Under the pieces are notes generated by a model, which was not told the DNA's origin, ran no database searches, and saw only the letters and a list, made by a program, of their open reading frames with translations. The position numbers were made by a program, and so were the translations under genes. From the UHGV virus genome UHGV-1352914: a stretch of 64,000 nt of DNA. The stretch is one strand, 5' to 3'. This DNA comes from a virus. Shown one piece after another: positions 1 to 64,000 of this stretch (the first letter of the stretch is position 1; the number at the start of each line of letters is the position of its first letter).

Positions 1-133
1 TAAGGAACGATGGTATGCAAGATTCCCTGACTGGGAAGAACAGGACAAACAACGCCGAGAAGTAATGGTAGGATAGTAAGCGAGTTACAACTTCCTCAAA
101 AATTTCTTCCAAAAACTTCTTGACAAAAATCTA

Positions 134-544
134 ATGCCTGCTATATTGGCCCTGTCACCGGGATTCCGGGGCAGGGCCAATTCCCTTCCCGCCAATCCCT
201 CCAGAATACAAACAAGCAAACCCGCAACAAACATGACAGCAAAAGAAGAATGGAAATCGTGGTTCACCGGCTTGGTGAAGGATGGGAAGGACAAACTAGC
301 ACTTATCACTTTGGCGACATTGCAATCTGGATTGTTTCTATATGTCCAGTACCGTGCCCTCATCTTCCTGAAAGATAATTCTCTTTTGGACAAGTTCTAC
401 GCTATGGTCATATTTATACCTGCGGTGCTCGTCCCATTCATGCTACACAAAGGCTCTTTGTTTCTCTTGCACTATATTCAACAACTTTTCCACATGGTAA
501 TCGTGCGTCCTGTGGTATGGGTAATCTATAAACTTGTTCGTTAA
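134..544 (+). CDS. hypothetical membrane protein
   Basis: 136-aa ORF, hydrophobic C-terminal half (IFIPAVLVPFML); first gene of rightward block; true start may be internal Met near 233. Confidence 0.35.
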   Translation: MPAILALSPGFRGRANSLPANPSRIQTSKPATNMTAKEEWKSWFTGLVKDGKDKLALITLATLQSGLFLYVQYRALIFLKDNSLLDKFYAMVIFIPAVLVPFMLHKGSLFLLHYIQQLFHMVIVRPVVWVIYKLVR

Positions 545-697
545 TATGTTTGAAGATATTTTAGTTTTATCTACAGTATCTGCTATAATAGGGCTTCTGC
601 TCATCCCGATTTGCGACGGGGCTTCCATATACGCAAAAGACCTGTGGAGCTATTACAAAGAAACGGACAATAAATCTAAACACATTGACAAGTAACC

Positions 698-985
698 ATG
701 ACCTATTCTCAAAGATTTAGGGACTACCTTGATACCACGCTGGATGCTCTTCCATCTCTCTCAATCTTCCCCATTGCCTTTACTTTCGTGTTTAAGGTGC
801 ATCTCCCTGAATATCCGATGATGGCGTGCTTCTTAGCAGTTCTCGGCATGCACGTGCTTCAGATTCTCTTTAGTGTAGCGGTGGTATCCATTCCGAAGAA
901 GGATTCTTTATTCTTTGCGATGGTCACCTACGTAAGTTCCGTATTCGTAATCCCCGCACTTTGCTTCCACTGGATGAAGAATTAA
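698..985 (+). CDS. small hydrophobic membrane protein
   Basis: 95-aa ORF with 2-3 predicted TM segments; same-strand tight packing. Confidence 0.35.
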   Translation: MTYSQRFRDYLDTTLDALPSLSIFPIAFTFVFKVHLPEYPMMACFLAVLGMHVLQILFSVAVVSIPKKDSLFFAMVTYVSSVFVIPALCFHWMKN

Positions 986-1248
986 GTATGAAAGACCTAG
1001 CAGAGTTATCCCCTTACATGGGCGTCTATTACCTCGCCATATTCGTGGGCTTTCTGGGCATTGGCATGCCCCTGCTGAACTCCCTCATCTTCTCGCTCAT
1101 TCTCGTCCTCATCGTTCTGGGGATGTGGTCCTTCCTCTACATCACCATCACACATCTATTGAAACGGAGTAGCCGAGACATGAACGTCAATATATTTGGC
1201 CTCTCCGCAACCTTGGTCACTCTCTTCTTCATAATTATATCGCACTAA
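961..1248 (+). CDS. small hydrophobic membrane protein
   Basis: 95-aa ORF, highly hydrophobic (LIFSLILVLIVLGMWSFLYITI); overlaps previous ORF end. Confidence 0.35.
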   Translation: MLPLDEELSMKDLAELSPYMGVYYLAIFVGFLGIGMPLLNSLIFSLILVLIVLGMWSFLYITITHLLKRSSRDMNVNIFGLSATLVTLFFIIISH

Positions 1249-1251
1249 ACC

Positions 1252-1635
1252 ATGTACACCGAAATTGCCATTGCCGCCCAAACAGTAGATTCCTACTTCT
1301 CCTATATGGGATTGGAGGAATCAGCCTCTGACCTCCAGTCCCATCTTCTGTGGGAGATTAAAGAATATCAGGAAGCCGACGCGGAGGACCGCGTCAAGGA
1401 AGCCTTCGACATTGCCCTTCTCGCCCTGCGGCTGGTAGAGGCGACGGGACGAGACGAGGGCTTCTCCTTCGAGGACAGGGTTCACCTCGTAACCGAAAAA
1501 TATCGGGAAGTCGCGGCCCGTATGAACCTCGCCGTTAAACTGTACAAGAAGGACAGAAACGCGGGAACTTCTATGAGTACTCCCCAAGAATATTATGCGC
1601 AAGCCAAGGAACAGTTAAATACTCCCAAACACTAA
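1252..1635 (+). CDS. MazG-like nucleotide pyrophosphohydrolase domain protein (tentative)
   Basis: 127 aa; EIKEYQEADAEDRVKEAFDIALLALRL resembles EExxE...E..D helical MazG core; adjacent to DNA polymerase. Confidence 0.35.
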   Translation: MYTEIAIAAQTVDSYFSYMGLEESASDLQSHLLWEIKEYQEADAEDRVKEAFDIALLALRLVEATGRDEGFSFEDRVHLVTEKYREVAARMNLAVKLYKKDRNAGTSMSTPQEYYAQAKEQLNTPKH

Positions 1636-3554
1636 TGCACGAAGAAATAGACCACCCCCCTGTATCATTTTCACTGCCTCACATTCCGGGGTATGAAATG
1701 GAGATTACAGACGACCAGACCAAGCTGACAGGCGATACCCTTGCCGTTGACTTTGAAACGTACTACGAGGGCAAATACTCCCTTAAGTTCATGGACCCGC
1801 ATTCCTACTGTCTGGACCCACGGTTCGACGCATACATCATGTCCGTCTATGACGGGAAGTATTGCTGGGTAGGACATCCGAAGGATTTTGACTGGGAGAA
1901 AACTACGAAGGACAAAACCCTCGTCGCGTTTAACGCCAGCTTCGACTATGCCGTTTACCTCTTCGGGCTTCACGCGCCGGGGGCCAAGGGCATCCCATGC
2001 ACTCCCGGTTTCCGGCCACCATTCCGGGAGTGGCTCTGTTCCCGTGCCGCTTCCAACTATCTTGCCATCTATGGTTCTCTTGACAAGATTGTCGCAAAGC
2101 TTTGGGGAGTAGAGATTAGCAAGGAAGTCCGAGCCAAAGCCGAAGGCGTTGATTTCCGCAAGATGGAGGTCATCCCCGACGACATGAAGGAATACGTGGC
2201 GGGTGATAGTTACTACTGTCTCGCCTTGTGGGACAAGATGAAGAACTTTTGGCCGGAAGATGAACGTGAATGCTGGCTCAATACCTGCATCATGGGATGG
2301 CGTGGGGTTCCGACTTCCCGCCAGTATCTTCTTGATGGATTGGAGAAACTCCATCAAGCACAAGAAGAATACAAGGAAGCCATTCCTCTCGAAAAGAAAC
2401 TCTCCATCCCCCAGCTACGCAAGGCGTGCGAGAGATTGGATATTCCCCCGCCGGAGACAACAAGTAAGGCCAGCGAAGATTTTACGGACTGGCTGGAAGA
2501 GTACGGCCATCTCGTTCCGTGGGTAACTCTTATCGGGAAGTACCGGAGCGTGAACCGCATGATTAGCATTACCGAGCGTATGCTTTCCCGCGTCTATACG
2601 GACCACGAAGGTGTTGAACGGCTTCCCTATACGCTGACCTATTGTGGAGCAAGTACGGGCCGTTGGTCTGCCGGAGGGGATAAGCTCAACCTGCAACAGC
2701 TTAACCGTGAAGATGTTCTGGGCTTTAACCAGCGCAATGCCATTCAAGCACCCGAAGGGTTTAAGCTTGTAGTATGTGACTGGGCCGGGATTGAAGCACG
2801 TCTGACCGCATGGCTCTGCGGGCAGGAGAAAATTCTTAACTCCCTCCGTGGGGGCGAGAAGGACATCTATGCCGCTAACGCGAAAGGCTGGGGCCTCATT
2901 CCTGATGACGTTGAGGACTTCAAGCAGTACTGTAAGGAAACTCCGGGAAAAGCGGACCTTCGTCAGCACGTGAAGGCTGGGGTACTTGCCTGTGGCTATA
3001 GTGCGGGCTGGTCTGCAATTCAACGCGCAAACCCCGGAATGGACAGGAACCAGTGCCAAGCGATTGTGGATATGTATCGCAGTCGTAGCCCGGAAGTAGT
3101 TGCATGGTGGAAAGAGTTGAACGCATTAGCGGCTCGTGGCTATCGTACCCCCTCCCATAGCTTCGCGCTCTCCCTCCCCTCTGGCCGGAAGCTCTATTAT
3201 CGTAACTGTTACAAGAAGCTCGTTCAACCTAAAGATGGTCGTCGCCCCTATATCGCAACCTGCGTCGATTTAGGATACAAGACCTCTATTGTCAACACCA
3301 ACCTCCTTAGCAACAATAACATACAGGCAATCGCACGTGACCTCATGGTCACCACGTTCAACCGCTTGTGCAGGGAGTTAGAGGGTGCGCAACCTATCCT
3401 TCTCGTACATGACGAAGCCGTAGTGATGGTCCCGGCTGACCGTGCCGAGGAATACGCCCAGCACATTGAACAGATAATGGAAGAAACTCCGCAGTGGGCT
3501 TCCTCCCTTCCGCTCCTTGCTGAACCTGAAATCATGGACCGGTATCACAAATAA
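1635..3554 (+). CDS. family A DNA polymerase with 3'-5' exonuclease domain
   Basis: 639 aa; exo motifs (DFETYYEG, AFNASFDY); pol motif A DWAGIEARL (cf DYSQIELR), motif B RQHVKAGVLACGYSAG, motif C LVHDEAVV. Confidence 0.85.
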   Translation: MHEEIDHPPVSFSLPHIPGYEMEITDDQTKLTGDTLAVDFETYYEGKYSLKFMDPHSYCLDPRFDAYIMSVYDGKYCWVGHPKDFDWEKTTKDKTLVAFNASFDYAVYLFGLHAPGAKGIPCTPGFRPPFREWLCSRAASNYLAIYGSLDKIVAKLWGVEISKEVRAKAEGVDFRKMEVIPDDMKEYVAGDSYYCLALWDKMKNFWPEDERECWLNTCIMGWRGVPTSRQYLLDGLEKLHQAQEEYKEAIPLEKKLSIPQLRKACERLDIPPPETTSKASEDFTDWLEEYGHLVPWVTLIGKYRSVNRMISITERMLSRVYTDHEGVERLPYTLTYCGASTGRWSAGGDKLNLQQLNREDVLGFNQRNAIQAPEGFKLVVCDWAGIEARLTAWLCGQEKILNSLRGGEKDIYAANAKGWGLIPDDVEDFKQYCKETPGKADLRQHVKAGVLACGYSAGWSAIQRANPGMDRNQCQAIVDMYRSRSPEVVAWWKELNALAARGYRTPSHSFALSLPSGRKLYYRNCYKKLVQPKDGRRPYIATCVDLGYKTSIVNTNLLSNNNIQAIARDLMVTTFNRLCRELEGAQPILLVHDEAVVMVPADRAEEYAQHIEQIMEETPQWASSLPLLAEPEIMDRYHK

Positions 3555-4909
3555 TGAGTGCGCTCACTCCATTCCCGCCCCAAGAAGATTGCATCCATAA
3601 TATGGTGGACGCAATTACCCGGCACGGCTATGTAATAAATAAATCCTGCACGGGTACGGGGAAGACGCTGGTCACCATTGAAACCGCGAAGGCTATGGGT
3701 AAGAAACTTCTTGTTATCTGCCCGGCCATTGTTGTCACCCAATGGAAGCGAGCGATTGAACAGCAAGGAGCGGATGTGGTGGACGTCCTCTCATGGGAGA
3801 AGGTGCGCAGGGGGAGTACCCCCTACTACAAACGCCCGACAAAGATTCCCAAGTCCCGGATAGTCTTCGGGGCTTGGACCCTCCCTGACAACTCGTTGCT
3901 TGTATTCGATGAAAGCCACAAGGCCAAAACGTATGGCAGTCAGAGCAACATCATGGCATTAACCGCGGCCCATCAAGGGCTTCCGACGATTATGCTCTCT
4001 GCCACTCCGTTTATGTCTCCCCTCGACATGAGCGTTCCCGCAACGTATGCCAAGTGGATTCGAGACCCAAGGCGAGGGTTCTGGCTCTGGGCACGTATGC
4101 ACGGATGCACCGATAGCTTCTGGGGAGGTATCGAGTTTAAGCTCAACCCACGCAACCTCGCCAAGATGGAGAGCCTGAAACAAAAGCTCTTCACCACCGG
4201 GGTTATGACAGAGATTGACAAGGATAGACTTGACACTTTCTTCCCGGAGAATAGAATCGAATACCTAACCGTGGACGTGGACATGAAAGGCATGAGAGAG
4301 ATTAAACAGTTGCAGAAAGCACTTGACAAGCTGGACAAATCTTGGAGCCAGTCCATCCAATGGGCTAACGAGAAGGGAACCGAACTTTCTGCTATCGTTG
4401 AACTCCTTCGGCTTCGCCAGCAATCTGAACTGGCTAAGCTCCCCACGATGGCAGAGAAGGCAGTTGAACTTCTGGACAGCGGATATAGCGTCGCCATCTT
4501 CGTGTCCTTCCTCGACAGTCTCGCTACACTCTCGGAACTCATTAACAATAAATCGGGAAGAACCATTCCCTACTCCGAGATTAGTGGAGCGGTGATTGGA
4601 GATAGCCGACAAGAAGAGGTGGACAAGTTCCAACGGAATGAAGTTCCGCTTGCTCTCGTGCAGATTAGCGCAGGAGGAACGGGGGTATCGCTTCACGACA
4701 CCGAGGGTGGCCACCCACGCGCCGCACTCATTTCACCTGATTTTTCCCTTTGCTCGCTATTGCAAGCCCAAGGACGTATCGCCCGCCTCGGCGCAAAGTC
4801 ACACACACTGCAATATATCGTGACTGCCTCCGGTACGGTGGAAGAACGAATCATACAATCACTCAACACAAAAGAAATTTGTCTTAACGCATTAACATCA
4901 AATGGCTAA
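3554..4909 (+). CDS. SF2 DEAD/DEAH-box type helicase
   Basis: 451 aa; Walker A CTGTGKTLVT, DExH box VFDESHKA, C-terminal helicase motif (QAQGRIAR); start overlaps polymerase stop. Confidence 0.7.
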   Translation: MSALTPFPPQEDCIHNMVDAITRHGYVINKSCTGTGKTLVTIETAKAMGKKLLVICPAIVVTQWKRAIEQQGADVVDVLSWEKVRRGSTPYYKRPTKIPKSRIVFGAWTLPDNSLLVFDESHKAKTYGSQSNIMALTAAHQGLPTIMLSATPFMSPLDMSVPATYAKWIRDPRRGFWLWARMHGCTDSFWGGIEFKLNPRNLAKMESLKQKLFTTGVMTEIDKDRLDTFFPENRIEYLTVDVDMKGMREIKQLQKALDKLDKSWSQSIQWANEKGTELSAIVELLRLRQQSELAKLPTMAEKAVELLDSGYSVAIFVSFLDSLATLSELINNKSGRTIPYSEISGAVIGDSRQEEVDKFQRNEVPLALVQISAGGTGVSLHDTEGGHPRAALISPDFSLCSLLQAQGRIARLGAKSHTLQYIVTASGTVEERIIQSLNTKEICLNALTSNG

Positions 4910-6116
4910 TAACGAAACCAACACTCACAGCAAGTACAGTCCGAGTAAGATGGCGTTGCTCGCTACCTGTCCCGGATATGTTCCACGCCCCATGACCCAA
5001 GAGGAAGAAGAGGATGACTTCTCCCCGGCGGCCATTGGCACTCGTGTTCACGCGGCCCTCGAAACCAAGAATCCAGATTCCCTTTTGACCAAGCATGAGC
5101 ACATCCTCTACACCGCGGCCTCCAACATGGTCGAACGGCTCATGTCTATCTTTATGACCGAGGTACAAACGGACAAGGTAGAAGTTCTTCCGGAGCATAA
5201 GTTTGAGGGAATTGTCTTCAATCCCGACGACGATGCACAGACAGGAACGGCTGACGTTCTTGTCCGGCATGGTGATACCTCCATGATTATTGACTACAAG
5301 ATGGGGATGGTCCCCGTATCCGACCCTGCCGAGAATACCCAGTTCATCTACTACGGTATGCTGGAAATGGCAGAACGCCCTGAATGTAAGCGCATTATCC
5401 TCGCGGTGGTACAGCCCAGCCAGACAGAGAGCATGAAGATGGCGGCGTTCTACCGTGATGGTAAGGGGCCGAAGTTCACCACCGACATGCCCGCAGTCCC
5501 AATGGACGAGGCTACCGCAAGGGGAAACATGAGCGCAGTCATTGCCCGCCATTGCCGTGATGCGGAGAATCCCTATGCCTACTCCTCCTCTCCACACGTC
5601 TGCCCCTACTGTTCCCGTCTCGCCCGGTGCAAGAAGGTGACTAGCATGGCCCGTAACTTCTCACTTAAAGTATTGAAGGACAAGGACCTAGCGGAGGGAA
5701 TGATTGACAATGTCGGTACGGCGATGGACAACCCGGAAACCCTTGGCTCCCTGCTTTCCTTTGCAAACATTATCGCGGAGGCCAACAAGGTACACAAGGA
5801 CTATGCCAAGACCCTCTTCGCTTGTGGCATTGATGTTCCCGGCTGGAAGTATGCAAGGCGAGGCAATACTGTGAAGGTGGACAACGATGCCTTCCGTGCC
5901 TACGTCGAGCAGTACATCTCCCCAGAGGAAATTCTGGACAACATCTCCCGCCTTCCTGTGTCGAAGCTTCTTGACATAGTCGTGGATAAACATAAAGTTG
6001 AAGGAGCCACACGCGCCGAGATTAAGGAAGCCAAGGAATCCTTACTCGAAGAGCTTCAAGAACTTGGAGTAGTGAAGGAAGTGACGAGCGCAATGGCATT
6101 ACTCAAAATTAAATAA
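4902..6116 (+). CDS. PD-(D/E)XK nuclease, Cas4/RecB-like with Cys cluster
   Basis: 404 aa; D...IIDYKMG nuclease motif; one N-terminal Cys (LLATCPGY) plus C-terminal CPYCSRLARC, i.e. the 1+3 Cys pattern of Cas4-like Fe-S exonucleases. Confidence 0.55.
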   Translation: MANNETNTHSKYSPSKMALLATCPGYVPRPMTQEEEEDDFSPAAIGTRVHAALETKNPDSLLTKHEHILYTAASNMVERLMSIFMTEVQTDKVEVLPEHKFEGIVFNPDDDAQTGTADVLVRHGDTSMIIDYKMGMVPVSDPAENTQFIYYGMLEMAERPECKRIILAVVQPSQTESMKMAAFYRDGKGPKFTTDMPAVPMDEATARGNMSAVIARHCRDAENPYAYSSSPHVCPYCSRLARCKKVTSMARNFSLKVLKDKDLAEGMIDNVGTAMDNPETLGSLLSFANIIAEANKVHKDYAKTLFACGIDVPGWKYARRGNTVKVDNDAFRAYVEQYISPEEILDNISRLPVSKLLDIVVDKHKVEGATRAEIKEAKESLLEELQELGVVKEVTSAMALLKIK

Positions 6117-6121
6117 ACCTC

Positions 6122-6149
6122 TTGACATTTCACGAACTTGTGATATGTT
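6122..6149 (+). promoter_or_regulatory. sigma70-type promoter TTGACA-N16-TATGTT
   Basis: -35 6122-6127, -10 6144-6149; ~68-nt leader to ATG 6225. Confidence 0.45.
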
Positions 6150-6224
6150 CTGTTACGGAAATTGCCGCGAGTAATTCACCGAGTAAAGAAGCTCGCAAAC
6201 ACAAACCAAGAACAAACGAATACT

Positions 6225-6974
6225 ATGGCTACTAAGAATACTGAACCCAAAGATGACGCATTGGAACTGGGAACCCCGGAACCCAATCAACTCGCGCTTG
6301 CCACGGAATACCATTCCTTCGAGGGCGAGACCGACGCTTCGGACATCCAGATTCCTTACCTCAAACTTTGGCAAGCCTCCTGCGACGAGGCTAAACTGGA
6401 AGAACCAGTGGGTAGTTTGGGTGCGTTCCTTCTCAACGGTCTGGTCGTTGCCGAGCGCAACAATCCTCTGGAATGTATTGTATTGAAGGCTCGTAAGTTC
6501 TTCCGCGAATATATTCCGTACAACGAACGTCAGCCGGGCGTATATGCTAAAACGTGGCTTACGAAGGAACAGTACGAAGCAGAAGGCTACGACAAGTCGC
6601 AGGTCAACCGCGCCCTCGCCATGTGGCTACTGGTTAAAAAGCCGCAGGGTATTAAGGACGCAAGCACCACGGAGGAAGACCTTGATGCTCTCTTCACTAT
6701 TGACTTCATGGGCGACCAGTGGACGCTGGCACGATACACGCCGGAAGGTAATCAGTATACGGGCGTTGGTGCTCCCTTCATTCAGTTCATGATGTTGAAG
6801 GGGAACAAGCTCGGCTCCCTGCCCTTCCGTGTCCAGATTGGAGCACAGCGAGCGGTCTCCCGTGACGGTAAGAACAGCTACGCCAAAGCGTATCTCAAGT
6901 TCAAACCGCACCCGGTGGAAGGACAGGTTGAAGCTATCCAAGAGATGGGCCTCCTTTCCGCGGTCACCAAGTAA
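6225..6974 (+). CDS. hypothetical protein (possible ssDNA-binding/annealing protein by context)
   Basis: ORF-track start 6162 is TTG inside the promoter; first ATG at 6225 (MATKNTEPKDD); lies between nuclease and resolvase; followed by terminator. Confidence 0.45.
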   Translation: MATKNTEPKDDALELGTPEPNQLALATEYHSFEGETDASDIQIPYLKLWQASCDEAKLEEPVGSLGAFLLNGLVVAERNNPLECIVLKARKFFREYIPYNERQPGVYAKTWLTKEQYEAEGYDKSQVNRALAMWLLVKKPQGIKDASTTEEDLDALFTIDFMGDQWTLARYTPEGNQYTGVGAPFIQFMMLKGNKLGSLPFRVQIGAQRAVSRDGKNSYAKAYLKFKPHPVEGQVEAIQEMGLLSAVTK

Positions 6975-7044
6975 ACCACTCCCGGCTCTGACGGGTTTAT
7001 CCCGTAGCACCGCATTGCGGGTAAAAAAGGAGCACGTTCTATTC

Positions 7045-7083
7045 GGCCATCATAGTACACTATGGTGGCCGTCTTATTTTTCC
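7045..7083 (+). terminator. rho-independent terminator
   Basis: GGCCATCATAG-ACACT-CTATGGTGGCC then GTCTTATTTTTCC. Confidence 0.5.
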
Positions 7084-7086
7084 GAC

Positions 7087-7115
7087 TTGACTAGTAGGGG
7101 TTTATCCAGTATAGT
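7087..7115 (+). promoter_or_regulatory. sigma70-type promoter TTGACT-N17-TATAGT, leaderless onto resolvase gene
   Basis: -35 7087-7092, -10 7110-7115; ATG 7121 only 5 nt downstream. Confidence 0.5.
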
Positions 7116-7120
7116 CTGTC

Positions 7121-7633
7121 ATGCAGATATTAGGTTGTGACCCCGGAACCCACGGAGCACTCGTACTCGCGGACACCCGGACTAAAAAAATCTGGATAAA
7201 ACACATGCCAGAGGACGAAAGGGAATTGGAGGTAATCCTCAACAAACTGCCGAGTAGCCGTCGTATCATGTACATTGAGAAGATGTCCTATGCCATGAGT
7301 GGCGGCGGCAAGGTGTCCAATCCGAGAAGTAGCGGCATCCTTGGCGAAGCCACCGGGAAGGTCCTCGGCTATGCCGCGGCGGCGGGGTACAATATTACAC
7401 GAGTCCCCCCTGTCGTATGGATGCGGGCTATGGGTGCGTATGATACGGGACTAACCGCAAGGGACCGCACGCGGTGGAAGAATAACTTGAAGCGCATCGC
7501 AATGGAGAACTTCCCCAATGCGAAGGTGACATTGCAGAACGCTGACGCTCTTCTCATACTACTGTATGCCTACCGGGAACTGAACAACGACCACACATTA
7601 ACTCTCGATAGCTGGGACATAGAAAGACTATAA
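7121..7633 (+). CDS. RuvC-like Holliday junction resolvase
   Basis: 170 aa; N-terminus MQILGCDPGTHGALVLAD matches RuvC/YqgF ILGIDPG motif; later acidic residue (MYIEKMS); leaderless start 5 nt after -10. Confidence 0.6.
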   Translation: MQILGCDPGTHGALVLADTRTKKIWIKHMPEDERELEVILNKLPSSRRIMYIEKMSYAMSGGGKVSNPRSSGILGEATGKVLGYAAAAGYNITRVPPVVWMRAMGAYDTGLTARDRTRWKNNLKRIAMENFPNAKVTLQNADALLILLYAYRELNNDHTLTLDSWDIERL

Positions 7634-7639
7634 CCTATT

Positions 7640-9475
7640 ATGGCACGCCATTTCACGAGATACGGACGACAGTGGGAGTACGGGGTATCAGAGCTTGACA
7701 TTGAACTCTGGTGCTTCAAATACGCATGGCCGGAAGAGAAGGGAGGGCTGGGCAGATACGGCCACGCCAAGAACGCCATCAACCTCCTGTGGAACTACAA
7801 GGGCAGTCCCACCCCCATCGTCTGGACCCCGTGGCTTGAACGCATGATAGAAACGGCGTGCAAGTATGATGTGGTCATCATGGGAGGCGGCTCCTCGTCT
7901 GGGAAGTCCTTCTCTATGGCTATCATGGCGACGCTCTTCTATCTGGCCGACCCGGTCGATACCCTTTGCCTCGTCACGTCGACTACCATCGAGGGTGCGA
8001 AGAAACGTATCTTCAAGGACATTAAACGACTGTGGCGCAAGGAGTTCCCCGGCAAGCTCGTTGACGGTAAGGGACAGATTAAAGGCGTGAACGAGAACGG
8101 AGGCATTGACGATTCCCGCGGCATCTCTATTATCCCCTGCGCGAACGTCGGCGACCCCAGCAGTCGCTTTATCGGTATTAAGGCAAAGAACATGCACGTC
8201 TTTTACGATGAACTTTCCGAACTGCCAATGGAACTCGTCGAGGTGTGGCGCACCAACCTTATTACCAACAGAGCGGACACCCCTCCGACCTTGATGGCCG
8301 CGTCCAACCCCAAGAGCCGTACCGATGCCTTCGGTGTGATGGCTATGCCCAAGAATGGGTGGAACAGCGTTGACATCTTTGAGGAACACGAATGGGAGAC
8401 CAAGGACGGGATTTACATCCGCTTCGACAACCTCCAAAACCCTCGCATCAAATATGGTCGCGAAGACTGGAGCTTCTATACGCCGTTGGACATTGTTCAG
8501 CAAACGGTTGAACAGTACGGGGAGAATAGCCCGTTCGTGATGCGATTCCACCGGGCCACCTTTTCAGATGATGCGGAAGAAGGTTCGCTAATGTCGGAAG
8601 CTGAAATTTACGGCAGTGGCGCAGATGCCATGCCCGTCTGGGGAGACGGCGAGTTGATTACCATCGCGGGATTGGACCCGGCCTATACCAACGGCGGCGA
8701 CCAGTCATGCTTGAAGCTCGCCAAAGTTGGAAGGACTGTCGAGGGCCTCTGGGCTTGTGCAGTCTTCCGTACCTATCTGTTGAAGTCTACGTCCGACAAG
8801 GAACGGATGAAGCAAAGGAACTTCGACATCGCCCAGCAAGTCGGAGAGATTCTCCGCGCGAACAATGTCGATAGCAAGTACCTTGCGGTTGACGTAACCG
8901 GGGGTACTGGTTTCATCGACATCCTCGCCCAACATGTCGGTACGGACTTCCAGACGGTCAGCTTCGCGGGTATGGCGAGCAAAGTGCCTATCGGTCTGTT
9001 GCAGAATCAGGAGGCATGCCAGCAGTATAGCAACAAGGTCTCCGAGCTTTGGGGTTGTATGAAACTGGCCATCAACGCTCGCCAACTCTACGGCCTTGAC
9101 CCGACAACTATCGTCGAGCTTAAATCCCGGCTCTACACCATGAACGGAACCCGAATTGCCGTGGAACCCAAGGTAGCCATGAAGAAACGGATTCATAAAT
9201 CCCCGGACAACGCGGACGCCCTAGCTCTACTGGTTCACGTATGCCGGGGAATCATGGGACCAGAGTTCGGTAAGATTAGGCTTGACATTCAGAATCATAA
9301 GGTGGTAGAACATCAAGAGGTAATCAAATATCGCGAAGATGGAACCGCATATATTGAATCCGCGGACATTGGCAGATACCTCGGAGGGTTTACCCATGAC
9401 GGCAACGCCTCCGCTCCTGCTCGCGACACCTTTGCTTCCGATGTATCCACCGCAATGCAAACTCTTTGGAACTAA
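7640..9475 (+). CDS. terL: terminase large subunit
   Basis: 611 aa; Walker A VVIMGGGSSSGKSF near N-terminus, C-terminal nuclease-like acidic residues; directly upstream of portal/head genes. Confidence 0.8.
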   Translation: MARHFTRYGRQWEYGVSELDIELWCFKYAWPEEKGGLGRYGHAKNAINLLWNYKGSPTPIVWTPWLERMIETACKYDVVIMGGGSSSGKSFSMAIMATLFYLADPVDTLCLVTSTTIEGAKKRIFKDIKRLWRKEFPGKLVDGKGQIKGVNENGGIDDSRGISIIPCANVGDPSSRFIGIKAKNMHVFYDELSELPMELVEVWRTNLITNRADTPPTLMAASNPKSRTDAFGVMAMPKNGWNSVDIFEEHEWETKDGIYIRFDNLQNPRIKYGREDWSFYTPLDIVQQTVEQYGENSPFVMRFHRATFSDDAEEGSLMSEAEIYGSGADAMPVWGDGELITIAGLDPAYTNGGDQSCLKLAKVGRTVEGLWACAVFRTYLLKSTSDKERMKQRNFDIAQQVGEILRANNVDSKYLAVDVTGGTGFIDILAQHVGTDFQTVSFAGMASKVPIGLLQNQEACQQYSNKVSELWGCMKLAINARQLYGLDPTTIVELKSRLYTMNGTRIAVEPKVAMKKRIHKSPDNADALALLVHVCRGIMGPEFGKIRLDIQNHKVVEHQEVIKYREDGTAYIESADIGRYLGGFTHDGNASAPARDTFASDVSTAMQTLWN

Positions 9476-10128
9476 TGCAATTACGAGCCGCCGCAAAGAT
9501 AGCCGCCCCCAAACCAGTCACGAATGAAAACACTGTCATTAGGAAGGCCATTGAGATGTATAAGGCAGGGACACCCGTGCCTGTCATCTCCGAGGTAACT
9601 GGCCTCCCCCGTGAACGGGTTGATAAGATTGTCGATAGCGTCCAACTCTCGAAGGAGGAACTGGCTATCCGCAATGAACTTCTCAATACGTACACGCAGA
9701 ACACACAGGCCCGCATCCTCCAACGCCAAGAGGCGAGGACGAAGATAGAGCTTGACATTGTCGAATCCATGAGCAATCAGTACAAAGAACTGATGAACAA
9801 AGGGTTCTCCCGTGTCGCTTCCTTTATGGCTGATGCAGAGATACAATCGATAAAGGATGTCCCTCTCTTCCTCTCTATCATGGAGCGAAGCCACGGCCTG
9901 TGGGAGAGGTTTAACGAAGCGATTGCGAAGCGTGACATGGACCTCTTGTCACAGGTTATCCAGCAGTTCGAATTGGAACAAACCGAGCTAGTGACGCAGA
10001 TGGGATTGCAGGGAGGTCCTATTACGCTGAATAAGGATGGCACTCGCCCCGAACTGGAAGAGGGAAGTGCGGCCAGAACCATCACCTTGAAGCTCAAGAA
10101 GAAGGGCGAAAAGCCTGAAGCTGACTAA
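9466..10128 (+). CDS. hypothetical protein with N-terminal HTH-like segment
   Basis: 220 aa; overlaps terL stop by 10 nt; VISEVTGLPRERVDKIVDS helix-turn-helix-like; coiled-coil rest. Confidence 0.45.
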   Translation: MELMQLRAAAKIAAPKPVTNENTVIRKAIEMYKAGTPVPVISEVTGLPRERVDKIVDSVQLSKEELAIRNELLNTYTQNTQARILQRQEARTKIELDIVESMSNQYKELMNKGFSRVASFMADAEIQSIKDVPLFLSIMERSHGLWERFNEAIAKRDMDLLSQVIQQFELEQTELVTQMGLQGGPITLNKDGTRPELEEGSAARTITLKLKKKGEKPEAD

Positions 10129-10170
10129 AAATAACATTGACAACGTCGTCCATTTGCGTATATTGAGGGC

Positions 10171-10929
10171 ATGGCTCAACCCGAATCAATCCAAGAGATA
10201 TTCCGTCGTTGGACCCCGATAGCTCTCATGAATCTGCCGGAGGAAGTGAAGACCCCCGACACGTTCCCGGACTATATGGGGACGGACGATGACCCGCTAC
10301 CTATTGGCTATAGTCGGGGGATTCTGACAGTCATTGGGTACTCTCATGATGTCCGATACCCCTATGTCGCACAATGCGCCTGTGGAAATGTGGTCACGAT
10401 GAACTACAACCATTTAACGTGCAAGCAATACCATTGCGGATGCCTGACCCAAATCATGCGTTCGGCTTATCTCATTCGCTTGCGCGTCGAGGCTATGCGC
10501 TCATGGTGGCAACAGGTTCCTATGTGGCTCGACGACCTTGACAAGCTTCGTGAACATGCGAAGAAGTATAGGAAGAGACTCAAGAAAACGAGTAAGTACG
10601 ACGCCAAACTCACACATGTCGAATACGCGGATGACCCGCTGACGTTTGACCGGGAGGTAGAGGCTTCGGTCCTTCCCGATAATCCGGACGTTTTCCTCTC
10701 CCTCGTGGCACCGTCAGAAGAATATAGCCAATTCCTGCGCGACATTGCCGAGAAGCTGACCAATGTGCATAAACCGTGGTCCGCAATTCCTATGGCAAAT
10801 GCGAGCGCGTATGCCAGTTACAAAAACGAACTGCCCGAATTTGACGCGGCTACCTTCATTAACTTCGTCAACTACCTTGCGGACGCGCAGGAGGACAAAA
10901 ACCTGAAACCTACGGACTATGGCAATTAG
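10171..10929 (+). CDS. hypothetical Cys/His-rich protein (possible Zn-binding / HNH-like)
   Basis: 252 aa; CACGNVVTMNYNHLTCKQYHCGC cluster; sits between terminase and portal where HNH proteins are common. Confidence 0.4.
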   Translation: MAQPESIQEIFRRWTPIALMNLPEEVKTPDTFPDYMGTDDDPLPIGYSRGILTVIGYSHDVRYPYVAQCACGNVVTMNYNHLTCKQYHCGCLTQIMRSAYLIRLRVEAMRSWWQQVPMWLDDLDKLREHAKKYRKRLKKTSKYDAKLTHVEYADDPLTFDREVEASVLPDNPDVFLSLVAPSEEYSQFLRDIAEKLTNVHKPWSAIPMANASAYASYKNELPEFDAATFINFVNYLADAQEDKNLKPTDYGN

Positions 10930-11413
10930 CGAAAATGCTACCATCTTCCACGAGGCCGCACGGGATAAGGAGGTGTGGGGAAAAGCGTGGAGATACCGTG
11001 CCTACTACCTTGCATGGGTAAATGGAAGTTCCGCAAGGCTCGCGCCCACAAGGAATGAGGTCATGCACCCCTACCCAGACAGAGCGAATCCAACCCATGT
11101 GATGACGTTCAAAGATGTCGACCCCGTACATGGGGTGCGTCCTAAATACTTTCGGACAAAGATATTCTCGAATAGTTCGGAAGCCCCATGCACCGAGCCT
11201 TACAGATTAAATCTGGGCAGTCCTCGAAAGTACCCCTTCTTCTCCTACTTGATGTATGAGCCTCTCGTTGAATCCCAATTTTACTTCCGCTGGTATCTCT
11301 TCCAGCAGTTGGTAACTGAAGGGTCATTCAATATCCTGCCGCCTCAAGCGGACACAACCTTGGGCATAAGGGCTGAACGCCGTGCCCTCAAAGCAACCAA
11401 AACAAACAAATAA
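10919..11413 (+). CDS. hypothetical protein
   Basis: 164-aa ORF overlapping previous stop; coding periodicity, same strand. Confidence 0.4.
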   Translation: MAISENATIFHEAARDKEVWGKAWRYRAYYLAWVNGSSARLAPTRNEVMHPYPDRANPTHVMTFKDVDPVHGVRPKYFRTKIFSNSSEAPCTEPYRLNLGSPRKYPFFSYLMYEPLVESQFYFRWYLFQQLVTEGSFNILPPQADTTLGIRAERRALKATKTNK

Positions 11414-11418
11414 ATAAC

Positions 11419-12504
11419 ATGGCCACCATTGCTATTCCTTGTGAACCTCGCGTCCTTATCAACGGCGCGAACATTGCACAGAACCTCCTTGACAGCGTTG
11501 CGGCTTCCAGCCGTGACGACCATGATGTTTGGCTCCTTCTCCCTTACCGGGCCAAGGCCGCCGCGGAACCCATGATTAAAATCTTGAAGAATCAGTTCAG
11601 GGACCTTCGCACGATAGAACTACTTACCCCTGTCGCGGATAATTACGCACTCGTTACCCATCTTTTTGCTCGTCTGCAACAGGCTCTGGCTTGTGAGAAC
11701 GCTCCGGATGAACGAGCTATCATTTGGGTTTCCGAACGTGGTAATGAAAAGTTTAAGCCCGGCGCGATTGATACGATGGATGCAACGTTCTATCGTAAGA
11801 AAGCTCCGGTCATTGCAGGCAAGTATTTTACCATCCCTGCCACCGAGACCTCTTATGAATCTCATACCGTGGATGGAACTTTCGTCATGTCCAGTCAGCT
11901 GGCGAAACTCTATCCCCAGCGAGTTCCCTACGTCACCATCTCCCAGCATTTCCGTCTCTTCCTCGATAAGGTGCTGACCGAGAAGTGTTTCAACGTGGAG
12001 AACTGGGACGACCTCATTACTGTTGGTGAAATCCCCGACGCGGACAACTTTAAGCTTCCCCAAGTTCTCGGCGAGGCGGCGGTAACTACTCCTGCGGAAG
12101 TTTCTATCGCCAGCTTCCAAGCTAAGCCCGTTGACATGATGGGATGCTCTGAACAAGTCGGTGGAGCTACGAAGGCTCGTGAAGACTTGAAGGATGCCGA
12201 GGACTTGAAACCGAGCGTGAAAGTTGTTACACCTTCTCCTATGGCTACCGACCCCGAAGAATCCGTGAAGATGGGCTTGACACCGAGCGTGACCGAGGAT
12301 GAAATTGAGGGTGAGGACCGGGCACCGGGTGCGGAAGTTGTTTCACCTCTTTTCGCGAATTCCGAAACCGAGGAAACTCCGAAGCCTGACATGGATGTTA
12401 AGGACTTGACACCAAGCGCGAAAGTTGTTACACCTTCTCCAGTGAAGCCCAAGACCAAGAGAGCCATGAAGGCTGACGCGGTCAAGGATGAAATTGACAA
12501 ATAA
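11419..12504 (+). CDS. hypothetical protein with C-terminal acidic tandem repeats
   Basis: 361 aa; two ~45-bp repeat copies (DLKPSVKVVTPSP / DLTPSAKVVTPSP) at 12209-12253 and 12403-12447. Confidence 0.5.
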   Translation: MATIAIPCEPRVLINGANIAQNLLDSVAASSRDDHDVWLLLPYRAKAAAEPMIKILKNQFRDLRTIELLTPVADNYALVTHLFARLQQALACENAPDERAIIWVSERGNEKFKPGAIDTMDATFYRKKAPVIAGKYFTIPATETSYESHTVDGTFVMSSQLAKLYPQRVPYVTISQHFRLFLDKVLTEKCFNVENWDDLITVGEIPDADNFKLPQVLGEAAVTTPAEVSIASFQAKPVDMMGCSEQVGGATKAREDLKDAEDLKPSVKVVTPSPMATDPEESVKMGLTPSVTEDEIEGEDRAPGAEVVSPLFANSETEETPKPDMDVKDLTPSAKVVTPSPVKPKTKRAMKADAVKDEIDK

Positions 12505-12509
12505 GCCCT

Positions 12510-14780
12510 ATGCCGAAACCAGACGCAAATGCTCCTGTAGGTCCGGGGGTTATTGGCGTGGTTGACGAGAACGGAACTCTTCTCAAGCGAAGGGTTCCGA
12601 CCGCCGACCAAGCCCGCGCTTTGCTCTACTTCTGCCTCACCGCTGACCAGCTATCCATGCAAGCGAGGACCGAGGCACAGGCAGAGCTGGACGGACAACG
12701 CCCGTATGACCCGATGGCCCTTTCCGCAGTTGGTCAGAATTATCGAACCAACTACAATTTCCGCACAATGCGGATTGTTCGTGAAAAAGTAGCGGCGAGC
12801 CTCCGCGAAGTGTGGGACAACCCTGAACTTGTTTCGGTGCAAACCACCTTTGGCGATAATGCTCGTCGCCCCATCTATTCTGACATTCTTTCCTCCGAAG
12901 TAACGAAGATGGTTAAGTCCATGCCGGGATTCACTTCCATCATGACAGACCTTCTTCACAACTTCTCTTTCCACGGATTTGGTCTTGCCTACTTCGAGGA
13001 CCCCGACACTTGGTACTTTAAGGCAGGTAGCCTGAACGAGTTCGCGTTCGAGCGCAAGGTCAAACCGGACAGCAGTACTCTTGAAGTAGTATTCGCTACC
13101 CGTACCCTTCGTGCCCATGAACTCTATGACTTCATTCGAGACCCGCAGACTGCTAGGGAAGCTGGCTGGGATGTGGAAGAGGTCATGAAAGTATTGAAGA
13201 CCTGTAGCTACAATCAGACGGTACAGCCCCAGCGTATCTCTTGGGAGACCGAGAAGATGCTTAAAAACGGGGACTACACTTTGACCGACGTAATCGGTAC
13301 TAGCATTCCGATTGCCCACATGTGGATTCGAGAATTCAACGGCACTGTTACTCATTCCATTTTCTTCGTCAACGGAAGTGGCGGCAATGGTCAGGATGTT
13401 AAGCGGGAACAAAACCGTGATGTAGACGACACCAAGTTCCTCTACACGAAGGAAGGAGCCTACAACTCTATGGAAGAAGCGTTTGTCCTCTTCCCTCTGG
13501 GTAGTAGCACCAATGGAGACATTCATGCCCTTCGTGGATATGGGAATGACCTTCTGCCTCACACCCGTGTTATTGACAAGTTGATGAACCAAGCGACGGA
13601 CGCGGCGTTCCTCGGCATGGCGTTAAACGTCTCTGCCACCAATGAAACCTCCCGTCTCTCCGCAATGGTGAACCCGATGGGTGCCTATACCATTTTGGAC
13701 CCGTCAACGCAAGTGGTTCCTAATCCGGTGCCGAACCTGCAACAGGTCGCTGGAACTCCCCTTGCATTCCTCCAAAACCAAATCCGGGAACGTTTGGGTG
13801 AGATTGACGTGAATGCTGATGGCGGCATGGGCCGTACCCAGCTGGAAGCTGAAATCCGTATGGGCAATGCGAGCAAGGTCAGCAATAACATCATGGACAT
13901 GCTCTTGGAGCACATGACCATCCTTCTCCGTGAAATCGTTCGCCGTGTCATCCGCAAGGACTACGATGAAGGGATTGCCGGGTTTAAGGAACGCGAACGC
14001 ATGCTCCAACGTTTGGACGAAGCCGGAGTACCAAGGGAAGCCTTCTTCGCTATCGACCTTGACAGCGTTACCGCTCTTCCTCCCATTGGGGCAGGTAGTA
14101 AGGTTCGCCGCACAATGGCTCTCCGTCAGTGTCTCAACTACATGCAGTTCATGCCCCGCGCTGGGCAGGAACGTCTTATCCGTATGGCCATTGCCAACGA
14201 AACGAATGGACGCACCGCGCAGTTGTTCATGCCGTTGAAGGATGACCCCAACCCGTCCGAAACCGTGGCCGCTTCTATCGCATCCATCCAGAACAACCAG
14301 CTCATGGCAGGACAGGAAGTTCCGGTTATGCCGAACGAGGACCACAGGACGCACGCGGAAGTGCATGCCAACTTCATCATGTCCATGCTTCCTGACACCC
14401 AGCTGGAACCCGAAGAGATGGCCCAGCTTGCCCAGCCGCTACAGCTTCTGGTCGCCCAGTTGGCCGGACACATGGATTATTTGCAGGCCGCCAAGGAAAA
14501 CGTACCTGAATTTGAACAGTACGAGAAACTGGTTAAGAGGTGCAACGAGGTGATTACCAACGGTATGCGAGCCTTGGAAGCCATGCAACAGAAGGAAGAA
14601 GAGGCTCCCCAAGAAGGACCTACGCCGGAACAAATGAAAGCAGAAGCCGAAATTGAATTGAAGCGTATGAAGACGGAAGCTGAAATCCAACTGGCTAAGG
14701 AAAAACAAGATGCCGAGATTACTCGCAACGCCGTAGAAGCTAACGCCAAAGCGGTGCAATCGCTAGGAGGTGGACGATGA
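12510..14780 (+). CDS. portal protein (by size and position)
   Basis: 756 aa; between terminase and scaffold/capsid genes; acidic/coiled-coil C-terminus. Confidence 0.55.
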   Translation: MPKPDANAPVGPGVIGVVDENGTLLKRRVPTADQARALLYFCLTADQLSMQARTEAQAELDGQRPYDPMALSAVGQNYRTNYNFRTMRIVREKVAASLREVWDNPELVSVQTTFGDNARRPIYSDILSSEVTKMVKSMPGFTSIMTDLLHNFSFHGFGLAYFEDPDTWYFKAGSLNEFAFERKVKPDSSTLEVVFATRTLRAHELYDFIRDPQTAREAGWDVEEVMKVLKTCSYNQTVQPQRISWETEKMLKNGDYTLTDVIGTSIPIAHMWIREFNGTVTHSIFFVNGSGGNGQDVKREQNRDVDDTKFLYTKEGAYNSMEEAFVLFPLGSSTNGDIHALRGYGNDLLPHTRVIDKLMNQATDAAFLGMALNVSATNETSRLSAMVNPMGAYTILDPSTQVVPNPVPNLQQVAGTPLAFLQNQIRERLGEIDVNADGGMGRTQLEAEIRMGNASKVSNNIMDMLLEHMTILLREIVRRVIRKDYDEGIAGFKERERMLQRLDEAGVPREAFFAIDLDSVTALPPIGAGSKVRRTMALRQCLNYMQFMPRAGQERLIRMAIANETNGRTAQLFMPLKDDPNPSETVAASIASIQNNQLMAGQEVPVMPNEDHRTHAEVHANFIMSMLPDTQLEPEEMAQLAQPLQLLVAQLAGHMDYLQAAKENVPEFEQYEKLVKRCNEVITNGMRALEAMQQKEEEAPQEGPTPEQMKAEAEIELKRMKTEAEIQLAKEKQDAEITRNAVEANAKAVQSLGGGR

Positions 14781-15094
14781 AACCCGTTCCAACGTACACC
14801 GTCGAAGGGTTCAAATCTAACAAGGCGGCGACTGGCCGCCTTGCTGAACTCCTTCATGACCCGGTAATGGAAGAAGCTCTCTGCATTGTTCAGTCAAAAC
14901 TTAATGCGACGTTACAGCCTACACTGGAAGCCGCCGCATTGAATGGAGCTTTCGCGGCTGGAGCCAAATCCGTCATTGCCGCTCTCTTCAATCTGGCCGA
15001 AGAAAATGAAGAAACCGAATCCCCGGTAACTATGATGAATCACCCCATGACCGAGCGTAATGCTTGGATTAACTCACTTTCACCCAACAAGTAA
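14777..15094 (+). CDS. hypothetical small protein
   Basis: 105 aa; start overlaps portal stop (ATGA). Confidence 0.4.
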   Translation: MKPVPTYTVEGFKSNKAATGRLAELLHDPVMEEALCIVQSKLNATLQPTLEAAALNGAFAAGAKSVIAALFNLAEENEETESPVTMMNHPMTERNAWINSLSPNK

Positions 15095-15106
15095 TACATA
15101 ATTCTA

Positions 15107-16336
15107 ATGGACAATGTAACTATTCCCGCAGTAGCGGAGGGCATCGTTAGCGGTGCTATTCACAACGACGTGCACAACATTTTCGAACAGACCCTGTTTG
15201 CCCCGGACCCCGCGGATTCCGCTAATCCCACGCAACCCAATGCTCCCATCGAATCCCCGGATGGTACGGTAGTCATGCCCAGTGCTGGTCCCCGCATCGC
15301 TGACGATGAAGTAGTCAATACCACGGGAACCGTCGTTGACGATACCCAGAACAATGATGACGATGATACCCAGGTATCCGGGGATGACGAAACCCAGAAC
15401 GACGACGAAAACCAGAACGACGACGAAAACCAGAACGACGAGGAAGAACAGAAGAAGGAGAAGAAAAAACAGGACGAGGGTCCTGCGGAACAGAAGGCGA
15501 GCAAAGCCGCGAGCAAGGCATTCGCCGAGATGCGTGTCCAGTTGAGGGGCGCGAAGAAAGAAATCGAGGAACTGAAAGCCCAGCTGAAAGAAGCGGGCAA
15601 CTCTTCCCCTGACCATGAAGAGCTTGAATCCCTGCGGGAAATTGTACGCGGCTACGCCTTCACCGCTACCGACGAGTACAAAGCCCATGTAACTGACCCG
15701 TACAATAAGGCTAACGCCAAACTCGCGGAGATTGCCCGTGCCGCCGGGGCCTCTCTCGATATGGACAAGCTGAACGAAGTTGCCCTTAACCCCAGCCTCG
15801 ACGAGTACGACCGGGAAGAAGCCTACGAAGCAATCGGGAAGGAGTTGGGCATCAGTGATTCTGCCGTGTTCAAGTTTGTCCGCATGGCCAAGGTTCGTGA
15901 CGCGGCCATCGTTGCCCACGGAAATTATCAGGCAGAAGCCGACAAGTATGTAGAAGAGTTGAAGGCCAGTCGCGGTGCCAAGTCGGATTCCGGGACCTAC
16001 ACCGTCAACCTCGACAACTACACCTTGGAAGCGATGAAGGAACGTGCCAAGGAACTGGGCATGACGACGGAAATCACCGAAGAGAATGTGAAGCACGCCC
16101 GCCATCTCGCTCATAAAATAAATAATGGTTCCTTCATGGACGGCGCACTTGCGGAACTCATGGTTAAAGAACTGGCAGACGCGCGCGCGACTATCGAGGC
16201 TCTCAACGTGAAGGTGGCCAAACTTCGCAAGGCTCGCCCCTCCGCTAATGGTGGTAGCCCCGAAGCTCCAGAGACCCAGACGCCCGCCGGACCCACTTCT
16301 GTGGGTGATATTATTGGCAGTGCTTTTGAATTATAA
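15107..16336 (+). CDS. scaffolding protein (putative)
   Basis: 409 aa; strongly acidic repeat block (DDETQNDDENQNDDENQNDEEEQKKEKKK), long predicted coiled coils, immediately upstream of capsid gene. Confidence 0.5.
   Translation: MDNVTIPAVAEGIVSGAIHNDVHNIFEQTLFAPDPADSANPTQPNAPIESPDGTVVMPSAGPRIADDEVVNTTGTVVDDTQNNDDDDTQVSGDDETQNDDENQNDDENQNDEEEQKKEKKKQDEGPAEQKASKAASKAFAEMRVQLRGAKKEIEELKAQLKEAGNSSPDHEELESLREIVRGYAFTATDEYKAHVTDPYNKANAKLAEIARAAGASLDMDKLNEVALNPSLDEYDREEAYEAIGKELGISDSAVFKFVRMAKVRDAAIVAHGNYQAEADKYVEELKASRGAKSDSGTYTVNLDNYTLEAMKERAKELGMTTEITEENVKHARHLAHKINNGSFMDGALAELMVKELADARATIEALNVKVAKLRKARPSANGGSPEAPETQTPAGPTSVGDIIGSAFEL
15385..15452 (+). repeat. 18-bp coding tandem repeat GACGACGAAAACCAGAAC x~3 in scaffold gene
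   Basis: encodes DDENQN units. Confidence 0.7.
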
Positions 16337-16346
16337 TAAATAATTC

Positions 16347-16380
16347 TTGACATACACGTAATTATATGACAATAATGAGG
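16347..16380 (+). promoter_or_regulatory. putative promoter upstream of capsid gene (TTGACA)
   Basis: TTGACA 16347-16352; -10 ambiguous (TATATG/CAATAA); ~170-190-nt leader. Confidence 0.3.
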
Positions 16381-16548
16381 CATCCGAAGCGGTGCTCCAT
16401 TATTGCTTTCCCGCGAGCAAACCAAAACAAACCTTTATGCAGGCGTGAAAATTCTTGGTCCTGACCCTGCCATGACCGCGTAAGACCCCAAAACAAATTC
16501 GTCCAAAGAGTACTAGGCGTTGCAAATTAAACCAAATTTAATTTACAA

Positions 16549-17805
16549 ATGGCTACTACTCCTAACGAAATTCAGGCCCAAGAATTGAAGCTGGTCACGA
16601 TGACCAACCTTCTTAACGCCAACATGTACAGCACCTTTGCTCGTACTTCTCCGTGGAACTCCCAGATGATTATGACTGGTGAATGGACCGACGGCGTTGG
16701 TGATTCCGGGCGTATCGCAACCTTCGGTGCTACGGACCCCCGTCCCGAATGGATGAACATTAACCTTGATTCCACCTCTGACCAGATTCCGATTACGGTC
16801 AATGATACTGGTGCGACGGAATACTCCTACAGCCGCTTCATCACGAGGCTTGCCTCCCAGAAGCTGGACGTACTCCGCATGCGTCAGTCTTGGCAGGCTA
16901 AGCAACAGGCCGAGAATGTGGTGAAGCAGTTGGTCCGTGCCGTCGGTAATACTTGGTCCCGCTTCTATCGTCAGAGCTACATCAACATTGCCAGCTACAA
17001 ACTTATCCCCACGAAGGCGGGTGTTGTCGGTCTTGATGTCGTGAACAACGATATTAACTCCATGCCGGAAGTTAAGCCCGAAGCCGCGCTGAACGACGAC
17101 CTGATGAACCAAGCTTGGCAGTTGCTCATTAACGAGGGTGCTGGCGAATCTGCCGCTCTGATGGACCAAGGTTCTCCTGTCTTCTTGGCTTACACCTCGA
17201 AGGACACCGTGGACTTCATCCTGCGTCACAACGAAGTTATCCGCAAGGACTGGAACTTCGCGGAGGCCGCGGAAGGTAAGGATGCTACCCTCCTGCGTCA
17301 GCTGGGCGTGAAGTGGACTTACAAGGGCTTTACCTACATCGTGGACAACATGAACCCCCGCTACACCTTCGACGACAGCAAGCCGACTGGCCAGAAGTGG
17401 GTGGAAGTTCCCCAGTACATCAAGGTGGAAACGACTGTTGGTTCCCGCTATGTGCCGAACCCCGCGTACATGAATGCCCCGTATGAAGATACGATTATCT
17501 TTGTGAAGGACGTGTACAAGTCCCTCGTTCCCCGTCCGGTGTCTGCCTATGGTCAGGCCAAGTGGGACCCCGTGACCTACGCTGGTGAGCTGACTTGGGT
17601 GAACAACAAGGATAACGGTGGTAACTATATGGGCCAGCAGGGTCTGTTCATCGCGACGCTTTCTGCCGCTCCGATGCCTGTCTTCCCGCGTCACGGTGTG
17701 GTCATCCGTCACATCCGCACGACCGCTGGCCGTGAACTCGTCGGTGCTGACGGCAAGCCCGTTGGCTCTCTGGTAAGCACCCCCGCAGTAGTGTCTGGCC
17801 TCTAA
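16549..17805 (+). CDS. major capsid protein (putative)
   Basis: 418 aa; own promoter plus ~190-nt leader, strong rho-independent terminator immediately downstream, downstream of scaffold. Confidence 0.55.
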   Translation: MATTPNEIQAQELKLVTMTNLLNANMYSTFARTSPWNSQMIMTGEWTDGVGDSGRIATFGATDPRPEWMNINLDSTSDQIPITVNDTGATEYSYSRFITRLASQKLDVLRMRQSWQAKQQAENVVKQLVRAVGNTWSRFYRQSYINIASYKLIPTKAGVVGLDVVNNDINSMPEVKPEAALNDDLMNQAWQLLINEGAGESAALMDQGSPVFLAYTSKDTVDFILRHNEVIRKDWNFAEAAEGKDATLLRQLGVKWTYKGFTYIVDNMNPRYTFDDSKPTGQKWVEVPQYIKVETTVGSRYVPNPAYMNAPYEDTIIFVKDVYKSLVPRPVSAYGQAKWDPVTYAGELTWVNNKDNGGNYMGQQGLFIATLSAAPMPVFPRHGVVIRHIRTTAGRELVGADGKPVGSLVSTPAVVSGL

Positions 17806-17829
17806 GCCTAAACCTCTAACTCTTAAACC

Positions 17830-17866
17830 GAGGCGGGCGGGATGAACCCGCTCGCCTCAATTTTTA
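17830..17866 (+). terminator. rho-independent terminator after capsid gene
   Basis: GAGGCGGGCGGG-ATGAA-CCCGCTCGCCTC then AATTTTTACC. Confidence 0.65.
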
Positions 17867-17870
17867 CCTG

Positions 17871-18144
17871 CATGAAGATTACGTATGACCCTGAAAAATT
17901 TGGAGACCTTAAACCGGGGGATGATGTTCAGCTCATGGGAGTTGGCGTTGTTTCAGATGACGGCAAGTCTATTGAGATTGTTTCTATCGAGGACCAAGAA
18001 ATAGGTGACGATGATAGCGACGACGAGGACGAGACCGAAGGAGAAACTGAATCCCCTAAACAGGAAACCGAAACCGAAGAAGCCGAAGAACTGGCAGAAG
18101 GAGCCGACATTGGTGCCATTATCGCCTCTGGCTTTGGAGCATAA
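17871..18144 (+). CDS. small acidic protein
   Basis: ORF-track start 17842 lies inside terminator hairpin; ATG 17871 (MKITYDPEKF) more plausible; Asp/Glu-rich C-terminus. Confidence 0.35.
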
Positions 18145-18158
18145 CCTTTTTAACTAGT

Positions 18159-18674
18159 ATGGAAATCGACGTTCCCACTACAGAACCAGTTGTCCTCGAA
18201 TCAGGAGTTGAGAATACGCTCATTCCCAGCGAGGAAGGAGACTTTCTTATTACTATCACCAGTGATAGGGGAGTTCCTGTCGTCAAACTGACGGAGGACG
18301 AGAAGACCCTTGCCGAAGGTTCTTCCCTCGTAAACCGGGAGTTCAAAGCACATCTCAAAGCCGCCGGGGATTTAACTGTTACGGAATCTCTTTCGGGGAC
18401 CGTATTAACCCTAGAAGTCTGTGCCGCAACACCTCTGGCGGTGCAGGAAGTACCCGTAGCTATGGGGGTTAAGCACTTGGTGTCTATTCCCACTAACCAA
18501 CCCGAAGTTTTTTACTTCGGCATTGATGTTGAAAATAGTGTTCAAAGTGTATTAGTGAATGATGGAGATATTATTATCCCTGCGGCTGATACTGCGCACG
18601 TCCCCCTGAATAGGGCAATCACTCTAACCCCTGTTATTCAGCAAACTAAAACAGTAGCAACTCTTAACGAATAA
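18159..18674 (+). CDS. hypothetical structural protein
   Basis: 171 aa, beta-rich composition, in structural operon. Confidence 0.4.
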   Translation: MEIDVPTTEPVVLESGVENTLIPSEEGDFLITITSDRGVPVVKLTEDEKTLAEGSSLVNREFKAHLKAAGDLTVTESLSGTVLTLEVCAATPLAVQEVPVAMGVKHLVSIPTNQPEVFYFGIDVENSVQSVLVNDGDIIIPAADTAHVPLNRAITLTPVIQQTKTVATLNE

Positions 18675-18679
18675 TAATT

Positions 18680-19651
18680 ATGGCAGTAGTAAATCTTCCA
18701 GTTCCCGCAGAGAATGCAACCATCGCTCGCGGGCAAATCTATCAGCTTACCGGACTGACCGAGGCTACTCGGTATAAGTTTATTGTCACGTCTACCAAGT
18801 GCCCGCATGTGGTCATCGCGAAAGATGAGGCGTTGGAGCAGTTGGAAGCCGAAGGGTATCTTTCTGGTCGTGCTTTCTACTTCGCGACGGAAGGTGGTCA
18901 GACTAACGCTTACCTCCGCATTGATGCCCTTGAGGGCGCGGAGATTACCTTGACTATGGTGGCTGACCAAATTCCGGCCCCCGAAGAAGCAACTCTTCCC
19001 GCAGACTTATCACCTGACAAGTGGTATAGTATCGGTGATTTAGTCGCAGATACGGGGTATGAATTGAAAGTAAGTGCGGAAGTCCCTGTAACCGTATTTG
19101 TCAAGACAGGAGATACCATTGCAGACGCAATAGAAGAACCTCCGTTTGTAACTGCCGCAGGGACCACTCGTTTCACTTCCACTGGCACGAAAGCGTGGGT
19201 ATACGTAGATGGAGCAGTAAAGGCTAACGTTGACATCGTAGCCGCGCAGGGGATTGAGGGTTTTACCGCTCCCCAGCTTACGACCCTTTCGGACACCGTT
19301 TCCGACGTAGCTCTTGTAGGTCCTACCCCTGCCGGATATTACCGCGTGGACTTCGTGACCGAAGCCGCCGCACCTGAATTCCAATACGATGGCAACATCA
19401 CTATCCAGAACCAGAACGTAGTCCTTACCAACGTAGTTGGGGAAGCAGGGGCGCAAGGTCTTCTTCCTCTCACGGCCGCGCAGGGTATTGTGACTGGTAA
19501 GAACCTTCGAGGAACTCTTATCTTTTCACAGGGGACTGCTCTTGGTAAGGGACAGCGAGCCGCCGTTGCCTCGTTCCAGATTCCTACGGGTGGTGATGCC
19601 GGGACCTTTAAAGGGACTGCGGTGATTACCTTCGTTGGAAATATTGCATAA
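18680..19651 (+). CDS. hypothetical structural protein (possible major tail/tube or head fibre)
   Basis: 323 aa; followed by strong terminator 19671-19721, suggesting high expression. Confidence 0.45.
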   Translation: MAVVNLPVPAENATIARGQIYQLTGLTEATRYKFIVTSTKCPHVVIAKDEALEQLEAEGYLSGRAFYFATEGGQTNAYLRIDALEGAEITLTMVADQIPAPEEATLPADLSPDKWYSIGDLVADTGYELKVSAEVPVTVFVKTGDTIADAIEEPPFVTAAGTTRFTSTGTKAWVYVDGAVKANVDIVAAQGIEGFTAPQLTTLSDTVSDVALVGPTPAGYYRVDFVTEAAAPEFQYDGNITIQNQNVVLTNVVGEAGAQGLLPLTAAQGIVTGKNLRGTLIFSQGTALGKGQRAAVASFQIPTGGDAGTFKGTAVITFVGNIA

Positions 19652-19670
19652 CCAATAATTAAACCTTGAC

Positions 19671-19721
19671 GGGGCTGAACTCATGAGCTAAACTTCTATG
19701 GGTTCAGCCCCAAATTTTTAC
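19671..19721 (+). terminator. rho-independent terminator
   Basis: GGGGCTGAAC...GTTCAGCCCC (10-bp stem) then AAATTTTTACC. Confidence 0.55.
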
Positions 19722-19725
19722 CATT

Positions 19726-21858
19726 ATGGCACCTCAACGTTCTTCTGAAATCCAAATTGAAAATTACGTCAATGGCTCTCCTATTACGCCGGGCGTAACC
19801 TATAAGCTGGGCGATGCCTCTGCGAATACCGCGTGGCTTCTTGCTTCCAGTTCTCCCTGTCTCTTTAAACTTTCCGCTACCGCTCCTACCGACGAACAGT
19901 GGTCCAACGTTACGCCGGAAGAGTTCATCATCAATGGTTCGGTCGCGGGGCAGGTGATTGAGATTGAATCCCCCAATGGTAAGTACTTCGTCGTCCCCAC
20001 TAACGCGCAAGATAAGAATGCTTCGGTGGAGAGCGCACACGCGACGATTGCACTTCACCCGCTGGGGTTTGACTACGACCAAGAGTATGAGGCTCTCCCG
20101 CTGGAAGGTGACGGTCCTGTCTCCGAAGGTTTCTACAAAATCTCCAACCTCGAAAGCGGTAAGCTCTACTCCATCAATGTACACCCCGACTTGGGTGGCT
20201 TGATGGAAACGAAGCCTAATCCGGAATTCAGCTATGCGCTCTTTAGCGTAGGAGCCGATGACAATCCTAAGGCTTTCCTCGCTGGTGGCAAGACTACTGC
20301 CCAGCTGGTCTTTGTGGCGACTGAAACTTCCGCGATTCTTTCTATCGGCAGTACGATTGAAGAAGCGGTCTACTTCGTCTCCATCAGAAATTTTAGTTTA
20401 GGCTCCGGTGAGGGCGCGGGGTTTGACCCCTCCCTAGACCAGAATATCACCGGGGCTTGGAATTTCACCAACACGGCAGGAGTAGTTCTCGGTAACGAAG
20501 TTCCTTTAGTTCTTGGACAGGGAGCGGACGCGGTGAAACTCCACGGGGACGGTAATGGAGCCGCAGTCATTGAAGGGACGAACGCTTCCCACATTGATGT
20601 TGCGATTCCTGCCAAGTTCCAAAACACTGCCACTTTTGATGACAGTGTTAGCTTCGTTGCCACCTCTGGCGAGAAGATGAAGTGCATCCTTTTTGGTAAG
20701 GAAAGCGGACCTACGCGTGCCATACTTTATGAGGAAGCCAATGGGTTCCTCTCCGTTGTTGACCCCAATAACGTCAACAGTAAGTCAATGACCTTCGATG
20801 GTGCTGGGGACTTGTGGATTTACCGAAATGAACAGCATAACGGGGTGGTTTCACTCAATAGCGAAACCCGCATGTACGGCACTATTACCGTGGGCGGGGT
20901 TCTGACAGTCAGCAAAACCCTCAATGCCAACAGCGGCATCAACATCCCGCTGGCCGTGGGTGCACCGACGGATACGGGCGCGGTTAATCGCTTGTACGCC
21001 GCAGGTTTGGCTGGCGAGACGAACATCCTGACCACTAATGCTTTCCTCAATACGGCGACCATTACCAAGACAGGGACTTCGACGGTGACCCAGACAGTTC
21101 CCTACCATGTGGCTACGATTAAGATTCCACCGAGTACTCATTCGACCATTCAGGCGAGCTTTGTGGAGGTTAAGGCCTGCTGGAATTATTCCAGTTTCTC
21201 CGGGTTCTCTTTCGTTTGGCGTGCTACTGGTGCCGCAAAGCTGACCTTTGGTATCGGTCGTGGCGGGAAGACGGTTCGTTCCGACCTTTCCATAGATTCT
21301 TACAGTATTATCCCGGCAAACGATTTAGCCTACAATCACGGTGAAATTCTGGATATTACTTTTGATGCTGTCAGAGATACCCAGCGCAACGGTTATACGG
21401 TGCGGGTGCGTGAGATTTACGCACTCGATTCCACGGCGGGCTGGCAGGTGAAAACCACCACCAGCTTCATCCCCGCCAGTCAAAACGAACCCGTCCCTCG
21501 GACGATTGCCAAGGTTATTTACCAGCAGAAATCTCCGGCCAATATTGCCCAGTATGAGAATCTAGGTGCACTCTGGCTCATGCTCACTGGAGGCCAGGCG
21601 AATAATCTGTATAAAATTGCCACATGCCGGGGCGTCTCCAATTTTGAGACAAACTCCGGCATTGTCAGCTGGGTAACTGATGTGGTGAATAATTCGACTG
21701 GCGACACTTACATCAAAGCAGGTGACGGAGAGCACACCTATTACCAGCCGGGAGGCACGAACCCGGTCTTTTACGGACTGGAAGCAATGGCCGTCAGTGC
21801 CATTGAATCCGAGGAAACCACGGATTTTGTGGATATTAACAACCCCATTGAAGCATGA
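19726..21858 (+). CDS. tail fibre / tailspike-like structural protein
   Basis: 710 aa, Gly/Thr/Asn/Ser-rich beta-type composition, after tail-like genes. Confidence 0.45.
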   Translation: MAPQRSSEIQIENYVNGSPITPGVTYKLGDASANTAWLLASSSPCLFKLSATAPTDEQWSNVTPEEFIINGSVAGQVIEIESPNGKYFVVPTNAQDKNASVESAHATIALHPLGFDYDQEYEALPLEGDGPVSEGFYKISNLESGKLYSINVHPDLGGLMETKPNPEFSYALFSVGADDNPKAFLAGGKTTAQLVFVATETSAILSIGSTIEEAVYFVSIRNFSLGSGEGAGFDPSLDQNITGAWNFTNTAGVVLGNEVPLVLGQGADAVKLHGDGNGAAVIEGTNASHIDVAIPAKFQNTATFDDSVSFVATSGEKMKCILFGKESGPTRAILYEEANGFLSVVDPNNVNSKSMTFDGAGDLWIYRNEQHNGVVSLNSETRMYGTITVGGVLTVSKTLNANSGINIPLAVGAPTDTGAVNRLYAAGLAGETNILTTNAFLNTATITKTGTSTVTQTVPYHVATIKIPPSTHSTIQASFVEVKACWNYSSFSGFSFVWRATGAAKLTFGIGRGGKTVRSDLSIDSYSIIPANDLAYNHGEILDITFDAVRDTQRNGYTVRVREIYALDSTAGWQVKTTTSFIPASQNEPVPRTIAKVIYQQKSPANIAQYENLGALWLMLTGGQANNLYKIATCRGVSNFETNSGIVSWVTDVVNNSTGDTYIKAGDGEHTYYQPGGTNPVFYGLEAMAVSAIESEETTDFVDINNPIEA

Positions 21859-22247
21859 ACAACGCAGAAATACAAATCCTATTCCCTACACCCGGCGACT
21901 GGACCAAGCTCATTATGAGCGTAATCTACGTAGACACACTGGGCTTTACGCACATCGACCAATACGATGAGACCACGATGCCGAAGGAGCAGATACCCGC
22001 AATGGTCAAGGCTATCGAGGCCATTGCCGCTCTCGATGAACAGTGGCAAGCATGCCAAGTCTGGGCACGAATGGGATGGGTTCCTTCCCCTTCCGACCCT
22101 GCTGACAAGGCCCCCGCAATCCTTCTGACTGTCGAGGCTACCGGGGATTCCGGGGGTACAAAAATATTTACTCCTGACCAATATCCCCAGTTCGTACTGA
22201 CCGATAGCGGCACGCTATCCTTCTTCAACTTCTTCACCAAAGGATGA
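21855..22247 (+). CDS. hypothetical protein
   Basis: 130 aa, ATGA overlap with preceding gene; last gene before terminator 22308-22340. Confidence 0.45.
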   Translation: MNNAEIQILFPTPGDWTKLIMSVIYVDTLGFTHIDQYDETTMPKEQIPAMVKAIEAIAALDEQWQACQVWARMGWVPSPSDPADKAPAILLTVEATGDSGGTKIFTPDQYPQFVLTDSGTLSFFNFFTKG

Positions 22248-22307
22248 TAATCATGAGTTTACTCGAACTTCTCGACCTACTTGGCTGGAAGCGCAAGTAG
22301 CACATTT

Positions 22308-22340
22308 CCCCGGAGGGGTTATCCTCCGGGGATTTTTATT
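22308..22340 (+). terminator. rho-independent terminator ending first structural block
   Basis: CCCCGGAGG-GGTTAT-CCTCCGGGG then ATTTTTATT. Confidence 0.65.
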
Positions 22341-22351
22341 AAAATAATTTC

Positions 22352-22379
22352 TTGACAAGTAATAAAATTCTGATAAGGT
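22352..22379 (+). promoter_or_regulatory. promoter TTGACAAGTAATAAAATTCTGA-TAAGGT (same family as leftward early-arm promoters)
   Basis: -35 22352-22357, -10 22374-22379; matches minus-arm consensus TTGACAA(A)GTAATAAAATC. Confidence 0.5.
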
Positions 22380-22385
22380 GGTGGC

Positions 22386-23012
22386 ATGTCAGAGACATCA
22401 AACACCAAACAGAAGGACGGCCATAATGTTATTATGGTCGATAAGCAGAATGGATTAACCCTCGTTCTGGCCAGCCATAGGGTTCGCATTCCCAACGAGG
22501 AAATTAAAGGAAGGGTTGAAGACCTTGCGGTTATCGAGAACCCGTGCACCGTTACGACGAACCTTCCGGCTAAGAACGAATTCAGTTTTCGTGATGAATC
22601 CGTAGAAACATCGGAAGCAGTTGAGAAGGCATTCGACGACGCATGCCTAGAAGAAAACCAACTGTTCTGCCCTATCTGTGGAGGCCTACTAAGAGAAGAA
22701 CATCGCGGCAACTACGTGTTCGTAGAGTGCATGAGTTGCTCGCTGGCCGTGCAGGGGAGTGATGACGATGACCCGGAGACAGCCTGTGAAGAGGCATGGA
22801 GAGAGGCTCGATTCTTCCTCGACAGTTGTCCTCCGGTTCTGCGTCTTCAACCCGGCGATAAGTTGCATTTTATCGACAGGCCTCTTAAATATCAGTATTA
22901 CGCCGTAGTTACGGACGTTGATGTGAAGGATAGCTGGATAAGGACCGACAAGGGTTCATGTCGCCCTGACGACGTGCTTAAATGGCCGTGGGAAATTAAA
23001 CAAGCAGAATAA
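22386..23012 (+). CDS. Zn-ribbon containing hypothetical protein
   Basis: 208 aa; CPICGG...CMSCS zinc-ribbon pair; ATG 6 nt after -10 of promoter 22352-22379 (leaderless). Confidence 0.5.
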   Translation: MSETSNTKQKDGHNVIMVDKQNGLTLVLASHRVRIPNEEIKGRVEDLAVIENPCTVTTNLPAKNEFSFRDESVETSEAVEKAFDDACLEENQLFCPICGGLLREEHRGNYVFVECMSCSLAVQGSDDDDPETACEEAWREARFFLDSCPPVLRLQPGDKLHFIDRPLKYQYYAVVTDVDVKDSWIRTDKGSCRPDDVLKWPWEIKQAE

Positions 23013-23014
23013 CC

Positions 23015-23476
23015 ATGAACACGTTGCATCTATCTATCGCGCAATACTTCGCGCTTGCGGCTCTTTTCGTGCTTGCGGGCGTAGCTTTCCGCGCCTTGGG
23101 AGGGAGTGCCTCCACCGCAATGGCCAACAGGCTGAAAGCTCACTGGAAGCTCATTAGCATTGAGACCAATAGCTACCGGACAAGAGGAAGCGAGTACACT
23201 CTATATGAGCGCAATGAAATGAATGATATGTACAACCGCCTCTTTGATGCCGCTACCCTGTGGATTATTGTTGGACTAGTCGGACTGACGGTAAGTATTA
23301 TTGTTGAGTGCCTCTTCACGCTTCCCGCGCCTCCGCTCTATGTCCTCTCCCTCCTCACTGCATGGATTGCCGCATGGTATCTCTTTGTGGTCATAGCTTA
23401 CTACATAAGCATGGCGGTGATTATGCAGATGACCCAATATAACCTCTATCGTCAATACCCAAAAATTAAATTCTAA
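23015..23476 (+). CDS. hypothetical membrane protein
   Basis: 153 aa with 3 hydrophobic helices. Confidence 0.45.
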   Translation: MNTLHLSIAQYFALAALFVLAGVAFRALGGSASTAMANRLKAHWKLISIETNSYRTRGSEYTLYERNEMNDMYNRLFDAATLWIIVGLVGLTVSIIVECLFTLPAPPLYVLSLLTAWIAAWYLFVVIAYYISMAVIMQMTQYNLYRQYPKIKF

Positions 23477-23886
23477 TGAAGAAGTACGAAGTAAAACTTG
23501 GAATGATTGTCCGCGTCAATCATGGTCCCTGTGGCCGCGTCGTGGAAATCGACAACGAACGGGCTACCTACCCGTACAAGGTACGCTATTCGGGAGAATT
23601 AGTGGAGTGGGCCTCCGCTGACCAGATGGAAGAAGTGTTAGATGCACCGGAGGAATCTGTCCGTGCCGTTTGCAATAACACCACTAAACCTCGGCAACCA
23701 TTCAAGAGAGGCGATAGGGTACAATACGTTCCTCGTGGCTGGGTAAGCTACGAAGAAGAACCTATCCCCTTTCAGGAGTACGCGGTTTACAACGATGAAG
23801 ACAACGACGGCTGGGTATGTATTGACGGAGTGACCACCAGCTACTTCAACAGTGTTAAGTACTTTGACCTTAAACTAATCGACTAG
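23476..23886 (+). CDS. hypothetical protein
   Basis: 136 aa; ATGA start-stop overlap with previous. Confidence 0.45.
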   Translation: MKKYEVKLGMIVRVNHGPCGRVVEIDNERATYPYKVRYSGELVEWASADQMEEVLDAPEESVRAVCNNTTKPRQPFKRGDRVQYVPRGWVSYEEEPIPFQEYAVYNDEDNDGWVCIDGVTTSYFNSVKYFDLKLID

Positions 23887-23888
23887 CC

Positions 23889-24005
23889 ATGAGCACAACT
23901 CTATTTATTAGTATCTCGGACATCATCGCATGGGCGGCTATTGTTCTGTGCGTACTCGTCCTTCTCGCCCTGTGGGCCGTTGAAACCATCAATAAAAAAA
24001 ATTAA
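23889..24005 (+). CDS. 38-aa single-TM peptide (unannotated small ORF)
   Basis: ATG 23889, MSTTLFISISDIIAWAAIVLCVLVLLALWAVETINKKN, stop TAA 24003-24005; below ORF-track length cutoff. Confidence 0.25.
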   Translation: MSTTLFISISDIIAWAAIVLCVLVLLALWAVETINKKN

Positions 24006-24009
24006 AAAA

Positions 24010-25059
24010 ATGAAAGCCGAAGATTTAGGTTGTCCTTTCTGCAAACACCATAACCTCCCGGAATCCACGGAACCCTGTGCATCCTGTGACATGTATTTCA
24101 GTAACTATGAACCAATGGATACCGTGGATACCGTGGATACCGTGGATACCGTGGATACCGGGTTTCACCGGAGTTGCTCCCACTGCATCTACCGTAAAAC
24201 CCCGCTGACGCAATTCCCCTGCATGAAATGTGCCGTCACTCCCGGACTTCCCTGCTACGCCACGGATTACCCGTGGGTAGAAGAGGAAAAGGAAGGTGAG
24301 CAGTTGCCGGAATCCATGACCCCTTGTACGAGTTGCAAGCACGCGAAAGAGGCCAAGGAAGGAGAGCAGTTGCCGGAATCCGTGGATGAACCCGTAAGCT
24401 ATGTTCTCCCCTCCTGTGATGATTGCAGGTATTTGACGAGACGGCTGGAAGAGGAACCCTGCCTCTCCTGCTACAAAGCTTCGAACTTCACTATCATCAA
24501 GGAACCCGTGGATGGCACGGATGAGAATGATGATGTCATTGAACCTTGCAATAGTTGTGTCCATAGGGATAACCTCCGTTGCAATCCTCCATGCTCTCAT
24601 TGCCGACAGGAGCGGGGAATTGAGTACCCGGAATATGAAGAGGATGAGCAGGGAATAGATTGCCCGGAATATGAAGAGGCTGAACCGGGAATAGATTGCC
24701 CAGAATATGAAGAGGATGAACCGGGAATAGATTGCCCGGAATATGAGGACAAGGCTTCTGGGTACAAAGGAATCGTGCCAAAGCATATTACCGATATGTT
24801 TATTGAACGAATGAGGGAAAATGTACTACGGCTCGCCGACGAATATAACTCCTGCCCCCGCCCCCGTTACTGCCCGTATTGTGGAGAAGTGCCGGAGGTC
24901 GTAGAGGAAACCATCTACCCCGGAGAAAAGCATTGCTACGTTGTCTGCAATGGAGCCAATCTCCTTCCTCATAGCATCAGCGTTCATGGCAGGAGCCGGG
25001 AAGAAGCGGTCGCCAACTGGAATAGCTTCGCCTTATCTCTGGCCAATAAAGGAAAATGA
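24010..25059 (+). CDS. Cys-rich multi-zinc-ribbon protein with internal tandem repeats
   Basis: ORF-track start 23941 is TTG; first ATG at 24010 (MKAEDLGCPFCKHH); >12 CxxC pairs; DTV x4.5, EGEQLPES x2, GIDCPEYEE x3.5 repeats. Confidence 0.5.
   Translation: MKAEDLGCPFCKHHNLPESTEPCASCDMYFSNYEPMDTVDTVDTVDTVDTGFHRSCSHCIYRKTPLTQFPCMKCAVTPGLPCYATDYPWVEEEKEGEQLPESMTPCTSCKHAKEAKEGEQLPESVDEPVSYVLPSCDDCRYLTRRLEEEPCLSCYKASNFTIIKEPVDGTDENDDVIEPCNSCVHRDNLRCNPPCSHCRQERGIEYPEYEEDEQGIDCPEYEEAEPGIDCPEYEEDEPGIDCPEYEDKASGYKGIVPKHITDMFIERMRENVLRLADEYNSCPRPRYCPYCGEVPEVVEETIYPGEKHCYVVCNGANLLPHSISVHGRSREEAVANWNSFALSLANKGK
24118..24160 (+). repeat. 9-bp coding tandem repeat GATACCGTG x4.5 (DTV)n
   Basis: read directly. 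Confidence 0.8.
24634..24752 (+). repeat. ~30-bp coding tandem repeat x3.5 (GIDCPEYEE units)
   Basis: GGAATAGATTGCCCGGAATATGAAGAGG repeated. Confidence 0.75.
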
Positions 25060-25246
25060 GCAACCACTGGATAACCATTAGCGGGGGAGGATTCGTCCTC
25101 CCCATTAACTCCATTCTAGTCATGGATGAAGAACTCGCCGCATAACTTACAATCAAAGACATGTACACATTAACTGGATTCCTTCTCGGCCTTTTATTCT
25201 ACTACCTCGTCGAGAACAACGATAACGACAACGACCCTATCCCTGC

Positions 25247-25723
25247 ATGAAAATAAATAGAAGAGGACTAATCGTTCATCCCGGCCTGAAGCATCCGAGA
25301 CGGCCTCGGCATAGTACTCCCCCGGTAAAGAACATCCCGAAGGGCTACATTGCCACCGGGGAGATTGCCAATAAAATCGGACGCAGTTCCGTATGGGTAA
25401 TCCACGCCCTGAACCGATTGAAGGTTGAACACGTGCGTTGCGGGCATACCATCTATTGGGAAGGGAAAGGAGCCGAGGAATATATCGGCACACAAGTGCG
25501 GGGATTATATGACAGTATCCCGGAGGGGTATGTTGATGTAGCCACCGCATTGGAGACTACGGGCTTGAAGTCGCCGGGATACCTAACTACCCTGTTTAAG
25601 CGGGGCAAAGTTCAGCGTGTGCGGTATCGTGATGAAAGCGACCCCCGTGGCCGTAGGACACGATTCGCGTACAAACTGGTTGACTTGTTGTCCCATTTAG
25701 GATTAAATGGGGAAGTCCTATGA
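25247..25723 (+). CDS. hypothetical DNA-binding protein (HTH-like)
   Basis: 158 aa basic; GYIATGEIANKIGRSSVWVIHAL resembles HTH. Confidence 0.4.
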   Translation: MKINRRGLIVHPGLKHPRRPRHSTPPVKNIPKGYIATGEIANKIGRSSVWVIHALNRLKVEHVRCGHTIYWEGKGAEEYIGTQVRGLYDSIPEGYVDVATALETTGLKSPGYLTTLFKRGKVQRVRYRDESDPRGRRTRFAYKLVDLLSHLGLNGEVL

Positions 25724-26073
25724 GAACCACGTATTCTACAACTAGAACCGTACAGAAGGGCCAGAGCAATCAACAGGCATTGCTCGGTCTCCTTCTGAAC
25801 ATTGACCTCCTTGACTCCTCCCTTACCGCGGATGGCGTCCGTGTCCTTCTGTACATGCACGCCAACGGATTTGAGAAGGAGTACGACAGTCCCTCAATTA
25901 GCGAGGGAACTCGCATCCATATATCTTCTCTTTACTACGTCCTGCGCAAGCTGGAAGAGAAAGAATATATCACGTATTCCGGGGTTAGGGGTTCGAGGAA
26001 ACAAAGCAAGAGCCAATTAACCTCGAAGGGTATCACCTTCTGCCGGGACGTCTTCCGGCCACAAACAATCTAA
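25720..26073 (+). CDS. winged-helix (MarR/PadR-like) regulator, tentative
   Basis: 117 aa; YYVLRKLEEKEYITYSG resembles wHTH recognition helix plus wing; ATGA overlap with previous. Confidence 0.4.
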   Translation: MRTTYSTTRTVQKGQSNQQALLGLLLNIDLLDSSLTADGVRVLLYMHANGFEKEYDSPSISEGTRIHISSLYYVLRKLEEKEYITYSGVRGSRKQSKSQLTSKGITFCRDVFRPQTI

Positions 26074-26081
26074 TCAACAGC

Positions 26082-26516
26082 ATGGAAACAAATAATCTCA
26101 ATGAACAGACGGAAGTCGCGGTCAAGCTCTACAACATGGCCGAACTTTCCACCCCGTGGGACCAGCTCACGGCTGACAAGAAGAAGCCCTACATGAATAT
26201 GGCGGGCAAACTAATCAAGGGAGAGGCTGACATTTTTGCCCAGCTGACGGCGAAGTACTGTGTCCAGCTTGGCGTACCTAGCAAGTACAAGACCATCATC
26301 TCCGGGATTATCAGTGCCGCCCTTGGTGCTTTAGCTATGTTTGGAGCGTTGGGGCAGAGCAGTTGTACCTACGCGGATGTGAGTAAGGACCGCGCAGTTA
26401 TCTGCAATGGCGATGGTTGTGTAATCGTTAGCCCCGGAAGGTTGACGTTTACGCAGGAACAACCTAAGAGCGAAGTTGCTCCCGTCGTTATCCCCAGCAA
26501 GGAATTCTGCAAATAG
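26082..26516 (+). CDS. hypothetical protein
   Basis: 144-aa ORF, internal hydrophobic segment. Confidence 0.4.
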   Translation: METNNLNEQTEVAVKLYNMAELSTPWDQLTADKKKPYMNMAGKLIKGEADIFAQLTAKYCVQLGVPSKYKTIISGIISAALGALAMFGALGQSSCTYADVSKDRAVICNGDGCVIVSPGRLTFTQEQPKSEVAPVVIPSKEFCK

Positions 26517-26518
26517 CT

Positions 26519-27079
26519 ATGGCTCAAGAGTACAGTGAGATTCCACAAGCTCCTGACCTCTTTAATCATCCCGTACCCTCGGTTCCCGTGGGTACGGAGA
26601 TGCTTAATGAGGCCCCGCCGTTTGATTCAATGCCGGACCCGATTGCCCCGGTTTATGGAGAGAGCGACATCGGGGTGTTCCATACCCCTGTGTATAATGA
26701 CGACCCCCTCATGCGCAACCGGGAAGAGAGCATGTTCTCCGTCGTGTATGACCCCACGGATTCCGGACCTAACGCGGCGGTCATGTTTGTGGCTGGGGTT
26801 ATTGTATCTGGAAGCGCAGTTTTTAACATAGGTGGTGCTCCCGGAAATTTACACCCCGTAGCCAGCGGAGAAAGGGCACCCCTTGATGATGATATTATAT
26901 GGTATCTTAACGTCAATAGAGATGATTATGGTCTGTCTATGGTAAGTAGTGTGCCATCGCCGGATGCCTTCTTTTCTCTTCCCGTAGCTCGAACTCGAAA
27001 AGGAACCAACGGGTACATTCAGCAATTACACAGAGGGGCCGTATTCATTGGTTCTGAATTTGTCTTTGGTCCTGCTTAA
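26519..27079 (+). CDS. hypothetical protein
   Basis: 186-aa ORF. Confidence 0.4.
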   Translation: MAQEYSEIPQAPDLFNHPVPSVPVGTEMLNEAPPFDSMPDPIAPVYGESDIGVFHTPVYNDDPLMRNREESMFSVVYDPTDSGPNAAVMFVAGVIVSGSAVFNIGGAPGNLHPVASGERAPLDDDIIWYLNVNRDDYGLSMVSSVPSPDAFFSLPVARTRKGTNGYIQQLHRGAVFIGSEFVFGPA

Positions 27080-27091
27080 CCTCCCAAACCC

Positions 27092-27844
27092 ATGACCTAC
27101 ATCTATATATTCACTTACAGAAGAGACCAGCCAGATGCGCTGGAATGTGTACGTTGCACGAGAAAAACTCTCCCCCATGCAGTTATTACTGTAGTCGACG
27201 ATGGAAATTCCCCATGTACGGAAGGCGCAGAAACCCAGTTCCTACAGGCTGGAGCCACACATTATGAGCAAAGCCAATTTAATCGAAGGGGAAATCTTAA
27301 CGGTCCCGAATGTGTGCGAGGCATCCTCTCCTACCTAGCACAAAAGGCCGAAGACGAAGACATTGTGATAAAGCTAGATTCCGATACTTGTCTCCTTTCT
27401 ACTGACTGGATTGAAGACATGCTAGCGCAGGGGAAGAGCATGGCTGGATGTAGCTCACGCTATACTACATGGAAGAACATTTACTATATACACGGAACAT
27501 GTTATGCCATGACGGGGAAGCTGGCAAAGCAAGCATTTCAGAAATCTTTGTCTTGGACAGATTGGTCAGAAACGGCTCCGGAAGATTTAGAGATATATCG
27601 ACTGGCTTCCACTATCGTGGGAGAGGAAAACATTCTTAAAGAGTTCCCTTGGACGCCATCGACCCCTTCGGCAAGATGGACGGCATGGAACTGGGTGAGC
27701 TTCACCGTAACTCCGGAAAAGTATAAACACTTTTCGGTGGTCACCTTCGGTATGTTTATGCCCTCCTACAAGCCGAGAAGCCTTAGGGCATTAGCCATGA
27801 AGGAGTTACGTGAATGTGTCTATCCTTCTGACAATTCAATGTAG
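27092..27844 (+). CDS. GT-A fold glycosyltransferase-like protein
   Basis: 250 aa; AVITVVDDGNS and IKLDSDT (DxD) resemble family-2 glycosyltransferase signatures. Confidence 0.4.
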   Translation: MTYIYIFTYRRDQPDALECVRCTRKTLPHAVITVVDDGNSPCTEGAETQFLQAGATHYEQSQFNRRGNLNGPECVRGILSYLAQKAEDEDIVIKLDSDTCLLSTDWIEDMLAQGKSMAGCSSRYTTWKNIYYIHGTCYAMTGKLAKQAFQKSLSWTDWSETAPEDLEIYRLASTIVGEENILKEFPWTPSTPSARWTAWNWVSFTVTPEKYKHFSVVTFGMFMPSYKPRSLRALAMKELRECVYPSDNSM

Positions 27845-27895
27845 CAGGACAACTGGCTTATCGATTCCGTACATCGAAATGTCAGGACGTTAAAT

Positions 27896-27952
27896 CCCAC
27901 GGAACCCACGGAACCCACGGCCAAATGGCCACAATGGGTTCCGTGGGTTCCC
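27896..27952. repeat. imperfect cruciform: (CCCACGGAA)x3 facing GTTCCGTGGGTTCC
   Basis: left arm 27896-27920, spacer with GGCCAAATGGCC, right arm 27936-27952; intergenic. Confidence 0.7.
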
Positions 27953-28004
27953 TTGTGTCTCGCCCACAGGCGTGTGCGGCTGTGTCATACCAGTTAAAAA
28001 TTTC

Positions 28005-28032
28005 TTGACCAGAAGCTTTTCCTGTGTATGAT
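28005..28032 (+). promoter_or_regulatory. sigma70-type promoter TTGACC-N16-TATGAT with upstream TGTGTCATAC box
   Basis: -35 28005-28010, -10 28027-28032; TGTGTCATAC 27981-27990 at same distance as in minus-arm units. Confidence 0.5.
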
Positions 28033-28039
28033 AGCGGGC

Positions 28040-28705
28040 ATGGACAACAACTTCCATTATATTATTAGCGCGTATAACCCTTCCCTCCATTGGCCGGAGA
28101 GGGAATCAAACCTAATCCACTACACGGTCAATTATCTTAAATCCCTGAACATTTCCGGCGAGAACGTTACCGTCATGTCCGAGGACCTCGGCGTTCTCTC
28201 ATGGGCCAGAGCGGAGGGGCTGAACGTGGCCCGTGTCCCTGACGCGCCTGACGAGGCTATCCTCTCCATCGCCGCAGAGCATGCGGGAAAGAATATCATG
28301 GTGCTCGACACCCAATGCCCGGTACGCGAAGCGGACCTCCTTGACGTTATGGCCAGCCAAATTGTCACCGAGAAGGATGTCATCTTCATCTCTGCCTACA
28401 TGGGATTGAAGCGGACGAACGTCGAAGACTACCCAGAATGGACTGGCATCGTTGATGGTAGCGTGTGGGGGTTCCGGCACGATAGCGACCTTAAGGTCAT
28501 TAAGAGGATGTGCAATACCTACCTCGTCTATCATGACGCGTTCGCTGGTCACTTCGGGGTGAGCCTCGATTACCAGTACGATAAAGATGTACTGGACGTC
28601 GCCGTGAAACGCGGCTGGGAAAAGAACGCGAGCACCGCCCCCTGTTCTGCGGATTATCCCCGGCGCGTACAAGTTATGGTTGACAAACCTAAACAAAATG
28701 TCTAA
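28040..28705 (+). CDS. nucleotidyl/cytidylyltransferase-like protein (tentative)
   Basis: ATG 28040 is 7 nt after -10 TATGAT (ORF-track ATG 28028 lies inside the -10); IMVLDTQCPVREADLLDVMAS resembles NeuA/KdsB-type sugar nucleotidyltransferases. Confidence 0.35.
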   Translation: MDNNFHYIISAYNPSLHWPERESNLIHYTVNYLKSLNISGENVTVMSEDLGVLSWARAEGLNVARVPDAPDEAILSIAAEHAGKNIMVLDTQCPVREADLLDVMASQIVTEKDVIFISAYMGLKRTNVEDYPEWTGIVDGSVWGFRHDSDLKVIKRMCNTYLVYHDAFAGHFGVSLDYQYDKDVLDVAVKRGWEKNASTAPCSADYPRRVQVMVDKPKQNV

Positions 28706-28719
28706 GCTTTATTCACCAC

Positions 28720-29172
28720 ATGAACACAAATCAATTGTATTTTGACGGGAGCCTTGGTCAGTTCATTCGCAAGGCTCGATATGAACAGGTAAGCGTAGAT
28801 GCCTCATTGGAAGTCCAGCATGGAATATCCTCACTTGTCCTCCAGTTTGGCGCAGGATTTAAGGGAGACCTCCGATTTAATATCTCCCATGCCTCTGCCC
28901 TTCTTGGCAACGTCTCCACGTCAAGCCCCTTTACATGGAAGTTTCAGTTAGCCCAGCTCAATGCCGGGGGAATACCTGTATGGAAGACGGTCGCGTCTGG
29001 CATGACGGCCCCGGAGAAACCCGGAGGCACTGCCGATACCGTTATCCTCCCCACCGACTTCTTTGAATTAGACCCTGCCGAATATCCTGCCGGGACCTAC
29101 TGGATGACTGTTGAGTTCTCTGATACAGTTGACTGGACCCGCACCTTCCCCCTCACACTTCAAATTATCTAG
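28720..29172 (+). CDS. hypothetical protein
   Basis: 150-aa ORF. Confidence 0.4.
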   Translation: MNTNQLYFDGSLGQFIRKARYEQVSVDASLEVQHGISSLVLQFGAGFKGDLRFNISHASALLGNVSTSSPFTWKFQLAQLNAGGIPVWKTVASGMTAPEKPGGTADTVILPTDFFELDPAEYPAGTYWMTVEFSDTVDWTRTFPLTLQII

Positions 29173-29174
29173 CC

Positions 29175-29549
29175 ATGAAATTGGATTTATCCCACATCCT
29201 GCAACTCTACCCCGTCCTGAAAATCCTTCATTACCAGACAAGGGAGGGATTCCACCATGAACGGTATGACGACGCAGTAGAAGAATTGGGCGGCATTGCC
29301 GACAGTTTCATTGAAACCTATCTCGGACTACATGGCCGCGACTGGACGGCGAAGCCCGTGTTGGTGCGCCCCGTAATGCCAGATACTACTGCCGCGTGCA
29401 TTGGCTTGTACGAAACCGTCATCCTGCGGGACCTCGTTCCCTACCTCTACACCGTTGCCGGGAATGAACCCACGCTAAGGAAACTGGCAGAAGACTTTGA
29501 GCAGAGTGCTCGAAAGATTTACGGACTACTGAACAATTACAGCAACTAG
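29175..29549 (+). CDS. hypothetical protein
   Basis: 124-aa ORF. Confidence 0.4.
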   Translation: MKLDLSHILQLYPVLKILHYQTREGFHHERYDDAVEELGGIADSFIETYLGLHGRDWTAKPVLVRPVMPDTTAACIGLYETVILRDLVPYLYTVAGNEPTLRKLAEDFEQSARKIYGLLNNYSN

Positions 29550-29554
29550 AACCC

Positions 29555-30064
29555 ATGCCCACAACAACTCGCGTCCGAGAATTTTTTCTTTGTTCCGACG
29601 GCCCGGAGAGCAACCCCGAAGTAATAGCCACGGTACTTCCTCGGCTTGACGGGGTTTGCTCCCGCGCCCGGTCCTTGACGTGGGGCGTTATTGCCTATTC
29701 CCTCTCTCACTTCAACCTGCCCTTCGGGGTTGCCTTGGAGAACATGAGGAACGGTTATTGTGCCCGCGTCGTAGGAACGCCCATTGGGGAGGAAACCGAG
29801 GATGGGGATGAAGTCGCCGACGTTACCCCTTGGTTCATCCTGCAATCCTTTAAGACGGAAAACAACGAATGGGACTACCGTTTCATGGCGTTGGAACCGA
29901 TAGAGGCAGGAGCCGCCATTGATATGAAGAGAGATTATCTACTTCCCGATGGGTGGTATAAAGTCGGAGAAGAGGTAACTCTTCGCAACGATTTCATCGT
30001 CTCCTTCTGTTGGGAGATTGCCATTCCTGGGGACCCCACGAAAACAGAAACCGCCTCCGTTTAA
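29555..30064 (+). CDS. hypothetical protein
   Basis: 169-aa ORF. Confidence 0.4.
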   Translation: MPTTTRVREFFLCSDGPESNPEVIATVLPRLDGVCSRARSLTWGVIAYSLSHFNLPFGVALENMRNGYCARVVGTPIGEETEDGDEVADVTPWFILQSFKTENNEWDYRFMALEPIEAGAAIDMKRDYLLPDGWYKVGEEVTLRNDFIVSFCWEIAIPGDPTKTETASV

Positions 30065-30085
30065 CCCAAACAATCCAAACCACTT

Positions 30086-30325
30086 ATGTATAAGCTAGTC
30101 GTAAGAGACTACATTGATGTAGGAATTATTCAGGTGAAGTATGAGGGAATCATCTTTGCGGAAGTCTTCTACCGCAATGATGAAGAAGATACCCAATACC
30201 TTACCAAGGACAGTGCTCTGAAAATGGCTAAAGAATTTGCTCGTAGCCTTTTTGCCTATGAGGCCTTCCCAACCACGAAGGGCATTAGCCTACTTCCTAA
30301 ACACATTGCAATCCACGAGGAATAA
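30086..30325 (+). CDS. small paralogue family member 1 (divergent)
   Basis: 79 aa; shares G-hydrophobic hairpin then helix (AxKLAxxxAR) then TxKG layout with next six ORFs. Confidence 0.5.
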   Translation: MYKLVVRDYIDVGIIQVKYEGIIFAEVFYRNDEEDTQYLTKDSALKMAKEFARSLFAYEAFPTTKGISLLPKHIAIHEE

Positions 30326-30328
30326 ACC

Positions 30329-30577
30329 ATGACTAACGAAATTAGCATTATTGAGAATAAGAGAGTGGGAATCCTCAAGGTGAAACACAAGGGTAATCTC
30401 ATTGCTAGCCTTAACTATTGTCGGGAAGGGCATGAAGATGAAAGATGTTATCCCACGCGCGAACAGGCCATAGAGTTGGCAAGGACAATTACCCGCCGTC
30501 TCGTCGCCTCGAATCCTGTTATGACAGACAGGGGCATTGACTTTTGCCCAAAGGACTGTATCTTCCAAGACGAATAA
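30329..30577 (+). CDS. small paralogue family member 2
   Basis: 82 aa; VGILKVKHKGNLIASLNYC...EQAIELARTITRRL...TDRGI. Confidence 0.5.
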   Translation: MTNEISIIENKRVGILKVKHKGNLIASLNYCREGHEDERCYPTREQAIELARTITRRLVASNPVMTDRGIDFCPKDCIFQDE

Positions 30578-30586
30578 ACCAAATCC

Positions 30587-30826
30587 ATGAACGACAAAGT
30601 AAGAATTTTCGAGGATGTAGTGGGTGGCAGATTCGAAGTAGTCCATGACGGAGCTGGTGTTGCCAGTTTCTACTACTGCACCAATGAGAACGAACAGTGC
30701 TACCTAAGCAGGAAAGCGGCAAAGAAACTGGCCACGAAAGTTGCCCGCTACATGGTTAGCAGGGGGACCTCCCCCACAACTAAGGGAATAGGACTAAACC
30801 AAATCTATTTTAACATCGATGTCTGA
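30587..30826 (+). CDS. small paralogue family member 3
   Basis: 79 aa; GGRFEVVHDGAGVASFYYCT...KAAKKLATKVARYM...TTKGI. Confidence 0.5.
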   Translation: MNDKVRIFEDVVGGRFEVVHDGAGVASFYYCTNENEQCYLSRKAAKKLATKVARYMVSRGTSPTTKGIGLNQIYFNIDV

Positions 30827-31067
30827 TACTCTAAATATTACCGTCGTAGATGACCCCATTATCGGATATTTCTGGGTCCTGCTTGAAAACCGTTGCGTTG
30901 CCACTTTTTACTATTGCACGAGAGGTGAGGAAGGACTTTTCACTAAGAAGCAAGCAAAGAAGCTGACCGAGAAGCTTGTCCGCAAAATTGAGAAGAGTAC
31001 GACTATCAAAACCAAAAAAGGATTTAAGCTCGTCAAACAGGAAAGGGACAACACCAATGAACAATAA
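30819..31067 (+). CDS. small paralogue family member 4
   Basis: 82 aa; IGYFWVLLENRCVATFYYCT...KKQAKKLTEKLVRKIEKST; overlaps member 3 by 8 nt. Confidence 0.5.
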   Translation: MSDTLNITVVDDPIIGYFWVLLENRCVATFYYCTRGEEGLFTKKQAKKLTEKLVRKIEKSTTIKTKKGFKLVKQERDNTNEQ

Positions 31068-31293
31068 TTCAGATACCTGTATTTGTGACGACACCTCTGC
31101 CGGATTTTTCCGTGTTATGCACGGAAAACGTTGTGTTGCCATTTTCAACTATTGCACGGAAAATGAGAGAGGCTTCTTCACCAAGAAGCAAGCCGAGAAA
31201 CTGGCAAACAAGCTCGCCCGTAAAATGGAGAAGAGCACGGTCGTAGAAACAATAACTGGCCTTGAGCTGAAAAGGAACAACATCAATGACTAA
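31057..31293 (+). CDS. small paralogue family member 5
   Basis: start moved to ATG 31057 (MNNNSDTCICDD); AGFFRVMHGKRCVAIFNYCT...KKQAEKLANKLARKMEKST; 11-nt overlap ATGAACAATAA. Confidence 0.5.
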   Translation: MNNNSDTCICDDTSAGFFRVMHGKRCVAIFNYCTENERGFFTKKQAEKLANKLARKMEKSTVVETITGLELKRNNIND

Positions 31294-31543
31294 CGAAAAA
31301 TATTTACTGGAAACCTTCTTAATGGAATATCCGCGAGCAGGAATCCTTGCGGTGATTCATCGAAACTACCGTATCGCCCTGTTCCCCTATTGCAAGAATG
31401 TGGACGAGAAGGGAGTTCCGACAAGAGACTGCGCCCTCAAAATGGCAATCGAACTTCGTGACAAGATTAAGAAGTTAACGACGGAAGAATCTGACACGGG
31501 AATTACCTTCGTCGAAAGGAACAACACCAATGACCAACGATAA
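31286..31543 (+). CDS. small paralogue family member 6
   Basis: 85 aa; AGILAVIHRNYRIALFPYC...DCALKMAIELRDKIKKLT; ATGACTAA overlap. Confidence 0.5.
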   Translation: MTNEKYLLETFLMEYPRAGILAVIHRNYRIALFPYCKNVDEKGVPTRDCALKMAIELRDKIKKLTTEESDTGITFVERNNTNDQR

Positions 31544-31766
31544 AGTCTTCGTCCGATACACGCGGGATGAGGCTATCATCCTCTTCAACTATCAGCCCGT
31601 TCTCCGCATACCTACCAAGTACCAGCTGGGCGACCAAGAGGTCGATATGTGTGAGGAATTAGTGGACTGGGCTAATCAAATCGTTGAGGACCTTAACGAG
31701 CATGTCATATTACCAGATATAAACAAAACCAAAAACGAAAATGAAAGTAGGACCCGGAAAAGTTAA
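31530..31766 (+). CDS. small paralogue family member 7 (divergent)
   Basis: 78 aa; same N-terminal MTNxK start and overlap pattern; acidic. Confidence 0.45.
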   Translation: MTNDKVFVRYTRDEAIILFNYQPVLRIPTKYQLGDQEVDMCEELVDWANQIVEDLNEHVILPDINKTKNENESRTRKS

Positions 31767-32187
31767 GACCAGATTTAAGTGCGGCGACGTTGTTCTTCGG
31801 ATAGATACGGGGAGATGTGGCATGTGTGGGGATAGCATCCCAACAGGGTCTATCCTTCGGGTAGTGTCCGACGAGGATGTTGCTGGTGTCGTTCGTGTCC
31901 AATATCCCCAAGCGGATGATGAAGACGAAGAGATACAGGATGTTATGTGGTACGAAATCGACCACTTACCCGCGAAAGCCAAGGTAGAAGAATTCTCGGA
32001 TGCCGTGAGGGTGTCCATGAATGGGGACGCTATTGCCACCATTCTCACGGACATTGCCACCCCATTGGGCACTCTTCACTTCGAAAGCTGGGCCAGAGAA
32101 ATTGCCCAGTCGATGGCGAACATTATTAACCTTCAAATCTCATTGGGGAAGCTAACCTCGGACGGAATCAAAGTAGAAAAAAACTAA
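31741..32187 (+). CDS. hypothetical protein
   Basis: 148-aa acidic ORF. Confidence 0.4.
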   Translation: MKVGPGKVKTRFKCGDVVLRIDTGRCGMCGDSIPTGSILRVVSDEDVAGVVRVQYPQADDEDEEIQDVMWYEIDHLPAKAKVEEFSDAVRVSMNGDAIATILTDIATPLGTLHFESWAREIAQSMANIINLQISLGKLTSDGIKVEKN

Positions 32188-32951
32188 TGACAAGCAAAAA
32201 CAAAATTAAGGAAATACAGAAGTGGGCGGGAACTACGCCCGACGGTATCCTTGGTGATAAGACCATTGATGCTATATGGAAGAAGATACAACCGGAACCC
32301 ACGGTTTCCGTGGGACCTATGGACGTCCCGGAAACCACGGGTTCCGTGGGTCCCGTGGAATCCCCGGCAGAGATTATCCGCAAAGGAATGGCCAAGAAGA
32401 TTCTCAACATGGAGGACTACAAGATTACAGGTCCCGATTCTCTGCGCGTAACTCGCCTCCCCTCTGGTGACGGCGGTGGCAAGTGGGAGATTGCAGGTAT
32501 CTGTGATGGGATTGAACCCAAGGAATTCAATCTAATCAAATCCATGATGGACCGGGGCGACAGGGATGCGGCATGGGAGGAATGCCTCCGCTATGTTCTC
32601 GCCAATACGGAACCGTTGGTTGCCAAGGGAGTTGCAGGATGCTACGCCATTGAGTTCATGCTTCGCGACATGACCTTCAACATGGGTGTGGCGGGAACGA
32701 CTAAGGTTGTCCAGCGCATGCTCGACATTGATATTGACGGCAAGTGGGGGAAAAATACCCAAGCCAAATGGACGGACGCCATTCAATCATGGGAGGAAAG
32801 CGAAGTCCTCGATATGCTGGACCGCGCTTGTCGTGCCCGCTATTGCTCCATTGTAAGAGCCAATCCGGTGAAGGCGAAGTTTCTCTCCGGCTGGTCCAAC
32901 CGATGCAATGCGCGACATGCTTACGCTCTTACTCTGTTGTCAAGGAAATAA
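32187..32951 (+). CDS. peptidoglycan-binding domain protein, putative endolysin
   Basis: 254 aa; N-terminal IQKWAGTTPDGILGDKTIDAIWKK matches PG_binding_1-type motif; followed by TM/coiled-coil gene. Confidence 0.5.
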   Translation: MTSKNKIKEIQKWAGTTPDGILGDKTIDAIWKKIQPEPTVSVGPMDVPETTGSVGPVESPAEIIRKGMAKKILNMEDYKITGPDSLRVTRLPSGDGGGKWEIAGICDGIEPKEFNLIKSMMDRGDRDAAWEECLRYVLANTEPLVAKGVAGCYAIEFMLRDMTFNMGVAGTTKVVQRMLDIDIDGKWGKNTQAKWTDAIQSWEESEVLDMLDRACRARYCSIVRANPVKAKFLSGWSNRCNARHAYALTLLSRK

Positions 32952-32964
32952 ACAGGGAATTTTC

Positions 32965-32993
32965 TTGACCCGTTAAACCCCAAATGATAACAT
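32965..32993 (+). promoter_or_regulatory. sigma70-type promoter TTGACC-N17-TAACAT plus leader hairpin
   Basis: hairpin GGCGGCA...TGCCGCC 32995-33018 ends at ATG 33019. Confidence 0.45.
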
Positions 32994-33018
32994 GGCGGCA
33001 AGGTAATTCCCTGCCGCC

Positions 33019-33441
33019 ATGTTTAGATTCGTCGCACAGCTAAACACCATTGACGGTAACGTATGGACTTTGTTTCTCACCCGTATCGTCGAGGAAATGT
33101 CTCCCGCATATCTCGTATTTGTGGGAGTTATTTACGTGGCAGTAAAGCTGGCGTATAAGTATCTCTCAAAAAAGATAGAGTTTAGTCTTGACAAGGAGAA
33201 GTCATTTCTCATACTATTGCAAGAGGCTCTAAGAGTTATATCCGAGTTGGATGAATCTCTAGACCAATTACATGGAAAAATAGACAACCTACGAAGCGAC
33301 CATGAAGAGATAATCGACCGCGCCTTCTGCGCTATCTCGCAACAAGATACACACCCCTCCGACAGAAATGAAAATATTCAATCTGTTCCGAAAAAGCCAC
33401 GAGCAGGAACAACTCGAAAACGAGTTGACCCAGAATCTTAA
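33019..33441 (+). CDS. N-terminal TM plus coiled-coil protein (i-spanin/holin-like, tentative)
   Basis: 140 aa; TM helix AYLVFVGVIYVAVKLAYKYL then heptad-like LLQEALRVISELDESLDQLHGKIDNL; own promoter 32965-32993 with leader hairpin. Confidence 0.4.
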   Translation: MFRFVAQLNTIDGNVWTLFLTRIVEEMSPAYLVFVGVIYVAVKLAYKYLSKKIEFSLDKEKSFLILLQEALRVISELDESLDQLHGKIDNLRSDHEEIIDRAFCAISQQDTHPSDRNENIQSVPKKPRAGTTRKRVDPES

Positions 33442-33880
33442 TCAATTACAGGAAAGCATCCGTGCGTGTACTGAAAAAATCCGCTCAAGGAATCGGTTCT
33501 ATGCCTCCCTTCCTCTTGGTCGCGAGGGTGAGCTGAAACTGCCCAGAAACCAATGGGCCTATTTTTTACGGGGGAAAGTAGGAATTCGTTATGACGGAGA
33601 AACCCTTACCTCTTCGGTCACACAGGTTAAAACTCGTGAAGAAGTTCAACTGCCAAGAATTATTGATGCGGAGAGAAGCCATAAATTACTTGTCATACAA
33701 GGATATGTTATTGACAGGCGAACGAACCGAACATATTATCGGGGCGAGACAGTAAGTTTTCCGCGGGGAGAACCAATGCAATTAACGTTGAACGGGCATA
33801 TTAGCATGATGTGGACACCCCCGCTCCCCGGTGCAATTATGCCGTTCTTTCAATCCAATATACATGGCTCTGATTCCTAA
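33368..33880 (+). CDS. hypothetical protein overlapping previous gene in another frame
   Basis: 170 aa; 74-nt overlap with 33019..33441; true start uncertain. Confidence 0.3.
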   Translation: MKIFNLFRKSHEQEQLENELTQNLNQLQESIRACTEKIRSRNRFYASLPLGREGELKLPRNQWAYFLRGKVGIRYDGETLTSSVTQVKTREEVQLPRIIDAERSHKLLVIQGYVIDRRTNRTYYRGETVSFPRGEPMQLTLNGHISMMWTPPLPGAIMPFFQSNIHGSDS

Positions 33881-36755
33881 TACCACGGCCTCCACTCCAC
33901 AGCCTCCGACAATACCCATTGGAACCACGGATTCCTCGTGGCGCAATGGGTTCAGTCCTGACAGGCCAATGGGTGAGCCGATAATTAACTTTCCCACTCC
34001 GGTGGTAAAAAACGTGATGTTCTTCGTTGAGAGGATTGCCAAGAATCCCAGCGAGATTACCACTGAATTGGGAACACCGTTCGTACCTACTGCGGGTACG
34101 ACCTTCCTCCCGTTCATGCGGGATGCAGTTCTCGTGCATGTCGAACCCGTCAATGAGGCGGCGAGACAGCACGTTTATCGTTTCTACTACATGGTCCCGC
34201 CGGAACAGCAGTTCCGATATAACATTCAGGACATGAAGAAAATCCGTGACGGCTATACCTTAAAGGACACCGTCGCTACGGGTAAGTTCATGGGGCCGGA
34301 TGCAGACACGGAAGAGTTGAAGGACTTCTACGAGATTACACGGGAATGGGTGGAACCCTTGGATTCCGCGTATGCCCCGCTTCCCCTTGGCTCGTTTGAC
34401 CCCAGCAACGAAAAGCTGGACCCTGACTTCTATGACCAGCACTTCTACACGGCCTACGATGCCCAGCTGGTATTTGAAGAAGTAGTCCAGTTTGAAGAAG
34501 AACACCTACGCAAGTATTTTCGTAAGGTGGTACGCGTGTACAAGACCCTGCCCGGCCCGGTGGTTAAAGAGTTCGTCCCTTATAACATTTGGCAGAAGGG
34601 AGATACGGTGTGGGATGAAGGTGGTCCGGGAACGAACCAGCCCGAATCTGAATGGGTGGCACAGACTGCAATTAAGTTATCGAGAGAGGTCTGGGCCGCG
34701 CCGCTTTGGCCCGTCGATGGTGGAGGGAAGGAACCGGGTCAGGCCCGCATTCCTCACATGCCCCTCCTTGAACTGGACAATAAGCCCGTTAGTGCTGGCT
34801 GGGACAAGGGCAGTTATCCGAGTACGCAGATGTACACCCTTGTATCTATGTACAAACGGAACAGTAACATTGCGGAGAAAGAGGAACAGAACAGCCTCTC
34901 CGGTAATTGTTGTAACCCGGATTCCCGTTTTGTCCGGTGCATCAATACAACCGTGACGACTAGCCAGTCCGTCGACTGGACAGCGAACGGCGATGTCCCT
35001 GCGATTGACCCTCCTGACCCCGGCGAGAACTGTAGCCAATGGCGTGTAGATTCCTCTGTGGTAGTACATGAAGGATATAGCCACAAGGAAACGCGAAAGA
35101 GTTGCACCACCTACGACCAGATTGATGAATTCTGGGAATCCTCATTCGATAGGATAACCAATCAGGTCTATCCTGTACTGCGGAAGATTGTACATAATCC
35201 GAGCACTGACTTCGACACCGATTGGCAGAAGGAAGGATTCACCAAATACACGGACGCAGTTGGCAATACCTACTATGGCCGGAAGTTGGAGAAGCCTGTT
35301 ACGCTGGTTCCCGTCACCGTCCCTGACATGAGGTGGACCACTATTGAAAATGTGGAATCTTGGGACCTGACGGTTCAAGAAGATTCCGTAACTCCTACCG
35401 AGATACTGGGCATTCCCTATTTGAACTACGGAATAAGTGACCCTAACTACCCAGAGTACCAAGGTTTTATGGGCGTTAGCGGGATTCTTAGTGCTCAACC
35501 CAACGGTTCTAACTCTGACAGGGGAGGAAACTTCGGCATCTATTTCCGTGATAAACGATTGTGGAACCTGTATATTCAGAACAGCTATCCTACAACTTAT
35601 TCGCCGGGGACCTTCTGGCTTGACTACGCATACTTCTCCGTCAATCCGCAAGGCCCGTGGTACACCGAAGACGGACAGGTTAAGATAGATATGGAGATGG
35701 TTATTCAGTCCACCCTGTATGCCAAAATTGTTACGAACGAAACTTGGACCTTCCCCGTAGGAAACGCCCAAGGGATTAGCTTCGTTCAACGAGATGCTTC
35801 GTATACTTCTGAAATGATGTTCTCCGTAGGGTCGCTTCCTTCCGGGATACAGGGGGCATATCTGGACATCCAATATGGGCGGCTTAACCTAGTAGTCATA
35901 GCTAATCCCAGAGGGTCTGCAATCAATGGCACTATTCCCATTCTGATTAACGGTGAGAAGGCGTTCGACATTGACGTAGAAACCGTGGACCTAGATACGC
36001 AAAAGGTTCTTACGGTTCAGAACACCACTGCCGCTAAGCAGGAATACCATGCTGGGGATTATGTTCTCAATGCGGAGGTAGTCAATAAACTGACGCTATC
36101 CTACAGTGGGCAAAAGTTTCCCTATTTCCAATTTAATCTTACCCTGTGCGCACTTACGGGGTCTACCTTTAAGAAGGTCGCGACAAGTGATAAGATTCAA
36201 CGCGTCGTCCTGCGCCAATGGGTGAACCCCTGTTACGCCGTAGATAGTTACATGCAGATTCCGGGAATCGGGTACTACAAAAAATATACCACGACGATGA
36301 ACTACAGTTTCCCTGCCGTGTTCGGTTCGGTTAGTTGGGTTCCGTGGGATACGAGGCCCGACCTCTCTGGCAGACAGGAAGGCAAGTACTTCCCGCAGAC
36401 CAAGATGATGCGGGACAGTTACTCCGGCCCCTGCACCGCCGTGGTAGAGGAAGCCTTCTCCCCCGATGGCACATGGCCTAAAGGCTGGGGCCTTGGGACG
36501 TCGGTACAGTTCACGACGAACAGCGGGTATTTCTCTTCGCCGCTTTGCGATTACCGTCTGCCCGCATGCCTCCACGGCCCGCTGACTATATCCGTAACCA
36601 TTGGCAGTCAGGACGCCAAGTGGCTTCCCGGCGGGTTTAATACAAACTTTCCGGGAACTACCCACACAGATTGGAAACCCGTGACCTCCTATTACGCATC
36701 CCCGTGGAACGGAGGCATGATGTGCAAGAAAGTAACCATTTATCCACCCAGTTAA
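33831..36755 (+). CDS. large structural protein (tail fibre/receptor-binding-like)
   Basis: 974 aa; aromatic/Asn/Thr-rich beta-type composition; start may be internal Met (MALIPNTT). Confidence 0.45.
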   Translation: MQLCRSFNPIYMALIPNTTASTPQPPTIPIGTTDSSWRNGFSPDRPMGEPIINFPTPVVKNVMFFVERIAKNPSEITTELGTPFVPTAGTTFLPFMRDAVLVHVEPVNEAARQHVYRFYYMVPPEQQFRYNIQDMKKIRDGYTLKDTVATGKFMGPDADTEELKDFYEITREWVEPLDSAYAPLPLGSFDPSNEKLDPDFYDQHFYTAYDAQLVFEEVVQFEEEHLRKYFRKVVRVYKTLPGPVVKEFVPYNIWQKGDTVWDEGGPGTNQPESEWVAQTAIKLSREVWAAPLWPVDGGGKEPGQARIPHMPLLELDNKPVSAGWDKGSYPSTQMYTLVSMYKRNSNIAEKEEQNSLSGNCCNPDSRFVRCINTTVTTSQSVDWTANGDVPAIDPPDPGENCSQWRVDSSVVVHEGYSHKETRKSCTTYDQIDEFWESSFDRITNQVYPVLRKIVHNPSTDFDTDWQKEGFTKYTDAVGNTYYGRKLEKPVTLVPVTVPDMRWTTIENVESWDLTVQEDSVTPTEILGIPYLNYGISDPNYPEYQGFMGVSGILSAQPNGSNSDRGGNFGIYFRDKRLWNLYIQNSYPTTYSPGTFWLDYAYFSVNPQGPWYTEDGQVKIDMEMVIQSTLYAKIVTNETWTFPVGNAQGISFVQRDASYTSEMMFSVGSLPSGIQGAYLDIQYGRLNLVVIANPRGSAINGTIPILINGEKAFDIDVETVDLDTQKVLTVQNTTAAKQEYHAGDYVLNAEVVNKLTLSYSGQKFPYFQFNLTLCALTGSTFKKVATSDKIQRVVLRQWVNPCYAVDSYMQIPGIGYYKKYTTTMNYSFPAVFGSVSWVPWDTRPDLSGRQEGKYFPQTKMMRDSYSGPCTAVVEEAFSPDGTWPKGWGLGTSVQFTTNSGYFSSPLCDYRLPACLHGPLTISVTIGSQDAKWLPGGFNTNFPGTTHTDWKPVTSYYASPWNGGMMCKKVTIYPPS

Positions 36756-36759
36756 TCTC

Positions 36760-37503
36760 ATGGCATTCATTACCAAATCCTATTTAACCTATCGCAATGT
36801 TTGTGACGAGCTTTGCATGCTCATTACAAACCAGCCGCCGTCCAAGTCCAACGTTGACTTCCGTCGCATATTGAAGGAAGCGCAGAACCTCCTGCTGAAT
36901 GAGGCCACGGTATCCCCGGATTCCGTGGAAACCTTGGACTTTGAAGGAATCCCTCACGGGGGTTCTATCTCCCTGCCCGAAGAATATGACAGTATCGTTG
37001 AGGCATGGTCGCCCAGCGGCAAGAAATACCACATCATTGACCGGGCCATGTTCGAAAGCAACACGTGGTTCCGTTCCGAATACCCGAAGCATGACAGTGG
37101 CTATCACGCCATCATGCTGGACATGGGACTGAACGAGCAGAACCTCCGCACCTATTCCGTCCTGTCTGGCAGTAGCGGCATCAACGACAACCCCGCGAGC
37201 AACGTCATGACGGTTTCGGCACGGTGCGCATTGCGCGGCCTATCCCTCAACATTTATGATGACGCGGCATGGGAAGACAAGGAGGTTCGTATCTACCCCG
37301 GATGTCTTCCCGCATTGAAGGCAATGATGCTGGCCGTGGTCTATAATGAGCAGGGCAACACTCAAATGGGGACGGACAGCTATGGTCTTGCCGTCAAATA
37401 CCTGAACGACCACCTGCGCAAATATCGTCAGGGTACGTATCAGGCTCCGAATATTATTCAGAACGGCGGCATCATGCAGTGCCCCGGACTTAACCTCATG
37501 TAA
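36760..37503 (+). CDS. hypothetical structural protein
   Basis: 247 aa, immediately after the 974-aa gene. Confidence 0.45.
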   Translation: MAFITKSYLTYRNVCDELCMLITNQPPSKSNVDFRRILKEAQNLLLNEATVSPDSVETLDFEGIPHGGSISLPEEYDSIVEAWSPSGKKYHIIDRAMFESNTWFRSEYPKHDSGYHAIMLDMGLNEQNLRTYSVLSGSSGINDNPASNVMTVSARCALRGLSLNIYDDAAWEDKEVRIYPGCLPALKAMMLAVVYNEQGNTQMGTDSYGLAVKYLNDHLRKYRQGTYQAPNIIQNGGIMQCPGLNLM

Positions 37504-37505
37504 TT

Positions 37506-38633
37506 ATGCCGACCAAAAAGACTGACATATCGAGTGAGACGAGCGCGAGCGGGGGTATCCCCGCCGCCAAGTCTCTCAAACAGAAGACGATGGACGAGGT
37601 GCTTCCGAAGTCGAATCCCAACATCCCTCTCCGTCCCATGAATAACAACGACCCGAACAAGCCTGTCGACGCGAAGGAGATGAACACCATCGCCGCGGCC
37701 AATAGCAACCACGGGATTAAGAATCCTCCCGCCAGTCCCTACGGGCGGGGGATTACGGAACCAGCAGTGCCGGGCGCAGTTGACCCTAATAGCGCAAGCT
37801 ACGCCGCGCGGCAACAAGCGGCATACCAAGCTGGCATGCAACAAGCCGCGGCGGGGAAACTCTCTGCCGAGGATAGGCTCATGCTTCGGGGAGTTGACCA
37901 GAATGTGAGCAGGGGAATGATGCCCACCATTTCTCCTGCGGCATCCACGGTTCCCATGGCAACCGGACGTCCCACGGCATCCACGGGAACGACGGCATCC
38001 ACGGGAACGACGGCATCCACGGGAACGACGGAAGCGGCTCAAAAATATCTGCAAGATAAACTTGGTCCGGAAGGGTACAAGGTATTCCAGTCTATGCCGA
38101 AGGAACAGCAGGAAGCCATATATAGCAAGTACGCCGAGATGGTGACCAAGAATGCGCCAGCCGCTACCACGGCGGCATTACCGAAAGGTTCTGCTCCGTC
38201 TCCCTCCGCAAACGCACTGCCCTCTGGCAATACTCCCATTCCCACGAGAAGTTCAACCACAAGTGCGCCCGCCGTGGATACTTCCAACAGTTCCGGTGGC
38301 GGGACTGCCGAGTACATGCTTCGAACCCTACAAGATAACACGGCCAGCCCGGAAGCTAGAGCACAGGCAGGAACATACCTCAAGGTCCGAACCATGTACG
38401 CCCAGCCGGAAAAGTATAGCAAGGAAATTAAACTCCTTGAAAAGCTGGAACGGGCTAAAAAAGAGGAACTGCGCAACATGTTCAGGAATCGGCTCAACAT
38501 CCGAGACCCCCGCTTTGCGCGGCAGTACGCGCAGTATCAAGCCCTACAGAAGAAAGACCCGCAAGCAAGGCTCGCGCTATATTCCGAACTGATGCAAGGT
38601 CCGGAGTTCGCCCATTTGGAATTCCGAAAATAA
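37506..38633 (+). CDS. hypothetical low-complexity protein
   Basis: 375 aa; Ala/Thr/Ser/Pro-rich with ASTGTT x3 coding tandem repeat (37976-38031). Confidence 0.45.
   Translation: MPTKKTDISSETSASGGIPAAKSLKQKTMDEVLPKSNPNIPLRPMNNNDPNKPVDAKEMNTIAAANSNHGIKNPPASPYGRGITEPAVPGAVDPNSASYAARQQAAYQAGMQQAAAGKLSAEDRLMLRGVDQNVSRGMMPTISPAASTVPMATGRPTASTGTTASTGTTASTGTTEAAQKYLQDKLGPEGYKVFQSMPKEQQEAIYSKYAEMVTKNAPAATTAALPKGSAPSPSANALPSGNTPIPTRSSTTSAPAVDTSNSSGGGTAEYMLRTLQDNTASPEARAQAGTYLKVRTMYAQPEKYSKEIKLLEKLERAKKEELRNMFRNRLNIRDPRFARQYAQYQALQKKDPQARLALYSELMQGPEFAHLEFRK
37976..38031 (+). repeat. 18-bp coding tandem repeat GGCATCCACGGGAACGAC x3
   Basis: encodes ASTGTT x3. Confidence 0.8.
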
Positions 38634-38656
38634 ATTTGTCATAGTTGATATTTCAC

Positions 38657-38708
38657 TTGACCCTCGCCCCACTCATGATAGGATGTTGAAGACCCACATG
38701 AGTGGGGC
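38657..38708 (+). promoter_or_regulatory. promoter TTGACC-N16-TAGGAT embedded in 12-bp-stem inverted repeat
   Basis: IR arms GCCCCACTCATG 38665-38676 and CATGAGTGGGGC 38697-38708; -10 in loop; drives giant gene. Confidence 0.45.
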
Positions 38709-38736
38709 AAACTTATTAGACTAACACTCAACAAAC

Positions 38737-41700
38737 ATGGCTATCGACTTTAGTACCGCCAATATGTCCGACTTCGCTCCGACGTCGGCAAGCAGTATCG
38801 CGCGTGAACAGCGAGCCGCAGAACGGCACGCCACGTGGCAAGAGACGCAAAAACAGAAACAGGAAGACAGAGCACAGAAAGCACTGGACCGCGAGCAAAG
38901 GTTAGCGGAAAAGAAACAGACCCGCGCGGAGAAAGCCGCAGGAGCTACCGCGGAGTTTGATGACTATGTCTTTAAGTCCATTGATGACTTTCAGAAGAAA
39001 CAGACTGAACAGGCAGACCGCGCACGTAACGTAGAATGGGAAACAAAAAGCCGCGCCCATACGGAACAAGGATGGAAAACCACCGCGGAAAAGGCTGACA
39101 TTGATGTCTTGAACAAAGGAAACCGTGGGTTCACCTTTGAGGGAATCGACTACATGAAGGACTATGTAGACCGCGGAGAAGATGCGCTGGTTGATTTGAA
39201 GGCCGCCGCTCGTGGTGATAGTGACGCCATTAAAAAGCTTACGAATAACACGGGCATCGTCGCAGTCTCTTCCTCCGAACTTTCTCCCCAGCATCCCGCA
39301 TTCTTATCCCGCTTTGGCTTCGGCATGGGAGAGGACGGGAACCCCGTCGTAACGGAAAAGTTCCTCGCCATTGCCGCAGACAGAAACCGTAACGCAAAGG
39401 CGGTGGCCAAATCCATCGCCAACACAATGGAGAAGGCCCGGAAGGATTACCTCAACTCGCATCTAGATGTTGGTACAGGTAAACCTAAAGCAGAAGCCAT
39501 CGAGACTGCACCCATTGCTTACACTGCGGAGGAAATAGAAAGCATCATCAATACGATTAGGCGCGAAGACATTGACAACTATCGTGCCGCTAAGTCTCTC
39601 TATACTAAGCACCGAGCCGCTTCGACGGAGAACGTGCAGAAGAAAACCCCCAGCCAGACGAACGTGGGGGAGCTTGGCGTTGGCGAATTCTCTGATTCAG
39701 CACCTTCATTTACTGGGAATGTTTTTGCTGAACTCGCCAACCTCTCTAAGTCTCCCAGCAAAATGTTCCGGCTTGTCCGCGACTACGGGGATTACCTTTC
39801 CCGGAACGGTGATATCTATATCCCCGGGCATCAAACTTCAAAGAAAGAAAAACCTGTTGAGGATAGGATTCGTGAACAGATAGAGGCGGCAGACAAAATC
39901 GTAAGACGGCTCGAAGAAGACTACACTGGCCTTCCCTACCTCGAACTTCGCGACGCGATTCTCAATCCGGAAGCCGCGGCCTCTACCCTTCTGTCTTTAG
40001 TCCCCAATGCTGACATGGACGCAATACGTGCAAGGGCCGAAGTTCTTGCCAAGGACCTTCGTCGCAAGAAGGACCGCCCCCTGACCTTCGAGACCGATGA
40101 ACAGATTGGCATGAGTGAGGCTATACTGGAAGCCGTGGCTACAAGGTTTCCGGGGGTTCCCAAATCCACCCTGTACCAAGCGGGAGTAACCAATCTGATT
40201 CAGGGTTATGTCGCCAAGGCTACGCCGAGAGGCACTCTCATGGATGCGGTCAATGGTGCAATGGCTAACTACCGAAGCACGGCGGGACAAATTGCGGATG
40301 TGCTTACCTTCCAACCGGGAGATAGTGTGGGCAAGACCTCTGACCCATTGAGTACGATGGAATGGAGAAAGGGAACGAGGCGTGGCACATGGGAGTATGG
40401 CGTACCGGGGGGTCCCTCTTTTGATGTAGGTCCCGAACGGTTGAAGGAATACATGGCCCAGTACCATATCGAAAGTACCCGCGACGCTCTCAACTCCCTC
40501 TCCCATGCCGCACGTATGGGTGACTTGGGCGTAGGCCGTGGCAGTCTCTTTGCGTACAATCCGCACACCAAGGAAGTAGATACGAATGCCACTCTCGAAC
40601 TGAACCCCAATGCTCTCTACGACAATAAGCTGATGGACAAGAGCATTGAGGCTCTCCGTGCTAGTGGCGCGGACGAAGGTCTCATCAATCGCACCATTGA
40701 GAAGTTCCAGAACCTCCGCACGAAATCCGCACAGGAACTTGTGAAGGACAACATTGCATTGGATGAAACGCTGGGAACGCTCCGTGATACGTGGCTTGGT
40801 TCCGGTATGCGGTTCAACCCTGTCTGGACCGAAACCATGAAGCATCTGGACAAGTACCTTTCCTTCAAGAATTTTTACAACGAACAGAAGGAAGCGGGCA
40901 AGAGCGACGAGGACATTCTCTCCGCATGGCAGGAGAAAGGACAGGCTCACATCAATCCTATTCTCCGTGGGTTCCAGATAGGCACGCACAAGGCCATTGA
41001 CCTTGGGACAGGGGCCGCCTATGGTGCTCTTCTCTTTGCGCAGAATGCAGTCGGCAGTCGTGCGGCGATGGAACATACCCGCACCCTCTGGGACCAGCTG
41101 AACAAAAAACAGGAAGCGGAAGCTGAACTTGTTCGAGGCAATATCATTGCAGACTATACTGCGGAAATCGCTAACCTCGGCTACCAAATGGTAGCAACCG
41201 CGGGGGCTGGTAAAATCGGTGGCCTTGCTGGCCGTGCATTGGAACGTACCGCTCTGACCAAGTTCGCGAGGGCAATGGCTAACGTCGCGGCGAGGCGGGC
41301 AGAAGCTCTTGTCCCTGCCGCCCGTCCGGGATTGGCGGGACGTTTGAGTGGAACTATTCAGCGCAACCTCAACAACCTTGCGGCGTTGAGCCTCGAACGG
41401 GCAGGAGCTGGTGCTGGGGTAAACCTTACCATCATCTCGCAGGTTGCACCGAATGCTTACTCCGACATCTTCTATACCATTTATGACAGGGAGATGGAAG
41501 GGAAGGAAGCGACTGCCGAGAACACGAACCGGGCACAGAGCATTGCCAGCAGGCATGCCCTCTTTGGTGCGGCTCTGGTCTCCACTGGCAGTACGCTTAT
41601 CAACAACCGCGCAGGTATGGATTCCTTCATGCGTAAGGTTGTTGGGGCTAAAAACCTTCGCGGCCAATCTCCAGTCCAAACTCTTGAACAGAAGATGGCC

Positions 41701-44700
41701 AGATGGAGAAGCAAGCCGTGGGCTGAAATGAATACCAAGGAGAAGACGTTTGCCGTTGCTTCCTATTTGTACAGCACGAGCATGGCCGCAGTGGAAGGAG
41801 CCACCGAAGAACTGGCAGACGAATTCCAAGAGTGGGCATTTACTGAACTGGTGAAGAACGGAGAAATCTCCGAATCCTCTATTGCCACTACTGACCAAGT
41901 GATTAGCGGTGCTATAAAGACTGCTTTCCTTGGGGGTATCGGCGGCTACGTTGGTAGCCAGTTAGCTGGTGAAGGGAACATACGTTTCCAAACCGAAGCC
42001 GCTCCCACCCTTGATGTAAAGGATGCTACTTCCATACTACCGGATATTACGAAAGATGCGAGCAACATCATCGAGGAAACGGGCAAAGCCATTACCAAGG
42101 ATAATGTACCGGAAAGCTTGGTAGAAACCGGAAAGAGGGTTATCGAGATTGCCGGGGAGAAGGGGGATGCCGCGGAAGTTGCCCGCGAATGGGTGGACAA
42201 ATCCATTGCCCATGAAAGTCTGGCAGTCTCCGATGAAACCCGCAAGGCATGGGTGGAAGGCGCAACCCGTATGGGCATCAGCAATTTCACCCAGTTCCGC
42301 AACCTAGTTGAACGGGCCTCCGAAATATATACCTACGAGGGTAGTGCCGCGGCAAGCTCATTCATGGCAGAAGCCATTAACGACCTGCCCAATACCCTGT
42401 CATTCCCAAATAAGGAAAACCTCGACACCATGCGCACCATGCTTTCGGAGGCCCTTGATGCTATGGGAGACAGGGTTCAGGTTATCGAAGTAGACGACGA
42501 CCTGTCCATCATTACTACAGGGGACGAGGACCTCGATGCCGCTCTTCACGTCATTAACGGATTGACGGAACCCACGGCTACCACGGAACCCAAGGAATCC
42601 CCGACTACCGCGGAACCCACGGCTACCGCGGAACCCACGGCTACCGCGGAACTCACGGCGCGGAAGGAGAGGGACCAAGCCATTGCCCCCGTCACTAACA
42701 TGGTAGATACGGGAGTAGTTACCCCCGAAGCCGTGGAAACCGTGGATACCTTGGATGCCGCCATTACTTCGTTCGACCCCAACACTGGGGCATGGCTTTC
42801 ATCCGGTTCACCTCTTGACCGCGGAACCAAGCTCGTCTCCTTGAACGAGATGACCGGGATTAACGCCCCGCTGGTTACGAGCAACACGGGAGAAACCATT
42901 GTCGTCTCTCCGCACGCAAGCATGTACAACATGGGTGAGGGAGGGACACCCAGCACCAAGTGGGGGGATAGGGTCTCCGCTCTCAATCTCCCCTCTGACG
43001 GGACGGGCGTAAATGCCTACGGCATCCTTTCGGACCTTCGCGTCAAGGCATCTCCTGCACAGGCCGCGGCCATTGACGGAGTGCTCCGCGCATTGCATGC
43101 CGCTGGTTTGGACGTGGCTATCCGAGCCACCAATGCTCCTGCCAATATAGCCTCCCCCGCCAGTATCACGTATAAGAACGGAACAGACGGGAAGCTCGTC
43201 GGCGGCGTCATTGACCTGTACATGGACCGGGACAATGTGATTGAGAGCGTAACGGGAACAGTACTGCATGAGGCCATCCACCTCATTGACCGTCATCTTC
43301 GTGCCACTAACGCGGACTACTCCCAGCGGATGGACAAGATTAGAAGCGCAGTTGCGGAGAACTATAATCAAATCATTGATAGCCTCACTGCTATGTATGA
43401 AGCTAGCGTGGACATCAATGAGATGAATGCCATCGCCGCGCTTGCCTCCGACCTCAACTATGGTCTCCGTGGCCCGGACGAATTTGCCAGTGTTGCGTTC
43501 TCCAATCCTGTCATGAACTTCATGATTGCGGAGGTGAGCGGAGACAATGTAACCCTCACGGATTTGGCTCGCTATGCCGAAGCGGCTGGGGGCAGGAGAC
43601 CCGTTCATGTGCGCCTCATTGAATGGCTTAAGGATTTGATTAGGGATGTGCGGCAAACTGCGGACGACATGGATGGAACCACCGCCGCCAAGAATGCGGC
43701 TGAATGGGATTCCTATGTGGACCGCGTCGCGGACATAACCCCCGGCAAGTGGTTCGACATGCCTCGCACTCCGTCATGGAAAGTAGACGATACGGACTAC
43801 ACCATGAGCCGTGAGGTAGATTATTTTAACCCGTTGGCCTATGAGACCGACATGACCCAAAGACTGTCCTTCGGTCTGGGCGCAGAGATTATCGGTACGA
43901 ATGCCGGGAACTGGGTAACCAGTGTTAAGAACGTATGGCAAGGCGTGTCTAAGGGCTGGGACAAAGCTGGCATCAATGTTAAGTCCGAGGAACAGAAGCT
44001 GATTGTGCTGGAACAAATGACCAACGTGAATGCGGCGTATGAACGCAGTATTAAACGCATTGGCAAAATCGGCGATATGCTTCAACGCCGTGCGGATAGT
44101 CTGGGCTGGGATGCCACGACGCGAAAGAAATGGAGCAAATCCATTCTCGATATGTCGGGGAATATGGACAACGATATTGACCCTGAAACTGTTGCACGCA
44201 TTAACGCAGAGGCCCAAGCAGAAGTTCGCCAGCACGAACAGACCCGCGACTTCCGTATCGCGTTGGCTAAGAAGACCGTTACCGATGCCGTCAATAGGCA
44301 CGCGGAAGCGGTGCGTCTGGCCAACTCCCTTGCGCTTAATAGTGAAGGGCGATTGGAAATCAATGAGATGATGCGCCGGATTAAAGACATGAGCGTCAAG
44401 GGATATGGTGCTATGCTGGACAAGACGGTGGCTCTCCCCATGCTCTCCCAGCAGATTCACAATGTGCTCTCTGACCTTGGCTCTCGTATCTCCGCGACGG
44501 GGGATGCCAATCTGGAAACCACCTACTTTGGCCTCGCCCGTGATACGCAGAACTACCTTGCGGATATGATTAACGAGGTGGACAGTCCCTTCTCTATGGA
44601 TGAACTTCTGGACAGGTGGTCCAACCTTCGCAACGACTACCTCTATGCGGAGAGTACAAACCACCCCGCCATCGCTCCTATGATTCAGGACATCTCTAGG

Positions 44701-47700
44701 GCACGGGCCGAAGCTAAACAAATCATCCGGGAAGCCAACGATGATTTCCATGCCGCAACAAAGAGGGCAGGTGTAACTCGTGCTGGCGTAACTACCCCTG
44801 CTGGTTCCGTGTGGCTGAAACGGGACAACGCTATCCTCGATGCACGCCGTCAGAAACAGGCAGAGTATATGGCTAAGCGGGATGCCGCGGAACAATGGCT
44901 TCTGTCACAGGGAGTTGTAGGCCAGCTGGTCCACAATGTCATCGCCGATTCCCGTAAAGAAATTGCCGCAACGCAAATCTCTATTGCCAAGCTCATTGGA
45001 GATAGCCGTATGGCTAACAACGCCGCGGAGATGAATTATCTTCATCGCACCTACATGGCCGTAGGTCGTCATGCCGGAGACTTCACCCGGACGATGAAGG
45101 ACATCATTGCACACCCCAACGGAGAACTGGCGCAGAAATACGATGGCCTGACGAAGTTGTTGCAGGAAGCCGCAATCGCTCATGCCGAAGCGCACCAGAC
45201 AGAGTTGTCCGAAAACATAAGCCAAGTGCTGGACAACATGCAGGCATTGGCCGCGCTCCATGACGAGTTGAAACTTCCGCTGGTGTCAGCTCCCACGGGA
45301 GCCTCTTCGAATTATAAACTCCTGTTCGAAGGTGTAGCCAAGAACTACAGGACCAGAGAAATTCTTGACTTCATTCAGAACAACTTCGGCAGGGTTCAAA
45401 TGCTTGCGGACCTGCGGGATGGCCACAACATCAGTGCCATGTATAATAAGGCCATGAGCATGATAGCACAGGCTGACTATCGCACGAAGTCAAAGATGGC
45501 AGAGATGAAAGAAACTCTGGACATGAAAGCCAGAGATAGTTTCCTCGCCGATGTCTTCTCCAGCCTTCCGGGAAACACGATTGCCGACAAAATCGGCGGC
45601 CTTGAATCCCCGGCATCCGTGGCTTCCGAAGTGAACAAGGCCATCCCCACTATCCCGACTTCGGCCATTGACCAGATATGGAACGCTCCGAATATGAATG
45701 CCGCAGAACGACTGGACAAGACGCTCAATCTTCTCCGTGGTCAGGCGGGCATTCTCATGGGGGCGAACAATATGGGCAACGTCATCTCCGCTACCGACTT
45801 GAAAGTGTTGCAATATCCGGAACTCTCCCGTCTTGCGGTGAACGATGCCATGAAGGCCATTGACGAAGTGCTGACCAAGAAGAGGACGAATGAAGATGCG
45901 CTGGCCCAGCGGAAACGCTTGCCCGAATGGCAGAGGAAAGCTATGTATGAACTTAGTGACCTCACCATTGGGGATGCCATTGGGACATTGCAGAATACCA
46001 TATCCATGCAGTCGAAGATTGCCGTGAACCAGTTGCTTGCTGACGAGTACGCCACCGTGCTCAAGGCACAGGGTGTAGTCGTACCCCCGGATTCCGCGAG
46101 CCGTACCCCTGATATGGTGGAAATCTCCTTGAAGAATACGAAGAATGCGTTGAACGGATTGTATGCCGACAAGGATGTAGCCGATGCACTCTATCACATC
46201 TACAGGCCAAGCGACGACATCATGAACAGTCGGACGGACGACTATAAGAAGGTGCGCAAGTACTGGCAGAAGTCCGGCAAGGGTCAAGAATGGTGGAGTA
46301 AGGCGGGTGGCTTGGCTAACCTTTCTGTCTTAATAGCTAGTCCTAATTCCACGTTACGTAACTTATATGGTACAGTAGCTCAAATGACCCATGCGGGTGC
46401 ACTTCCATTCACGGGGAGTAAAGACATCGCAAACCTTGTCGGGGACTGGGTCCAGTTGCGTAAGTTGTGGTGGCTATCACAGGGCAAGGACCTTGGTTCA
46501 CAGGCTTCCGCAGATAGACTGCTGGCCGCGGAAGACAGGTACAACGAGAAGATTCGCTACTGGCAAGAGCTTGGTCTGCTGGACGCAGGTCAAGGGGAGT
46601 TCCTGCGCAACGTCTGGAAGTCTGACGAGTTCAGTAAGATGGCAGGAGAATTTGAAGAAGTGAATGAAGATTCCTTCTTCAAACTCGCCGAAGCTCTGAA
46701 CGAGAAACAGGAACGGACGAAGGGCGAGGTGGCTAAGGATGCCGCCAAGATGGCGGGCAAAGTCGTAGCATGGCCCGTCAAAACGATGGCCTTCGCCTAT
46801 GGCTTGCCGGACGCGGCGGCCAAGATTGTTCTCTTCACTAACCAGAGAGCGATTGCCGATACCCAATTAAAGGTACAACTGGCACGGGCGAAAGGCAAGG
46901 CCAACCCCAATGCGCGGGACCAGATACTCCTTGACGCGAGCCAGACTGACCAGAGTTGGAATGCGTATGTGGATAGGTATACTGCCCACATGGTGAAGAG
47001 CTTGCTCCCCACGGGTTCGCGTACTCCTTCGTGGGTGAAAACCCTGAATATAGTTGCGGCTCCGTTCTTCATGTTCCAGTACCATACCGCCCAGTCCGTA
47101 GTCTACAACCTTGGCCACGCCATAGGCGAAGGGGTAGACGGTGTGTGGGCTATCAATAACGGCATGAAGAAGGAGGGGGCTTACCTCTTGGGACGCGCTT
47201 TCGTTCGCATCGCTGGTTCCGTAGGAACTATTTCTGCAACCTCTGCGGTCTCTTCCTGGGTTGCCCGACAGATTATCACCAGTGTCTTGGGAGATGACGA
47301 TGACCGTAAAATCATTGACGACGCGGAAGTCATGAGGAAGCTGGCAGACAGTGGGCTAATTCCCGACTATGATAAGTTCGGGGACTTGATTGGCATCATA
47401 GATATGAAGCGGCATGAGTTCGAGTATTTGAACCTTGAATACATGAACCCGTTCAAGACCATCAAGGTGTTAGCCAAAACCCTGCCCAGCCTCTTCATGG
47501 ATATGGATGTGGACAAGTGGGGGATGAACAAGGTCGCCGAACTGAAAAACCTGCTGGAAAATACGGTGCTCGAAGAATCCCTCCTTCTGAACGCCGCTTC
47601 TGAATTGTTTAATGAGGAAGACTTCAATTACAAGCATAGCCTCTCAGGTGATGAAAGTGTCAACGTTCTCCCGGCAGTAGGCAACGCAATCCTGTTGGCC

Positions 47701-48402
47701 GCAGGACTGAACCCCTCGTTCGGCAGTGGACATACATGGCAAGTCCTTGAACGATTCGCGACGGTTGCCAATAAAAAGATTCCCTTCTACGGCTGGGCAG
47801 TCAAGTCAGGTAAACAAGCGTTTAGCGATACACCTGACATGAGTGGCGCGGCATACGGGTTACAGTCCTTGGGTGCGGGCCTCCGTCGTCCGAAGGATTT
47901 GACCGAAGCCCTTGCCGCCGGGTTAAAGAATGCCAACGCGGCGGTCACTAAGTCGAAGCGAATGAGCATTCTGCGTCCGGACTTCTACAAGAGAATGGAA
48001 TCCGGGATGGATGTGGAACTCATGGAAGCCGTGGAAACCGCGGATGCCGTGAAGAATTTCACCAAGCTAGTCAATAGTGTCCGGTTCGTTACGGAAATTA
48101 CAAACATGCTTGACCCGTCCATCCGTTCGGAAGTTCTGGCCTCCGTGATTGAGAGTTCCGGTATGAGTGCCAAGACCTACGGCGCGGCCATGCAGGGCAT
48201 CATGCCCTACGTCATTAGCCCGCAAGCAGGACGTGAAGCTATCGCGAAGCTCAACCGTGAATTGCAGAAGTCTAATACCACGGACGAGGGCAAACGCCTA
48301 ATCGAAGAGCAGAAGCAACTCATTATCAACCTCATGCGGAAGGGTAGCATTCCGATTGATGGGGCATTGAGTACAGAGGAAATTCATAATCGGATGAAGT
48401 AG
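38737..48402 (+). CDS. giant 3221-aa virion-associated/internal (ejection-type) polyvalent protein; function unresolved
   Basis: uninterrupted 9.67-kb ORF; Ala-rich, coiled-coil-rich; HExxH zincin-like motif GTVLHEAIHLIDRH; TEPTA coding repeats 42566-42660; own promoter 38657-38684. Confidence 0.6.
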   Translation: MAIDFSTANMSDFAPTSASSIAREQRAAERHATWQETQKQKQEDRAQKALDREQRLAEKKQTRAEKAAGATAEFDDYVFKSIDDFQKKQTEQADRARNVEWETKSRAHTEQGWKTTAEKADIDVLNKGNRGFTFEGIDYMKDYVDRGEDALVDLKAAARGDSDAIKKLTNNTGIVAVSSSELSPQHPAFLSRFGFGMGEDGNPVVTEKFLAIAADRNRNAKAVAKSIANTMEKARKDYLNSHLDVGTGKPKAEAIETAPIAYTAEEIESIINTIRREDIDNYRAAKSLYTKHRAASTENVQKKTPSQTNVGELGVGEFSDSAPSFTGNVFAELANLSKSPSKMFRLVRDYGDYLSRNGDIYIPGHQTSKKEKPVEDRIREQIEAADKIVRRLEEDYTGLPYLELRDAILNPEAAASTLLSLVPNADMDAIRARAEVLAKDLRRKKDRPLTFETDEQIGMSEAILEAVATRFPGVPKSTLYQAGVTNLIQGYVAKATPRGTLMDAVNGAMANYRSTAGQIADVLTFQPGDSVGKTSDPLSTMEWRKGTRRGTWEYGVPGGPSFDVGPERLKEYMAQYHIESTRDALNSLSHAARMGDLGVGRGSLFAYNPHTKEVDTNATLELNPNALYDNKLMDKSIEALRASGADEGLINRTIEKFQNLRTKSAQELVKDNIALDETLGTLRDTWLGSGMRFNPVWTETMKHLDKYLSFKNFYNEQKEAGKSDEDILSAWQEKGQAHINPILRGFQIGTHKAIDLGTGAAYGALLFAQNAVGSRAAMEHTRTLWDQLNKKQEAEAELVRGNIIADYTAEIANLGYQMVATAGAGKIGGLAGRALERTALTKFARAMANVAARRAEALVPAARPGLAGRLSGTIQRNLNNLAALSLERAGAGAGVNLTIISQVAPNAYSDIFYTIYDREMEGKEATAENTNRAQSIASRHALFGAALVSTGSTLINNRAGMDSFMRKVVGAKNLRGQSPVQTLEQKMARWRSKPWAEMNTKEKTFAVASYLYSTSMAAVEGATEELADEFQEWAFTELVKNGEISESSIATTDQVISGAIKTAFLGGIGGYVGSQLAGEGNIRFQTEAAPTLDVKDATSILPDITKDASNIIEETGKAITKDNVPESLVETGKRVIEIAGEKGDAAEVAREWVDKSIAHESLAVSDETRKAWVEGATRMGISNFTQFRNLVERASEIYTYEGSAAASSFMAEAINDLPNTLSFPNKENLDTMRTMLSEALDAMGDRVQVIEVDDDLSIITTGDEDLDAALHVINGLTEPTATTEPKESPTTAEPTATAEPTATAELTARKERDQAIAPVTNMVDTGVVTPEAVETVDTLDAAITSFDPNTGAWLSSGSPLDRGTKLVSLNEMTGINAPLVTSNTGETIVVSPHASMYNMGEGGTPSTKWGDRVSALNLPSDGTGVNAYGILSDLRVKASPAQAAAIDGVLRALHAAGLDVAIRATNAPANIASPASITYKNGTDGKLVGGVIDLYMDRDNVIESVTGTVLHEAIHLIDRHLRATNADYSQRMDKIRSAVAENYNQIIDSLTAMYEASVDINEMNAIAALASDLNYGLRGPDEFASVAFSNPVMNFMIAEVSGDNVTLTDLARYAEAAGGRRPVHVRLIEWLKDLIRDVRQTADDMDGTTAAKNAAEWDSYVDRVADITPGKWFDMPRTPSWKVDDTDYTMSREVDYFNPLAYETDMTQRLSFGLGAEIIGTNAGNWVTSVKNVWQGVSKGWDKAGINVKSEEQKLIVLEQMTNVNAAYERSIKRIGKIGDMLQRRADSLGWDATTRKKWSKSILDMSGNMDNDIDPETVARINAEAQAEVRQHEQTRDFRIALAKKTVTDAVNRHAEAVRLANSLALNSEGRLEINEMMRRIKDMSVKGYGAMLDKTVALPMLSQQIHNVLSDLGSRISATGDANLETTYFGLARDTQNYLADMINEVDSPFSMDELLDRWSNLRNDYLYAESTNHPAIAPMIQDISRARAEAKQIIREANDDFHAATKRAGVTRAGVTTPAGSVWLKRDNAILDARRQKQAEYMAKRDAAEQWLLSQGVVGQLVHNVIADSRKEIAATQISIAKLIGDSRMANNAAEMNYLHRTYMAVGRHAGDFTRTMKDIIAHPNGELAQKYDGLTKLLQEAAIAHAEAHQTELSENISQVLDNMQALAALHDELKLPLVSAPTGASSNYKLLFEGVAKNYRTREILDFIQNNFGRVQMLADLRDGHNISAMYNKAMSMIAQADYRTKSKMAEMKETLDMKARDSFLADVFSSLPGNTIADKIGGLESPASVASEVNKAIPTIPTSAIDQIWNAPNMNAAERLDKTLNLLRGQAGILMGANNMGNVISATDLKVLQYPELSRLAVNDAMKAIDEVLTKKRTNEDALAQRKRLPEWQRKAMYELSDLTIGDAIGTLQNTISMQSKIAVNQLLADEYATVLKAQGVVVPPDSASRTPDMVEISLKNTKNALNGLYADKDVADALYHIYRPSDDIMNSRTDDYKKVRKYWQKSGKGQEWWSKAGGLANLSVLIASPNSTLRNLYGTVAQMTHAGALPFTGSKDIANLVGDWVQLRKLWWLSQGKDLGSQASADRLLAAEDRYNEKIRYWQELGLLDAGQGEFLRNVWKSDEFSKMAGEFEEVNEDSFFKLAEALNEKQERTKGEVAKDAAKMAGKVVAWPVKTMAFAYGLPDAAAKIVLFTNQRAIADTQLKVQLARAKGKANPNARDQILLDASQTDQSWNAYVDRYTAHMVKSLLPTGSRTPSWVKTLNIVAAPFFMFQYHTAQSVVYNLGHAIGEGVDGVWAINNGMKKEGAYLLGRAFVRIAGSVGTISATSAVSSWVARQIITSVLGDDDDRKIIDDAEVMRKLADSGLIPDYDKFGDLIGIIDMKRHEFEYLNLEYMNPFKTIKVLAKTLPSLFMDMDVDKWGMNKVAELKNLLENTVLEESLLLNAASELFNEEDFNYKHSLSGDESVNVLPAVGNAILLAAGLNPSFGSGHTWQVLERFATVANKKIPFYGWAVKSGKQAFSDTPDMSGAAYGLQSLGAGLRRPKDLTEALAAGLKNANAAVTKSKRMSILRPDFYKRMESGMDVELMEAVETADAVKNFTKLVNSVRFVTEITNMLDPSIRSEVLASVIESSGMSAKTYGAAMQGIMPYVISPQAGREAIAKLNRELQKSNTTDEGKRLIEEQKQLIINLMRKGSIPIDGALSTEEIHNRMK
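42566..42660 (+). repeat. 18-bp coding tandem repeat (GCGGAACCCACGGCTACC) x~4 inside giant gene
   Basis: encodes TEPTA(T/E) units. Confidence 0.8.
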
Positions 48403-48417
48403 CAAGGATTTATATCC

Positions 48418-48458
48418 TTGACCTTCGGGGGCATGGGAGATATACTTCTCCTATGCCC
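48418..48458 (+). promoter_or_regulatory. promoter TTGACC-N17-TATACT with -10 in hairpin loop; doubles as terminator-like structure after giant gene
   Basis: IR GGGCATGGGAGA 48429-48440 / TCTCCTATGCCC 48447-48458 then TCTTTTCG. Confidence 0.45.
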
Positions 48459-49058
48459 TCTTTTCGTATAGTCCCCAATCATGTTATGGTCACCCCTCCG
48501 GGTGGCTGGAAGTTTGTTGTCCCTGAATCCATGAGTGTCAGGCTCAAGGGAACCAAGGTTTCCGCGGGTTCACTGGAACAACTTCGCAAATCCGTTGCCC
48601 GTCTCTTCATGAATAATGGAGAACCCTTTCAGGTTGCGCTCTTTGAATCAGAACTCTGTTCCTCTCTTCCTCCCCAATACTGTACTACCTGCGGGGATAA
48701 GGGGATTGAATGGAGGGAGTATGAACCCATGAGTGCCAAGAAGATACTGGCCTTCTTTAGTACTATGGTTCTCTGGTATCGACGGGGGCACAGATTTGTA
48801 GACGAGGCAGAAGCCCGCCGCCGCTATGCTATCTGTTCCTCCTGTCCTTATGCTACCTCTACGCCCCCCCCGGATTTAGAGAAGCAAGGGTGCGCCACAT
48901 GTGGAGCCGAAGGAGCTGGCCGCAAATTCCTCAAGGAAAAAATTTCCGGGCAAGCTGACCTGACCAACGGGGAGGCTCCTCTCTATTGTACCTTATGCGG
49001 TTGCGACCTATCAGTAAAGGCTCACTTCGATATTGAATCTGACTGCTGGCTAAAATAG
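48453..49058 (+). CDS. Cys-rich putative zinc-binding protein
   Basis: 201 aa; CTTCGDKG, CSSCPY, CATCGAEG, CTLCGCD pairs; ATG is 7 nt after promoter -10 and inside the hairpin arm. Confidence 0.45.
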   Translation: MPSFRIVPNHVMVTPPGGWKFVVPESMSVRLKGTKVSAGSLEQLRKSVARLFMNNGEPFQVALFESELCSSLPPQYCTTCGDKGIEWREYEPMSAKKILAFFSTMVLWYRRGHRFVDEAEARRRYAICSSCPYATSTPPPDLEKQGCATCGAEGAGRKFLKEKISGQADLTNGEAPLYCTLCGCDLSVKAHFDIESDCWLK

Positions 49059-49061
49059 CTC

Positions 49062-49090
49062 TTGACATTATTTCAAGTTGGTACATACTT
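49062..49090 (+). promoter_or_regulatory. putative promoter (TTGACA 49062-49067)
   Basis: -10 uncertain (TACATA with 14-nt spacer). Confidence 0.3.
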
Positions 49091-49098
49091 CCCTCCGT

Positions 49099-49461
49099 AT
49101 GAAGAACCAAACCTTCACCGCAGAAGAAGCCAACAAGCTCCCCCTCCACCGGGGTTGCTCCGCATATATTATCATACACAGTGGCGGCATGCCGACTGTC
49201 AGGTGCGTTGAGGTAAACAATGTCATCTACGAGGTCTTTACCCAGACTGTGCGGGTGGAATATATAAACCACCATTTCCGTATCATGGATTCCGGTCTCC
49301 TTAATTTTGAGGTCTTCCTCACCTACAAGGATGCGGCCAAGCGTGCATGCAGGGATTACGAGCGGGCTATTGAAGAAGCCGAAAGGGAACTCGCTAAGCG
49401 CAAGAAAAAGTTGGAAGAGCTACGCGCTGGTTTCAATACTGATGTTATCCCTGTCAAATAA
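49099..49461 (+). CDS. hypothetical protein
   Basis: ORF-track start 49078 is TTG; first ATG 49099 (MKNQTF); coiled-coil C-terminus; last gene of rightward block. Confidence 0.4.
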   Translation: MKNQTFTAEEANKLPLHRGCSAYIIIHSGGMPTVRCVEVNNVIYEVFTQTVRVEYINHHFRIMDSGLLNFEVFLTYKDAAKRACRDYERAIEEAERELAKRKKKLEELRAGFNTDVIPVK

Positions 49462-49464
49462 GTA

Positions 49465-49494
49465 TTGACAAGGGTACTGGTCTCATGGTATAAA
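49465..49494 (+). promoter_or_regulatory. orphan sigma70-type promoter TTGACA-N18-TATAAA with no downstream ORF
   Basis: -35 49465-49470, -10 49489-49494; next element is terminator 49553-49584. Confidence 0.4.
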
Positions 49495-49496
49495 GA

Positions 49497-49584
49497 ACCC
49501 GCAACGACATCATTCTGTTTGGACTGTAAGTTGTTTGGGTTCTAAGCGAAAACCCCGGAAGAGAATTCCTTCCGGGGTTTTTGT
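49497..49584 (+). ncRNA. candidate ~85-nt small RNA between convergent gene blocks
   Basis: predicted TSS ~49500 from orphan promoter; GAACCC...GGGTTC stem then terminator hairpin; no ORF. Confidence 0.25.
49553..49584. terminator. bidirectional rho-independent terminator at convergence point
   Basis: CCCCGGAAG-AGAATTC-CTTCCGGGG flanked by AAAA upstream and TTTTTG downstream. Confidence 0.65.
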
Positions 49585-49585
49585 A

Positions 49586-50092
49586 TTACTTCTGTTTCGC
49601 TTCAAGAGATTCTATTAGCAGGGTAATCTCGCCGATACATCGTTGCAATTCCGATGCCGGGTTTACCTCCACCAGCTTATCATGTGCCCAGATATAGAAG
49701 AGCCGTACCAGAATGGAATCTTCGGGGCTACGTTGGTAGCTATGGCTCATGACTGTACGCCTGAACTGTTCAAGGATAAGGTAAAGGTCAAACGTTTCGA
49801 ACACCTTGGACCAGTGTTTGGCGTGGTATTCGAGATACCACCTCGCCTTCTTGAGGTCTTCAATACGGTTCTTCTTGTACTGTGACCGCATCAAATACTT
49901 GACGGCGTTCCCTAACGCGAAGGGAAGCTTGCCAGTAATTTCTATGGTCTCGATTCCGCTGGGGTGGGAGGTGTAATGCTTCGGGTGGTTGACGGCATCG
50001 TTCATGGATTCCTTTCCTTCCGGCAGGTCGGGGAAAGCCTGTGAGTTTACCTTGGTTGAAACGATTGCGTTGATTGCTTCGTGAGCGTGCAT
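49586..50092 (-). CDS. DUF3310-like phage protein (tentative)
   Basis: 168 aa; HPKHY and GNAVKYLMR motifs as I recall them for DUF3310; stop abuts bidirectional terminator. Confidence 0.4.
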   Translation of the reverse strand: MHAHEAINAIVSTKVNSQAFPDLPEGKESMNDAVNHPKHYTSHPSGIETIEITGKLPFALGNAVKYLMRSQYKKNRIEDLKKARWYLEYHAKHWSKVFETFDLYLILEQFRRTVMSHSYQRSPEDSILVRLFYIWAHDKLVEVNPASELQRCIGEITLLIESLEAKQK

Positions 50093-50093
50093 G

Positions 50094-50699
50094 TTATTTG
50101 GTGAGGTGCTTGTAAATTTGTTTGTTGATATATTTGCGAATAGACATCTTGGCTATGACGAAGAGGTGGGGAGAGGGTAGAGTTAAACATCCTTCTTTGA
50201 CTGTCCACTTCCTTGTAATTCTCCGTGCGAACTTGTACGCCTTCCTGCATATTTCCAGAGCCGCAGAGGAACTTCCAACAAGAGCCACAGGAACTCTACT
50301 GTTGATGAAATAGCCATGAAATTTGAACTGGAAGAAAAAGGAGTTGTCCCCCTTAATCCAGCTAGGGGTTTCATTTGGGGTAGTTTCTCCAACTGAACGT
50401 GTGGATATTTTACTGGACGCAAGGATGCGACCATAGGTTAGTTGTTCCTCGGTCAGTTGTTTATTCGACCGGAGAGAGGCATGGATAAGTTGCTTATGTT
50501 CAGGCATGAAGCGAGACCGAAACTTGTTAGCTCTTACCTCCATCAAGAACTTCCTTTGCTTCGCGGGGCTATCTCGATACCAGTAAAATTTGTCTCCGTA
50601 TTTCTTGCACTTGAACTTTCCTCTTCGACGCTTCCCATGAGGGTGTTTCATGTTGGCCGCCATCTGTTCCCGATACTTCTTGAGACTTATTTTTCCCAT
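50094..50699 (-). CDS. hypothetical basic protein
   Basis: 201 aa, Lys/Arg-rich N-terminus. Confidence 0.4.
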   Translation of the reverse strand: MGKISLKKYREQMAANMKHPHGKRRRGKFKCKKYGDKFYWYRDSPAKQRKFLMEVRANKFRSRFMPEHKQLIHASLRSNKQLTEEQLTYGRILASSKISTRSVGETTPNETPSWIKGDNSFFFQFKFHGYFINSRVPVALVGSSSAALEICRKAYKFARRITRKWTVKEGCLTLPSPHLFVIAKMSIRKYINKQIYKHLTK

Positions 50700-51358
50700 A
50701 GTTCTGGAACGAAATGGATTCGGTTAGTATCAACTGGGATGTCCTTGAATGCCCATGCGAGGCCATACTTCAATTCCATCCTCTGGCGCAGGGCCAGAAG
50801 GAGCGCACGGATTTGCGGCTGGGCCGCGCCGTCCAATCGCATACGGAAGATGTGCCTCCACTCGCGGAGGTTAGCAGTCACTCCAATGCATGTGGCCGTG
50901 CAGTTCGGAAGCAACCCCCGCGCCTCTTCGGGAGGCAGTCCTCCTTGGATAAGTTCCACGTACTTCTCCGCAAGGTTCTGGCAGGTATCCTTATACTCTT
51001 CAATGGTCTTCGGGTCAACCTTCTCGTCGCTAAAGAACTGCGGACGGATGAAGCAAATGGTTCCCTTCCGGGAGTAGTTGACGTACCGCTGGCTCTCCAT
51101 GCTGACGCTCATGTGTCTGTGTCGGACAAGCTGATGCGTCACCGCTCTATCCGTCGAGAAGACTGCTGGGATGTTGATGTGCTCGATGACACTCTCATGC
51201 CCGCGATTAATGATACGGGAGAGAAACGCAATGGGGTCACCCTTCGGTTCGCTTTTATAGCAGATACGACCCATTATCTCTGCGGCCTCCACCTGCTTAT
51301 CTATTTCCGATTTAGTTAGCGGAAGAATGACTTCTTGATTTGTCCAAAGAACGTTCAT
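50687..51358 (-). CDS. thyX: flavin-dependent thymidylate synthase
   Basis: 223 aa; ThyX signature RHRxxxxxxxS present as LVRHRHMSVSMESQRY. Confidence 0.75.
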   Translation of the reverse strand: MNVLWTNQEVILPLTKSEIDKQVEAAEIMGRICYKSEPKGDPIAFLSRIINRGHESVIEHINIPAVFSTDRAVTHQLVRHRHMSVSMESQRYVNYSRKGTICFIRPQFFSDEKVDPKTIEEYKDTCQNLAEKYVELIQGGLPPEEARGLLPNCTATCIGVTANLREWRHIFRMRLDGAAQPQIRALLLALRQRMELKYGLAWAFKDIPVDTNRIHFVPELWEK

Positions 51359-51632
51359 GAATTAAATGTTTGGCTTCGTAGTTTGCAAGTTCAAGAGTGG
51401 GGAAGGTCCATCCATACTGGCCCCACTCACTGGTGCTGGGGAGGTATTCGTCTCCGGCTTTTACTTTGATAAAATCATTGTCCGCTTTGTGCTGACGGAT
51501 GATGACGACCTCATAATTGTTTACCTTCCCGCTTCCTTTGTGGGTTAGTTCGTATATGGCTACTCCCGCTTCACGGAAAATGAGCCTACATAAGAAGGGG
51601 TTGCGAGTAAATTCAGTCGGAATCTTTTTCAT
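51312..51632 (-). CDS. hypothetical protein
   Basis: 106-aa ORF. Confidence 0.4.
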   Translation of the reverse strand: MKKIPTEFTRNPFLCRLIFREAGVAIYELTHKGSGKVNNYEVVIIRQHKADNDFIKVKAGDEYLPSTSEWGQYGWTFPTLELANYEAKHLIHERSLDKSRSHSSAN

Positions 51633-53610
51633 TTGTGATTGATGGATTAAGCATTTGCATGAATTCTTCTTCTGTGATTGAAGGAATCTTGTGGAGCTTC
51701 GCTATCTTTTGCTTATGTTCTCCGGGTTCCTTACCGACAACTAGATAGTTGGTCTTCCTTGACACGTTCTCCTTGACCGTGCCTCCCATGTCCTGAACGA
51801 GCAGGTTATATACATGGCGAGGCTGGGACAGGATTCCCGTGATGACGAAGTTCACACCCTTTAAGGCCGTGCTCTTTGGTACATTGCCTTCGACATTAGG
51901 GATGTCTCCCGTCATAACCATTGTCGTCATCTCATTCCACGTAGGCACGGTCTCCATGTAGTTCAGAATTGCCTCGGTCATCAGGGGGCCGAACTCCGCA
52001 TGACGCTTGCTCCTTAAATCTTCGGGGAAGAGAGTAAGGAACGTGTAGAGATTGGGGTACATGCGGGAGAGATTTTCCGCACGGGTACTACCGACATGAG
52101 GAATCTCCATTGCAGTAATCCATTGAGCAAGAGACGCATGGTGCTTCCGTTCCTCCACGATTTCAAGGAATCCCCGGTATCCTTGGGTTCCGGGGATTCC
52201 GTTAATGAGATTGTCCATCATGCCGGACATGAGAAGCAGGAACGGGTGATGGAGGTAAGCAGTCTGCGCCGTCGGCGGTTCCACATCAGCCTCTCCCTTG
52301 ATTAGTTTGTCCGCAATCATGCGAGAGAATACGAGGCCCATGCCGTCAATATCCAGTGCGTTCTTTCCGCATGCGTATTCCAGCTTGGCCGCTACCTTAT
52401 CCCTGCACAACGGATTGATGCAGAAGGTGTCGAGGCCACAAGAGTATAGAGTGGAGCCGCAACATGGACAGGTCAGAGGGACAACGGAATCCGTATTGCC
52501 ACAGCCGCGAACCTTGCGGACATAGGGGATAATCTCTCCTGCCTTAACCACCTCCACGGTATCCCCGATATGGAAGGACGCCGCATTGGATGCGTTGGAG
52601 AGGGAGGCACGGGATACATTGGTTCCACCAATCTTCACCGTATCAAATACCGCAACCGGGGTAAGAACTCCGGTTCTGCCTACTTGCCAAATGACATCCC
52701 GGAGGGTAGTCTCTACGCCCTGCGGGTTGAACTTAAAGGCTACCGCGTCCTTCGGGTGATGGGCAGTAGCCTCCCCTGCCGCGGCAATGGCGTTCTTCTG
52801 GTTCAACTTAAACACAATACCATCAGTAGGATAGGCGATGTCGTCACGCAGGTACTTGGCCATGTCCCGGATGCATTCATCCGTCAGGGCTTCGCCTTCT
52901 GGCCATTCATTGGGAAGGGTTACGAGGTCAAACATTTCCATCAGCCATCCATGCAGTTCCATGCGGGATTCAATCCCATCCGGCATGGGGCTTGCATCAA
53001 ACGGGATGAAGGTAATGAGCCAGTCAGACCACTTGAGATTATTATTTCGGAGTTGACCAACGGCACAGGCGCGGAGGTTGGAGTACCCCATGCTTTCCAC
53101 CCGCCCCTCTTCACTCTTAGCTACAACCACTTCCCCACGGATAGCTCCCGTATAGTTCCCATAACTTGGTGGGACCATATAGAGAACCTTATCAAGGGGA
53201 ATGACCTCCCCCTCGGTTCCGTTGCCACGAGTAACGGCACGAACGAGCCGCCCATTTTCGATGTACAGAACGAGGGTAAGGCCATCATACTTCGGTTCAA
53301 CCACGACATCCCTCCCCGCAACCCAGCCTCGAAGCTGGTCCATGCCAATCCCATCCTTGCCCTCATGAATCTTGGCGAGAGACAGGACGGGATTGGGATG
53401 CCGGAAGGTCTTGGCTCCGCATTGTACGTCGTCCCCTAGGCTATCGAGTTCCTTGGATTCCGGGGAACGGGAACGCAGTTCTTCAACCAGCGTATCGTAA
53501 ACCGTGTCGGGGAGAAGGGTTTTCCCTTCGTGGTAGTAGGAGCTATTGAAGATAGCAATCACTTCTTCCAACTCCATCACGCTCGTGTTTTTAGGATTGC
53601 CTATTTCCAT
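51613..53610 (-). CDS. ligA: NAD-dependent DNA ligase
   Basis: 665 aa; adenylation KxDG motif EPKYDGLTLVLYIENGRLVRAVTRGNGTEGE; Zn-finger Cys (CPCCGS...C...C); C-terminal BRCT-like segment (NYLVVGKEPGEHKQKIAKL). Confidence 0.8.
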   Translation of the reverse strand: MEIGNPKNTSVMELEEVIAIFNSSYYHEGKTLLPDTVYDTLVEELRSRSPESKELDSLGDDVQCGAKTFRHPNPVLSLAKIHEGKDGIGMDQLRGWVAGRDVVVEPKYDGLTLVLYIENGRLVRAVTRGNGTEGEVIPLDKVLYMVPPSYGNYTGAIRGEVVVAKSEEGRVESMGYSNLRACAVGQLRNNNLKWSDWLITFIPFDASPMPDGIESRMELHGWLMEMFDLVTLPNEWPEGEALTDECIRDMAKYLRDDIAYPTDGIVFKLNQKNAIAAAGEATAHHPKDAVAFKFNPQGVETTLRDVIWQVGRTGVLTPVAVFDTVKIGGTNVSRASLSNASNAASFHIGDTVEVVKAGEIIPYVRKVRGCGNTDSVVPLTCPCCGSTLYSCGLDTFCINPLCRDKVAAKLEYACGKNALDIDGMGLVFSRMIADKLIKGEADVEPPTAQTAYLHHPFLLLMSGMMDNLINGIPGTQGYRGFLEIVEERKHHASLAQWITAMEIPHVGSTRAENLSRMYPNLYTFLTLFPEDLRSKRHAEFGPLMTEAILNYMETVPTWNEMTTMVMTGDIPNVEGNVPKSTALKGVNFVITGILSQPRHVYNLLVQDMGGTVKENVSRKTNYLVVGKEPGEHKQKIAKLHKIPSITEEEFMQMLNPSITNEKDSD

Positions 53611-53848
53611 TGTCGTCTTCCTTTCTTACTGGAAGAATACCTTCGCTAATCAAATTGTCAAGTTCTTTCTCTACTATCTTGTGACATTCCGAAGGGGGCC
53701 TCAGTACAAATTCCAATATGGTAACATACTCCATCCTTAAGGGAACCGTGTTATGCTCCTGTGCTTTCTTCACTAGGTTCTTACTGATTGTCCGAATAAT
53801 TTTCTGTACAAGTTTACGATATGTTTCCAGTTCGCTAGTCGTTTCCAT
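53591..53848 (-). CDS. hypothetical protein
   Basis: 85 aa; 20-nt overlap with ligA start. Confidence 0.4.
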   Translation of the reverse strand: METTSELETYRKLVQKIIRTISKNLVKKAQEHNTVPLRMEYVTILEFVLRPPSECHKIVEKELDNLISEGILPVRKEDDNGNRQS

Positions 53849-53862
53849 AATTCAAATGTGGT

Positions 53863-54462
53863 TTATGCTTCGTGGGGCAGGATAATTTTACGGGTGTTGG
53901 CTTCCTTTTCTGCGAGTTCGGATTTGTCCACGAAGGTGAGGGTGGAATGTTCCATTAGGCTCATGGATATTACGTTACTTGCCACGGAGAAGAGACGGAA
54001 TGCGGAGATGCCTCCCTTCTCTTCATCGAGGCGGTCCGGGTCATTCTTACTGGCATACGCTACCAAGATGTGAATGGCCATGAAGAGGACGAGGGCCTTA
54101 ATCATGACATGGGAATCGGTAAAGATATTGCATGCCTTGCCGGGGTTCTCAAGCTCCTGCATAAAGGCAATGTATTCCTTTACAGTGACGAGGTTCTTGG
54201 CGACTTCTCCCATGATGAACTGAACACCAGCCAGCGGCGGGGGTTCAATATCAAAGATGTTGGAGGCGTAGTCTCCTAGTTCAATAGCCTTCTCGGCAAC
54301 CGCGTCCGCGGACGCATCAATGGGCAGGTTGAAGGCAGGGACTGCATCCCACTCCCGTTGCAGTCTTTCCTTCAACATGACAGACTTCGGTTCGGCGAGA
54401 ATGCGGGCTACCTCTTCCTGAATAGAATCGAGGCTCAATTTGTTTGGTTCTGTAGTGTCCAT
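53863..54462 (-). CDS. hypothetical protein
   Basis: 199-aa acidic ORF. Confidence 0.4.
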   Translation of the reverse strand: MDTTEPNKLSLDSIQEEVARILAEPKSVMLKERLQREWDAVPAFNLPIDASADAVAEKAIELGDYASNIFDIEPPPLAGVQFIMGEVAKNLVTVKEYIAFMQELENPGKACNIFTDSHVMIKALVLFMAIHILVAYASKNDPDRLDEEKGGISAFRLFSVASNVISMSLMEHSTLTFVDKSELAEKEANTRKIILPHEA

Positions 54463-54484
54463 GTGCGTATAATAGTATTTGGGT

Positions 54485-54709
54485 TTAATTATTTGTCCAC
54501 GAAGATTGTTGCGAAAATTGTGACAGCAGAGAAAGGAGTTCGTCCTTTGCGTCCTCTTCGCTATATTGGGGAGAGGTGGCGAGGTGACAGCTTATGCATT
54601 CCCAATAAGGGGCGGGTCTCCATTCCCGTTCATAGTCGTCATAGTAATAGACGTCATTGCTTAGCCTCATGAGGCTTCCGCACAGAGGGCATTCATATTC
54701 TGGGTCCAT
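54485..54709 (-). CDS. small Zn-ribbon protein
   Basis: 74 aa; CPLCGS...CISCH. Confidence 0.4.
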   Translation of the reverse strand: MDPEYECPLCGSLMRLSNDVYYYDDYEREWRPAPYWECISCHLATSPQYSEEDAKDELLSLLSQFSQQSSWTNN

Positions 54710-54726
54710 ACTTCTTTCTGGATTTA

Positions 54727-55263
54727 TTACTTGTCAAGCTCTGTTTCTTCGTCTCTGTCTATCTCGTTCAGGAGATTGCAGAGGCGTCCCATTTTGATTG
54801 TTCCCTCCCATGAAGGAACGATGTGTAGGGGCTGGTTCTCCTTGAAGTCCCAAAGAACTCCGTCGATAACTTTGAACCGATGATGCAGGTCTATCGGCCT
54901 AATGAGAAGGAGGGAGGAAGTGTTGACTACTTTCGATGCTCCTGTTCTTTCATCCTTAACGCTGATAAGACTGGAATCTGTCTCGTCTTCCGTTACAATC
55001 CATGTACCTTTTCGGTCTTTACAAATCACCACGTCCCCCGTCTTAAACTCCCGAAGAGGTGCGGGGTAACATTTGATTGCCTCTTCATGACGGACAACTC
55101 CCTCACCCGGAGGGAAAGAATTTATGACCTTGTATCTGTAGTGGTGCGGGGAAAGTTCGATTACCTGCCCCACGTAATACTGTTTGTCCAGTTCTCTGAC
55201 AATGTAGTCACCGGGGTCGATAGCCTCGTCGATAAATTTTTGCAAGTCTTTGGGTTCTAACAT
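54727..55263 (-). CDS. hypothetical protein
   Basis: 178-aa ORF. Confidence 0.4.
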   Translation of the reverse strand: MLEPKDLQKFIDEAIDPGDYIVRELDKQYYVGQVIELSPHHYRYKVINSFPPGEGVVRHEEAIKCYPAPLREFKTGDVVICKDRKGTWIVTEDETDSSLISVKDERTGASKVVNTSSLLLIRPIDLHHRFKVIDGVLWDFKENQPLHIVPSWEGTIKMGRLCNLLNEIDRDEETELDK

Positions 55264-55306
55264 ATTCTTGATAGAAGTGGTTATAACTTTTAGGATTTCG
55301 TTTGGG

Positions 55307-55879
55307 TTAAACTCTCAAATTGCATTGGAAGGAACCTTTGTGGAGCGAGAGGATTTCCTCATTGGACAGGGTCCCCATGTTCAGCCGCATGGCGTCGGGA
55401 GCCATCGTCAAAATGGGAGTGCCTTCAATGGACCGGGGGAAGGACATCTTGGTGGCGAGAGCTAGCGAGGGGCGGGCCTTAAACATAGCGTCGTAAAGTG
55501 TTTCGCTATACCTGACGGCAGAATGTCCTCCGAGATAAATTTCGGTAGCATACATGCAATCCTTGCCGCGCTTCTCTTTAGGGTAGTCGAGCCGGAGGAT
55601 GCGCACCGAGTGTTCCACGTATGCCTTCAGGTCATAAAGTGTGCGGATGATGAAGTGGGTGTCGGTCATAGTTACCTTCCCGATTCCAAAGGCTTCAATC
55701 AGGGACTTGGTCCGGGCAGACTGGAGACTATTATCCTCCGGATTCCGTGGAATATAGAGTTCAGCGGGTGTCTTGGAGGGAAGGATAATAGTATCCCAAA
55801 GTTCCCCGGTGCTTCCTCCGTTATTTCTGGTCCAAGAATGAAGGAGCATGAGTTGTTGAGCGAGTGCGAGGGGTTTCAT
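55307..55879 (-). CDS. hypothetical protein
   Basis: 190 aa; preceded by class-II conserved upstream motif (55880-55925). Confidence 0.45.
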   Translation of the reverse strand: MKPLALAQQLMLLHSWTRNNGGSTGELWDTIILPSKTPAELYIPRNPEDNSLQSARTKSLIEAFGIGKVTMTDTHFIIRTLYDLKAYVEHSVRILRLDYPKEKRGKDCMYATEIYLGGHSAVRYSETLYDAMFKARPSLALATKMSFPRSIEGTPILTMAPDAMRLNMGTLSNEEILSLHKGSFQCNLRV

Positions 55880-55925
55880 AATCGTTTGGTTTTTGTAGGG
55901 CTAGGTGTGGATTCTAGATGTTAAG
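55880..55925 (-). promoter_or_regulatory. class-II conserved upstream motif (TCTAGAANCCNCACATAGCCCTACAAA-N-ATG), copy 1 of 5
   Basis: near-identical copies at 56265-56312, 56632-56663, 57018-57047, 57654-57690. Confidence 0.4.
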
Positions 55926-56264
55926 TTTCCAGCGGAGAGTTTGATACCCGGCTTCCGTGGGTTCCGTGGGTGGCTCAAGGTATAAGAAGATTCCTTTACG
56001 ATTGACGACAACGGTTGCGCTATCCGGACTAAAGGCAAGTAGATAGACATGAAGGTATCGGAGGACATCCTCATGGGGGAGCCTATAGGTACGAAGCGGA
56101 TAGTTCTGTTCAATCATCCTTCTAAGCTTAGTAAGCTTCTTTAGTGCCGACTTCCTAAGGACCGCAGTCACCGCAAGGCCTCCAGCACTTCCAGCAAGTT
56201 TTGACAGAGCAAAGTCCGAATCATTATCGGTATCAATTTGTGAGGTGAATAGAGTAATTTCCAT
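55914..56264 (-). CDS. WKLNI-family paralogue A
   Basis: 116 aa; C-terminal ...TLRWKLNI and core YPLRTYRLPH..LRYLHVYL shared with 56293..56631; contains PTEPTE coding CCGTGG repeat. Confidence 0.5.
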   Translation of the reverse strand: MEITLFTSQIDTDNDSDFALSKLAGSAGGLAVTAVLRKSALKKLTKLRRMIEQNYPLRTYRLPHEDVLRYLHVYLLAFSPDSATVVVNRKGIFLYLEPPTEPTEAGYQTLRWKLNI

Positions 56265-56292
56265 AATAATTTTGTAGGGCTATGTGAGGTTT

Positions 56293-56631
56293 CTAGATGT
56301 TAAGTTTCCAATGGAGAGTTGGGTACCCGTCCTCACTGGATTCAAGGTAAAGGAAGATGCCATCACGAGAGATTACAAAGGTCACGTTATCTGGGTCATA
56401 CCTGCACAGATAAATGTATATATCCTTGACAACCGTAAAATAGGGCAACCTATAGGTTCGTACTGGGAAGATGTTTTCTATTGTTTGTTGAAGACAGAGT
56501 AGCATCCGCTTTTTCCGACTGGATATTTTGAAGCTGATTGCAAGGGGGTCCTGCTCTTTTGGCTTATCAGGGTACGGCTTCCCTCCAGTATTGGTTTCTG
56601 CTTGGCTAAGTATTAGGTCAAAATTCTCCAT
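56293..56631 (-). CDS. WKLNI-family paralogue B
   Basis: 112 aa; FPVRTYRLPYF...IYIYLCRYDPDN...TLHWKLNI; same upstream motif. Confidence 0.5.
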   Translation of the reverse strand: MENFDLILSQAETNTGGKPYPDKPKEQDPLAISFKISSRKKRMLLCLQQTIENIFPVRTYRLPYFTVVKDIYIYLCRYDPDNVTFVISRDGIFLYLESSEDGYPTLHWKLNI

Positions 56632-56663
56632 AATAATTTTGTAGGGCTATGTGTGGATTCTAA

Positions 56664-57017
56664 TTAGAAGAGGGGGCGATTGAATCCCATGTCTTCAAGG
56701 CAACGGGCGAGGCGATTTGCTTCCAGCTGATGCCGCTTCAAGCGGCGGCGTATGATATCAATACCCCACTCTACCAGCAACTGGAAGACAAACCAGCCCA
56801 CGATAATGACACACCATGTAAGGTAAGATATGAGGAACTCTCCAGTGGTAAGGAGGTAGCCGAGACATACGAGTGCACTCACGAGGGCGACAATGTCCAC
56901 TACCGAATGAAGATGTTCCACGAGGCTCCACAGGGTGTGAAGCCTATCGGCTCGTCCGATGTGGTGGAGACATTGCTTGCGGAAGATGACGACGTTGGAT
57001 TCTTTTTCGGAGGTCAT
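56664..57017 (-). CDS. small membrane protein
   Basis: 117 aa with two hydrophobic helices; class-II upstream motif. Confidence 0.4.
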   Translation of the reverse strand: MTSEKESNVVIFRKQCLHHIGRADRLHTLWSLVEHLHSVVDIVALVSALVCLGYLLTTGEFLISYLTWCVIIVGWFVFQLLVEWGIDIIRRRLKRHQLEANRLARCLEDMGFNRPLF

Positions 57018-57047
57018 ACTATAGAGCTATGTGAGAGTTCTAGGGGT

Positions 57048-57653
57048 TCAACGGAGTACGAGCTTCACGGTTTCCAGATTCAAATCCTCCTGCCATTTGT
57101 TGCTAGTGAACTTCACCATGCAGGGAAGGAAGAAACGTTCTGCCAGCTTGCGAATCTTTATGGAATTGAGATTGTTCATGGCTTCCTTATTAGGTGTGAG
57201 GAATCGGAAGCGCATATAGGTGAGGCTACCGTCAACCATGAAGTCCACCGCCCCCGCTTCTTGTGCGATACGAAGACCTACTTCCTGCCAGTTCTGATTA
57301 ACCACCGCCGTAAAGTGCTTTGCCAGTTCTATGGCATCACCTACAGTCAGAGCCGCCATTTCCGCAAGGTGCCACACCGAACCGTTCCACTTCAACTTGT
57401 GGAGCCGGACAATGCACGCACCATTGTGTGTGCGTTCCAATTCGATTGCGTAGGGCCGCATGTACGGCTTAACATACACCGTTCCTTCTCCGTCCCACTC
57501 GGAGGGCTTATCTATCCTGTGGGATACTTCCCCCTCCCTAAAGGAAAAGATTGCAGGCTGAAGTTTGTTGATTCGGTTTGTGAGTTTGAGCCATTCCGTG
57601 CGGGAAAGTTCATCACGTTTCTTGCCAGTAATATCGATGTCAAATGCGGTCAT
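57048..57653 (-). CDS. hypothetical protein
   Basis: 201 aa; class-II upstream motif at 57654-57690. Confidence 0.4.
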   Translation of the reverse strand: MTAFDIDITGKKRDELSRTEWLKLTNRINKLQPAIFSFREGEVSHRIDKPSEWDGEGTVYVKPYMRPYAIELERTHNGACIVRLHKLKWNGSVWHLAEMAALTVGDAIELAKHFTAVVNQNWQEVGLRIAQEAGAVDFMVDGSLTYMRFRFLTPNKEAMNNLNSIKIRKLAERFFLPCMVKFTSNKWQEDLNLETVKLVLR

Positions 57654-57707
57654 AATTTTGTAGTGTTCTTTGAGTGTTCTAATGGGTAGGGTAGCTGGGG
57701 CCGGGGG

Positions 57708-58457
57708 TTAGGCCCTGTAGCTGGGGAGGGTGGAAACGGTTGTGTGGTTATAGTCGAAGCGAGGGTATTGTACACCAGTCAGGGCTTTAAGGTCTTGCTT
57801 CAATGTCTTCACTTGCTCTTCCACTTTAATGGCATGTGCAAAATAGCAACGCATATAATAGGAATCGCAAAGGCGGTAGTTAGAATCCTCAATTTCTTGA
57901 AGCTTGGTATGGAGGCGGGCCATATCCTTGAAGATTCCTTCAATGAATTTCTCCATGTCCCTCCCGGTGACAATCCGCTTCTGCCTTTGCGTCAGCTCAT
58001 TGACGTCAAAGTTAAAGGAAATATCTACGGCATCAAACATGCCTGGGAGGATATGATGAAACACCACTTGCGGCCATGAATAGTGACTTCTATCAAGGTA
58101 GGCACGGATTTTAATGTCCGCATCGACGCTTTGTACGATTGCGGCGGCCAGACAGTCATCCATCATCCGTTCTACTCGGACGTTATAGACCTTGCCTTCA
58201 AACCGGGGGAGGCGTTCGGCCACTAGTCTCAACATACGGAAGGTGATAAGGGTTGCCATGCCATGAGCGGCATTATCTCGGATTACCTGTTTCAGGTCAT
58301 GCCCCATATTTTTCACCGGGATGACGTAGTCATTCTGATTATTCTTCATGAGGTCGTCACGTGTTTTAGCTACGGCGGTATCGATAGCGGCATTTGCCCG
58401 TTCAATGAGGGCATCAATGGCGGCAACGTTGGTAGGGATTTCGATTTGATTGTTCAT
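57708..58457 (-). CDS. hypothetical early protein (MNNQI start)
   Basis: 249 aa; preceded by full promoter/hairpin/RBS repeat unit 58458-58581. Confidence 0.45.
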   Translation of the reverse strand: MNNQIEIPTNVAAIDALIERANAAIDTAVAKTRDDLMKNNQNDYVIPVKNMGHDLKQVIRDNAAHGMATLITFRMLRLVAERLPRFEGKVYNVRVERMMDDCLAAAIVQSVDADIKIRAYLDRSHYSWPQVVFHHILPGMFDAVDISFNFDVNELTQRQKRIVTGRDMEKFIEGIFKDMARLHTKLQEIEDSNYRLCDSYYMRCYFAHAIKVEEQVKTLKQDLKALTGVQYPRFDYNHTTVSTLPSYRA

Positions 58458-58581
58458 TGTTTTGTTTCTTTCTATTGTTTTATTGTTAATTGGTTAGGGT
58501 TCTGTGGGGATTCATCCCCGTTGATGATTTTAGGTTAGCAGATTTTATTACTTTGTCAAATAGTTTTTTAGGGTGGTGTAA
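58458..58581 (-). promoter_or_regulatory. early-arm repeat unit (stop box, TTGACA-N16-TAACCT, GC hairpin, conserved RBS)
   Basis: -35 = 58554-58559, -10 = 58532-58537, hairpin GGGGATTCATCCCC 58507-58520 (+ coords); RBS box CAATAGAAAGAAACAAAACA then ATG. Confidence 0.5.
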
Positions 58582-58947
58582 TTATTCTACGACATTGTCC
58601 AGATTAAAGGCCCGGCGGGCGGCTTTTCCCATGCGGTCTATCTCCCTGATTGCCACCAGTTCACCGTATTCACTTATGAGGGTATAAGCTACTGGCCGTA
58701 CCCCCTCATAAACTAAAAACAAATCAATAACCTCCGGGTCATAGGTGGCTCCCTTCCACATGTGCTTCTTGTCCATGTTCTCAATAGCGGGCATGACGTC
58801 TTCCGGAGATATTCCGAAAACGGCGGCTACCGGGTGGACATGTACCTGTGTTTCGGCGTAAAACACCAATGAGAGAATGCCGGAACCGCTTTCATATAAT
58901 GTCCATGTCAGGCTTTCGTTGTCTTTCAGTTCAATTTGATTGTTCAT
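58582..58947 (-). CDS. MNNQI-family small early protein, member A
   Basis: 121 aa; MNNQIELKDNESLTWTLYESGSGILSLVFYAET...ARRAFNLDNVVE; paralogous to 60558 and 62576 genes. Confidence 0.5.
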   Translation of the reverse strand: MNNQIELKDNESLTWTLYESGSGILSLVFYAETQVHVHPVAAVFGISPEDVMPAIENMDKKHMWKGATYDPEVIDLFLVYEGVRPVAYTLISEYGELVAIREIDRMGKAARRAFNLDNVVE

Positions 58948-59047
58948 TGTTTTATTTCTTTCTACTGATTTGTTGGTTGGTTTTACTTTAGCAGATTTTA
59001 TTACTTTGTCAAATAGTTTTTATTTGTATGACAAAGGCATATCTTAT
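58948..59047 (-). promoter_or_regulatory. early-arm repeat unit (hairpin-less variant)
   Basis: TGTCATACAAA box, TTGACA (+ 59007-59012 revcomp)-N16-TAAAGT, conserved RBS box. Confidence 0.45.
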
Positions 59048-59476
59048 TTACTTTGAGAAAAGGACAAGGAGGGGTATAGGAATATCCAAAAAGTTTCTAT
59101 CTGTGTAAAGGGTAAAAGAATCAGAATCCGTGCCGTAGTATTGTACGGCTCTTTCCCGGAATACTCTAATAGAGTTGCTTCTCACATACGGTTCGGCTTC
59201 TGGCTTGCAGGTGGGAACGGTGGTTGTGCAATCGGAAAGACGAGCACGGAACCTTTCTGTATTTTCAATCAAGTCCCTGACTTTGTATGCGTTAAACTCT
59301 ACATGTTTAATACTAACGGCATTCTGAATACTGACGTGTTCATGTATCTCATGCTCGTCCGGGTAGTAGTCATAGGTGCGCACAATGCGGCACTTTTCAC
59401 CCCGGTTATTAACGGCGTTTGATGAAACGTCTTGCGCTTCCGTAGTTCCCCATACTTCAATCTTATTTTCTTTCAT
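59048..59476 (-). CDS. hypothetical early protein
   Basis: 142 aa; preceded by repeat unit 59477-59566. Confidence 0.4.
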   Translation of the reverse strand: MKENKIEVWGTTEAQDVSSNAVNNRGEKCRIVRTYDYYPDEHEIHEHVSIQNAVSIKHVEFNAYKVRDLIENTERFRARLSDCTTTVPTCKPEAEPYVRSNSIRVFRERAVQYYGTDSDSFTLYTDRNFLDIPIPLLVLFSK

Positions 59477-59566
59477 AGTATTATTCTTTCTATTGTTTTG
59501 TTGGTTGGTTTTACTTTATCAGATTTTATTATCTTGTCAAATAGTTTTTATTTGTATGACAAAATC
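59477..59566 (-). promoter_or_regulatory. early-arm repeat unit (hairpin-less variant)
   Basis: TGTCATACAAA box; TTGACA at + 59535-59540 (revcomp). Confidence 0.45.
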
Positions 59567-59956
59567 CTATGGGACAATTTGCAGATAGGAGACGTATTGA
59601 GAATTAACCTGCTGAGTATCTCCCGCTTGGTGTACATTTTCCATGCCGAAAGGGAACCATGCTATTTTATCAGGGCAGGATAATCTTTCAAGGAGGGTGT
59701 GCGGGGGTTCATCCTTTGAGGAAATAAGCATAACGCCATAGGTTCCAATCCGATACAAGACAATGTCATCTTTCTGGCACTTGCTCCCCGGCTTGGCATA
59801 CCGGGACAGGAGAAGCAGACTACTAGCGCATTCTGACGGCTCCAGAATATAATCCTTTTGGTGCAGGGCGTTGAAGCTCCATATAGTGAGGCGCATCTTA
59901 CCACCCGTTACCATTTCCGTTTCTATTCTGATATGTAAATCTGATATTTCTTTCAT
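59567..59956 (-). CDS. hypothetical protein
   Basis: start moved to second Met (MKEISDLH) to avoid 80-nt overlap with upstream gene; no repeat unit upstream. Confidence 0.35.
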   Translation of the reverse strand: MKEISDLHIRIETEMVTGGKMRLTIWSFNALHQKDYILEPSECASSLLLLSRYAKPGSKCQKDDIVLYRIGTYGVMLISSKDEPPHTLLERLSCPDKIAWFPFGMENVHQAGDTQQVNSQYVSYLQIVP

Positions 59957-59972
59957 GGCCTGTAGCTTGTGT

Positions 59973-60503
59973 TTAGATTCTTCCAGTTGCCAAGGTTTGC
60001 CCGTGCATCGTTCGAATCCAGAAGTTAATGATATCACGGGGACGGGGGGATACATTGTGGCCGTTCATATCGGTGAAAGTATGTCCCGTTTCTACCAAGC
60101 CAATCAGGTTGCGGAGGGTACTGCGTAGGGTTTGATTCCCCTTCAGATACACCTTTACCCGGCCACCGTCTGTAAGCTTAAGTTCAAGATAGCAGTTAGT
60201 CATCCGGCAACCCGGATTTATCCATGACAGGACGGCCCCCATAAAGTGGGGCAGGACATAGTATTTTACGCAGGGACAGGGGGAACCGAAAGCCGGGGTG
60301 GCAGAATGAAGGGCAACCTGCTGGCCTTCAACGATGTGGGCAAGATAGTAGTCTTTTTCCCACTCTTTAATGTTTTCAATGACTTCCGGTGCAAGGCTTT
60401 CATCTTCACCGCACGCCAAGTAATTGAGGGCATAGGTGGGAATGTGATGAATAAGGGCATAGTCCGATACTTTAAGCACTTCTGGTTTGGTTGTAGTCTT
60501 CAT
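59973..60503 (-). CDS. hypothetical early protein
   Basis: 176 aa; partial repeat unit (stop box plus RBS) upstream at 60504-60557. Confidence 0.4.
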   Translation of the reverse strand: MKTTTKPEVLKVSDYALIHHIPTYALNYLACGEDESLAPEVIENIKEWEKDYYLAHIVEGQQVALHSATPAFGSPCPCVKYYVLPHFMGAVLSWINPGCRMTNCYLELKLTDGGRVKVYLKGNQTLRSTLRNLIGLVETGHTFTDMNGHNVSPRPRDIINFWIRTMHGQTLATGRI

Positions 60504-60557
60504 AATATGGTTGCTTTCTATTTGTTTATTGTTAGTTAGTTTGTTAGGGCGGTGTAA

Positions 60558-60887
60558 TTATTCAATAGGGAGCGGGAAAAATTGAGAATGAGAAGCTTTA
60601 GCTACTGGCTGGCAGAACCGTTGGTTTAAATACTGGTTAATTTCCTTTACGTCATAAATGCACCAGTCTCCTAACTCCTTCTCATTCACCGCCTGCCACA
60701 AGCGCACAATGTCAGAATCATCCAGTGCGGGCAGGGCGTCCCACGGGTATATGTTAAGCAGGGCGGCAATGGGGCGTGCATGCGAGGGTGATTTTGCGAA
60801 GAAGATAAGGGACAGAAGGCCGTCACCGTTTTCATAGAACGCCCATGCCGGGCTTTCATTGTCATTTAATTTGATATGCTTGCTCAT
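60558..60887 (-). CDS. MNNQI-family small early protein, member B
   Basis: start at Met of MSKHIKLNDNESPAWAFYENGDGLLSLIFFAKS directly after conserved RBS box. Confidence 0.5.
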   Translation of the reverse strand: MSKHIKLNDNESPAWAFYENGDGLLSLIFFAKSPSHARPIAALLNIYPWDALPALDDSDIVRLWQAVNEKELGDWCIYDVKEINQYLNQRFCQPVAKASHSQFFPLPIE

Positions 60888-61024
60888 TGTTTTATTTCTT
60901 TCTATTGTTTTATTGTTGCGGGGATTCATCCCCGCTGGTTAATGTTAGTTTATCGGATTTTATTATCTTGTCAATTAGTTTTTTAGGGTGGTGTAACTTT
61001 TCAAGGGAGAATTGTTGTAACTGC
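60888..61024 (-). promoter_or_regulatory. early-arm repeat unit with hairpin GCGGGGATTCATCCCCGC
   Basis: hairpin 60917-60934; TTGACA at + 60968-60973 (revcomp). Confidence 0.5.
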
Positions 61025-61327
61025 TTAATGGTTATACACAATCTGTACACCCGCCTCCTCAAGGGCAAGGCATAGGGGGTCGGAGATAAAGGCGCGGCTT
61101 ATCACCATTTCATCCGGGCGGTAGTCCGCAATGCCGATTGTCCGCATTTCCCCGGATTCCCGGTCCCTGACAAGTAGGCTTGCCTTGCTTCCGGTTGCCG
61201 CCGCAAGGGCCTCAATTAACTCTATCTCTTCATCATGGTGGGATGATAGTTGGAATAGATAGGGGCGTGTTTCCCGGATATGGGCGGCTAAAATATCGAT
61301 TGCACGATTCTTTTCGTCTTCATTCAT
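61025..61327 (-). CDS. hypothetical early protein
   Basis: 100-aa acidic ORF; short repeat unit upstream. Confidence 0.4.
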   Translation of the reverse strand: MNEDEKNRAIDILAAHIRETRPYLFQLSSHHDEEIELIEALAAATGSKASLLVRDRESGEMRTIGIADYRPDEMVISRAFISDPLCLALEEAGVQIVYNH

Positions 61328-61398
61328 GGTCTTATTTTCTTTCTATTGTTTTATTGTTGCTTTCGTAGAGCGGCGTAACTTTTCAGAAGGGCCGGGGG

Positions 61399-61827
61399 TT
61401 AATATATCTCTTCCAACTCTTCCCATTCCCCCGGCCGGGTGAAGAATGATTTAAGGTTTGCGTACTCATGGCATGCGCCCGTGTACTTGCAATATGAATC
61501 CATATTGTATTCCCCCGTATGTTCATCGTATGCGGGCAAGCCCATTTCATCACAGAAGTCACGATAGGAACCATAATCTGATTTACATAAACAGGCAAGC
61601 ACGTCATAAGCGGTAGGGGTCTTGTGCCTATCCGCATGGGACTGATAGAACACGATGAATATTTCCCGCCTTTCTCCCTTCCGGGGGTCTTTCCGGTGTA
61701 GGACAATTTCCCATGTACTATGTTGCTTGTCATCCCATAAGGGCGTGTACATGCCCTTATACTTTCCGGTGATTCTGATTCCACAATTTTTGAGGAACTT
61801 CTTGGCATGGTCATCGTAAATGCTCAT
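61399..61827 (-). CDS. hypothetical early protein, Cys/His/Tyr-rich
   Basis: 142 aa; stop codon embedded in 9-bp-stem inverted repeat. Confidence 0.4.
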   Translation of the reverse strand: MSIYDDHAKKFLKNCGIRITGKYKGMYTPLWDDKQHSTWEIVLHRKDPRKGERREIFIVFYQSHADRHKTPTAYDVLACLCKSDYGSYRDFCDEMGLPAYDEHTGEYNMDSYCKYTGACHEYANLKSFFTRPGEWEELEEIY

Positions 61828-61904
61828 AATCTTATGTCTTTCTATTGTTTAGTTTTGTTGGTTTTGGTTTTATAGGGTAGCGTGACTTTTCAGAAGGGCC
61901 GGGG

Positions 61905-62456
61905 TTAAACCCGGCTGACTAGCCGCAATACGAGGGCAAGGCCATCGTCATAGGTGCGCACCATGTGCCGCCCTGCCTCGTAGGTCTCGCATTCAGCGGG
62001 GGTTAAGTAGTAGCGGTGGATGAAAAAGGCGGGGGCGGGCCGTCCATATCTCTCATAATCCCATGAGGCAGGGGCTTGTGCGTCATCCCATTGCAACCAT
62101 GCCACCGGGACAAAGCCGTAGTGAGTGTATAGGGCTACGAGCTTGTCAGTGGATAGGGCAAAGAGCCACTTGCCCCCGTTGCCATGAATCGAACCGAAAA
62201 CGTCATCCAGCGGGACTACCGCACCCGGATTTTTGACTATGGTGGCAATTTCCCCGGTAGATAGGATTGCCCAGACCGCCGTTACACGCCCGCTGTTGCT
62301 ATCTCCCTCTACAAAGGCAAACAGGCCCGCGCCCTCGTAAAAGTCCGGGGAATGTACGTCTACCGCCCCCCGGATTCCGGCCGGGTGAAGGGATTTGAAG
62401 TGATTAGCGAGGCCGGTAAAGGTGGTTACGGGCAATTTGATGATTTGATTCTTCAT
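61905..62456 (-). CDS. hypothetical early protein
   Basis: 183 aa; stop overlapped by GCCGGG-GTTAAA-CCCGGC hairpin. Confidence 0.4.
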   Translation of the reverse strand: MKNQIIKLPVTTFTGLANHFKSLHPAGIRGAVDVHSPDFYEGAGLFAFVEGDSNSGRVTAVWAILSTGEIATIVKNPGAVVPLDDVFGSIHGNGGKWLFALSTDKLVALYTHYGFVPVAWLQWDDAQAPASWDYERYGRPAPAFFIHRYYLTPAECETYEAGRHMVRTYDDGLALVLRLVSRV

Positions 62457-62575
62457 ATTGTGTTCCTTTTTAGTGGGGGGTTATGCGGGGGTGATTCCCC
62501 CGCCGGATGATTTTAGTTTATCAGAATTGCTTACCTTGTCAAATGTTTTTTGTTTTTGTATGACACAATCATAAC
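62457..62575 (-). promoter_or_regulatory. early-arm repeat unit with hairpin GCGGGGGTGATTCCCCCGC
   Basis: hairpin 62485-62503; TTGACA at + 62537-62542 (revcomp); TGTGTCATACAAA box. Confidence 0.5.
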
Positions 62576-62935
62576 TTATTCATCCGCAATGTTGAAGGCG
62601 CGGCGGGCGGCGTATCCCATGCGTTCAGTCTCCATGATAGTCTCTACCACCCCCGTGCGAGATACCTGCGTATAAGCAACAGGGCGGACGGCCTCGTCCC
62701 TCAAAAAGCGGTGGATATCGGCAACGTCATAGTTAACCCCATCCCACATGTGCACCATGTCCAGGTCTGCGAGGGCGGGGGCAACGTCCCAGGAAAAAAT
62801 GTCAAAAATTGCCGCAACAGGGCGGGCGTGTGCGATTGTTTCCGCAAATAATACGAGGGACAGGACGCCCGCGCCGTTTTCGTAAACCGCCCATGTGAGA
62901 GTTTCATCATCCTTTAATTTGATTTGATTGTTCAT
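62576..62935 (-). CDS. MNNQI-family small early protein, member C
   Basis: start at MNNQIKLKDDETLTWAVYENGAGVLSLVLFAET; C-terminus GYAARRAFNIADE like member A. Confidence 0.5.
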   Translation of the reverse strand: MNNQIKLKDDETLTWAVYENGAGVLSLVLFAETIAHARPVAAIFDIFSWDVAPALADLDMVHMWDGVNYDVADIHRFLRDEAVRPVAYTQVSRTGVVETIMETERMGYAARRAFNIADE

Positions 62936-63067
62936 TGTTTTGTTTCCTTTCTTGTTGGTGGTTTGTTGTCCGGGGGTTGCCCCCGTTGATGCTTTCACTT
63001 TAACCTATTTTATCTTGTTGTCAAATGTTTTTTGTTTTTGTATGACACAATCGTAATTCCCTGACTC
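62936..63067 (-). promoter_or_regulatory. early-arm repeat unit with hairpin CCGGGGGTTGCCCCCG
   Basis: hairpin 62970-62985; TTGACA at + 63019-63024 (revcomp); TGTGTCATACAAA box. Confidence 0.5.
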
Positions 63068-63451
63068 TTAAAGGGTAAAGACCGCGCCGTATTCTTTTGT
63101 GCCGTTTCCAGACCCCCGGAAATAGTCATCAGCGGCAAATGGTAGAGAGTCAACGATAAAACGTAGCTCGTACTCAATGTCATCCGCTTTATCAGCGGGC
63201 AACCCCGCCCCATAAGTCACGGATAGTAAAATCTCGGCGGGGTCTGCGTCATCAGTACCAAGGGGGCCGCAAGTGAGGGCGTCAACGCTCTCTAAGTAGT
63301 TAACGTCTCCTAAGCGGCGGTCATAGACGATAGCGAGGCGGGCGCGGGTGATTGTGTCCCTCAGTTTAGCGGCGGCGGCTCTCACGAGTTTCATCTTATT
63401 TTCCCGGTCTCTTGGTGCGGGGGCGTCATTGTTAGCGATTTGATTGTTCAT
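63068..63451 (-). CDS. hypothetical early protein (MNNQI start)
   Basis: start at MNNQIANN after conserved RBS box; first gene of leftward block next to putative origin. Confidence 0.4.
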   Translation of the reverse strand: MNNQIANNDAPAPRDRENKMKLVRAAAAKLRDTITRARLAIVYDRRLGDVNYLESVDALTCGPLGTDDADPAEILLSVTYGAGLPADKADDIEYELRFIVDSLPFAADDYFRGSGNGTKEYGAVFTL

Positions 63452-63540
63452 GATTTTATTCTTTCTTTTAGTGTTCTCATTTCCGGGGGGTTGCCCCCGT
63501 TGATGATTGCAATTTAACACACCCGCCGGGGGCGTCAAGT
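63452..63540 (-). promoter_or_regulatory. early-arm leader unit with hairpin CCGGGGGGTTGCCCCCG
   Basis: hairpin 63483-63499 plus conserved RBS; no clear TTGACA (first cassette next to origin-like region). Confidence 0.35.
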
Positions 63541-63582
63541 GGTTTTCTTTCCGTTGCGTTGTAACTCGCTCATTATCTGCGT

Positions 63583-64000
63583 GTTATAATTGTGTCATAC
63601 AACTTCTCCGGTCTCCATTGCACCCCCGGATTCCCCGGTATCCGGTTCCCCGGTATCCGGTTCCCCGGTATCCGGTTCCCCGGTATCCGGTTCCCCGGTC
63701 TCTCTCTTATATATATATATAGTGTAGGAGACTTTTTGGCTTCTTTTGGTATCTTTTGGTTTTAGATTGTTCCATGTGGAACATTTTAGCAATTCTGATT
63801 CCCCGGTATCTGGATTCCGGGGGTTGTGGTGGATAGCAGGTGCAATGGATTCCGGGGTTGCCGGGGGTGCAATGGCTTCAACCGTTACCGGGGATTCCGG
63901 GGGTGCAAGATAGTTAAGGATTCTTAACTATTAAGGATTCTTAAACATTCCCCTTGTAAGTCTGGACTAACTTTTTAAGCCTAGCCTAACATTGTAAGTG
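63583..64000. other. putative replication origin / genome-terminus region
   Basis: non-coding; iterons, (TC)3(TA)6 at 63701-63721, three TTTTGG tracts at 10-bp phase 63733-63765, GGTGCAATGG x2, GATTCCGGGGG x3, TTAAGGATTCTTAA x2. Confidence 0.4.
63631..63700. repeat. iteron-like 15-bp direct repeat TTCCCCGGTATCCGG x4.5
   Basis: four perfect head-to-tail copies 63631-63690 plus partial. Confidence 0.8.

Follow-up and report, generated by a model that had tools for sequence, protein, structure and literature searches.

The window analysed here, a stretch of 64,000 nucleotides from the UHGV virus genome UHGV-1352914, comes from an uncultivated phage of ~70 kb in which a single 9-base unit, CC-NN-GG followed by three bases, is repeated in ~25 short arrays. 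Most of the arrays lie in flexible protein linkers, and some form non-coding hairpins. The original prediction described short tandem repeats centred on CCACGG/CCGTGG at seven loci, all of which are present at or a few bases from the coordinates it gave, and its central claim, that a single repeat family is found both in a non-coding hairpin and across several unrelated proteins, withstands a codon-aware null. The motif itself was drawn too narrowly: CCACGG is over-represented, but CCACGG/CCGTGG is one spelling of a more general 9-nt module, CC-NN-GG-N-W-N. The features are as follows.

157..171, non-coding: promoter-proximal variant ACCGGGATTCCGGGG within the inverted repeat GGCCCTG...CAGGGCC
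7141..7155, plus strand: short doublet CCCCGGAACCCACGG in a RuvC-like gene, at the DPGTHG catalytic motif, frame 3
9159, 11552, 15201, 15369, 21809, 26577 and 53451: short doublets, as uncertain in status as that at 7141-7155
22141..22155, plus strand: doublet CCGGGGATTCCGGGG in gene 21855-22247
24116..24160, plus strand: array (TGGATACCG) x5.0, 100% identical by TRF, equal to four CCGTGGATA modules and encoding (DTV)4 in gene 23941-25059
27896..27952, non-coding: intergenic hairpin built from modules, left arm CCCACGGAA x2.8 (27896-27920), right arm the inverted GGGTTCCGTGGGTTCC (27936-27952)
32295..32367, plus strand: chained modules in the endolysin interdomain linker (aa 35-62), with a perfect hairpin CCACGGTTTCCGTGG (32299-32313) and a four-module array CCACGGGTT CCGTGGGTC CCGTGGAAT CCCCGG (32335-32367)
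36905..36937, plus strand: four-module array CCACGGTAT CCCCGGATT CCGTGGAAA CCTTGG in gene 36760-37503, encoding ATVSPDSVETLD
37945..38031, plus strand: arrays in gene 37506-38633, CCACGGTTCCCATGG and then the 18-nt unit ACGGCATCCACGGGAACG x3.2 (37974-38031), encoding (TASTGT)n
42566..42660, plus strand: main array of the giant ORF (3221 aa) at ~aa 1277-1308, with units including GAACCCACG and GCTACCGCG, encoding EPT/ATT/EPK/ESP/ATA tripeptides
42727..42760, plus strand: second giant-ORF array, CCGTGGAAA CCGTGGATA CCTTGG, encoding EAVETVDTLD
45608..45622, plus strand: stable doublet CCCCGGCATCCGTGG in the giant ORF
48029..48043, plus strand: stable doublet CCGTGGAAACCGCGG in the giant ORF, encoding EAVETAD
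48553..48567, plus strand: stable doublet CCAAGGTTTCCGCGG in gene 48453-49058
52172..52195, minus strand: three modules in the NAD-ligase gene, with an 11-bp inverted repeat
55953..55971, minus strand: (CCCACGGAA) x2.1 on the sense strand of gene 55914-56264, encoding EPPTEPTEAG
63624..63700, non-coding: CCCCGGATTCCCCGG and then (CCGGTTCCCCGGTAT) x4.9, within a repeat-rich region that resembles an origin
63852..63902, non-coding: doublets CCGGGGTTGCCGGGG and CCGGGGATTCCGGGG

The repeats reported at 42730 and 55955 are as described (42731-42754 and 55953-55971), while those at 37976 (x3.2) and 42566 (x3.7, at 42594-42659) are present but have a real unit of 18 nt, not the 14 and 16 nt that had been read.

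Counted on both strands, CCACGG occurs 91 times against 34.9 ± 5.7 in dinucleotide shuffles, and CCCACGGAAC occurs 7 times against 0.11 expected. Within coding sequence the 87 occurrences of CCACGG compare with 43.9 ± 5.9 under synonymous-codon permutation and 37.1 ± 6.2 under codon-order permutation. The hexamer nevertheless ranks fifth, on par with codon-driven words such as GAAGAA, and is unexceptional under a maximal-order Markov model; its excess outside arrays is modest (56 versus 40.5 ± 5.9), and the total CCNNGG count is not enriched at all (287 versus 302). What stands out strongly is that the general module CCNNGG is phased at 9 nt. Adjacent modules, CCNNGGNNNCCNNGG, form 40 doublets where dinucleotide shuffles give 1.88, and 35 coding doublets where synonymous-codon permutation gives 3.45 ± 1.76, which counters the suggestion that codon or amino-acid repeats alone cause the pattern. 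Distances between CCNNGG sites peak at 9, 18, 27, 36, 45 and 54 nt, and the remaining multiples of 3 show no peak; the 9-bp spacing is seen in non-coding DNA too, and the skeleton is symmetric in both its CCNNGG and its GGNWNCC parts. Some ~3-4 doublets are expected in coding sequence by chance, and the one at 7141-7155 probably reflects chance or a functional peptide.

The spelling of the modules is shaped by which sites the phage avoids. CCWGG (7 versus 131 expected), CCATGG (1 versus 31) and CCCGGG (1 versus 37) are all depleted, and CCACGG, CCGTGG, CCCCGG, CCGGGG and CCGCGG therefore dominate largely because other NN spellings are avoided as restriction sites. A sister clade retains CCWGG, CCATGG and CCCGGG sites, and its modules include CCATGG and CCCTGG.

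Almost all coding doublets share one reading frame, with 32 of the 35 divided as xCC-NNG-Gxx, a tripeptide of the form [Pro/Thr/Ser/Ala]-[any]-[Glu/Asp/Gly/Ala/Val], and the arrays sit in disordered or interdomain linkers. The statement that the repeats always read through ACG-G (Thr) codons holds in part: 58 of the 87 coding CCACGG sites fall in this partition, but half of these read GTG (Val); sense-strand orientation is even (29 CCACGG versus 29 CCGTGG in frame 2). The modules in the ligase gene, read in the other frame, give the Gly-X-Y-like peptide IPGTQGYRG. For peptides of the class [PTSA][TVPAG][EDAGV], the share with the CC..GG skeleton climbs with run length, from 15% for singletons to 38% for units in pairs and 84% for units in runs of at least three. 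When arrays are defined from the protein, those of at least three units have a first codon ending in C in 23/26 units, a second ending in G in 25/26 and a third ending in A or T in 26/26, and Thr is written with ACC in the first module position and with ACG in the second. NCC is the most frequent codon for Thr, Pro, Ala and Ser, and a small context bias favours NNG before G (29% versus ~20% otherwise). The skeleton belongs to the DNA, not to the peptide. In short arrays of stable length, synonymous skeleton positions are 0.10 variable against 0.145-0.19 for flanking third positions (n = 64 sites), barely less, so that constraint there is weak or absent.

The arrays were also examined at orthologous positions in relatives, as had been suggested, and were present there, for example at the 24116 site, the endolysin linker, 36905 and 37945. 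Across ~30 close relatives the long arrays vary in unit order and in length, by 9- or 3-nt steps, with the endolysin and 37945 arrays changing by 3 nt as well as 9. Since flanking DNA is polymorphic too (11-17 alleles per 100 nt), this hypervariability is only relative, and some alleles come from metagenome assemblies, in which errors are possible in principle. The giant-ORF array at 42566-42660 has about 22 alleles (21-22) differing by 9-nt steps and built from 18 in-phase 9-mers, of which 11 have the full skeleton and three are flank. In these units all four bases occur at the first position of the middle codon, while in skeleton-type units its synonymous third base is always C; units with a broken skeleton are rare (1-2 alleles each), and NN types and spacer types combine fairly freely. 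Between the window and one relative (L198) the flanks of this array are 99% identical and the unit orders differ. The endolysin linker, flanked by Pfam domains (two peptidoglycan-binding domains), has 19 alleles of 75-87 nt among 30 loci and is made of CCNNGG modules in every relative, even at 51-57% identity. The region matching 37945-38031 spans 78-123 nt in relatives and contains other unit types. At 36905-36937, position and length are kept in 58 loci, and NN and spacer vary most. The site orthologous to 24116-24160 holds CCACGG-type modules in differing number; the C-terminus of the gene there matches a Lar-like restriction-alleviation family weakly, below the Pfam cut-off. Modules also occur in a primase-helicase gene of relatives. 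Doublets are absent from 31 kb of a distant relative, where CCNNGG is equally dense; positions 1-29000 of the window contain 13.

Similarity between loci is limited to 11-19 nt of modules. The same 18-mer is present in the array at 55953-55971 and in the intergenic hairpin, a 19-nt stretch at 22141-22155 recurs unchanged in the non-coding copy at 63888, and the 42727-42760 and 48029 arrays have 21 nt in common. No shared flanks or boundaries were found between array loci, and the unit alphabet differs from locus to locus, which leaves the proposal of a small inserted repeat element unsupported as far as a discrete mobile element is concerned. It contains a grain of truth, as in relatives one 12-mer, CGCAAGCGACGG, recurs unchanged within the arrays of four separate genes; its codon phase is the same each time, and its presence is polymorphic. 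The loci of one genome are no more alike in their units than when genomes are permuted (Jaccard 0.019 versus 0.021, p = 0.75), which speaks against homogenisation; a skeleton common to ~25 loci therefore needs more than concerted evolution to explain it.

In non-coding DNA, the hairpin at 27896-27952 sits between the end of gene 27092-27844 and a promoter at 28005-28032, and its RNA fold reaches -49.2 kcal/mol (z = -4.9). It is kept in ~30 relatives with two or three left-arm copies, and a mosaic junction coincides exactly with its left edge. It has no U-tract downstream and was not called by a terminator scan; it is probably a transcript-end or processing structure. The variant at 157-171 lies directly downstream of what reads as a promoter-like TTGACA-N17-TATATT (120-148) and is kept in another relative (L225), which at the site matching 63624-63700 has ~six copies of a 9-nt CCCCGGTTC unit. 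In the window, the CCGGGGATTCCGGGG copy within 63852-63902 is an inverted partner of the 63624 site, ~260 bp off.

These copies bear on a second proposal, that of binding sites, in which a phage or host protein would bind CC-NN-GG units spaced by 9 bp, much as ribbon-helix-helix proteins do with unspaced short repeats, with non-coding copies as operators or iterons and coding copies as extra sites where proteins tolerate them. A precedent is the pCXC100 ParB centromere, in which nine unspaced, weakly conserved 9-bp repeats are bound (PMC3074162). The phage modules resemble it in their contiguous 9-bp units, their weak conservation and their non-coding copies near promoters and the origin-like region, and differ in that most arrays are intragenic and reshuffled between relatives. 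The CCGGGG-type doublets that adjoin the promoter (157-171) and occupy the origin-like region (63624-63902) form inverted pairs around a palindrome, GTTCCATGTGGAAC, in relatives, and they are plausible binding sites; the six-copy site in L225, the 19-nt identity between gene and non-coding region, the spacing kept outside genes and the invariant synonymous skeleton positions of the giant gene point the same way. The variable coding arrays are unlikely ones: their NN and spacer vary freely and close relatives show them reshuffled, CCNNGG is not enriched overall, constraint at stable doublets is weak, and the arrays lie mid-gene, where an informal reading of positions reveals no promoter link. 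No candidate binding protein appeared among the proteins scanned. As an account of the whole family, binding sites strike us as a possibility on the doubtful side.

It is very unlikely that the arrays act as RNA, with local structure of self-complementary CC..GG modules in mRNA slowing ribosomes at domain boundaries to aid co-translational folding, or serving as RNase III or stability elements. Their position in domain linkers and the fold of the intergenic hairpin would fit, as would the endolysin linker (z = -2.1), the 36905 array (z = -2.7) and the ligase array (z = -4.0), all three folded as single-stranded DNA. But the longest and most variable arrays (24116, 42566, 42727 and 55953) form less structure than shuffled sequences do (z = +0.8 to +1.9), and the balanced orientation runs contrary to a strand-specific signal. 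Since these direct arrays lack stable single-strand structure, hairpin-assisted expansion is not general either.

Less likely again is that the modules are traces of a mobile or enzymatic process, in which a 9-bp stagger or a CC-NN-GG crossover site creates and shuffles them through transposase-type target duplications or a site-specific nuclease or recombinase. The strict period, non-coding DNA included, the symmetric skeleton, the fairly free assortment of NN and spacer, the unit common to four loci and the phage's genes for a ligase, an exonuclease, a RuvC-like resolvase and an HNH nuclease are consistent with such a process, but every protein scanned lacked a transposase or recombinase, element boundaries and flank homology were not found, and the endolysin and 37945 arrays change by 3-nt steps too. 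Least credible, and largely refuted, is an origin in linker peptides and codon usage alone (Pro/Thr/Ser/Ala-x-Glu/Asp in preferred NCC codons, tandemly duplicated), which the common frame, the rank of the hexamer and similar EPT/EPM arrays, spelled alike, in unrelated viruses would suit, but which is at odds with the synonymous permutation, the mostly skeleton-free singletons, the position-dependent Thr codons, the non-coding arrays and the 31 kb of the distant relative that are free of arrays.

The modules can also be set beside known repeats. One comparison is with DNA uptake sequences and similar over-represented oligomers, which genes accommodate where their sequence is permissive and which pair as terminator stems. 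The phage words, likewise, are DNA-level features of coding and non-coding sequence, in either orientation, and form hairpins after genes as inverted pairs; unlike uptake sequences, they have no fixed 10-12-mer and no enrichment of total CCNNGG, and their signal is tandem phasing, not dispersed single copies. Collagen-like repeats of phages are regarded as sites of recombination and length variation. The present modules share with the Gly-X-Y repeats of phage fibres and receptor-binding proteins a 9-nt tandem period, the separation of domains and an occurrence in phage structural proteins, and their antisense strand would spell Gly-X-Y; indeed, 106 of 157 CCNNGG x5 arrays in other viral contigs are true collagen-like repeats. 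Here, in contrast, 32/35 coding arrays are read in the frame that lacks glycine periodicity, and modules occur in many unrelated proteins (the endolysin, the primase-helicase of relatives) and in non-coding DNA. PMC5601072, citing Duplessis and Moineau 2001, describes collagen-like repeats as separating distinct domains in the antireceptors of Streptococcus thermophilus phages.

Of the causes first put forward, a slippage or recombination hot motif is the best supported, as near-identical relatives differ in copy number and unit order. VNTRs and minisatellites with variant units consist of head-to-tail, in-frame units polymorphic in number and order between close strains, and such units, in Pro/Thr-rich interdomain linkers, encode flexible low-complexity sequence. 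The phage arrays match this in being head-to-tail, in-frame, polymorphic and linker-coding. They depart from it in that ~25 loci of a 70-kb genome share one skeleton and frame with differing exact units, and in that the skeleton is retained at synonymous positions. We hold it about an even chance that these arrays are a lineage-specific, self-propagating, in-frame 9-nt minisatellite family with the skeleton CC-NN-GG-N-W-N, tolerated in linkers. Arrays would lengthen and shorten through replication slippage and unequal recombination of co-infecting genomes. If efficient re-copying requires that a module's skeleton be intact, the skeleton would persist while NN, spacer and encoded residues drift; its propagation advantage could possibly lie in GC clamps for misalignment or in recognition by an enzyme or other protein. 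Units may occasionally be copied among arrays of different genes, which would keep the reading frame because one frame is common to all, and inverted modules in non-coding DNA would give GC-rich stems. Protein function would then act only as a filter on where arrays persist, namely in linkers.

Every repeat locus listed in the original prediction, which had described dispersed tandem repeats centred on CCACGG/CCGTGG, was found in the window; for two of them, at 37974 and 42594, the unit length is corrected here to 18 nt. Counting both strands, CCACGG occurs 91 times compared with 34.9 ± 5.7 in dinucleotide shuffles, and 87 times in coding sequence compared with 43.9 ± 5.9 when synonymous codons were permuted within genes, so that the proposed over-representation holds against both nulls but does not stand out against a maximal-order Markov model. 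CCACGG ranks fifth among hexamers, alongside codon-driven words, while CCCACGGAAC is present in 7 copies versus 0.11 expected. Outside arrays, lone CCACGG/CCGTGG shows a small excess (56 versus 40.5 ± 5.9), and the strong excess of a fixed word as scattered single copies that characterizes uptake sequences or Chi-like sites was not seen in the window.

When all 91 CCACGG sites were aligned, CC recurred to either side at +9/+10, as did GG at +13/+14. The general pattern of two adjacent modules, or doublet (CCNNGGNNNCCNNGG), was found 40 times versus 1.88 ± 1.17, and 35 times in coding sequence versus 3.45 ± 1.76 under synonymous permutation or 1.93 under codon-order permutation. The spacing of CCNNGG sites shows peaks at 9, 18, 27, 36, 45 and 54 nt (40, 20, 14, 12, 13 and 8 pairs), with no peak at 12, 15 or 21 nt (0, 4 and 1 pairs), and the TRF periods of the repeats are 9, 18, 27 and 36. 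The coding total of CCNNGG is not raised (287 versus 302 expected); the signal is one of in-phase clustering, not of word abundance. In long arrays the spacer codon always ends in A or T, and we therefore write the module as CC-NN-GG-N-W-N, with CC..GG(..W) as its skeleton. Copies run head to tail, the unit length being divisible by 3, as in minisatellites or VNTRs.

Gene blocks of the window
~134 to 49461, plus strand: genes including DNA polymerase A, helicase, exonuclease, large terminase, RuvC-like resolvase, HNH nuclease, endolysin and a 3221-aa ORF
49586 to 63538, minus strand: genes including nucleotide kinase, ThyA-like protein, NAD-dependent ligase and many small early proteins

Within genes, 32 of the 35 coding doublets are read in the frame xCC-NNG-Gxx, giving peptides that include DTVDTVDTV, PEPTVSVGPMDVPETTGSVGPVESP, EPTATAEPTATA, EAVETVDTLD and EPPTEPTE; in this frame CCACGG and CCGTGG are equally frequent on the sense strand (29 each). 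Glycine does not fall at every third residue as in collagen-like repeats, the Gly frame being used by only 3 of the 35. The endolysin array occupies the segment from the PG_binding_1 match (aa 4–30) to the remainder of the protein, and at least four arrays lie in the 3221-aa ORF (38737–48402, hereafter the giant gene), for which no Pfam, PHROG or PDB sequence match was found. In-frame tandem repeats lacking the CC..GG skeleton also occur, one at 15386–15453 (18-nt unit, 3.8 copies; its TRF consensus GACGAAAACCAGAACGAC would translate to the acidic peptide DENQND) and one at 24615–24746 (36-nt unit, 3.7 copies). Separately, the nucleotide kinase and thymidylate-synthase-like genes lie close together on the minus strand (49586–51358), with a gene that has no PHROG match between them (50094–50699), a pairing suggestive of DNA with modified bases.

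Several results point to the skeleton being a property of the DNA. Among units defined by peptide alone, as [PTSA][TVPAG][EDAGV], 15% of the 462 singletons carry the skeleton, as do 38% of those in runs of two and 84% of those in runs of at least three. In protein-defined arrays of at least three units, the first codon ends in C in 23 of 26 cases, the second in G in 25 of 26 and the third in A/T in all 26. Where the first module position encodes threonine the codon is ACC, and at the second position it is ACG. Bias in codon choice from the neighbouring context is slight, with NNG at 29% before G versus ~20% in other contexts. Codon usage or peptide composition is rejected as the sole cause on the strength of the synonymous and codon-order permutations, the small context bias and the dependence on run length. 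In relatives, the endolysin linkers are chains of CCNNGG in which NN, spacers and amino acids differ and CC and GG stay fixed, even in a group at 51–57% protein identity. The giant-gene array has 22 alleles built from 18 in-phase 9-mers, in which every one of the four bases occurs at the first position of the middle codon, that codon's synonymous third base is C in every skeleton-type unit, and units with one broken skeleton position are each confined to 1–2 alleles. Strong purifying selection on the skeleton is apparent only in this unit alphabet and was not seen in short arrays of stable length, where synonymous skeleton positions are slightly less diverse than flanking third positions (0.10 versus 0.145–0.19).

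The arrays expand, contract and are reshuffled between genomes. Relatives carry modules at corresponding loci, as the orthologous-position check proposed in the original prediction asked, for example at 24116 and in the endolysin linker, and copy number at the same locus is polymorphic among close relatives, as in VNTRs. The endolysin linker has 19 alleles in 30 loci (75–87 nt), the 37945 locus ranges from 78 to 123 nt in relatives, and the 21–22 alleles of the giant-gene array differ in steps of 9 nt. Between the window and a close relative, L198, the flanks are 99% identical and the order of units differs; at 24116 the window has CCGTGGATA ×4 where relatives have CCACGG-type modules. The short doublets at 36905, 45608, 48029 and 48553 are constant in length and position. 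Flanks are polymorphic too, with 11–17 alleles per 100 nt. A sister clade, with terminases 85–89% identical, has homogeneous runs of up to eight units (for example CCACGGATA ×8), which are presumably recent expansions.

This family appears in a narrow lineage. The window makes up most of the genome (~69–70 kb) of an uncultivated phage. No DNA-level match was found among 50,697 deposited phage records, in which protein matches are only 24–27% identical, and no relative of the phage was found in bacterial genomes; relatives comprise ~40 IMG/VR contigs, up to 73 kb long, most of which come from a single metagenome. A distant relative with a terminase 59% identical, examined over 31 kb that correspond roughly to −2 to 29 kb of the window, has 0 doublets there versus 13 in window positions 1–29000. 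The density of CCNNGG in this stretch equals that of the window (46 per 10 kb), the NN spectrum is flat and repeats of period 9 are absent; the relative's orthologues, at 28–40% identity, are too diverged to show whether the arrays are insertions. A viral scan with the endolysin alignment found no further distant relatives. A five-module pattern is common in IMG/VR, where 106 of 157 such arrays are true collagen-like repeats (Gly-X-Gln and similar) and most others are homogeneous simple repeats; heterogeneous arrays outside the glycine frame belong mainly to this clade, unrelated viruses contributing a few EPT/EPM arrays.

Arrays of different genes are identical over 11–19 nt of modules and never into the flanks, and each locus has its own alphabet of ~18 units, 0–3 of which are common to other loci. 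Units are no more alike between loci of one genome than across genomes, and a test for genome-wide concerted evolution between loci was negative. Inter-locus comparison revealed no homologous flanks and no discrete mobile element: nothing with conserved ends or inverted termini recurs as the same sequence at many sites. A 12-mer without the skeleton, CGCAAGCGACGG (peptide (P/T)QAT), lies in relatives inside arrays of four genes (the 24-kb gene, the 38-kb gene, the giant gene and the primase-helicase) in constant codon phase; its presence is polymorphic among genomes and it is absent from the window, a distribution more in keeping with copying from array to array than with an autonomous element. 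The primase-helicase-like gene is itself absent from the window; in a relative it lies, with a ~3 kb repeat-rich non-coding region, in the ~5.5 kb that separate the window's end from its start. Its array, which encodes STDSTDSTD, consists of CCCCGGATT and four CCACGG modules after it; the array is at 15680–15745 in the relative L225 (reverse complement) and ~2.3 kb before the window start in the relative L004, and by eye appears to lie between the two domains.

The spelling of the modules is uneven. Common NN dinucleotides are GT (49), GG (47), CC (44), AC (42), GC (32), AA (30), TT (29), GA (16) and TC (15), and rare ones TG (3), CA (2), AT, CG and TA (1 each), and AG and CT (0). The window avoids many short sites (observed versus expected): GATC, 0 versus 193; CCWGG, 7 versus 131; GCAGC, 0 versus 90; GAGTC, 5 versus 66; CTCAG, 4 versus 58; CCCGGG, 1 versus 37; CCATGG, 1 versus 31; GGCGGA, 1 versus 37; and CTGAAG, 7 versus 42. 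CTCGAG, CGTACG, GCCGGC and CATATG are each absent. GATC is absent from the sister clade too, whereas CCWGG and CCATGG are not avoided there and its arrays contain CCATGG and CCCTGG modules; CCACGG/CCGTGG, the motif first noticed, therefore represents the spellings that this phage permits. Motif counts in phages accordingly call for nulls aware of both codons and restriction avoidance.

Inverted modules also form the intergenic hairpin at 27896–27952, with a predicted stem of ~17–20 bp (−49.2 kcal/mol, z = −4.9). It has the GC-rich stem of a terminator and sits between a gene end and the next promoter; its tail is CCCTTGTGTCTCGCC, with no U-tract, and a terminator scan did not call it, whereas the same scan called a site at 22307 with a T-run. 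The hairpin is kept in ~30 relatives with two or three left-arm units, and in relatives with a different upstream gene the junction falls exactly at its left edge. Between hairpin and promoter, a ~27-nt unit (GTGTCATACCCACTAGCGTGTGCGGTT, 27958–27995) is present in 0 to at least 3 tandem copies in relatives. The gene behind the promoter at 28005–28032 has its apparent start (ATG 28041) a few bases past the −10 element and may be nearly leaderless.

Terminator-like hairpins with module-type stems
~22307–22342: CCCCGG...CCGGGG stem followed by a T-run; the site also called by the scan
~49553–49585: CCCCGG...CCGGGG stem followed by a T-run, between the convergent gene blocks; it could work in both directions

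Hairpin-assisted expansion, by analogy with triplet repeats, is rejected as a general explanation, since direct arrays are less well folded than their shuffles.

Fixed-spacing sites in non-coding regulatory DNA were found for CCGGGG-type doublets only, in the window and in the early or origin-like regions of relatives. One such doublet (157–171) directly follows a promoter-like TTGACA-N17-TATATT, and others lie in the origin-like region at 63624–63902, where a ~23-nt site (63618–63640) has an inverted copy ~260 bp away (63884–63906) and the doublet at 157–171 is its promoter-proximal variant. An operator-like motif, TACCGGGGATTCCGGGGGT, occurs in coding sequence (22139–22157) and, with 19 nt identical, in the non-coding origin-like region. 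At the origin-like place L225 has about six copies of a 9-nt unit, CCCCGGTTC, and several relatives have inverted CCCCGGAATCCCCGGAAC/GTTCCGGGGRTTCCGGGG pairs around a palindrome, GTTCCATGTGGAAC. Given this placement near a promoter-like sequence and in the origin-like region, and the units and inverted pairs of the relatives, a protein-binding role for the CCGGGG-type subclass is plausible; Pfam and PHROGs scans yielded no candidate for a cognate binding protein. There is precedent for recognition of such units, as the ribbon-helix-helix protein ParB of pCXC100 binds unspaced, weakly conserved 9-bp repeats (PMC3074162).

The surrounding repeat-rich non-coding region, of ~3 kb, spans 63539–64000 and continues at 11900–15200 of L225 (reverse complement). 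It contains TA and GA runs, CTTTTGG ×3, ~22-bp iterons (TAAGTSCNGYCTAAC...) and two copies of a ~50-nt element (TAGCGGACC...CGATTAAATTC), and may be an origin or a genome end; many relatives' contigs begin ~11.5 kb upstream of the terminase gene. Strong sigma-70-type promoters with an extended AAATTTCTTGAC −35 element were read on the plus strand at 89–148, 16340–16375, 22355–22385, 27995–28032 and 32955–32993, and a conserved early promoter, CTATTTGACAAAGTAATAAAATCTGCTAAAGT, on the minus strand at 58500–59600.

Taken as a whole, the arrays fit a lineage-specific family of in-frame 9-nt minisatellites. We propose that modules would propagate in a skeleton-dependent manner, through slippage or unequal recombination. 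A recognising protein or enzyme could explain the need for the CC..GG..W skeleton. We consider it quite unlikely that CC-NN-GG is the site of a lineage-specific DNA-binding protein, or of a nuclease or recombinase acting at NN, that recognises the CCGGGG doublets at promoter and origin and also drives the shuffling of linker modules; if it were, this lytic phage would carry a system of its own for diversifying linkers, through in-frame gain, loss and reordering of 9-nt modules. Scans of the phage proteins with Pfam and PHROGs found polymerase, helicase, exonuclease, terminase, RuvC-like resolvase, HNH, ligase, ThyA-like protein and nucleotide kinase, and no methyltransferase, transposase, recombinase or small DNA-binding protein. 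Concerted evolution does not by itself suffice as an explanation. Resemblances to the DnaA box (GTGGATA), the Hin/Gin crossover site (AACC-NN-GGTT) and the RuvC cleavage consensus (WTT/S) were dropped as poor fits.

We found no account of CCNNGG or 9-bp linker repeats of this pattern in the phage literature, where tandem repeats in genes are usually described one locus at a time, as linkers of collagen-like or Pro/Thr type. In this small genome, ~25 loci follow a common DNA grammar in one reading frame that reaches into regulatory DNA, with synonymous positions kept while amino acids change. Within this uncultivated clade, the arrays can serve directly as strain markers. Should the grammar stem from a copying mechanism or a binding protein, it would offer a handle on how phage proteins gain and resize interdomain linkers, and on the DNA-level constraints that shape coding regions.

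Follow-up and report, generated by a model that had tools for sequence, protein, structure and literature searches.

Results

In the window, by which we mean the whole 64,000-nucleotide stretch that was analyzed of UHGV-1352914, the genome of an uncultivated phage, the early genes are encoded on the minus strand, and seven sigma70-type promoters (TTGACA, 16 nt, TAAAnT) are found between 58.5 and 63.6 kb. Five of the seven are followed, ahead of the ribosome-binding site, by a hairpin with a GC stem of 5–7 bp that starts about 11–13 nt after the -10 hexamer. The first-pass annotation had counted six such units; the hairpins are real but number five in the window, two promoters of the same family being bare, and the one placed at 58507 actually starts at 58506.

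63511..63538, minus strand: early promoter 1, TTGACG-16-TAAATT, the first after the genome end, conserved in relatives
63484..63499, minus strand: hairpin 1, CGGGGG-CAAC-CCCCCG (CGGGGGCAACCCCCCG), 12 nt past the -10; -14.9 kcal/mol, z -3.15
62997..63024, minus strand: early promoter 2, TTGACA-16-TAAAGT, with an A-rich tract and TGTCATACAAA upstream
62971..62985, minus strand: hairpin 2, CGGGGG-CAA-CCCCCG (CGGGGGCAACCCCCG); -11.8 kcal/mol, z -2.69
62515..62542, minus strand: early promoter 3, TTGACA-16-(TGa)TAAACT
62485..62503, minus strand: hairpin 3, GCGGGGG-AATCA-CCCCCGC (GCGGGGGAATCACCCCCGC); whole leader -16.6 kcal/mol, covariance model (CM) score 53.8 bits
60947..60974, minus strand: early promoter 4, TTGACA-16-TAAACT, with a TTACACCACCCTA motif in front
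60918..60935, minus strand: hairpin 4, GCGGGGA-TGAA-TCCCCGC (GCGGGGATGAATCCCCGC); -14.1 kcal/mol, z -5.55
59513..59540, minus strand: early promoter 5, same family, without hairpin, followed by a 36-nt unstructured leader
58985..59012, minus strand: early promoter 6, same family, without hairpin
58532..58559, minus strand: early promoter 7, TTGACA-16-TAACCT, upstream of the conserved 249-aa gene (57708-58457)
58506..58519, minus strand: hairpin 5, GGGGA-TGAA-TCCCC (GGGGATGAATCCCC); -8.3 kcal/mol, z -2.03

Folding of the predicted leaders, a check proposed in the first-pass annotation, returned the hairpin as the only structure in each hairpin-bearing leader, with minimum free energies of -8.3 to -16.6 kcal/mol and z scores, relative to dinucleotide shuffles, of -2.0 to -5.5. 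Outside the hairpin the leaders are A/C-rich and fold at 0 kcal/mol, and hairpin 1 can be extended by an optional outer 4-bp helix (UCAU/AUGA, span 63477-63506).

Two other hairpins, overlapping stop codons, had been described along with the leader hairpins.

61898..61915, minus strand: GCCGGG-TTTAAC-CCCGGC hairpin, with the TAA stop of the gene at 61905-62456 in its loop
61390..61436, minus strand: 9-bp long-range pairing of GGCCGGGGG with CCCCCGGCC (arms 61390-61398 and 61428-61436), around the stop of the gene at 61399-61827

Both are present in the window, at positions that differ from those first given (61888-61905 for the former; 61384 for the first arm of the latter), but they are not conserved and do not belong to the conserved element. 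In relatives there is a plain poly-C tract at these places, or nothing; the hairpin at 61898-61915 is specific to the window, its right arm being missing in relatives, and the 9-bp pairing, which is not conserved, is thus probably incidental.

The association between promoter and hairpin was examined in the window together with 24 related IMG/VR loci, which contain 103 promoters of this type. A hairpin was found at 99 of them and began 11–13 nt after the -10 hexamer in 91 of these 99 cases. At 80 of the 103 promoters a perfect stem of 5 bp or more begins 7–16 nt past the -10, whereas the background density of hairpins would predict 1.9, the counts from these related loci not being independent. 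Most of the 103 copies derive from the genomes of close relatives and from linker duplication, so that the fixed position is in part a matter of inheritance and the number of independent events lies far below these counts. The longest stem (9 bp) begins at nucleotide 8, so that it is the centre of the hairpin that holds its place. Neither the -35 hexamer nor the 16-nt spacing varies among about 100 promoter copies, and the -10 reads TAAAnT in nearly all (variants TAACCT and TAATTT), frequently with a TGn extension and with an A-rich tract upstream. Junctions devoid of a promoter have no conserved hairpin. The hairpin is nevertheless dispensable, being absent from 4 of the 103 promoters, and the window has lost it in the cassette of promoter 5, the orthologues of which in relatives keep one (GCCACC-GGAAG-GGTGGC).

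The first-pass annotation had argued that the pairing, rather than the sequence, of the stems is conserved through compensatory changes, which points to function. Within the window this evidence is thin, because the GGGG/CCCC core is constant and the stems differ only in their closing or outer pairs and in their loops; it becomes convincing only once relatives are added. Altogether about 40 stem/loop versions were recovered from the window and the 24 loci, and some of their stems are unrelated to one another (GCCACC/GGTGGC and TCCCCGCCC/GGGCGGGGA, for example). In the covariation analysis that had been called for, a covariance-model alignment showed 95.5% of cells paired, as compared with 39–67% when the partner was slid, and changes on both sides in three of the seven pairs. 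A more distant relative, with 57% identity in the 249-aa protein, has a hairpin at the same place at three of its four promoters. Two of these three stems are C-run-first (CCCC-AGCAA-GGGG and GCCCC-ATAAGC-GGGGC), and in an orthologous cassette GCCACC/GGUGGC is replaced by GCCGCU/GGCGGC, with an A-U to G-C exchange. Loops range from 3 to 9 nt, and ACAAG was once inverted to CTTGT. Taken together, the comparisons demonstrate that selection maintains pairing and position rather than the bases themselves.

The junctions between cassettes consist of the promoter, the hairpin and a second intergenic motif, the core of which occurs five times in the region.

58569..58579, minus strand: core of the second intergenic motif, (TGAAAAGT)TACRCCRCCCTA
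60545-60555, 60984-60994, 61366-61376 and 61873-61883: further copies of this core

Hairpin-free junctions with TTACRCCGCCCTA only also separate shuffled cassettes. In relatives the order and content of the genes vary while the linkers remain unchanged. Flanks to the left and right of the hairpin occur in new combinations, and some stems are chimeric (for example CCGGG-AAGCC-CCCGG). Comparison of the loci shows that the whole linker, about 100 nt long, recurs from one cassette to the next and supplies the homology for their gain, loss, duplication and reordering.

Discussion

The reading that we favour, with a probability of about 0.5, is that the early mRNAs carry the hairpin as a stem-loop close to their 5' end, within a composite promoter/hairpin/leader linker of shuffled ORFans. 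Among the candidates raised in the first-pass annotation, a 5'-leader stem-loop is the best fit, given the fixed distance from the promoter, the location inside the predicted transcript and the tolerance of any loop. Each hairpin would be part of a regulatory linker heading a small early ORFan gene. From 5' to 3', this linker would comprise an A-rich stretch, a promoter of the host sigma70 type (TTGACA, 16 nt, TAAAnT, often with TGn), about 5 nt, the GC stem-loop (5–9 bp, loop of 3–9 nt), an unstructured leader rich in A/C and poor in G, and lastly the Shine-Dalgarno sequence with the start codon ATG. Judged from promoter geometry only, host RNA polymerase would start about 7 nt after the -10 hexamer, so that the hairpin would be transcribed as the first structure of the mRNA, with its start at about +2 to +7. 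At the RNA level it would most likely act as a clamp near the 5' end, restricting the decay enzymes that depend on this end (RppH with RNase E, or RNase J), and it would also make the 5' end uniform across cassettes, independent of the gene that follows. Protection of the 5' end or insulation is the most likely role, and attenuation its main rival. RppH and RNase E require single-stranded 5' termini, which explains the long-known stabilization by 5' secondary structure (reviewed in PMC3997798). RppH needs at least 2–3 unpaired nucleotides (PMC3997798); a start 7 nt past the -10 would leave about 4–5 ahead of the stem, maybe enough for this enzyme, so that protection could be partial.

Attenuation, which had also been suggested in the first-pass annotation, has a precedent in the promoter-early stem-loops (PeSLs), mobile regulatory cassettes of the T4-type phages RB49/phi1, PST and nt-1 (Arbiol et al. 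2010, PMC2839356; Comeau et al. 2014, PMC4122927). The hairpin would halt part of the polymerases that come in from cassettes upstream and so keep transcription from the tandem promoters from accumulating on downstream genes. In RB49/phi1 the PeSLs combine sigma70 promoters with Gn-loop-Cn stem-loops, one of which, when tested, acted as a terminator and cut lacZ like rrnB T1 (PMC2839356), and up to seven tandem promoters stand here within 5 kb with no other terminator between them. However, none of the hairpins is followed by a U-tract but by A/C-rich sequence, whereas terminators elsewhere in the same genome (49549-49581, 22307-22332) are canonical and have one. The hairpin also lies downstream of the start of its own cassette, the transcripts of which would be stopped equally, and a terminator gives no reason for the fixed distance from the -10 in 91 of 99 cases. 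We thus consider attenuation possible but unlikely. A site for a protein on the nascent leader RNA, either a boxB/nut-like antiterminator site or the target of a translational or decay regulator shutting early genes off, appears improbable. Such a site would be well placed near the promoter and present on nearly all early transcripts, like a common handle, and A-rich loops with ACAA at their core are common, among them GACAA, which is the loop of P22 boxB, and the GNRA tetraloop GCAA. Lambdoid nut sites, where N binds boxB, likewise have a small GC stem and an A-rich loop in nascent RNA near early promoters. Their loops, however, are sequence-specific pentaloops that come with boxA and act on downstream terminators, whereas here loops of 3–9 nt vary in sequence (TGAA, AATCA, GGAAG, CCTTAT, AAG), the early region has no internal terminators to override, and neither a boxA-like partner nor an Rfam match was found. 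The inverted loop, together with the loop variation, argues against sequence-specific recognition, as does the flipped stem polarity in the distant relative.

The same loop data argue against a double-stranded operator for a dimeric repressor, which we regard as highly improbable. Inverted repeats centred at about +14 on nearly all early promoters do occupy a classic roadblock position, where a repressor would block early transcription just downstream of the start, but the arms are wholly different between cassettes, their spacing varies by 6 bp, polarity can flip, and compensatory changes preserve complementarity and not a half-site. A structure-specific DNA recombination site or hotspot for cassette exchange, comparable to integron attC, with the leader position being secondary, is slightly more doubtful than the protein-binding site. 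The shuffling of early ORFan cassettes among relatives, the reassorting flanks with their chimeric asymmetric stems and the loop inverted between its arms would suit it; moreover, one crossover mapped in RB49 fell within the loop of a PeSL, and a protein recognizing GGGG...CCCC was put forward there as a speculation (PMC2839356). Nonetheless, conserved linkers of about 100 nt suffice for ordinary homologous recombination, the stems are far shorter than attC sites, TTACRCCGCCCTA-only junctions separate shuffled cassettes without any hairpin, the strict link to promoters is left unexplained, and Pfam scans covering most ORFs revealed no integrase or recombinase.

Just as improbable as the operator is a DNA hairpin promoter of the N4 type, which would be extruded from supercoiled DNA and serve a virion polymerase, here the 3221-aa protein. 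This giant protein is encoded beside structural genes, and the GC stems of 5–7 bp, two with 3-nt loops, lie close to a genome end, much as the short GC-rich inverted repeats (5–7 bp) of the N4 early promoters P1–P3 lie at the early-gene end, with non-conserved stem bases free to vary if pairing is kept (PMC4496689). The N4 hairpins, however, form in template-strand DNA upstream of the start and have no sigma70 promoter, and their use as promoters requires conservation of the 3-nt loop, of stem bases and of the region from -17 to +1 (PMC4496689). Here a complete sigma70-type promoter precedes every hairpin, promoters of the same family stand without one in two cassettes of the window, and loops of 3–9 nt vary freely and are once inverted, so this candidate of the first-pass annotation is not retained. 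The profile search of the giant protein for a single-subunit RNA polymerase, also proposed there, gave no such signal: no match was found in Pfam (including the T7-type RNA_pol model), PHROGs, NCBIfam or PDB chains, and the PDB sequences searched would include the N4 mini-vRNAP (2PO4/3C3L). The crAss-like phage polymerase should be among them too. Neither a T7-like motif B nor T/DxxGR was found in the protein, and tblastn with its C-terminal two-thirds (2133 aa) returned nothing among 50,697 phage records.

With respect to the preferred stem-loop near the 5' end, the leader hairpin of T7 gene 10 is one 5'-terminal stabilizing stem-loop. The ompA and papA 5' UTRs and the Bacillus subtilis aprE leader (PMC3997798) resemble the present leaders in having a stable hairpin at or near the 5' end, an unstructured leader with the ribosome-binding site after it, and an effect that rests on pairing and not on sequence; the present stems are probably preceded by more unpaired nucleotides (about 4–5, counted from a predicted 5' end) than in these classic cases. 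The closest known elements are the PeSLs, although the phage belongs to an unrelated lineage (about 70 kb, family A DNA polymerase, the 3221-aa protein, no T4-like genes seen). Here the stem-loop sits at nearly the same position throughout (about +5), whereas PeSLs fall into five classes, most with the stem-loop inside or upstream of the promoter; the lack of a U-tract and the second, hairpin-free junction motif (TTACRCCGCCCTA) are further differences. As in one PeSL subclass, the stem-loop lies downstream of the -10 (PMC2839356; PMC4122927). In both systems a strong early promoter of sigma70-like type, with an AT-rich tract ahead of its -35, stands next to a stem-loop that is often polyG-loop-polyC, and the element closes at its 3' end with a Shine-Dalgarno sequence and start codon. 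In both, too, conserved linkers about 100 nt in length recur between the small ORFans of a hyperplastic region, where cassettes are inserted, deleted and reordered between close relatives.

GC hairpins behind the early promoters

The minus strand carries the genes of the 49.6-63.5 kb region, so that the sequences quoted in the first-pass annotation are the reverse complement of the functional strand. Taken 5' to 3' along the minus strand, the early units follow one order: A-rich tract, promoter, 11-12 nt, GC hairpin, leader, Shine-Dalgarno and ATG. The early promoter corresponds to TTGACA-16 nt-TAAAnT, with TGn often preceding the -10 and an AT-rich tract (CATACAAAACAAAAAACTAG or CCCTAAAAAAGTAT) before the -35; the pattern TTGAC[AG]-16-TAWNNT was found in 7 copies in the window and in about 100 in its relatives. 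The 11-12 nt separating the -10 from the hairpin usually read (G/A)AAATCATCCA, and the leader behind the hairpin is A/C-rich and G-poor, followed by a AGAAAGGA-like Shine-Dalgarno and the ATG.

The first-pass annotation had described GC hairpins between promoter and ribosome-binding site in six early units. These hairpins are real, but five units rather than six carry one, since two promoters of the same family are hairpin-free.

Hairpins and hairpin-free promoters of the early family in the window
63484-63499, minus strand, hairpin behind early promoter
62971-62985, minus strand, hairpin behind early promoter
62485-62503, minus strand, hairpin behind early promoter
60918-60935, minus strand, hairpin behind early promoter
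58506-58519, minus strand, hairpin behind early promoter
59513-59540, minus strand, hairpin-free promoter heading the gene at 59476
58985-59012, minus strand, hairpin-free promoter heading the gene at 58947

RNA folding of the predicted leaders returned the hairpin as the sole structure in each of the five hairpin-bearing leaders (MFE -8.3 to -16.6 kcal/mol, z -2.0 to -5.5), and the two hairpin-free leaders had a folding energy of 0 kcal/mol. In Rfam, nothing matched 57000-64000 at E<=1.

TGTCATACAAA and an A-tract stand in front of about half of the promoters (59541-59565, 59013-59037, 62543-62567 and 63025-63049, minus strand). At 59541-59565 and 59013-59037 a TTGTCA-N17-TGACAA inverted repeat takes in the -35 hexamer, the left arm being GTGTCA in the copies 62543-62567 and 63025-63049; a copy in the opposite orientation, TATGACACAAT, precedes the first early promoter at about 63587-63597. 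This upstream repeat may be an operator. An unrelated low-GC viral contig (L026, IMGVR_UViG_3300026549_000256) carries about ten tandem TTGACA-17-TATAAT promoters on its minus strand (78-3610), each heading a small gene; several of them share the same initial sequence, TAAATCATCAAAAGAAAGG, without a hairpin. The shared AAATCATC past the -10 may represent a favoured initial transcribed sequence.

Position of the hairpins in related phages

Relatives were collected with the 249-aa protein encoded just downstream (57708-58457) as query, which recovered 24 IMG/VR loci (76-84% identity) whose contigs reach about 70 kb; no IMG/VR relatives were found with the early 121-aa protein. In the window and the 24 loci, a hairpin follows 99 of the 103 promoters of the early family and starts 11-13 nt past the -10 in 91 of these 99. 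A single 9-bp stem begins at nt 8, so that its centre coincides with that of the other hairpins. At 80 of the 103 promoters a perfect stem of 5 bp or more begins within a 10-nt window past the -10, where the background density of hairpins in the same DNA predicts 1.9; as the genomes are related, this ratio measures enrichment and not a number of independent events. The stems are mostly of the G-run/C-run type, and the hairpin can be lost from a cassette. When the DNA was scanned with a less strict pattern, promoter plus AATCATC, nothing came up beyond the same clade and chance matches in unrelated AT-rich contigs.

Conservation of pairing

About 40 distinct stem/loop combinations occupy the hairpin site in the window and the 24 loci. 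Among the stems are GCGGGAG/CTCCCGC, GCGGGGG/CCCCCGC, CCGGG/CCCGG, CGGGGG/CCCCCG, GCCACC/GGTGGC and TCCCCGCCC/GGGCGGGGA, and the loops are 3-9 nt long with many sequences. In a plain MAFFT alignment of 53 leaders the stems were not in register, and RNAalifold found no pairs in it. A covariance model was built instead from a gap-free seed alignment; it misses the stems that diverge most, such as GCCACC and TCCCCGCCC, and its matches were restricted to promoter-proximal sites, apart from partial reverse-strand matches to the palindromic hairpins themselves. In the resulting alignment 95.5% of cells were paired, against 39-67% when the partner was slid by 1-3 columns, and both-sided changes (G-C to C-G, G-C to A-U) were present in 3 of 7 pairs, the three central G-C pairs being nearly invariant; since the structure guided this alignment and its sequences are paralogues and close orthologues, such covariation is, taken alone, moderate evidence.

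What we regard as stronger evidence for conservation of the structure comes from the sequence of a distant relative (L063, contig P0159), whose 249-aa protein is 57% identical. The hairpin is in place there behind 3 of 4 early promoters with new stems, two of which have the C-run first (CCCC-AGCAA-GGGG and GCCCC-ATAAGC-GGGGC). In the orthologous cassette of the 142-aa gene the stem GCCACC/GGUGGC becomes GCCGCU/GGCGGC, an A-U to G-C exchange together with a C-G to U-G change. The earlier proposal that pairing and not sequence is conserved thus holds for the about 40 stem/loop versions as well as for this more distant contig, and the hairpin element is under selection for structure. A comparison of G-U with A-C mismatches, which bears on the strand that folds, gave few cases and a mixed outcome.

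Two kinds of local variation were noticed at the hairpins. The loop is inverted between identical arms in GCGGGAG-ACAAG-CTCCCGC and GCGGGAG-CTTGT-CTCCCGC (L006 3181-3218 and L009 2183-2220 versus L001 7768-7805), and the G-run of the left arm is 5 to 9 long, with G-runs in L005 6841-6880 and L008 5148-5186. These variations reflect either template switching or slippage at palindromes, or homopolymer assembly errors.

Stop-codon hairpins and a second junction motif

Two hairpins overlapping stop codons had been reported in addition. Both exist, but the coordinates given for them had been slightly off: the first is at 61898-61915, and the 9-bp stem has its arms at 61390-61398 and 61428-61436. 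Both contain the segment TAACCCC(C)GGCCCTTCTGAAAAGTYACGC. At this place the relatives show just a poly-C tract or lack any counterpart, and no covariation is seen in the left arms; the tracts, of 5-10 nt, lie between stop codons and a TGAAAAGTTAC motif (for example at about 7700 in L001, 3650 in L010 and 60 in L014). The window version of the tract, CCCC(C)GGCCC, gives rise to the two non-conserved hairpins. Judging from these relatives, the stop-codon hairpins belong to the window genome alone and do not represent another form of the conserved element.

A second junction motif, (C)TGAAAAGTTACRCCGCCCTA, follows most early-gene stops whether or not a promoter lies behind. It reads (C)TGAAWAGTTACRCCRCCCTA and then an A-rich stretch, is not palindromic and is present in many copies in the 24 related loci. 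The minus-strand scan placed all five window copies in the early region.

Copies of the second junction motif
58569-58579, minus strand, second motif
60545-60555, minus strand, second motif
60984-60994, minus strand, second motif
61366-61376, minus strand, second motif
61873-61883, minus strand, second motif

Possible roles of this motif are those of a weak promoter (CTGAAA-15-TAAAAT), of a site bound by a protein or simply of a recombination linker.

Shuffling of early cassettes

The early proteins of the 25 genomes were clustered into ORFan families, and families G, F, E, D, C, J, H, A and I vary in order and number among these genomes while the linkers are kept. The sequences on the two sides of the hairpin reassort, and some stems are chimeric. 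The 176-aa early protein (59973-60503) carries DUF6926 in Pfam, the other early proteins having no Pfam match. Three paralogues of a small early family (MNNQIKLKD.E.L.W..YENG...) were observed on the minus strand at 62576-62935, 60558-60887 and 58582-58947, and relatives have one or two copies.

Possible function of the hairpins

The best reading of the hairpins is a 5'-leader stem-loop, the first candidate of the first-pass annotation, in view of their fixed place behind a host-type promoter, the unstructured leader and the conservation of pairing only. With a start site about 7 nt past the -10, the stem would begin at about +2 to +7. RppH with RNase E, and RNase J, need single-stranded 5' ends (PMC3997798), and the hairpin would putatively shield the 5' end from either; a related role would be insulation, giving every cassette the same 5' end. 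The putative endolysin contains a PG_binding_3 domain, which hints at a Gram-negative host. Stems starting 11-13 nt past the -10 and a start site 6-9 nt past it would leave about 2-6 unpaired nt, and a weak point of 5'-end protection is that about 4-5 unpaired nt may remain ahead of the stem. The about 40 natural variants at one leader position form a test set for the effects of stem strength, loop and 5'-end distance on mRNA yield, and possibly ready-made expression parts.

The main rival is an attenuator of the kind proposed for PeSLs (promoter-early stem-loops, mobile regulatory cassettes of T4-type phages), one of whose stem-loops was a terminator in a lacZ assay (PMC2839356). We disfavour it because the hairpin would act on the transcripts of its own promoter and because there is no U-tract, which argues against strong intrinsic termination: in the minus-strand terminator scan a U-tract was behind none of the five window hairpins, the downstream sequence being A/C-rich. 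An intrinsic terminator was rejected for the same lack, unlike two other sites of the window.

Terminators of the window
49549-49581, bidirectional intrinsic terminator, perfect hairpin of 13 bp between AAAA and TTTT
22307-22332, plus strand, canonical terminator, TCCCCGGAGG-GGTTAT-CCTCCGGGGA, then TTTTTATT

The first of these sits between converging plus- and minus-strand modules, and it shows that the host uses canonical terminators. A duplex operator for a dimeric protein was rejected since the arms differ in sequence, in spacing and even in polarity, and CsrA-type GGA loops were dropped as many loops lack GGA. The hairpins could also be structure-specific DNA or RNA signals for a phage factor, either attC-like recombination sites or recognition hairpins of the giant protein. 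Either version would explain why pairing without sequence is kept beside every early promoter, as well as the crossovers and loop inversion at the hairpins, but we hold this to be very improbable. Were it true, the early region would be a phage-borne cassette-exchange system with folded recombination sites in the attC-like version, and in the other the 3221-aa protein, for which no relatives are detectable, would be ejected and have an activity that recognises the hairpins.

Behind the terminator at 22307-22332, a copy of the early promoter family, TTGACAAGTAATAAAATTCTGATAAGGT, was noticed within 22307-22392 (plus strand), in terminator-then-promoter order. Its -10 ends 6 nt before the ATG at 22386, so that it would give either a leaderless mRNA or a promoter overlapping the ribosome-binding site.

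Genome end and giant protein

Many related contigs stop 60-600 nt upstream of the first early promoter, which fits a genome end at this place. Upstream of this promoter, 63626-63699 and 63700-63900 hold 4.9 tandem copies of a 15-nt unit, CCGGTTCCCCGGTAT, together with a 27-nt repeat, a (TA)n run and repeats of TTTTGGTATC. The repeat region 63626-63900 is probably the genome terminus or a packaging region.

Giant protein
38737-48402, plus strand, 3221-aa giant protein

At E<=1 this protein matched no Pfam, PHROG or NCBIfam family and, by sequence, no PDB chain, so that the profile search suggested earlier revealed no RNA polymerase; the motif B and T/DxxGR patterns of the T7 family were looked for and are absent. 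An HExxH motif, VLHEAIHLIDRH, lies at about aa 1509-1520. The protein had 400 matches, and the 120 listed are 89-100% identical and belong to the same clade in ENA, Logan and JGI assemblies, which indicates that the clade is abundant in public metagenomes; contigs among the listed matches reach about 76 kb, and full-length genomes are around 70 kb. The clade has no cultured relative, and the giant protein has no match in cultured phages; tblastn of its C-terminal two-thirds (2133 aa) against phage records found none. With the 58-64 kb stretch as megablast query, the 50,697 phage records gave no match either. The best matches of DNA polymerase A in cultured phages have 24-27% identity, in Rhizobium, Pseudomonas, Enterococcus and Bacteroides phages (listed records 33-64 kb).

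Comparison with known systems

The promoters of N4 form hairpins in template-strand DNA, in which the 3-nt loop with its central purine, certain stem bases and the region from -17 to +1 are conserved; a T7-like virion polymerase uses them without a host promoter (PMC4496689). In contrast, every window hairpin lies 11-12 nt downstream of a full sigma70-type promoter, the loops of the clade are variable (3-9 nt, one inverted), hairpin-free promoter copies head the genes at 59476 and 58947, and sequence searches detected no T7-like catalytic domain in the giant protein. On these sequence grounds the N4-type hairpin promoter, another of the earlier candidates, was rejected, and with it goes a parallel for the giant protein that is attractive but mistaken.

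The hairpins of the clade resemble 5'-terminal mRNA-stabilising stem-loops in that pairing, not sequence, is kept. A further likeness is with PeSLs, which consist of a sigma70 early promoter, an AT-rich upstream tract and a stem-loop, often polyG then polyC; they recur between the ORFans of hyperplastic regions, whose modules are shuffled through them (PMC2839356; PMC4122927), and one crossover was mapped within a loop (PMC2839356). The window phage likewise has a strong sigma70-like early promoter with -35 and -10 consensus, an AT-rich tract upstream of the -35 and an adjacent stable stem-loop, mostly Gn-loop-Cn in its clade, in linkers between small ORFans whose cassettes are gained, lost or reordered among relatives. 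However, PeSL stem-loops take five positions, one of them downstream of the -10 (PMC2839356; PMC4122927), whereas those of the window phage are almost uniformly at one, and PeSLs come from T4-like myoviruses, which the window phage is not. It is therefore PeSL-like by architecture and not by descent. Its early region, built of sigma70-promoter/hairpin/leader linkers around shuffled ORFans, extends to an unrelated phage lineage the PeSL idea, known until now from T4-type myoviruses.

Follow-up and report, generated by a model that had tools for sequence, protein, structure and literature searches.

A hypervariable cluster of minisatellite arrays in the large non-coding region of an uncultured gut phage, a candidate early control and architectural region

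Described repeat regions and the genomic setting of the arm

Repeat-rich non-coding regions of uncultured phages are routinely called "origin" on the basis of their appearance. Iteron origins are paired with cassette-specific initiators, as is the case for lambda ori and O, for P4 ori and crr with the alpha primase-helicase, and for SaPI ori and Rep, and P4, with its crr, shows how an origin can receive help from another repeat cluster located at a distance. Short reiterations are also associated with concatemer junctions, including the arrays beside the T7 terminal repeat and the herpesvirus 'a' sequence with its DR2/DR4 repeats and pac1 motif, the herpesvirus reiterations being strain-variable in copy number. 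The non-coding control region of polyomaviruses, positioned between divergent early and late units and beside the origin, is likewise hypervariable. The Vibrio cholerae satellite PLE harbors a 2.7-kb non-coding region with four repeat families, one of which, repeat 3, represents the RepA iteron; the PLE origin has been mapped by experiment, and the remaining families do not form it (Barth et al. 2020, PMC7145576).

The window analyzed here is a 64,000-nucleotide stretch of phage DNA (UHGV-1352914), and the 420-bp repeat-rich sequence at its right end is the left arm (hereafter, the arm) of a 2.9-kb non-coding region and not a self-contained unit. This arrangement resembles that of PLE, as both represent a multi-kb, gene-free region with several repeat families in a small viral genome, and an origin-like module occupies one end of the phage region while the arm corresponds to the other repeats. 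It differs from PLE in that the phage origin is predicted from sequence whereas that of PLE was mapped experimentally, in its initiator (VapE-like primase-helicase here versus RepA_N in PLE), and in that the PLE repeats are not reported as hypervariable minisatellites (PMC7145576).

The window forms part of a circularly assembling genome of ~70.1 kb, for which a circle of 70,132 bp was reconstructed from a ~70-kb contig, and its source is an uncultured phage of the human gut that appears to be virulent. Because integrase, ParA/B, and protelomerase families were absent from the ~80 phage proteins scanned, a temperate or plasmid-like lifestyle was dropped. Megablast revealed no close relatives among isolated phages, and the best protein matches are at most 27% identical, so that no reference origin or terminus can be transferred; a search of genome contigs for a host genome or prophage, using a conserved 37-nt pattern, gave no match. 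Hints as to the host are a complete lack of GATC sites, promoters of the sigma-70 type, and a G+C content of ~51%. Among the phage gene products are a family A DNA polymerase and a VapE-like primase-helicase.

On the 70,132-bp circle, the non-coding region spans positions 63539 to ~66444, thus extending ~2.4 kb past the window end, and coincides with the one place at which the coding strand switches divergently in this genome, whose coding fraction is 89%. At 2,906 bp, it is the largest gap in the genome once two gene calls to the right of the arm, of 93 and 269 aa, are removed. Mismatches by codon position in these calls (360/364/292 and 820/885/739, respectively) display no third-position excess, as compared to 362/253/1121, 85/38/185, and 238/183/391 in control real genes, and both calls contain many 1-nt indels, their number exceeding 100 in the longer of the two. 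On this evidence, both are judged to be spurious products of gene callers, which is of relevance to annotation.

Our preferred reading, to which we assign a probability of roughly 0.4, is that the arm would be a hypervariable region that combines early control with an architectural function at the DNA level, an auxiliary role in replication being possible. It shares with the polyomavirus control region a hypervariable, non-coding character and a position between divergent early and late transcription units, beside the (predicted) origin.

Modules of the arm and their turnover among relatives

Every repeat described in the earlier note was found at its reported position and at a frequency far above that expected by chance, with minor corrections (Table 1). 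The 15-bp array comprises four perfect copies of TTCCCCGGTATCCGG and one partial copy. The ensuing CT and TA runs are present, the TA run (63708-63721) being (TA)7 as opposed to the (TA)6 originally given, and the three TTTTGG tracts, which end at positions 63739, 63749, and 63759, are spaced by exactly 10 bp (TRF period 10) and not by 10-11 bp. The duplication of GGTGCAATGG (63841 and 63868), the triplication of GATTCCGGGG(G) (63813, 63848, and 63893), and the paired near-palindrome TTAAGGATTCTTAA (63915 and 63932) were all borne out; a third copy of the latter lies past the window end, and a copy beyond the window directly precedes the terminator. The GATTCCGG motif has 15 matches in the window versus 3.2 expected, and CCGG sites are clustered 8-fold in the arm. 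The GGTGCAATGG and GATTCCGGGGG pieces belong to a 17-23-bp element, TTGCACCCCCGGATTCC, copies of which are located at 63618 (+), 63856 (-), 63892 (-), 64314 (+), 64378 (-), and 66235 (+); copies with one mismatch or fewer are confined to this non-coding region.

Table 1. Features of the arm and its left border (window coordinates)
Position	Strand	Feature	Basis
63511..63538	-	Leftward sigma-70-type early promoter, TTGACG-16-TAAATT, of the first small early gene (putative)	Consensus match; function predicted
63582..63600	+	Extended -10 promoter-like TGtTATAAT (63582-63590), then TGTCATAC (63593-63600)	Activity predicted
63618..63640	+	Left TTGCACCCCCGGATTCC(CCGGTA) box, inverted partner of 63887-63909	Inverted repeat of 23 nt, 96%
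63626..63699	.	Array 1, 15-bp minisatellite TTCCCCGGTATCCGG x4.9, top strand C-run-rich	TRF; 98% matches, score 139
63700..63721	.	CT run, then (TA)7	Sequence
63733..63763	.	Three 10-bp-phased T-tracts (TTTTGG), predicted intrinsic bend	Bending predicted from phasing
63768..63783	.	Conserved 16-bp palindrome TGTTCCATGTGGAACA; top-strand switch point from C-runs to G-runs	Relatives
63797..63912	.	G-run-rich right arm: GATTCCGGGG(G) x3, GGTGCAATGG x2, and conserved GTTGTGGTGGATAGC box	
63856 and 63892		Inverted TTGCACCCCCGGAATCC boxes within the G-run-rich right arm	
63915..63945	.	Two 14-bp palindromes TTAAGGATTCTTAA, 17-bp spacing, operator-like	Binding predicted
63955..64000	.	Start of 19-20-bp array (TAAGYCNNGYCTAACWTT)n, continuing past the window end to ~64060	

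In agreement with the earlier note, the stretch carries no genes, its ORFs being repeat artefacts of 45-71 aa only. A protein-coding origin of the repeats is excluded by the 7-, 8-, and 17-bp units that relatives possess at equivalent places. The same units rule out collagen-like Gly-X-Y repeats, which were suggested by 9-mers all starting with GG, and elsewhere in the genome the motif is encountered in every reading frame and on either strand. A CRISPR array was ruled out, as the units are directly adjacent and lack spacers.

More than 20 lineages share one module order in the arm. The pieces conserved in sequence comprise the rightward extended -10 promoter, (TA)n, the 10-bp-phased T-tracts, the 16-bp palindrome, a GTTGTGGTGGGATAGCGG box, the 14-bp palindromes, and a terminator-like hairpin. 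TATAAT and GTCATAC are kept in nearly all relatives and are deleted in L009/L010; the TA run appears as (TA)3-9 with a CT or GA run; the phased T-tracts are present in most relatives and missing in L006; the 16-bp palindrome is encountered as TGTTCCAYRTGGAACA in all relatives examined except L018; and the 14-bp palindromes are present in one to five copies, with the divergent L018 possessing four copies of TTAAGGTTTCTTAA.

The tandem arrays, which make up 21-48% of the arm across lineages (38-48% outside the L009/L010 deletion lineage), vary among relatives in unit sequence, copy number, and period (2-20 bp, namely, 2, 6, 7, 8, 9, 10, 15, 17, or 19-20 bp or multiples thereof), and the arm itself measures between 514 and 1000 bp, a two-fold range. 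The unit of array 1 measures 15 bp in the window, 17 bp in L003, L012, and L060, and 9 bp in L006, L029, L059, and others, and its copy number ranges from 1 to 8 among close relatives, with a single copy in L009. The right-arm arrays of relatives take the form of (CAATCSGG)n, (GATTCCG)n, (GGTTCCGGG)n, (GGGTTCAAC)n, or (GGTGCAATG)n.

Copy number also differs between near-identical genomes, which is the property expected of a VNTR or minisatellite. Relative to L001, the window exhibits no mismatches over 11.8 + 2.4 kb, the sole difference being 30 bp in the 15-bp array (4.9 copies in the window and 2.9 in L001), while L009 and L010 are separated by 7 mismatches over 10.9 kb, and all three of their indels fall within arrays (GTAAAT +/-1 and TA +/-1, the two genomes differing by one TA). 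Units are gained, lost, and replaced in the arrays at a pace far exceeding that of change elsewhere in the genome, and we infer that the arrays represent slipped-strand minisatellites as opposed to sequence-specific iterons. They have in common with bacterial contingency loci and VNTRs a slippage-driven variation in copy number among genomes that otherwise do not differ. The arm is unlike contingency loci and the polyomavirus region in possessing at least six adjacent arrays of different units, and unlike contingency loci in that the arrays are not placed between a -35 and a -10 element and give no sign of copy-number gene switching. The repeat cluster is a natural strain-typing marker.

Such turnover would also be displayed by a functionless spacer, i.e., a slippage hot spot between constrained neighbors in a genome in which 9-bp tandem duplications arise readily. 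Near-identical genomes differ by no indels other than copy-number changes, the length of the arm is two-fold variable, and array types show no correspondence with the type of replication cassette or, on inspection, with the first of the leftward genes. Furthermore, 9-bp-phased GGNTTCC dimers occur genome-wide (28 versus 0.63 expected), in all frames and on both strands, and the coding tandem repeats of the genome have periods of 9, 18, 27, and 36 bp. Nonetheless, the arm is kept in every lineage despite the compactness of phage genomes, module order, anchors, and the C-run/G-run switch survive complete unit turnover, and the L009/L010 deletion removed the first early gene and two promoters yet stopped exactly at the arm, leaving the arrays in place. 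We regard the spacer explanation as quite unlikely. A role of the GGNTTCC arrays as transcription factor sites was rejected, as these are not enriched near promoter-like sites (7/58 versus 5.8 expected).

The C-run/G-run switch at the palindrome is conserved in 18 of 19 lineages, in which the sequence to the left of the palindrome contains 3-9 C-runs and 0-1 G-runs (mean skew, -0.14) and that to the right contains 5-12 G-runs and 0-1 C-runs (mean skew, +0.26). If functional, the switch would represent an unusual cis-element that is selected on composition and not on sequence. It is conceivable, if unlikely, that the arm as a whole, with its AT-rich, bent, palindromic core between outward-diverging G-run minisatellites, owes its function to composition and symmetry and not to sequence, with selection keeping strand polarity while units turn over; an arm so defined could be a second origin activated by transcription or R-loops or, equally, could serve a new lineage of gut phages as its concatemer junction or packaging signal.

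Replication origin and genome ends

The arm had previously been interpreted as a replication origin on account of its iterons, AT-rich element, and bent DNA. The melting-prone, bent core is indeed present: positions 63698-63799 are 69-72% AT and rank 10th (40-bp window) and 5th (100-bp window) in the genome with regard to duplex instability. The assignment of the 15-bp repeats as origin iterons, on the other hand, was not upheld. Their unit (9, 15, or 17 bp) and copy number (1-8) shift among close relatives, contigs otherwise identical over 14 kb carry 4.9 versus 2.9 copies, and the array varies independently of the three alternative replication cassettes, the same array types being found with cassettes A, B, and C. 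As unit, period, and number are unfixed and do not change with the replication cassette, the defining property of an iteron is lacking, and the arm arrays are in this respect unlike the iterons of lambda, P4, and the SaPIs. Nor is the position of the arm that expected of an iteron-type origin, i.e., beside the initiator/helicase gene and at a composition switch, the primase-helicase gene starting ~3.5 kb away.

The origin more probably lies 2.3 kb further to the right, at 65.9-66.4 kb and beyond the window end, in a module directly upstream of the replication genes. The least stable duplex of the genome is situated at 66,102-66,201 at all window sizes, and the module contains 9 of the 17 genomic YTAACA[GC] sites within 600 bp. 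At this position, three alternative iteron families (A, B, and C) are encountered, each with a distinct set of replication proteins; the sequence identity between primases A and B amounts to 30%, and the associated 288-aa and 280-aa proteins are unrelated. The GC-skew analysis proposed in the earlier note placed the cumulative maximum at 66,016, away from the arm. In both gene blocks, the sign of the skew is set by the coding strand; skew by itself is accordingly not diagnostic of an origin and was rejected as a stand-alone marker. It is the combination of stability minimum, skew extreme, and cassette-specific iterons that renders 65.9-66.4 kb the better origin candidate. As in lambda, P4, and the SaPIs, the repeats of this module flank an AT-rich stretch beside an initiator/helicase gene, and repeat sequence changes together with the protein. 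The comparative data thus divide a single 2.9-kb region into a cassette-linked iteron/AT-rich module, which is origin-like, and a minisatellite cluster, which is not.

The possibility that the arm is itself a true origin, whether primary or secondary, appears doubtful. According to this proposal, outward-diverging G-run arrays would surround a melting-prone, bent, palindromic core, and the arrays would either load an SF3-type primase-helicase head-to-head or stabilize R-loops formed by nearby transcripts, which would then prime the Pol I-type polymerase of the phage; priming of a polymerase by R-loops or transcripts is known from T7 and ColE1. The instability of the (TA)7/T-tract stretch (5th to 10th least stable site of the genome), the 10-bp phasing of the T-tracts, the conserved palindrome, the convergent 23-nt (17-23-bp) boxes on both sides of the core, and the conserved promoter immediately upstream are consistent with such a role, as are the family A DNA polymerase and VapE-like primase-helicase of the phage. 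In addition, G-run polarity diverges from the center in an origin-like manner in 18 of 19 lineages, and L018 harbors inverted arrays, (GGTTTCCAC)4 and (GTGGAAACC)3, around an AT-richer spacer. These observations are countered by the lack of conservation of array sequence, period, and number, by the absence of co-variation with the replication cassettes, by the better candidate at 65.9-66.4 kb, and by the core itself, in which no outward-facing promoters were detected by eye; the skew, which follows the coding strand, is non-diagnostic.

Array 6 shares CCTAACA with the type A origin and was considered as a second iteron cluster comparable to P4 crr, an interpretation that was rejected since the array family also occurs with origin types B and C. 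Matches to DnaA boxes were only partial or mis-spaced by eye and are unconserved in relatives, and the Neisseria DNA-uptake sequence is absent from the window.

The earlier note had also raised the alternative of a packaging or terminal-repeat region. In such a scenario, the arm would be a concatemer junction (pac, cos, or terminal-repeat boundary), at which a small terminase subunit binds the arrays, bent DNA aids wrapping, and cleavage takes place near the palindrome. The arm shares with the T7 and herpesvirus junctions its clustered short reiterations and T-rich elements between C and G runs, beside early genes. The genome possesses a single large non-coding region, in which the arm adjoins the small early genes that would be first into the cell, and the quasi-palindrome, phased bends, flanking arrays, and 8-fold CCGG clustering of the arm (17 in 418 bp) would be in keeping with a packaging function, as would the very many contigs of independent assemblies that terminate here. 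More than 30 contigs end in the arm, most metagenome contigs breaking in the 19-20-bp (TAAGYCNNGYCTAACWTT)n array.

The distribution of these ends, however, does not single out a genome terminus. They are spread over different arrays (1, 4, 5, and 6) and invariably fall inside tandem repeats, and contig 117010 has the (GGTGCAATG)n array at both of its ends, which points to an assembly break and not to a genome end. Other full-length contigs, of 70,158 (ENA), 71,674, 70,540, 69,686, and 69,343 bp, read through the arm. The assemblies of this widespread human-gut phage thus break at the arm because of the arrays themselves, a point of difference from the T7 and herpesvirus junctions. The large terminase gene (7640-9475), which heads the structural operon, is ~14 kb away around the circle, so that the arm does not adjoin the terminase as a packaging site would; its product has a weak best match to P22-like headful terminases (27% identity), and no small terminase subunit was identified in the phage. 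A packaging role is considered distinctly improbable.

Transcription and a proposed role of the arm

The earlier observation that the arm is located where leftward early transcription starts was corroborated by the minus-strand promoter match (Table 1), directly to the right of which is an A-rich, UP-like stretch. The same cassette of promoter and hairpin recurs before other small minus-strand genes. On the opposite strand, the putative promoter at 63582-63590 would direct rightward transcription into the arrays, and a downstream hairpin, GGGCA-N6-TGCCC followed by CTTTTCT, is conserved in all lineages but L018. Transcription from this promoter is not essential, given that L009/L010 keep the arrays without it.

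These signals could delimit a non-coding RNA of ~560 nt, extending from the 63582-63590 promoter to the hairpin at ~64130-64160, whose repeated motifs would function within the transcript, for instance, as a protein sponge or C-rich Rho entry site. The conserved TATAAT upstream, the conserved hairpin downstream, the C-rich, G-poor first 100 nt of the presumptive transcript, and, at 65.55-65.80 kb in the same non-coding region, a pair of small-RNA-like candidate genes whose promoters are near-consensus and whose terminators are strong all fit this idea. A putative minus-strand terminator is located at ~65.15 kb. Yet Rfam returned no match at E <= 0.3; the fold z-score, -5.3 in L001, is -0.95 in L012, i.e., no better than shuffled sequence; 0 of 37 pairs in the terminator and ultra-conserved segment displayed compensatory change; no RNA motif is common to the repeat units of the relatives (some contain GGA, for example, and others lack it); and the promoter is missing from the L009/L010 lineage. 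By these measures, the arm does not behave as a structured non-coding RNA, and we deem this explanation very improbable. Sigma-54 promoters, NtrC or LexA sites, and CsrA-binding GGA hairpins were discarded, being partial or mis-spaced by eye and unconserved in relatives.

The arm is thus untranslated and devoid of a conserved RNA fold, with a fixed order of modules. Under the preferred reading of an early control and architectural region, which is predicted from sequence comparison, as are all functional assignments made here, it would act at the DNA level as a protein-loading platform tied to the start of early transcription. A putative dimeric protein would bind the core, which is AT-rich, bent, and palindromic and would be framed on both sides by rigid arrays rich in G/C runs, while transcripts from the 63582-63590 promoter would cross the arm and stop at the hairpin at ~64130-64160. 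The arm may, in addition, aid replication from the main origin predicted 2.3 kb rightward, beside the primase-helicase gene. Among the ~80 phage proteins scanned for a candidate that binds the arm, no helix-turn-helix or regulator family was detected.

The phage ICP1 deploys an origin-directed nuclease against PLE origins, and by analogy it is conceivable, though again unlikely, that the hypervariability of the arm reflects an arms race in which a nuclease attacks cis-acting sites.

A virion RNA polymerase acting on N4-like hairpin promoters was also considered. For a 3221-aa protein of the phage, neither a match in Pfam, PHROG, or PDB nor a polymerase motif was found, and the GC hairpins before early genes are situated downstream of ordinary sigma-70 promoters, for which reasons the idea was dropped. 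This 3221-aa protein bears an HEAIH motif, and a homologue search yielded one fragment.

Repeats and extent of the non-coding region

The repeats at 63583-64000 are real, and the stretch that they occupy makes up one arm of a more extensive control region. A 70,158-bp ENA contig, which carries the protein encoded near the window end and extends beyond position 64000, was joined to the window, whose start it overlaps perfectly over 2,354 bp, to yield a 70,132-bp circle (coordinates above 64000 refer to this reconstruction). The plus strand encodes, in order, a VapE-like primase-helicase, a family A DNA polymerase, a helicase, an exonuclease, the large terminase, the structural proteins, and a 3221-aa orphan protein, and the minus strand carries an NAD-dependent ligase gene and approximately 25 small genes. 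Scans of roughly 80 of the phage's proteins detected no integrase, partition protein, protelomerase, RNA polymerase, or regulator of a recognisable kind. The proteins match those of isolated phages at no more than 27% identity; related contigs derive from many human-gut metagenomes. The arm sits at the genome's sole divergent strand switch, where, as the earlier note correctly stated, leftward early transcription begins.

All repeats listed in that note were located in the sequence (see the table), with the TA run proving to comprise seven copies rather than the claimed six, and the T-tract stretch was assigned a 10-bp period by Tandem Repeats Finder. The window contains 15 copies of GATTCCGG (3.2 expected), three of these being in the arm, and GGTGCAATGG and GATTCCGGGGG are parts of a single 17- to 23-bp box, TTGCACCCCCGGATTCC, copies of which with at most one mismatch occur only within the non-coding region. 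The stretch had also been described as devoid of ORFs, and those present are just 45- to 71-aa translations of the repeats.

Two called genes to the right of the arm, of 93 and 269 aa, were rejected: their mismatches by codon position among approximately 25 relatives (360/364/292 and 820/885/739, respectively) display no third-codon-position bias, against 362/253/1121, 85/38/185, and 238/183/391 for three control genes, and they harbor many and more than 100 single-base indels, respectively. Because these calls are not genes, the non-coding region extends to 2,906 bp, exceeding every other gap in this 89%-coding genome by a wide margin. The DNA of the false-gene stretch is conserved, with two blocks exceeding 95% identity among relatives, above that of coding DNA; it holds five phased TACCGATTCCG motifs and two copies each of a 27-nt and an 85-bp repeat, is without an Rfam match, and may constitute a large non-coding RNA or DNA element. 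Two candidate small-RNA genes possess near-consensus promoters (TTGACT-16-TAGTAT and TTGACA-16-TATAGT) and strong, paralogous terminators with the common loop GGAGGTAGGCTYGTCCTGCTTCC; they are kept in relatives, with extra copies in one (L019), and a strong terminator of opposite orientation lies nearby.

Positions of features in the window, the reconstructed genome, and related contigs
Feature	Window or reconstructed genome	Related contig	Detail
Non-coding region	63539-66444
Array 1	63626-63699		15-bp unit x4.9; 98% matches, score 139 (Tandem Repeats Finder)
TA run	63708-63721		(TA)7
TTTTGG tracts (three)	ends at 63739, 63749, 63759
Box TTGCACCCCCGGATTCC, window	63618 (+), 63856 (-), 63892 (-)
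Box TTGCACCCCCGGATTCC, past window end	64314 (+), 64378 (-), 66235 (+)
Conserved blocks	~64,225-64,330; 64,930-65,200
False gene calls, 93 and 269 aa	~64,394-65,543	L001 7812-8093; 6944-7753
Candidate small-RNA genes	~65,556-65,800	L001 ~6930-6820; 6810-6690
Terminator, minus strand		L001 7310-7353
Strong origin candidate	65,850-66,445	L001 ~6640-6043
Cumulative GC-skew maximum	66,016
Duplex-stability minimum	66,102-66,201		includes 93% A+T over 40 bp
9-bp-phased dimers, examples	24060; 27901/27936; 42726-42750; 48015-48048; 52167-52200; 55950		GGNTTCCNNGGNTTCC
Inverted 9-mer arrays, intergenic	27890-27951		(CCCACGGAA)x3 and (GGGTTCCGT)x2
Promoter cassettes	59033, 59561, 62565, 63047 (-); 27983, 33691 (+)
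3221-aa orphan protein	38737-48402
GC hairpin	49545-49585		AAAACCCCGGAAG...CTTCCGGGGTTTTT
Sequence past primase-helicase gene		L012 1-700	end of IMGVR_UViG_3300045988_092614

Array turnover and conserved polarity of the arm

In more than 20 lineages the arm maintains the same module order: the promoter for leftward early transcription; the conserved element TGtTATAAT-TGTCATAC; array 1; a run of CT or GA together with (TA)n; the three T-tracts; either (GTAAAT)n or (TGCATAAA)n; the palindrome TGTTCCAYRTGGAACA; one of the arrays (TTTATGCA)n, (CAATCSGG)n, (GATTCCG)n, and (GGTTCCGGG)n; the box GTTGTGGTGGGATAGCGG; one of the arrays (GGGTTCAAC)n, (GGCTTCAAS)n, and (GGTGCAATG)n; then (TTAAGGATTCATAACTA)n; an array with a 19- to 20-bp unit; the hairpin ATACCC-loop-GGGTAT; and a terminator-like hairpin, GGGCA-N6-TGCCC, followed by CTTTTCT. 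The length of the arm varies from 514 to 1000 bp among relatives, and tandem arrays make up 21 to 48% of it (38 to 48% outside the L009/L010 deletion lineage). Array 1 has 2.9 copies of its 15-bp unit in the near-identical contig L001, this copy number being the sole difference from the window over 14 kb, and in other relatives is present as a 17-bp unit (2 to 3.6 copies), a 9-bp unit (2 to 8 copies), or a single copy. Similarly, L009 and L010 differ by seven substitutions in 10.9 kb, with all three indels located inside arrays. Judged by these comparisons, the arrays are to be regarded as hypermutable minisatellites rather than iterons.

Polarity persists despite this unit turnover. To the left of the palindrome, the top strand of 18 of 19 lineages bears three to nine C-runs and zero or one G-run (mean skew, -0.14), and to its right it bears 5 to 12 G-runs and zero or one C-run (mean skew, +0.26). 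This pattern, which points to selection on the composition or polarity of the arm rather than on its sequence, is the strongest argument for the arm being functional and renders a functionless spacer unlikely. We propose, with a probability of roughly 40%, that the arm acts at the DNA level, as an architectural and protein-loading region linked to early transcription. Its basis would be a conserved core, AT-rich, bent, and palindromic, with polarity-conserved G/C-run arrays on either side. Both kinds of element to which it is assigned, the viral non-coding control region and the VNTR cluster, are already known.

GGNTTCC is over-represented 2.6-fold across the genome (137 sites versus 52 ± 6.5 expected), and its 9-bp-phased dimers number 28 versus 0.63 expected. 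As these dimers are found within genes, in every reading frame and on either strand, with no association with promoter-like sites, the genome seems to have a general propensity for 9-bp duplications of this motif, which appear to meet the least constraint in the arm. Tandem repeats within coding sequence show periods of 9, 18, 27, and 36 bp. A TGTCATAC element and a TTGACC-16-TATGAT promoter lie approximately 60 bp downstream of the intergenic inverted 9-mer arrays.

Very many contigs terminate in the arm, as a packaging signal might suggest, and a packaging or terminal-repeat region had been the alternative offered in the earlier note. These ends, however, fall in differing arrays, invariably within tandem repeats (contig 117010, of 69,566 bp, has the same (GGTGCAATG)n array at both ends), several full-length contigs run through the arm unbroken, and the large terminase gene, whose product most closely matches P22-like headful enzymes (27% identity), is 14 kb away. 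The pattern is that expected of tandem arrays exceeding the assembler's k-mer in length, and a packaging function is unsupported and quite unlikely.

The arm may be transcribed, given the conserved TATAAT upstream and the conserved hairpin with a T-run downstream, features which would also accord with a non-coding RNA. Such an RNA is nevertheless deemed unlikely: an Rfam search of the arm returned no match, the predicted fold reaches significance only where a genome has long inverted repeats of its own (z-score of -5.3 in L001 and -0.95 in the relative L012), no compensatory base change was found across the terminator-like hairpin and an ultra-conserved segment, and L009 and L010 have lost the promoter while retaining the arrays.

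Predicted location of the replication origin

The stretch comprising (TA)7 and the T-tracts is easily melted but ranks no higher than 10th (40-bp window) or 5th (100-bp window) among the genome's least stable sites; the genome's minimum at all window sizes lies elsewhere (see the table). The cumulative GC-skew maximum is weak evidence for an origin, since the sign of the skew mostly follows the coding strand. Within 65.85-66.45 kb are located 9 of the genome's 17 YTAACA[GC] sites, in both orientations, and five of its eight CCTAACA sites.

Among relatives, the module at 65.9-66.4 kb exists in three versions. Type A combines the iteron YTAACA[GC] (9/17 in 600 bp in the window genome and 9/10 in L029) with a 288-aa protein and a 963-aa primase-helicase; type B combines TAACAA[CG] (16/16 within 630 bp of L024) with a 952-aa primase-helicase 30% identical to that of type A; and type C combines AGGACC (9/18 within 460 bp of L019) with an unrelated 280-aa protein. 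Repeat family and replication proteins thus switch jointly, as is expected for an origin and its initiator. The arrays of the arm do not follow this pattern: array 1 with 9-bp and 17-bp units is found alongside more than one replication type and, because co-change with the replication proteins is the defining test, the designation of the arm's units as iterons does not hold. On this sequence evidence, the predicted main origin most likely lies outside the window, at 65.9-66.4 kb, and a true or auxiliary origin within the arm is possible but doubtful. A precedent for several repeat families in one non-coding region, not all being iterons, is provided by the PLE satellite of Vibrio cholerae, whose 2.7-kb non-coding region holds four such families, one alone being an iteron (PMC7145576).

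Additional features of the genome

A recurrent promoter cassette, consisting of TGTCATAC, an A-rich stretch, and TTGACA-16-TAAAnT, precedes many small early genes, and some copies are followed by a GC hairpin in the 5' leader (e.g., CGGGGGCAACCCCCG). In the window and reconstructed genome, CTAG is present at 0.44 of expectation and GATC is absent (approximately 210 sites expected), the latter offering a clue to the host, as it suggests Dam methylation or a restriction system directed at GATC. The 3221-aa orphan, without a Pfam, PHROG, or PDB match, has a motif resembling that of zinc proteases (HEAIH) near residue 1511, and its linkers are acidic and rich in Thr/Pro; it probably serves as a virion or ejection protein. 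The L012 sequence past the primase-helicase gene is absent from the window genome, and its translation, by eye, resembles a TnpB/IS605 OrfB-type transposon protein. Finally, a perfect GC hairpin between A-runs and T-runs lies at the convergent strand switch and probably terminates transcription from both directions.
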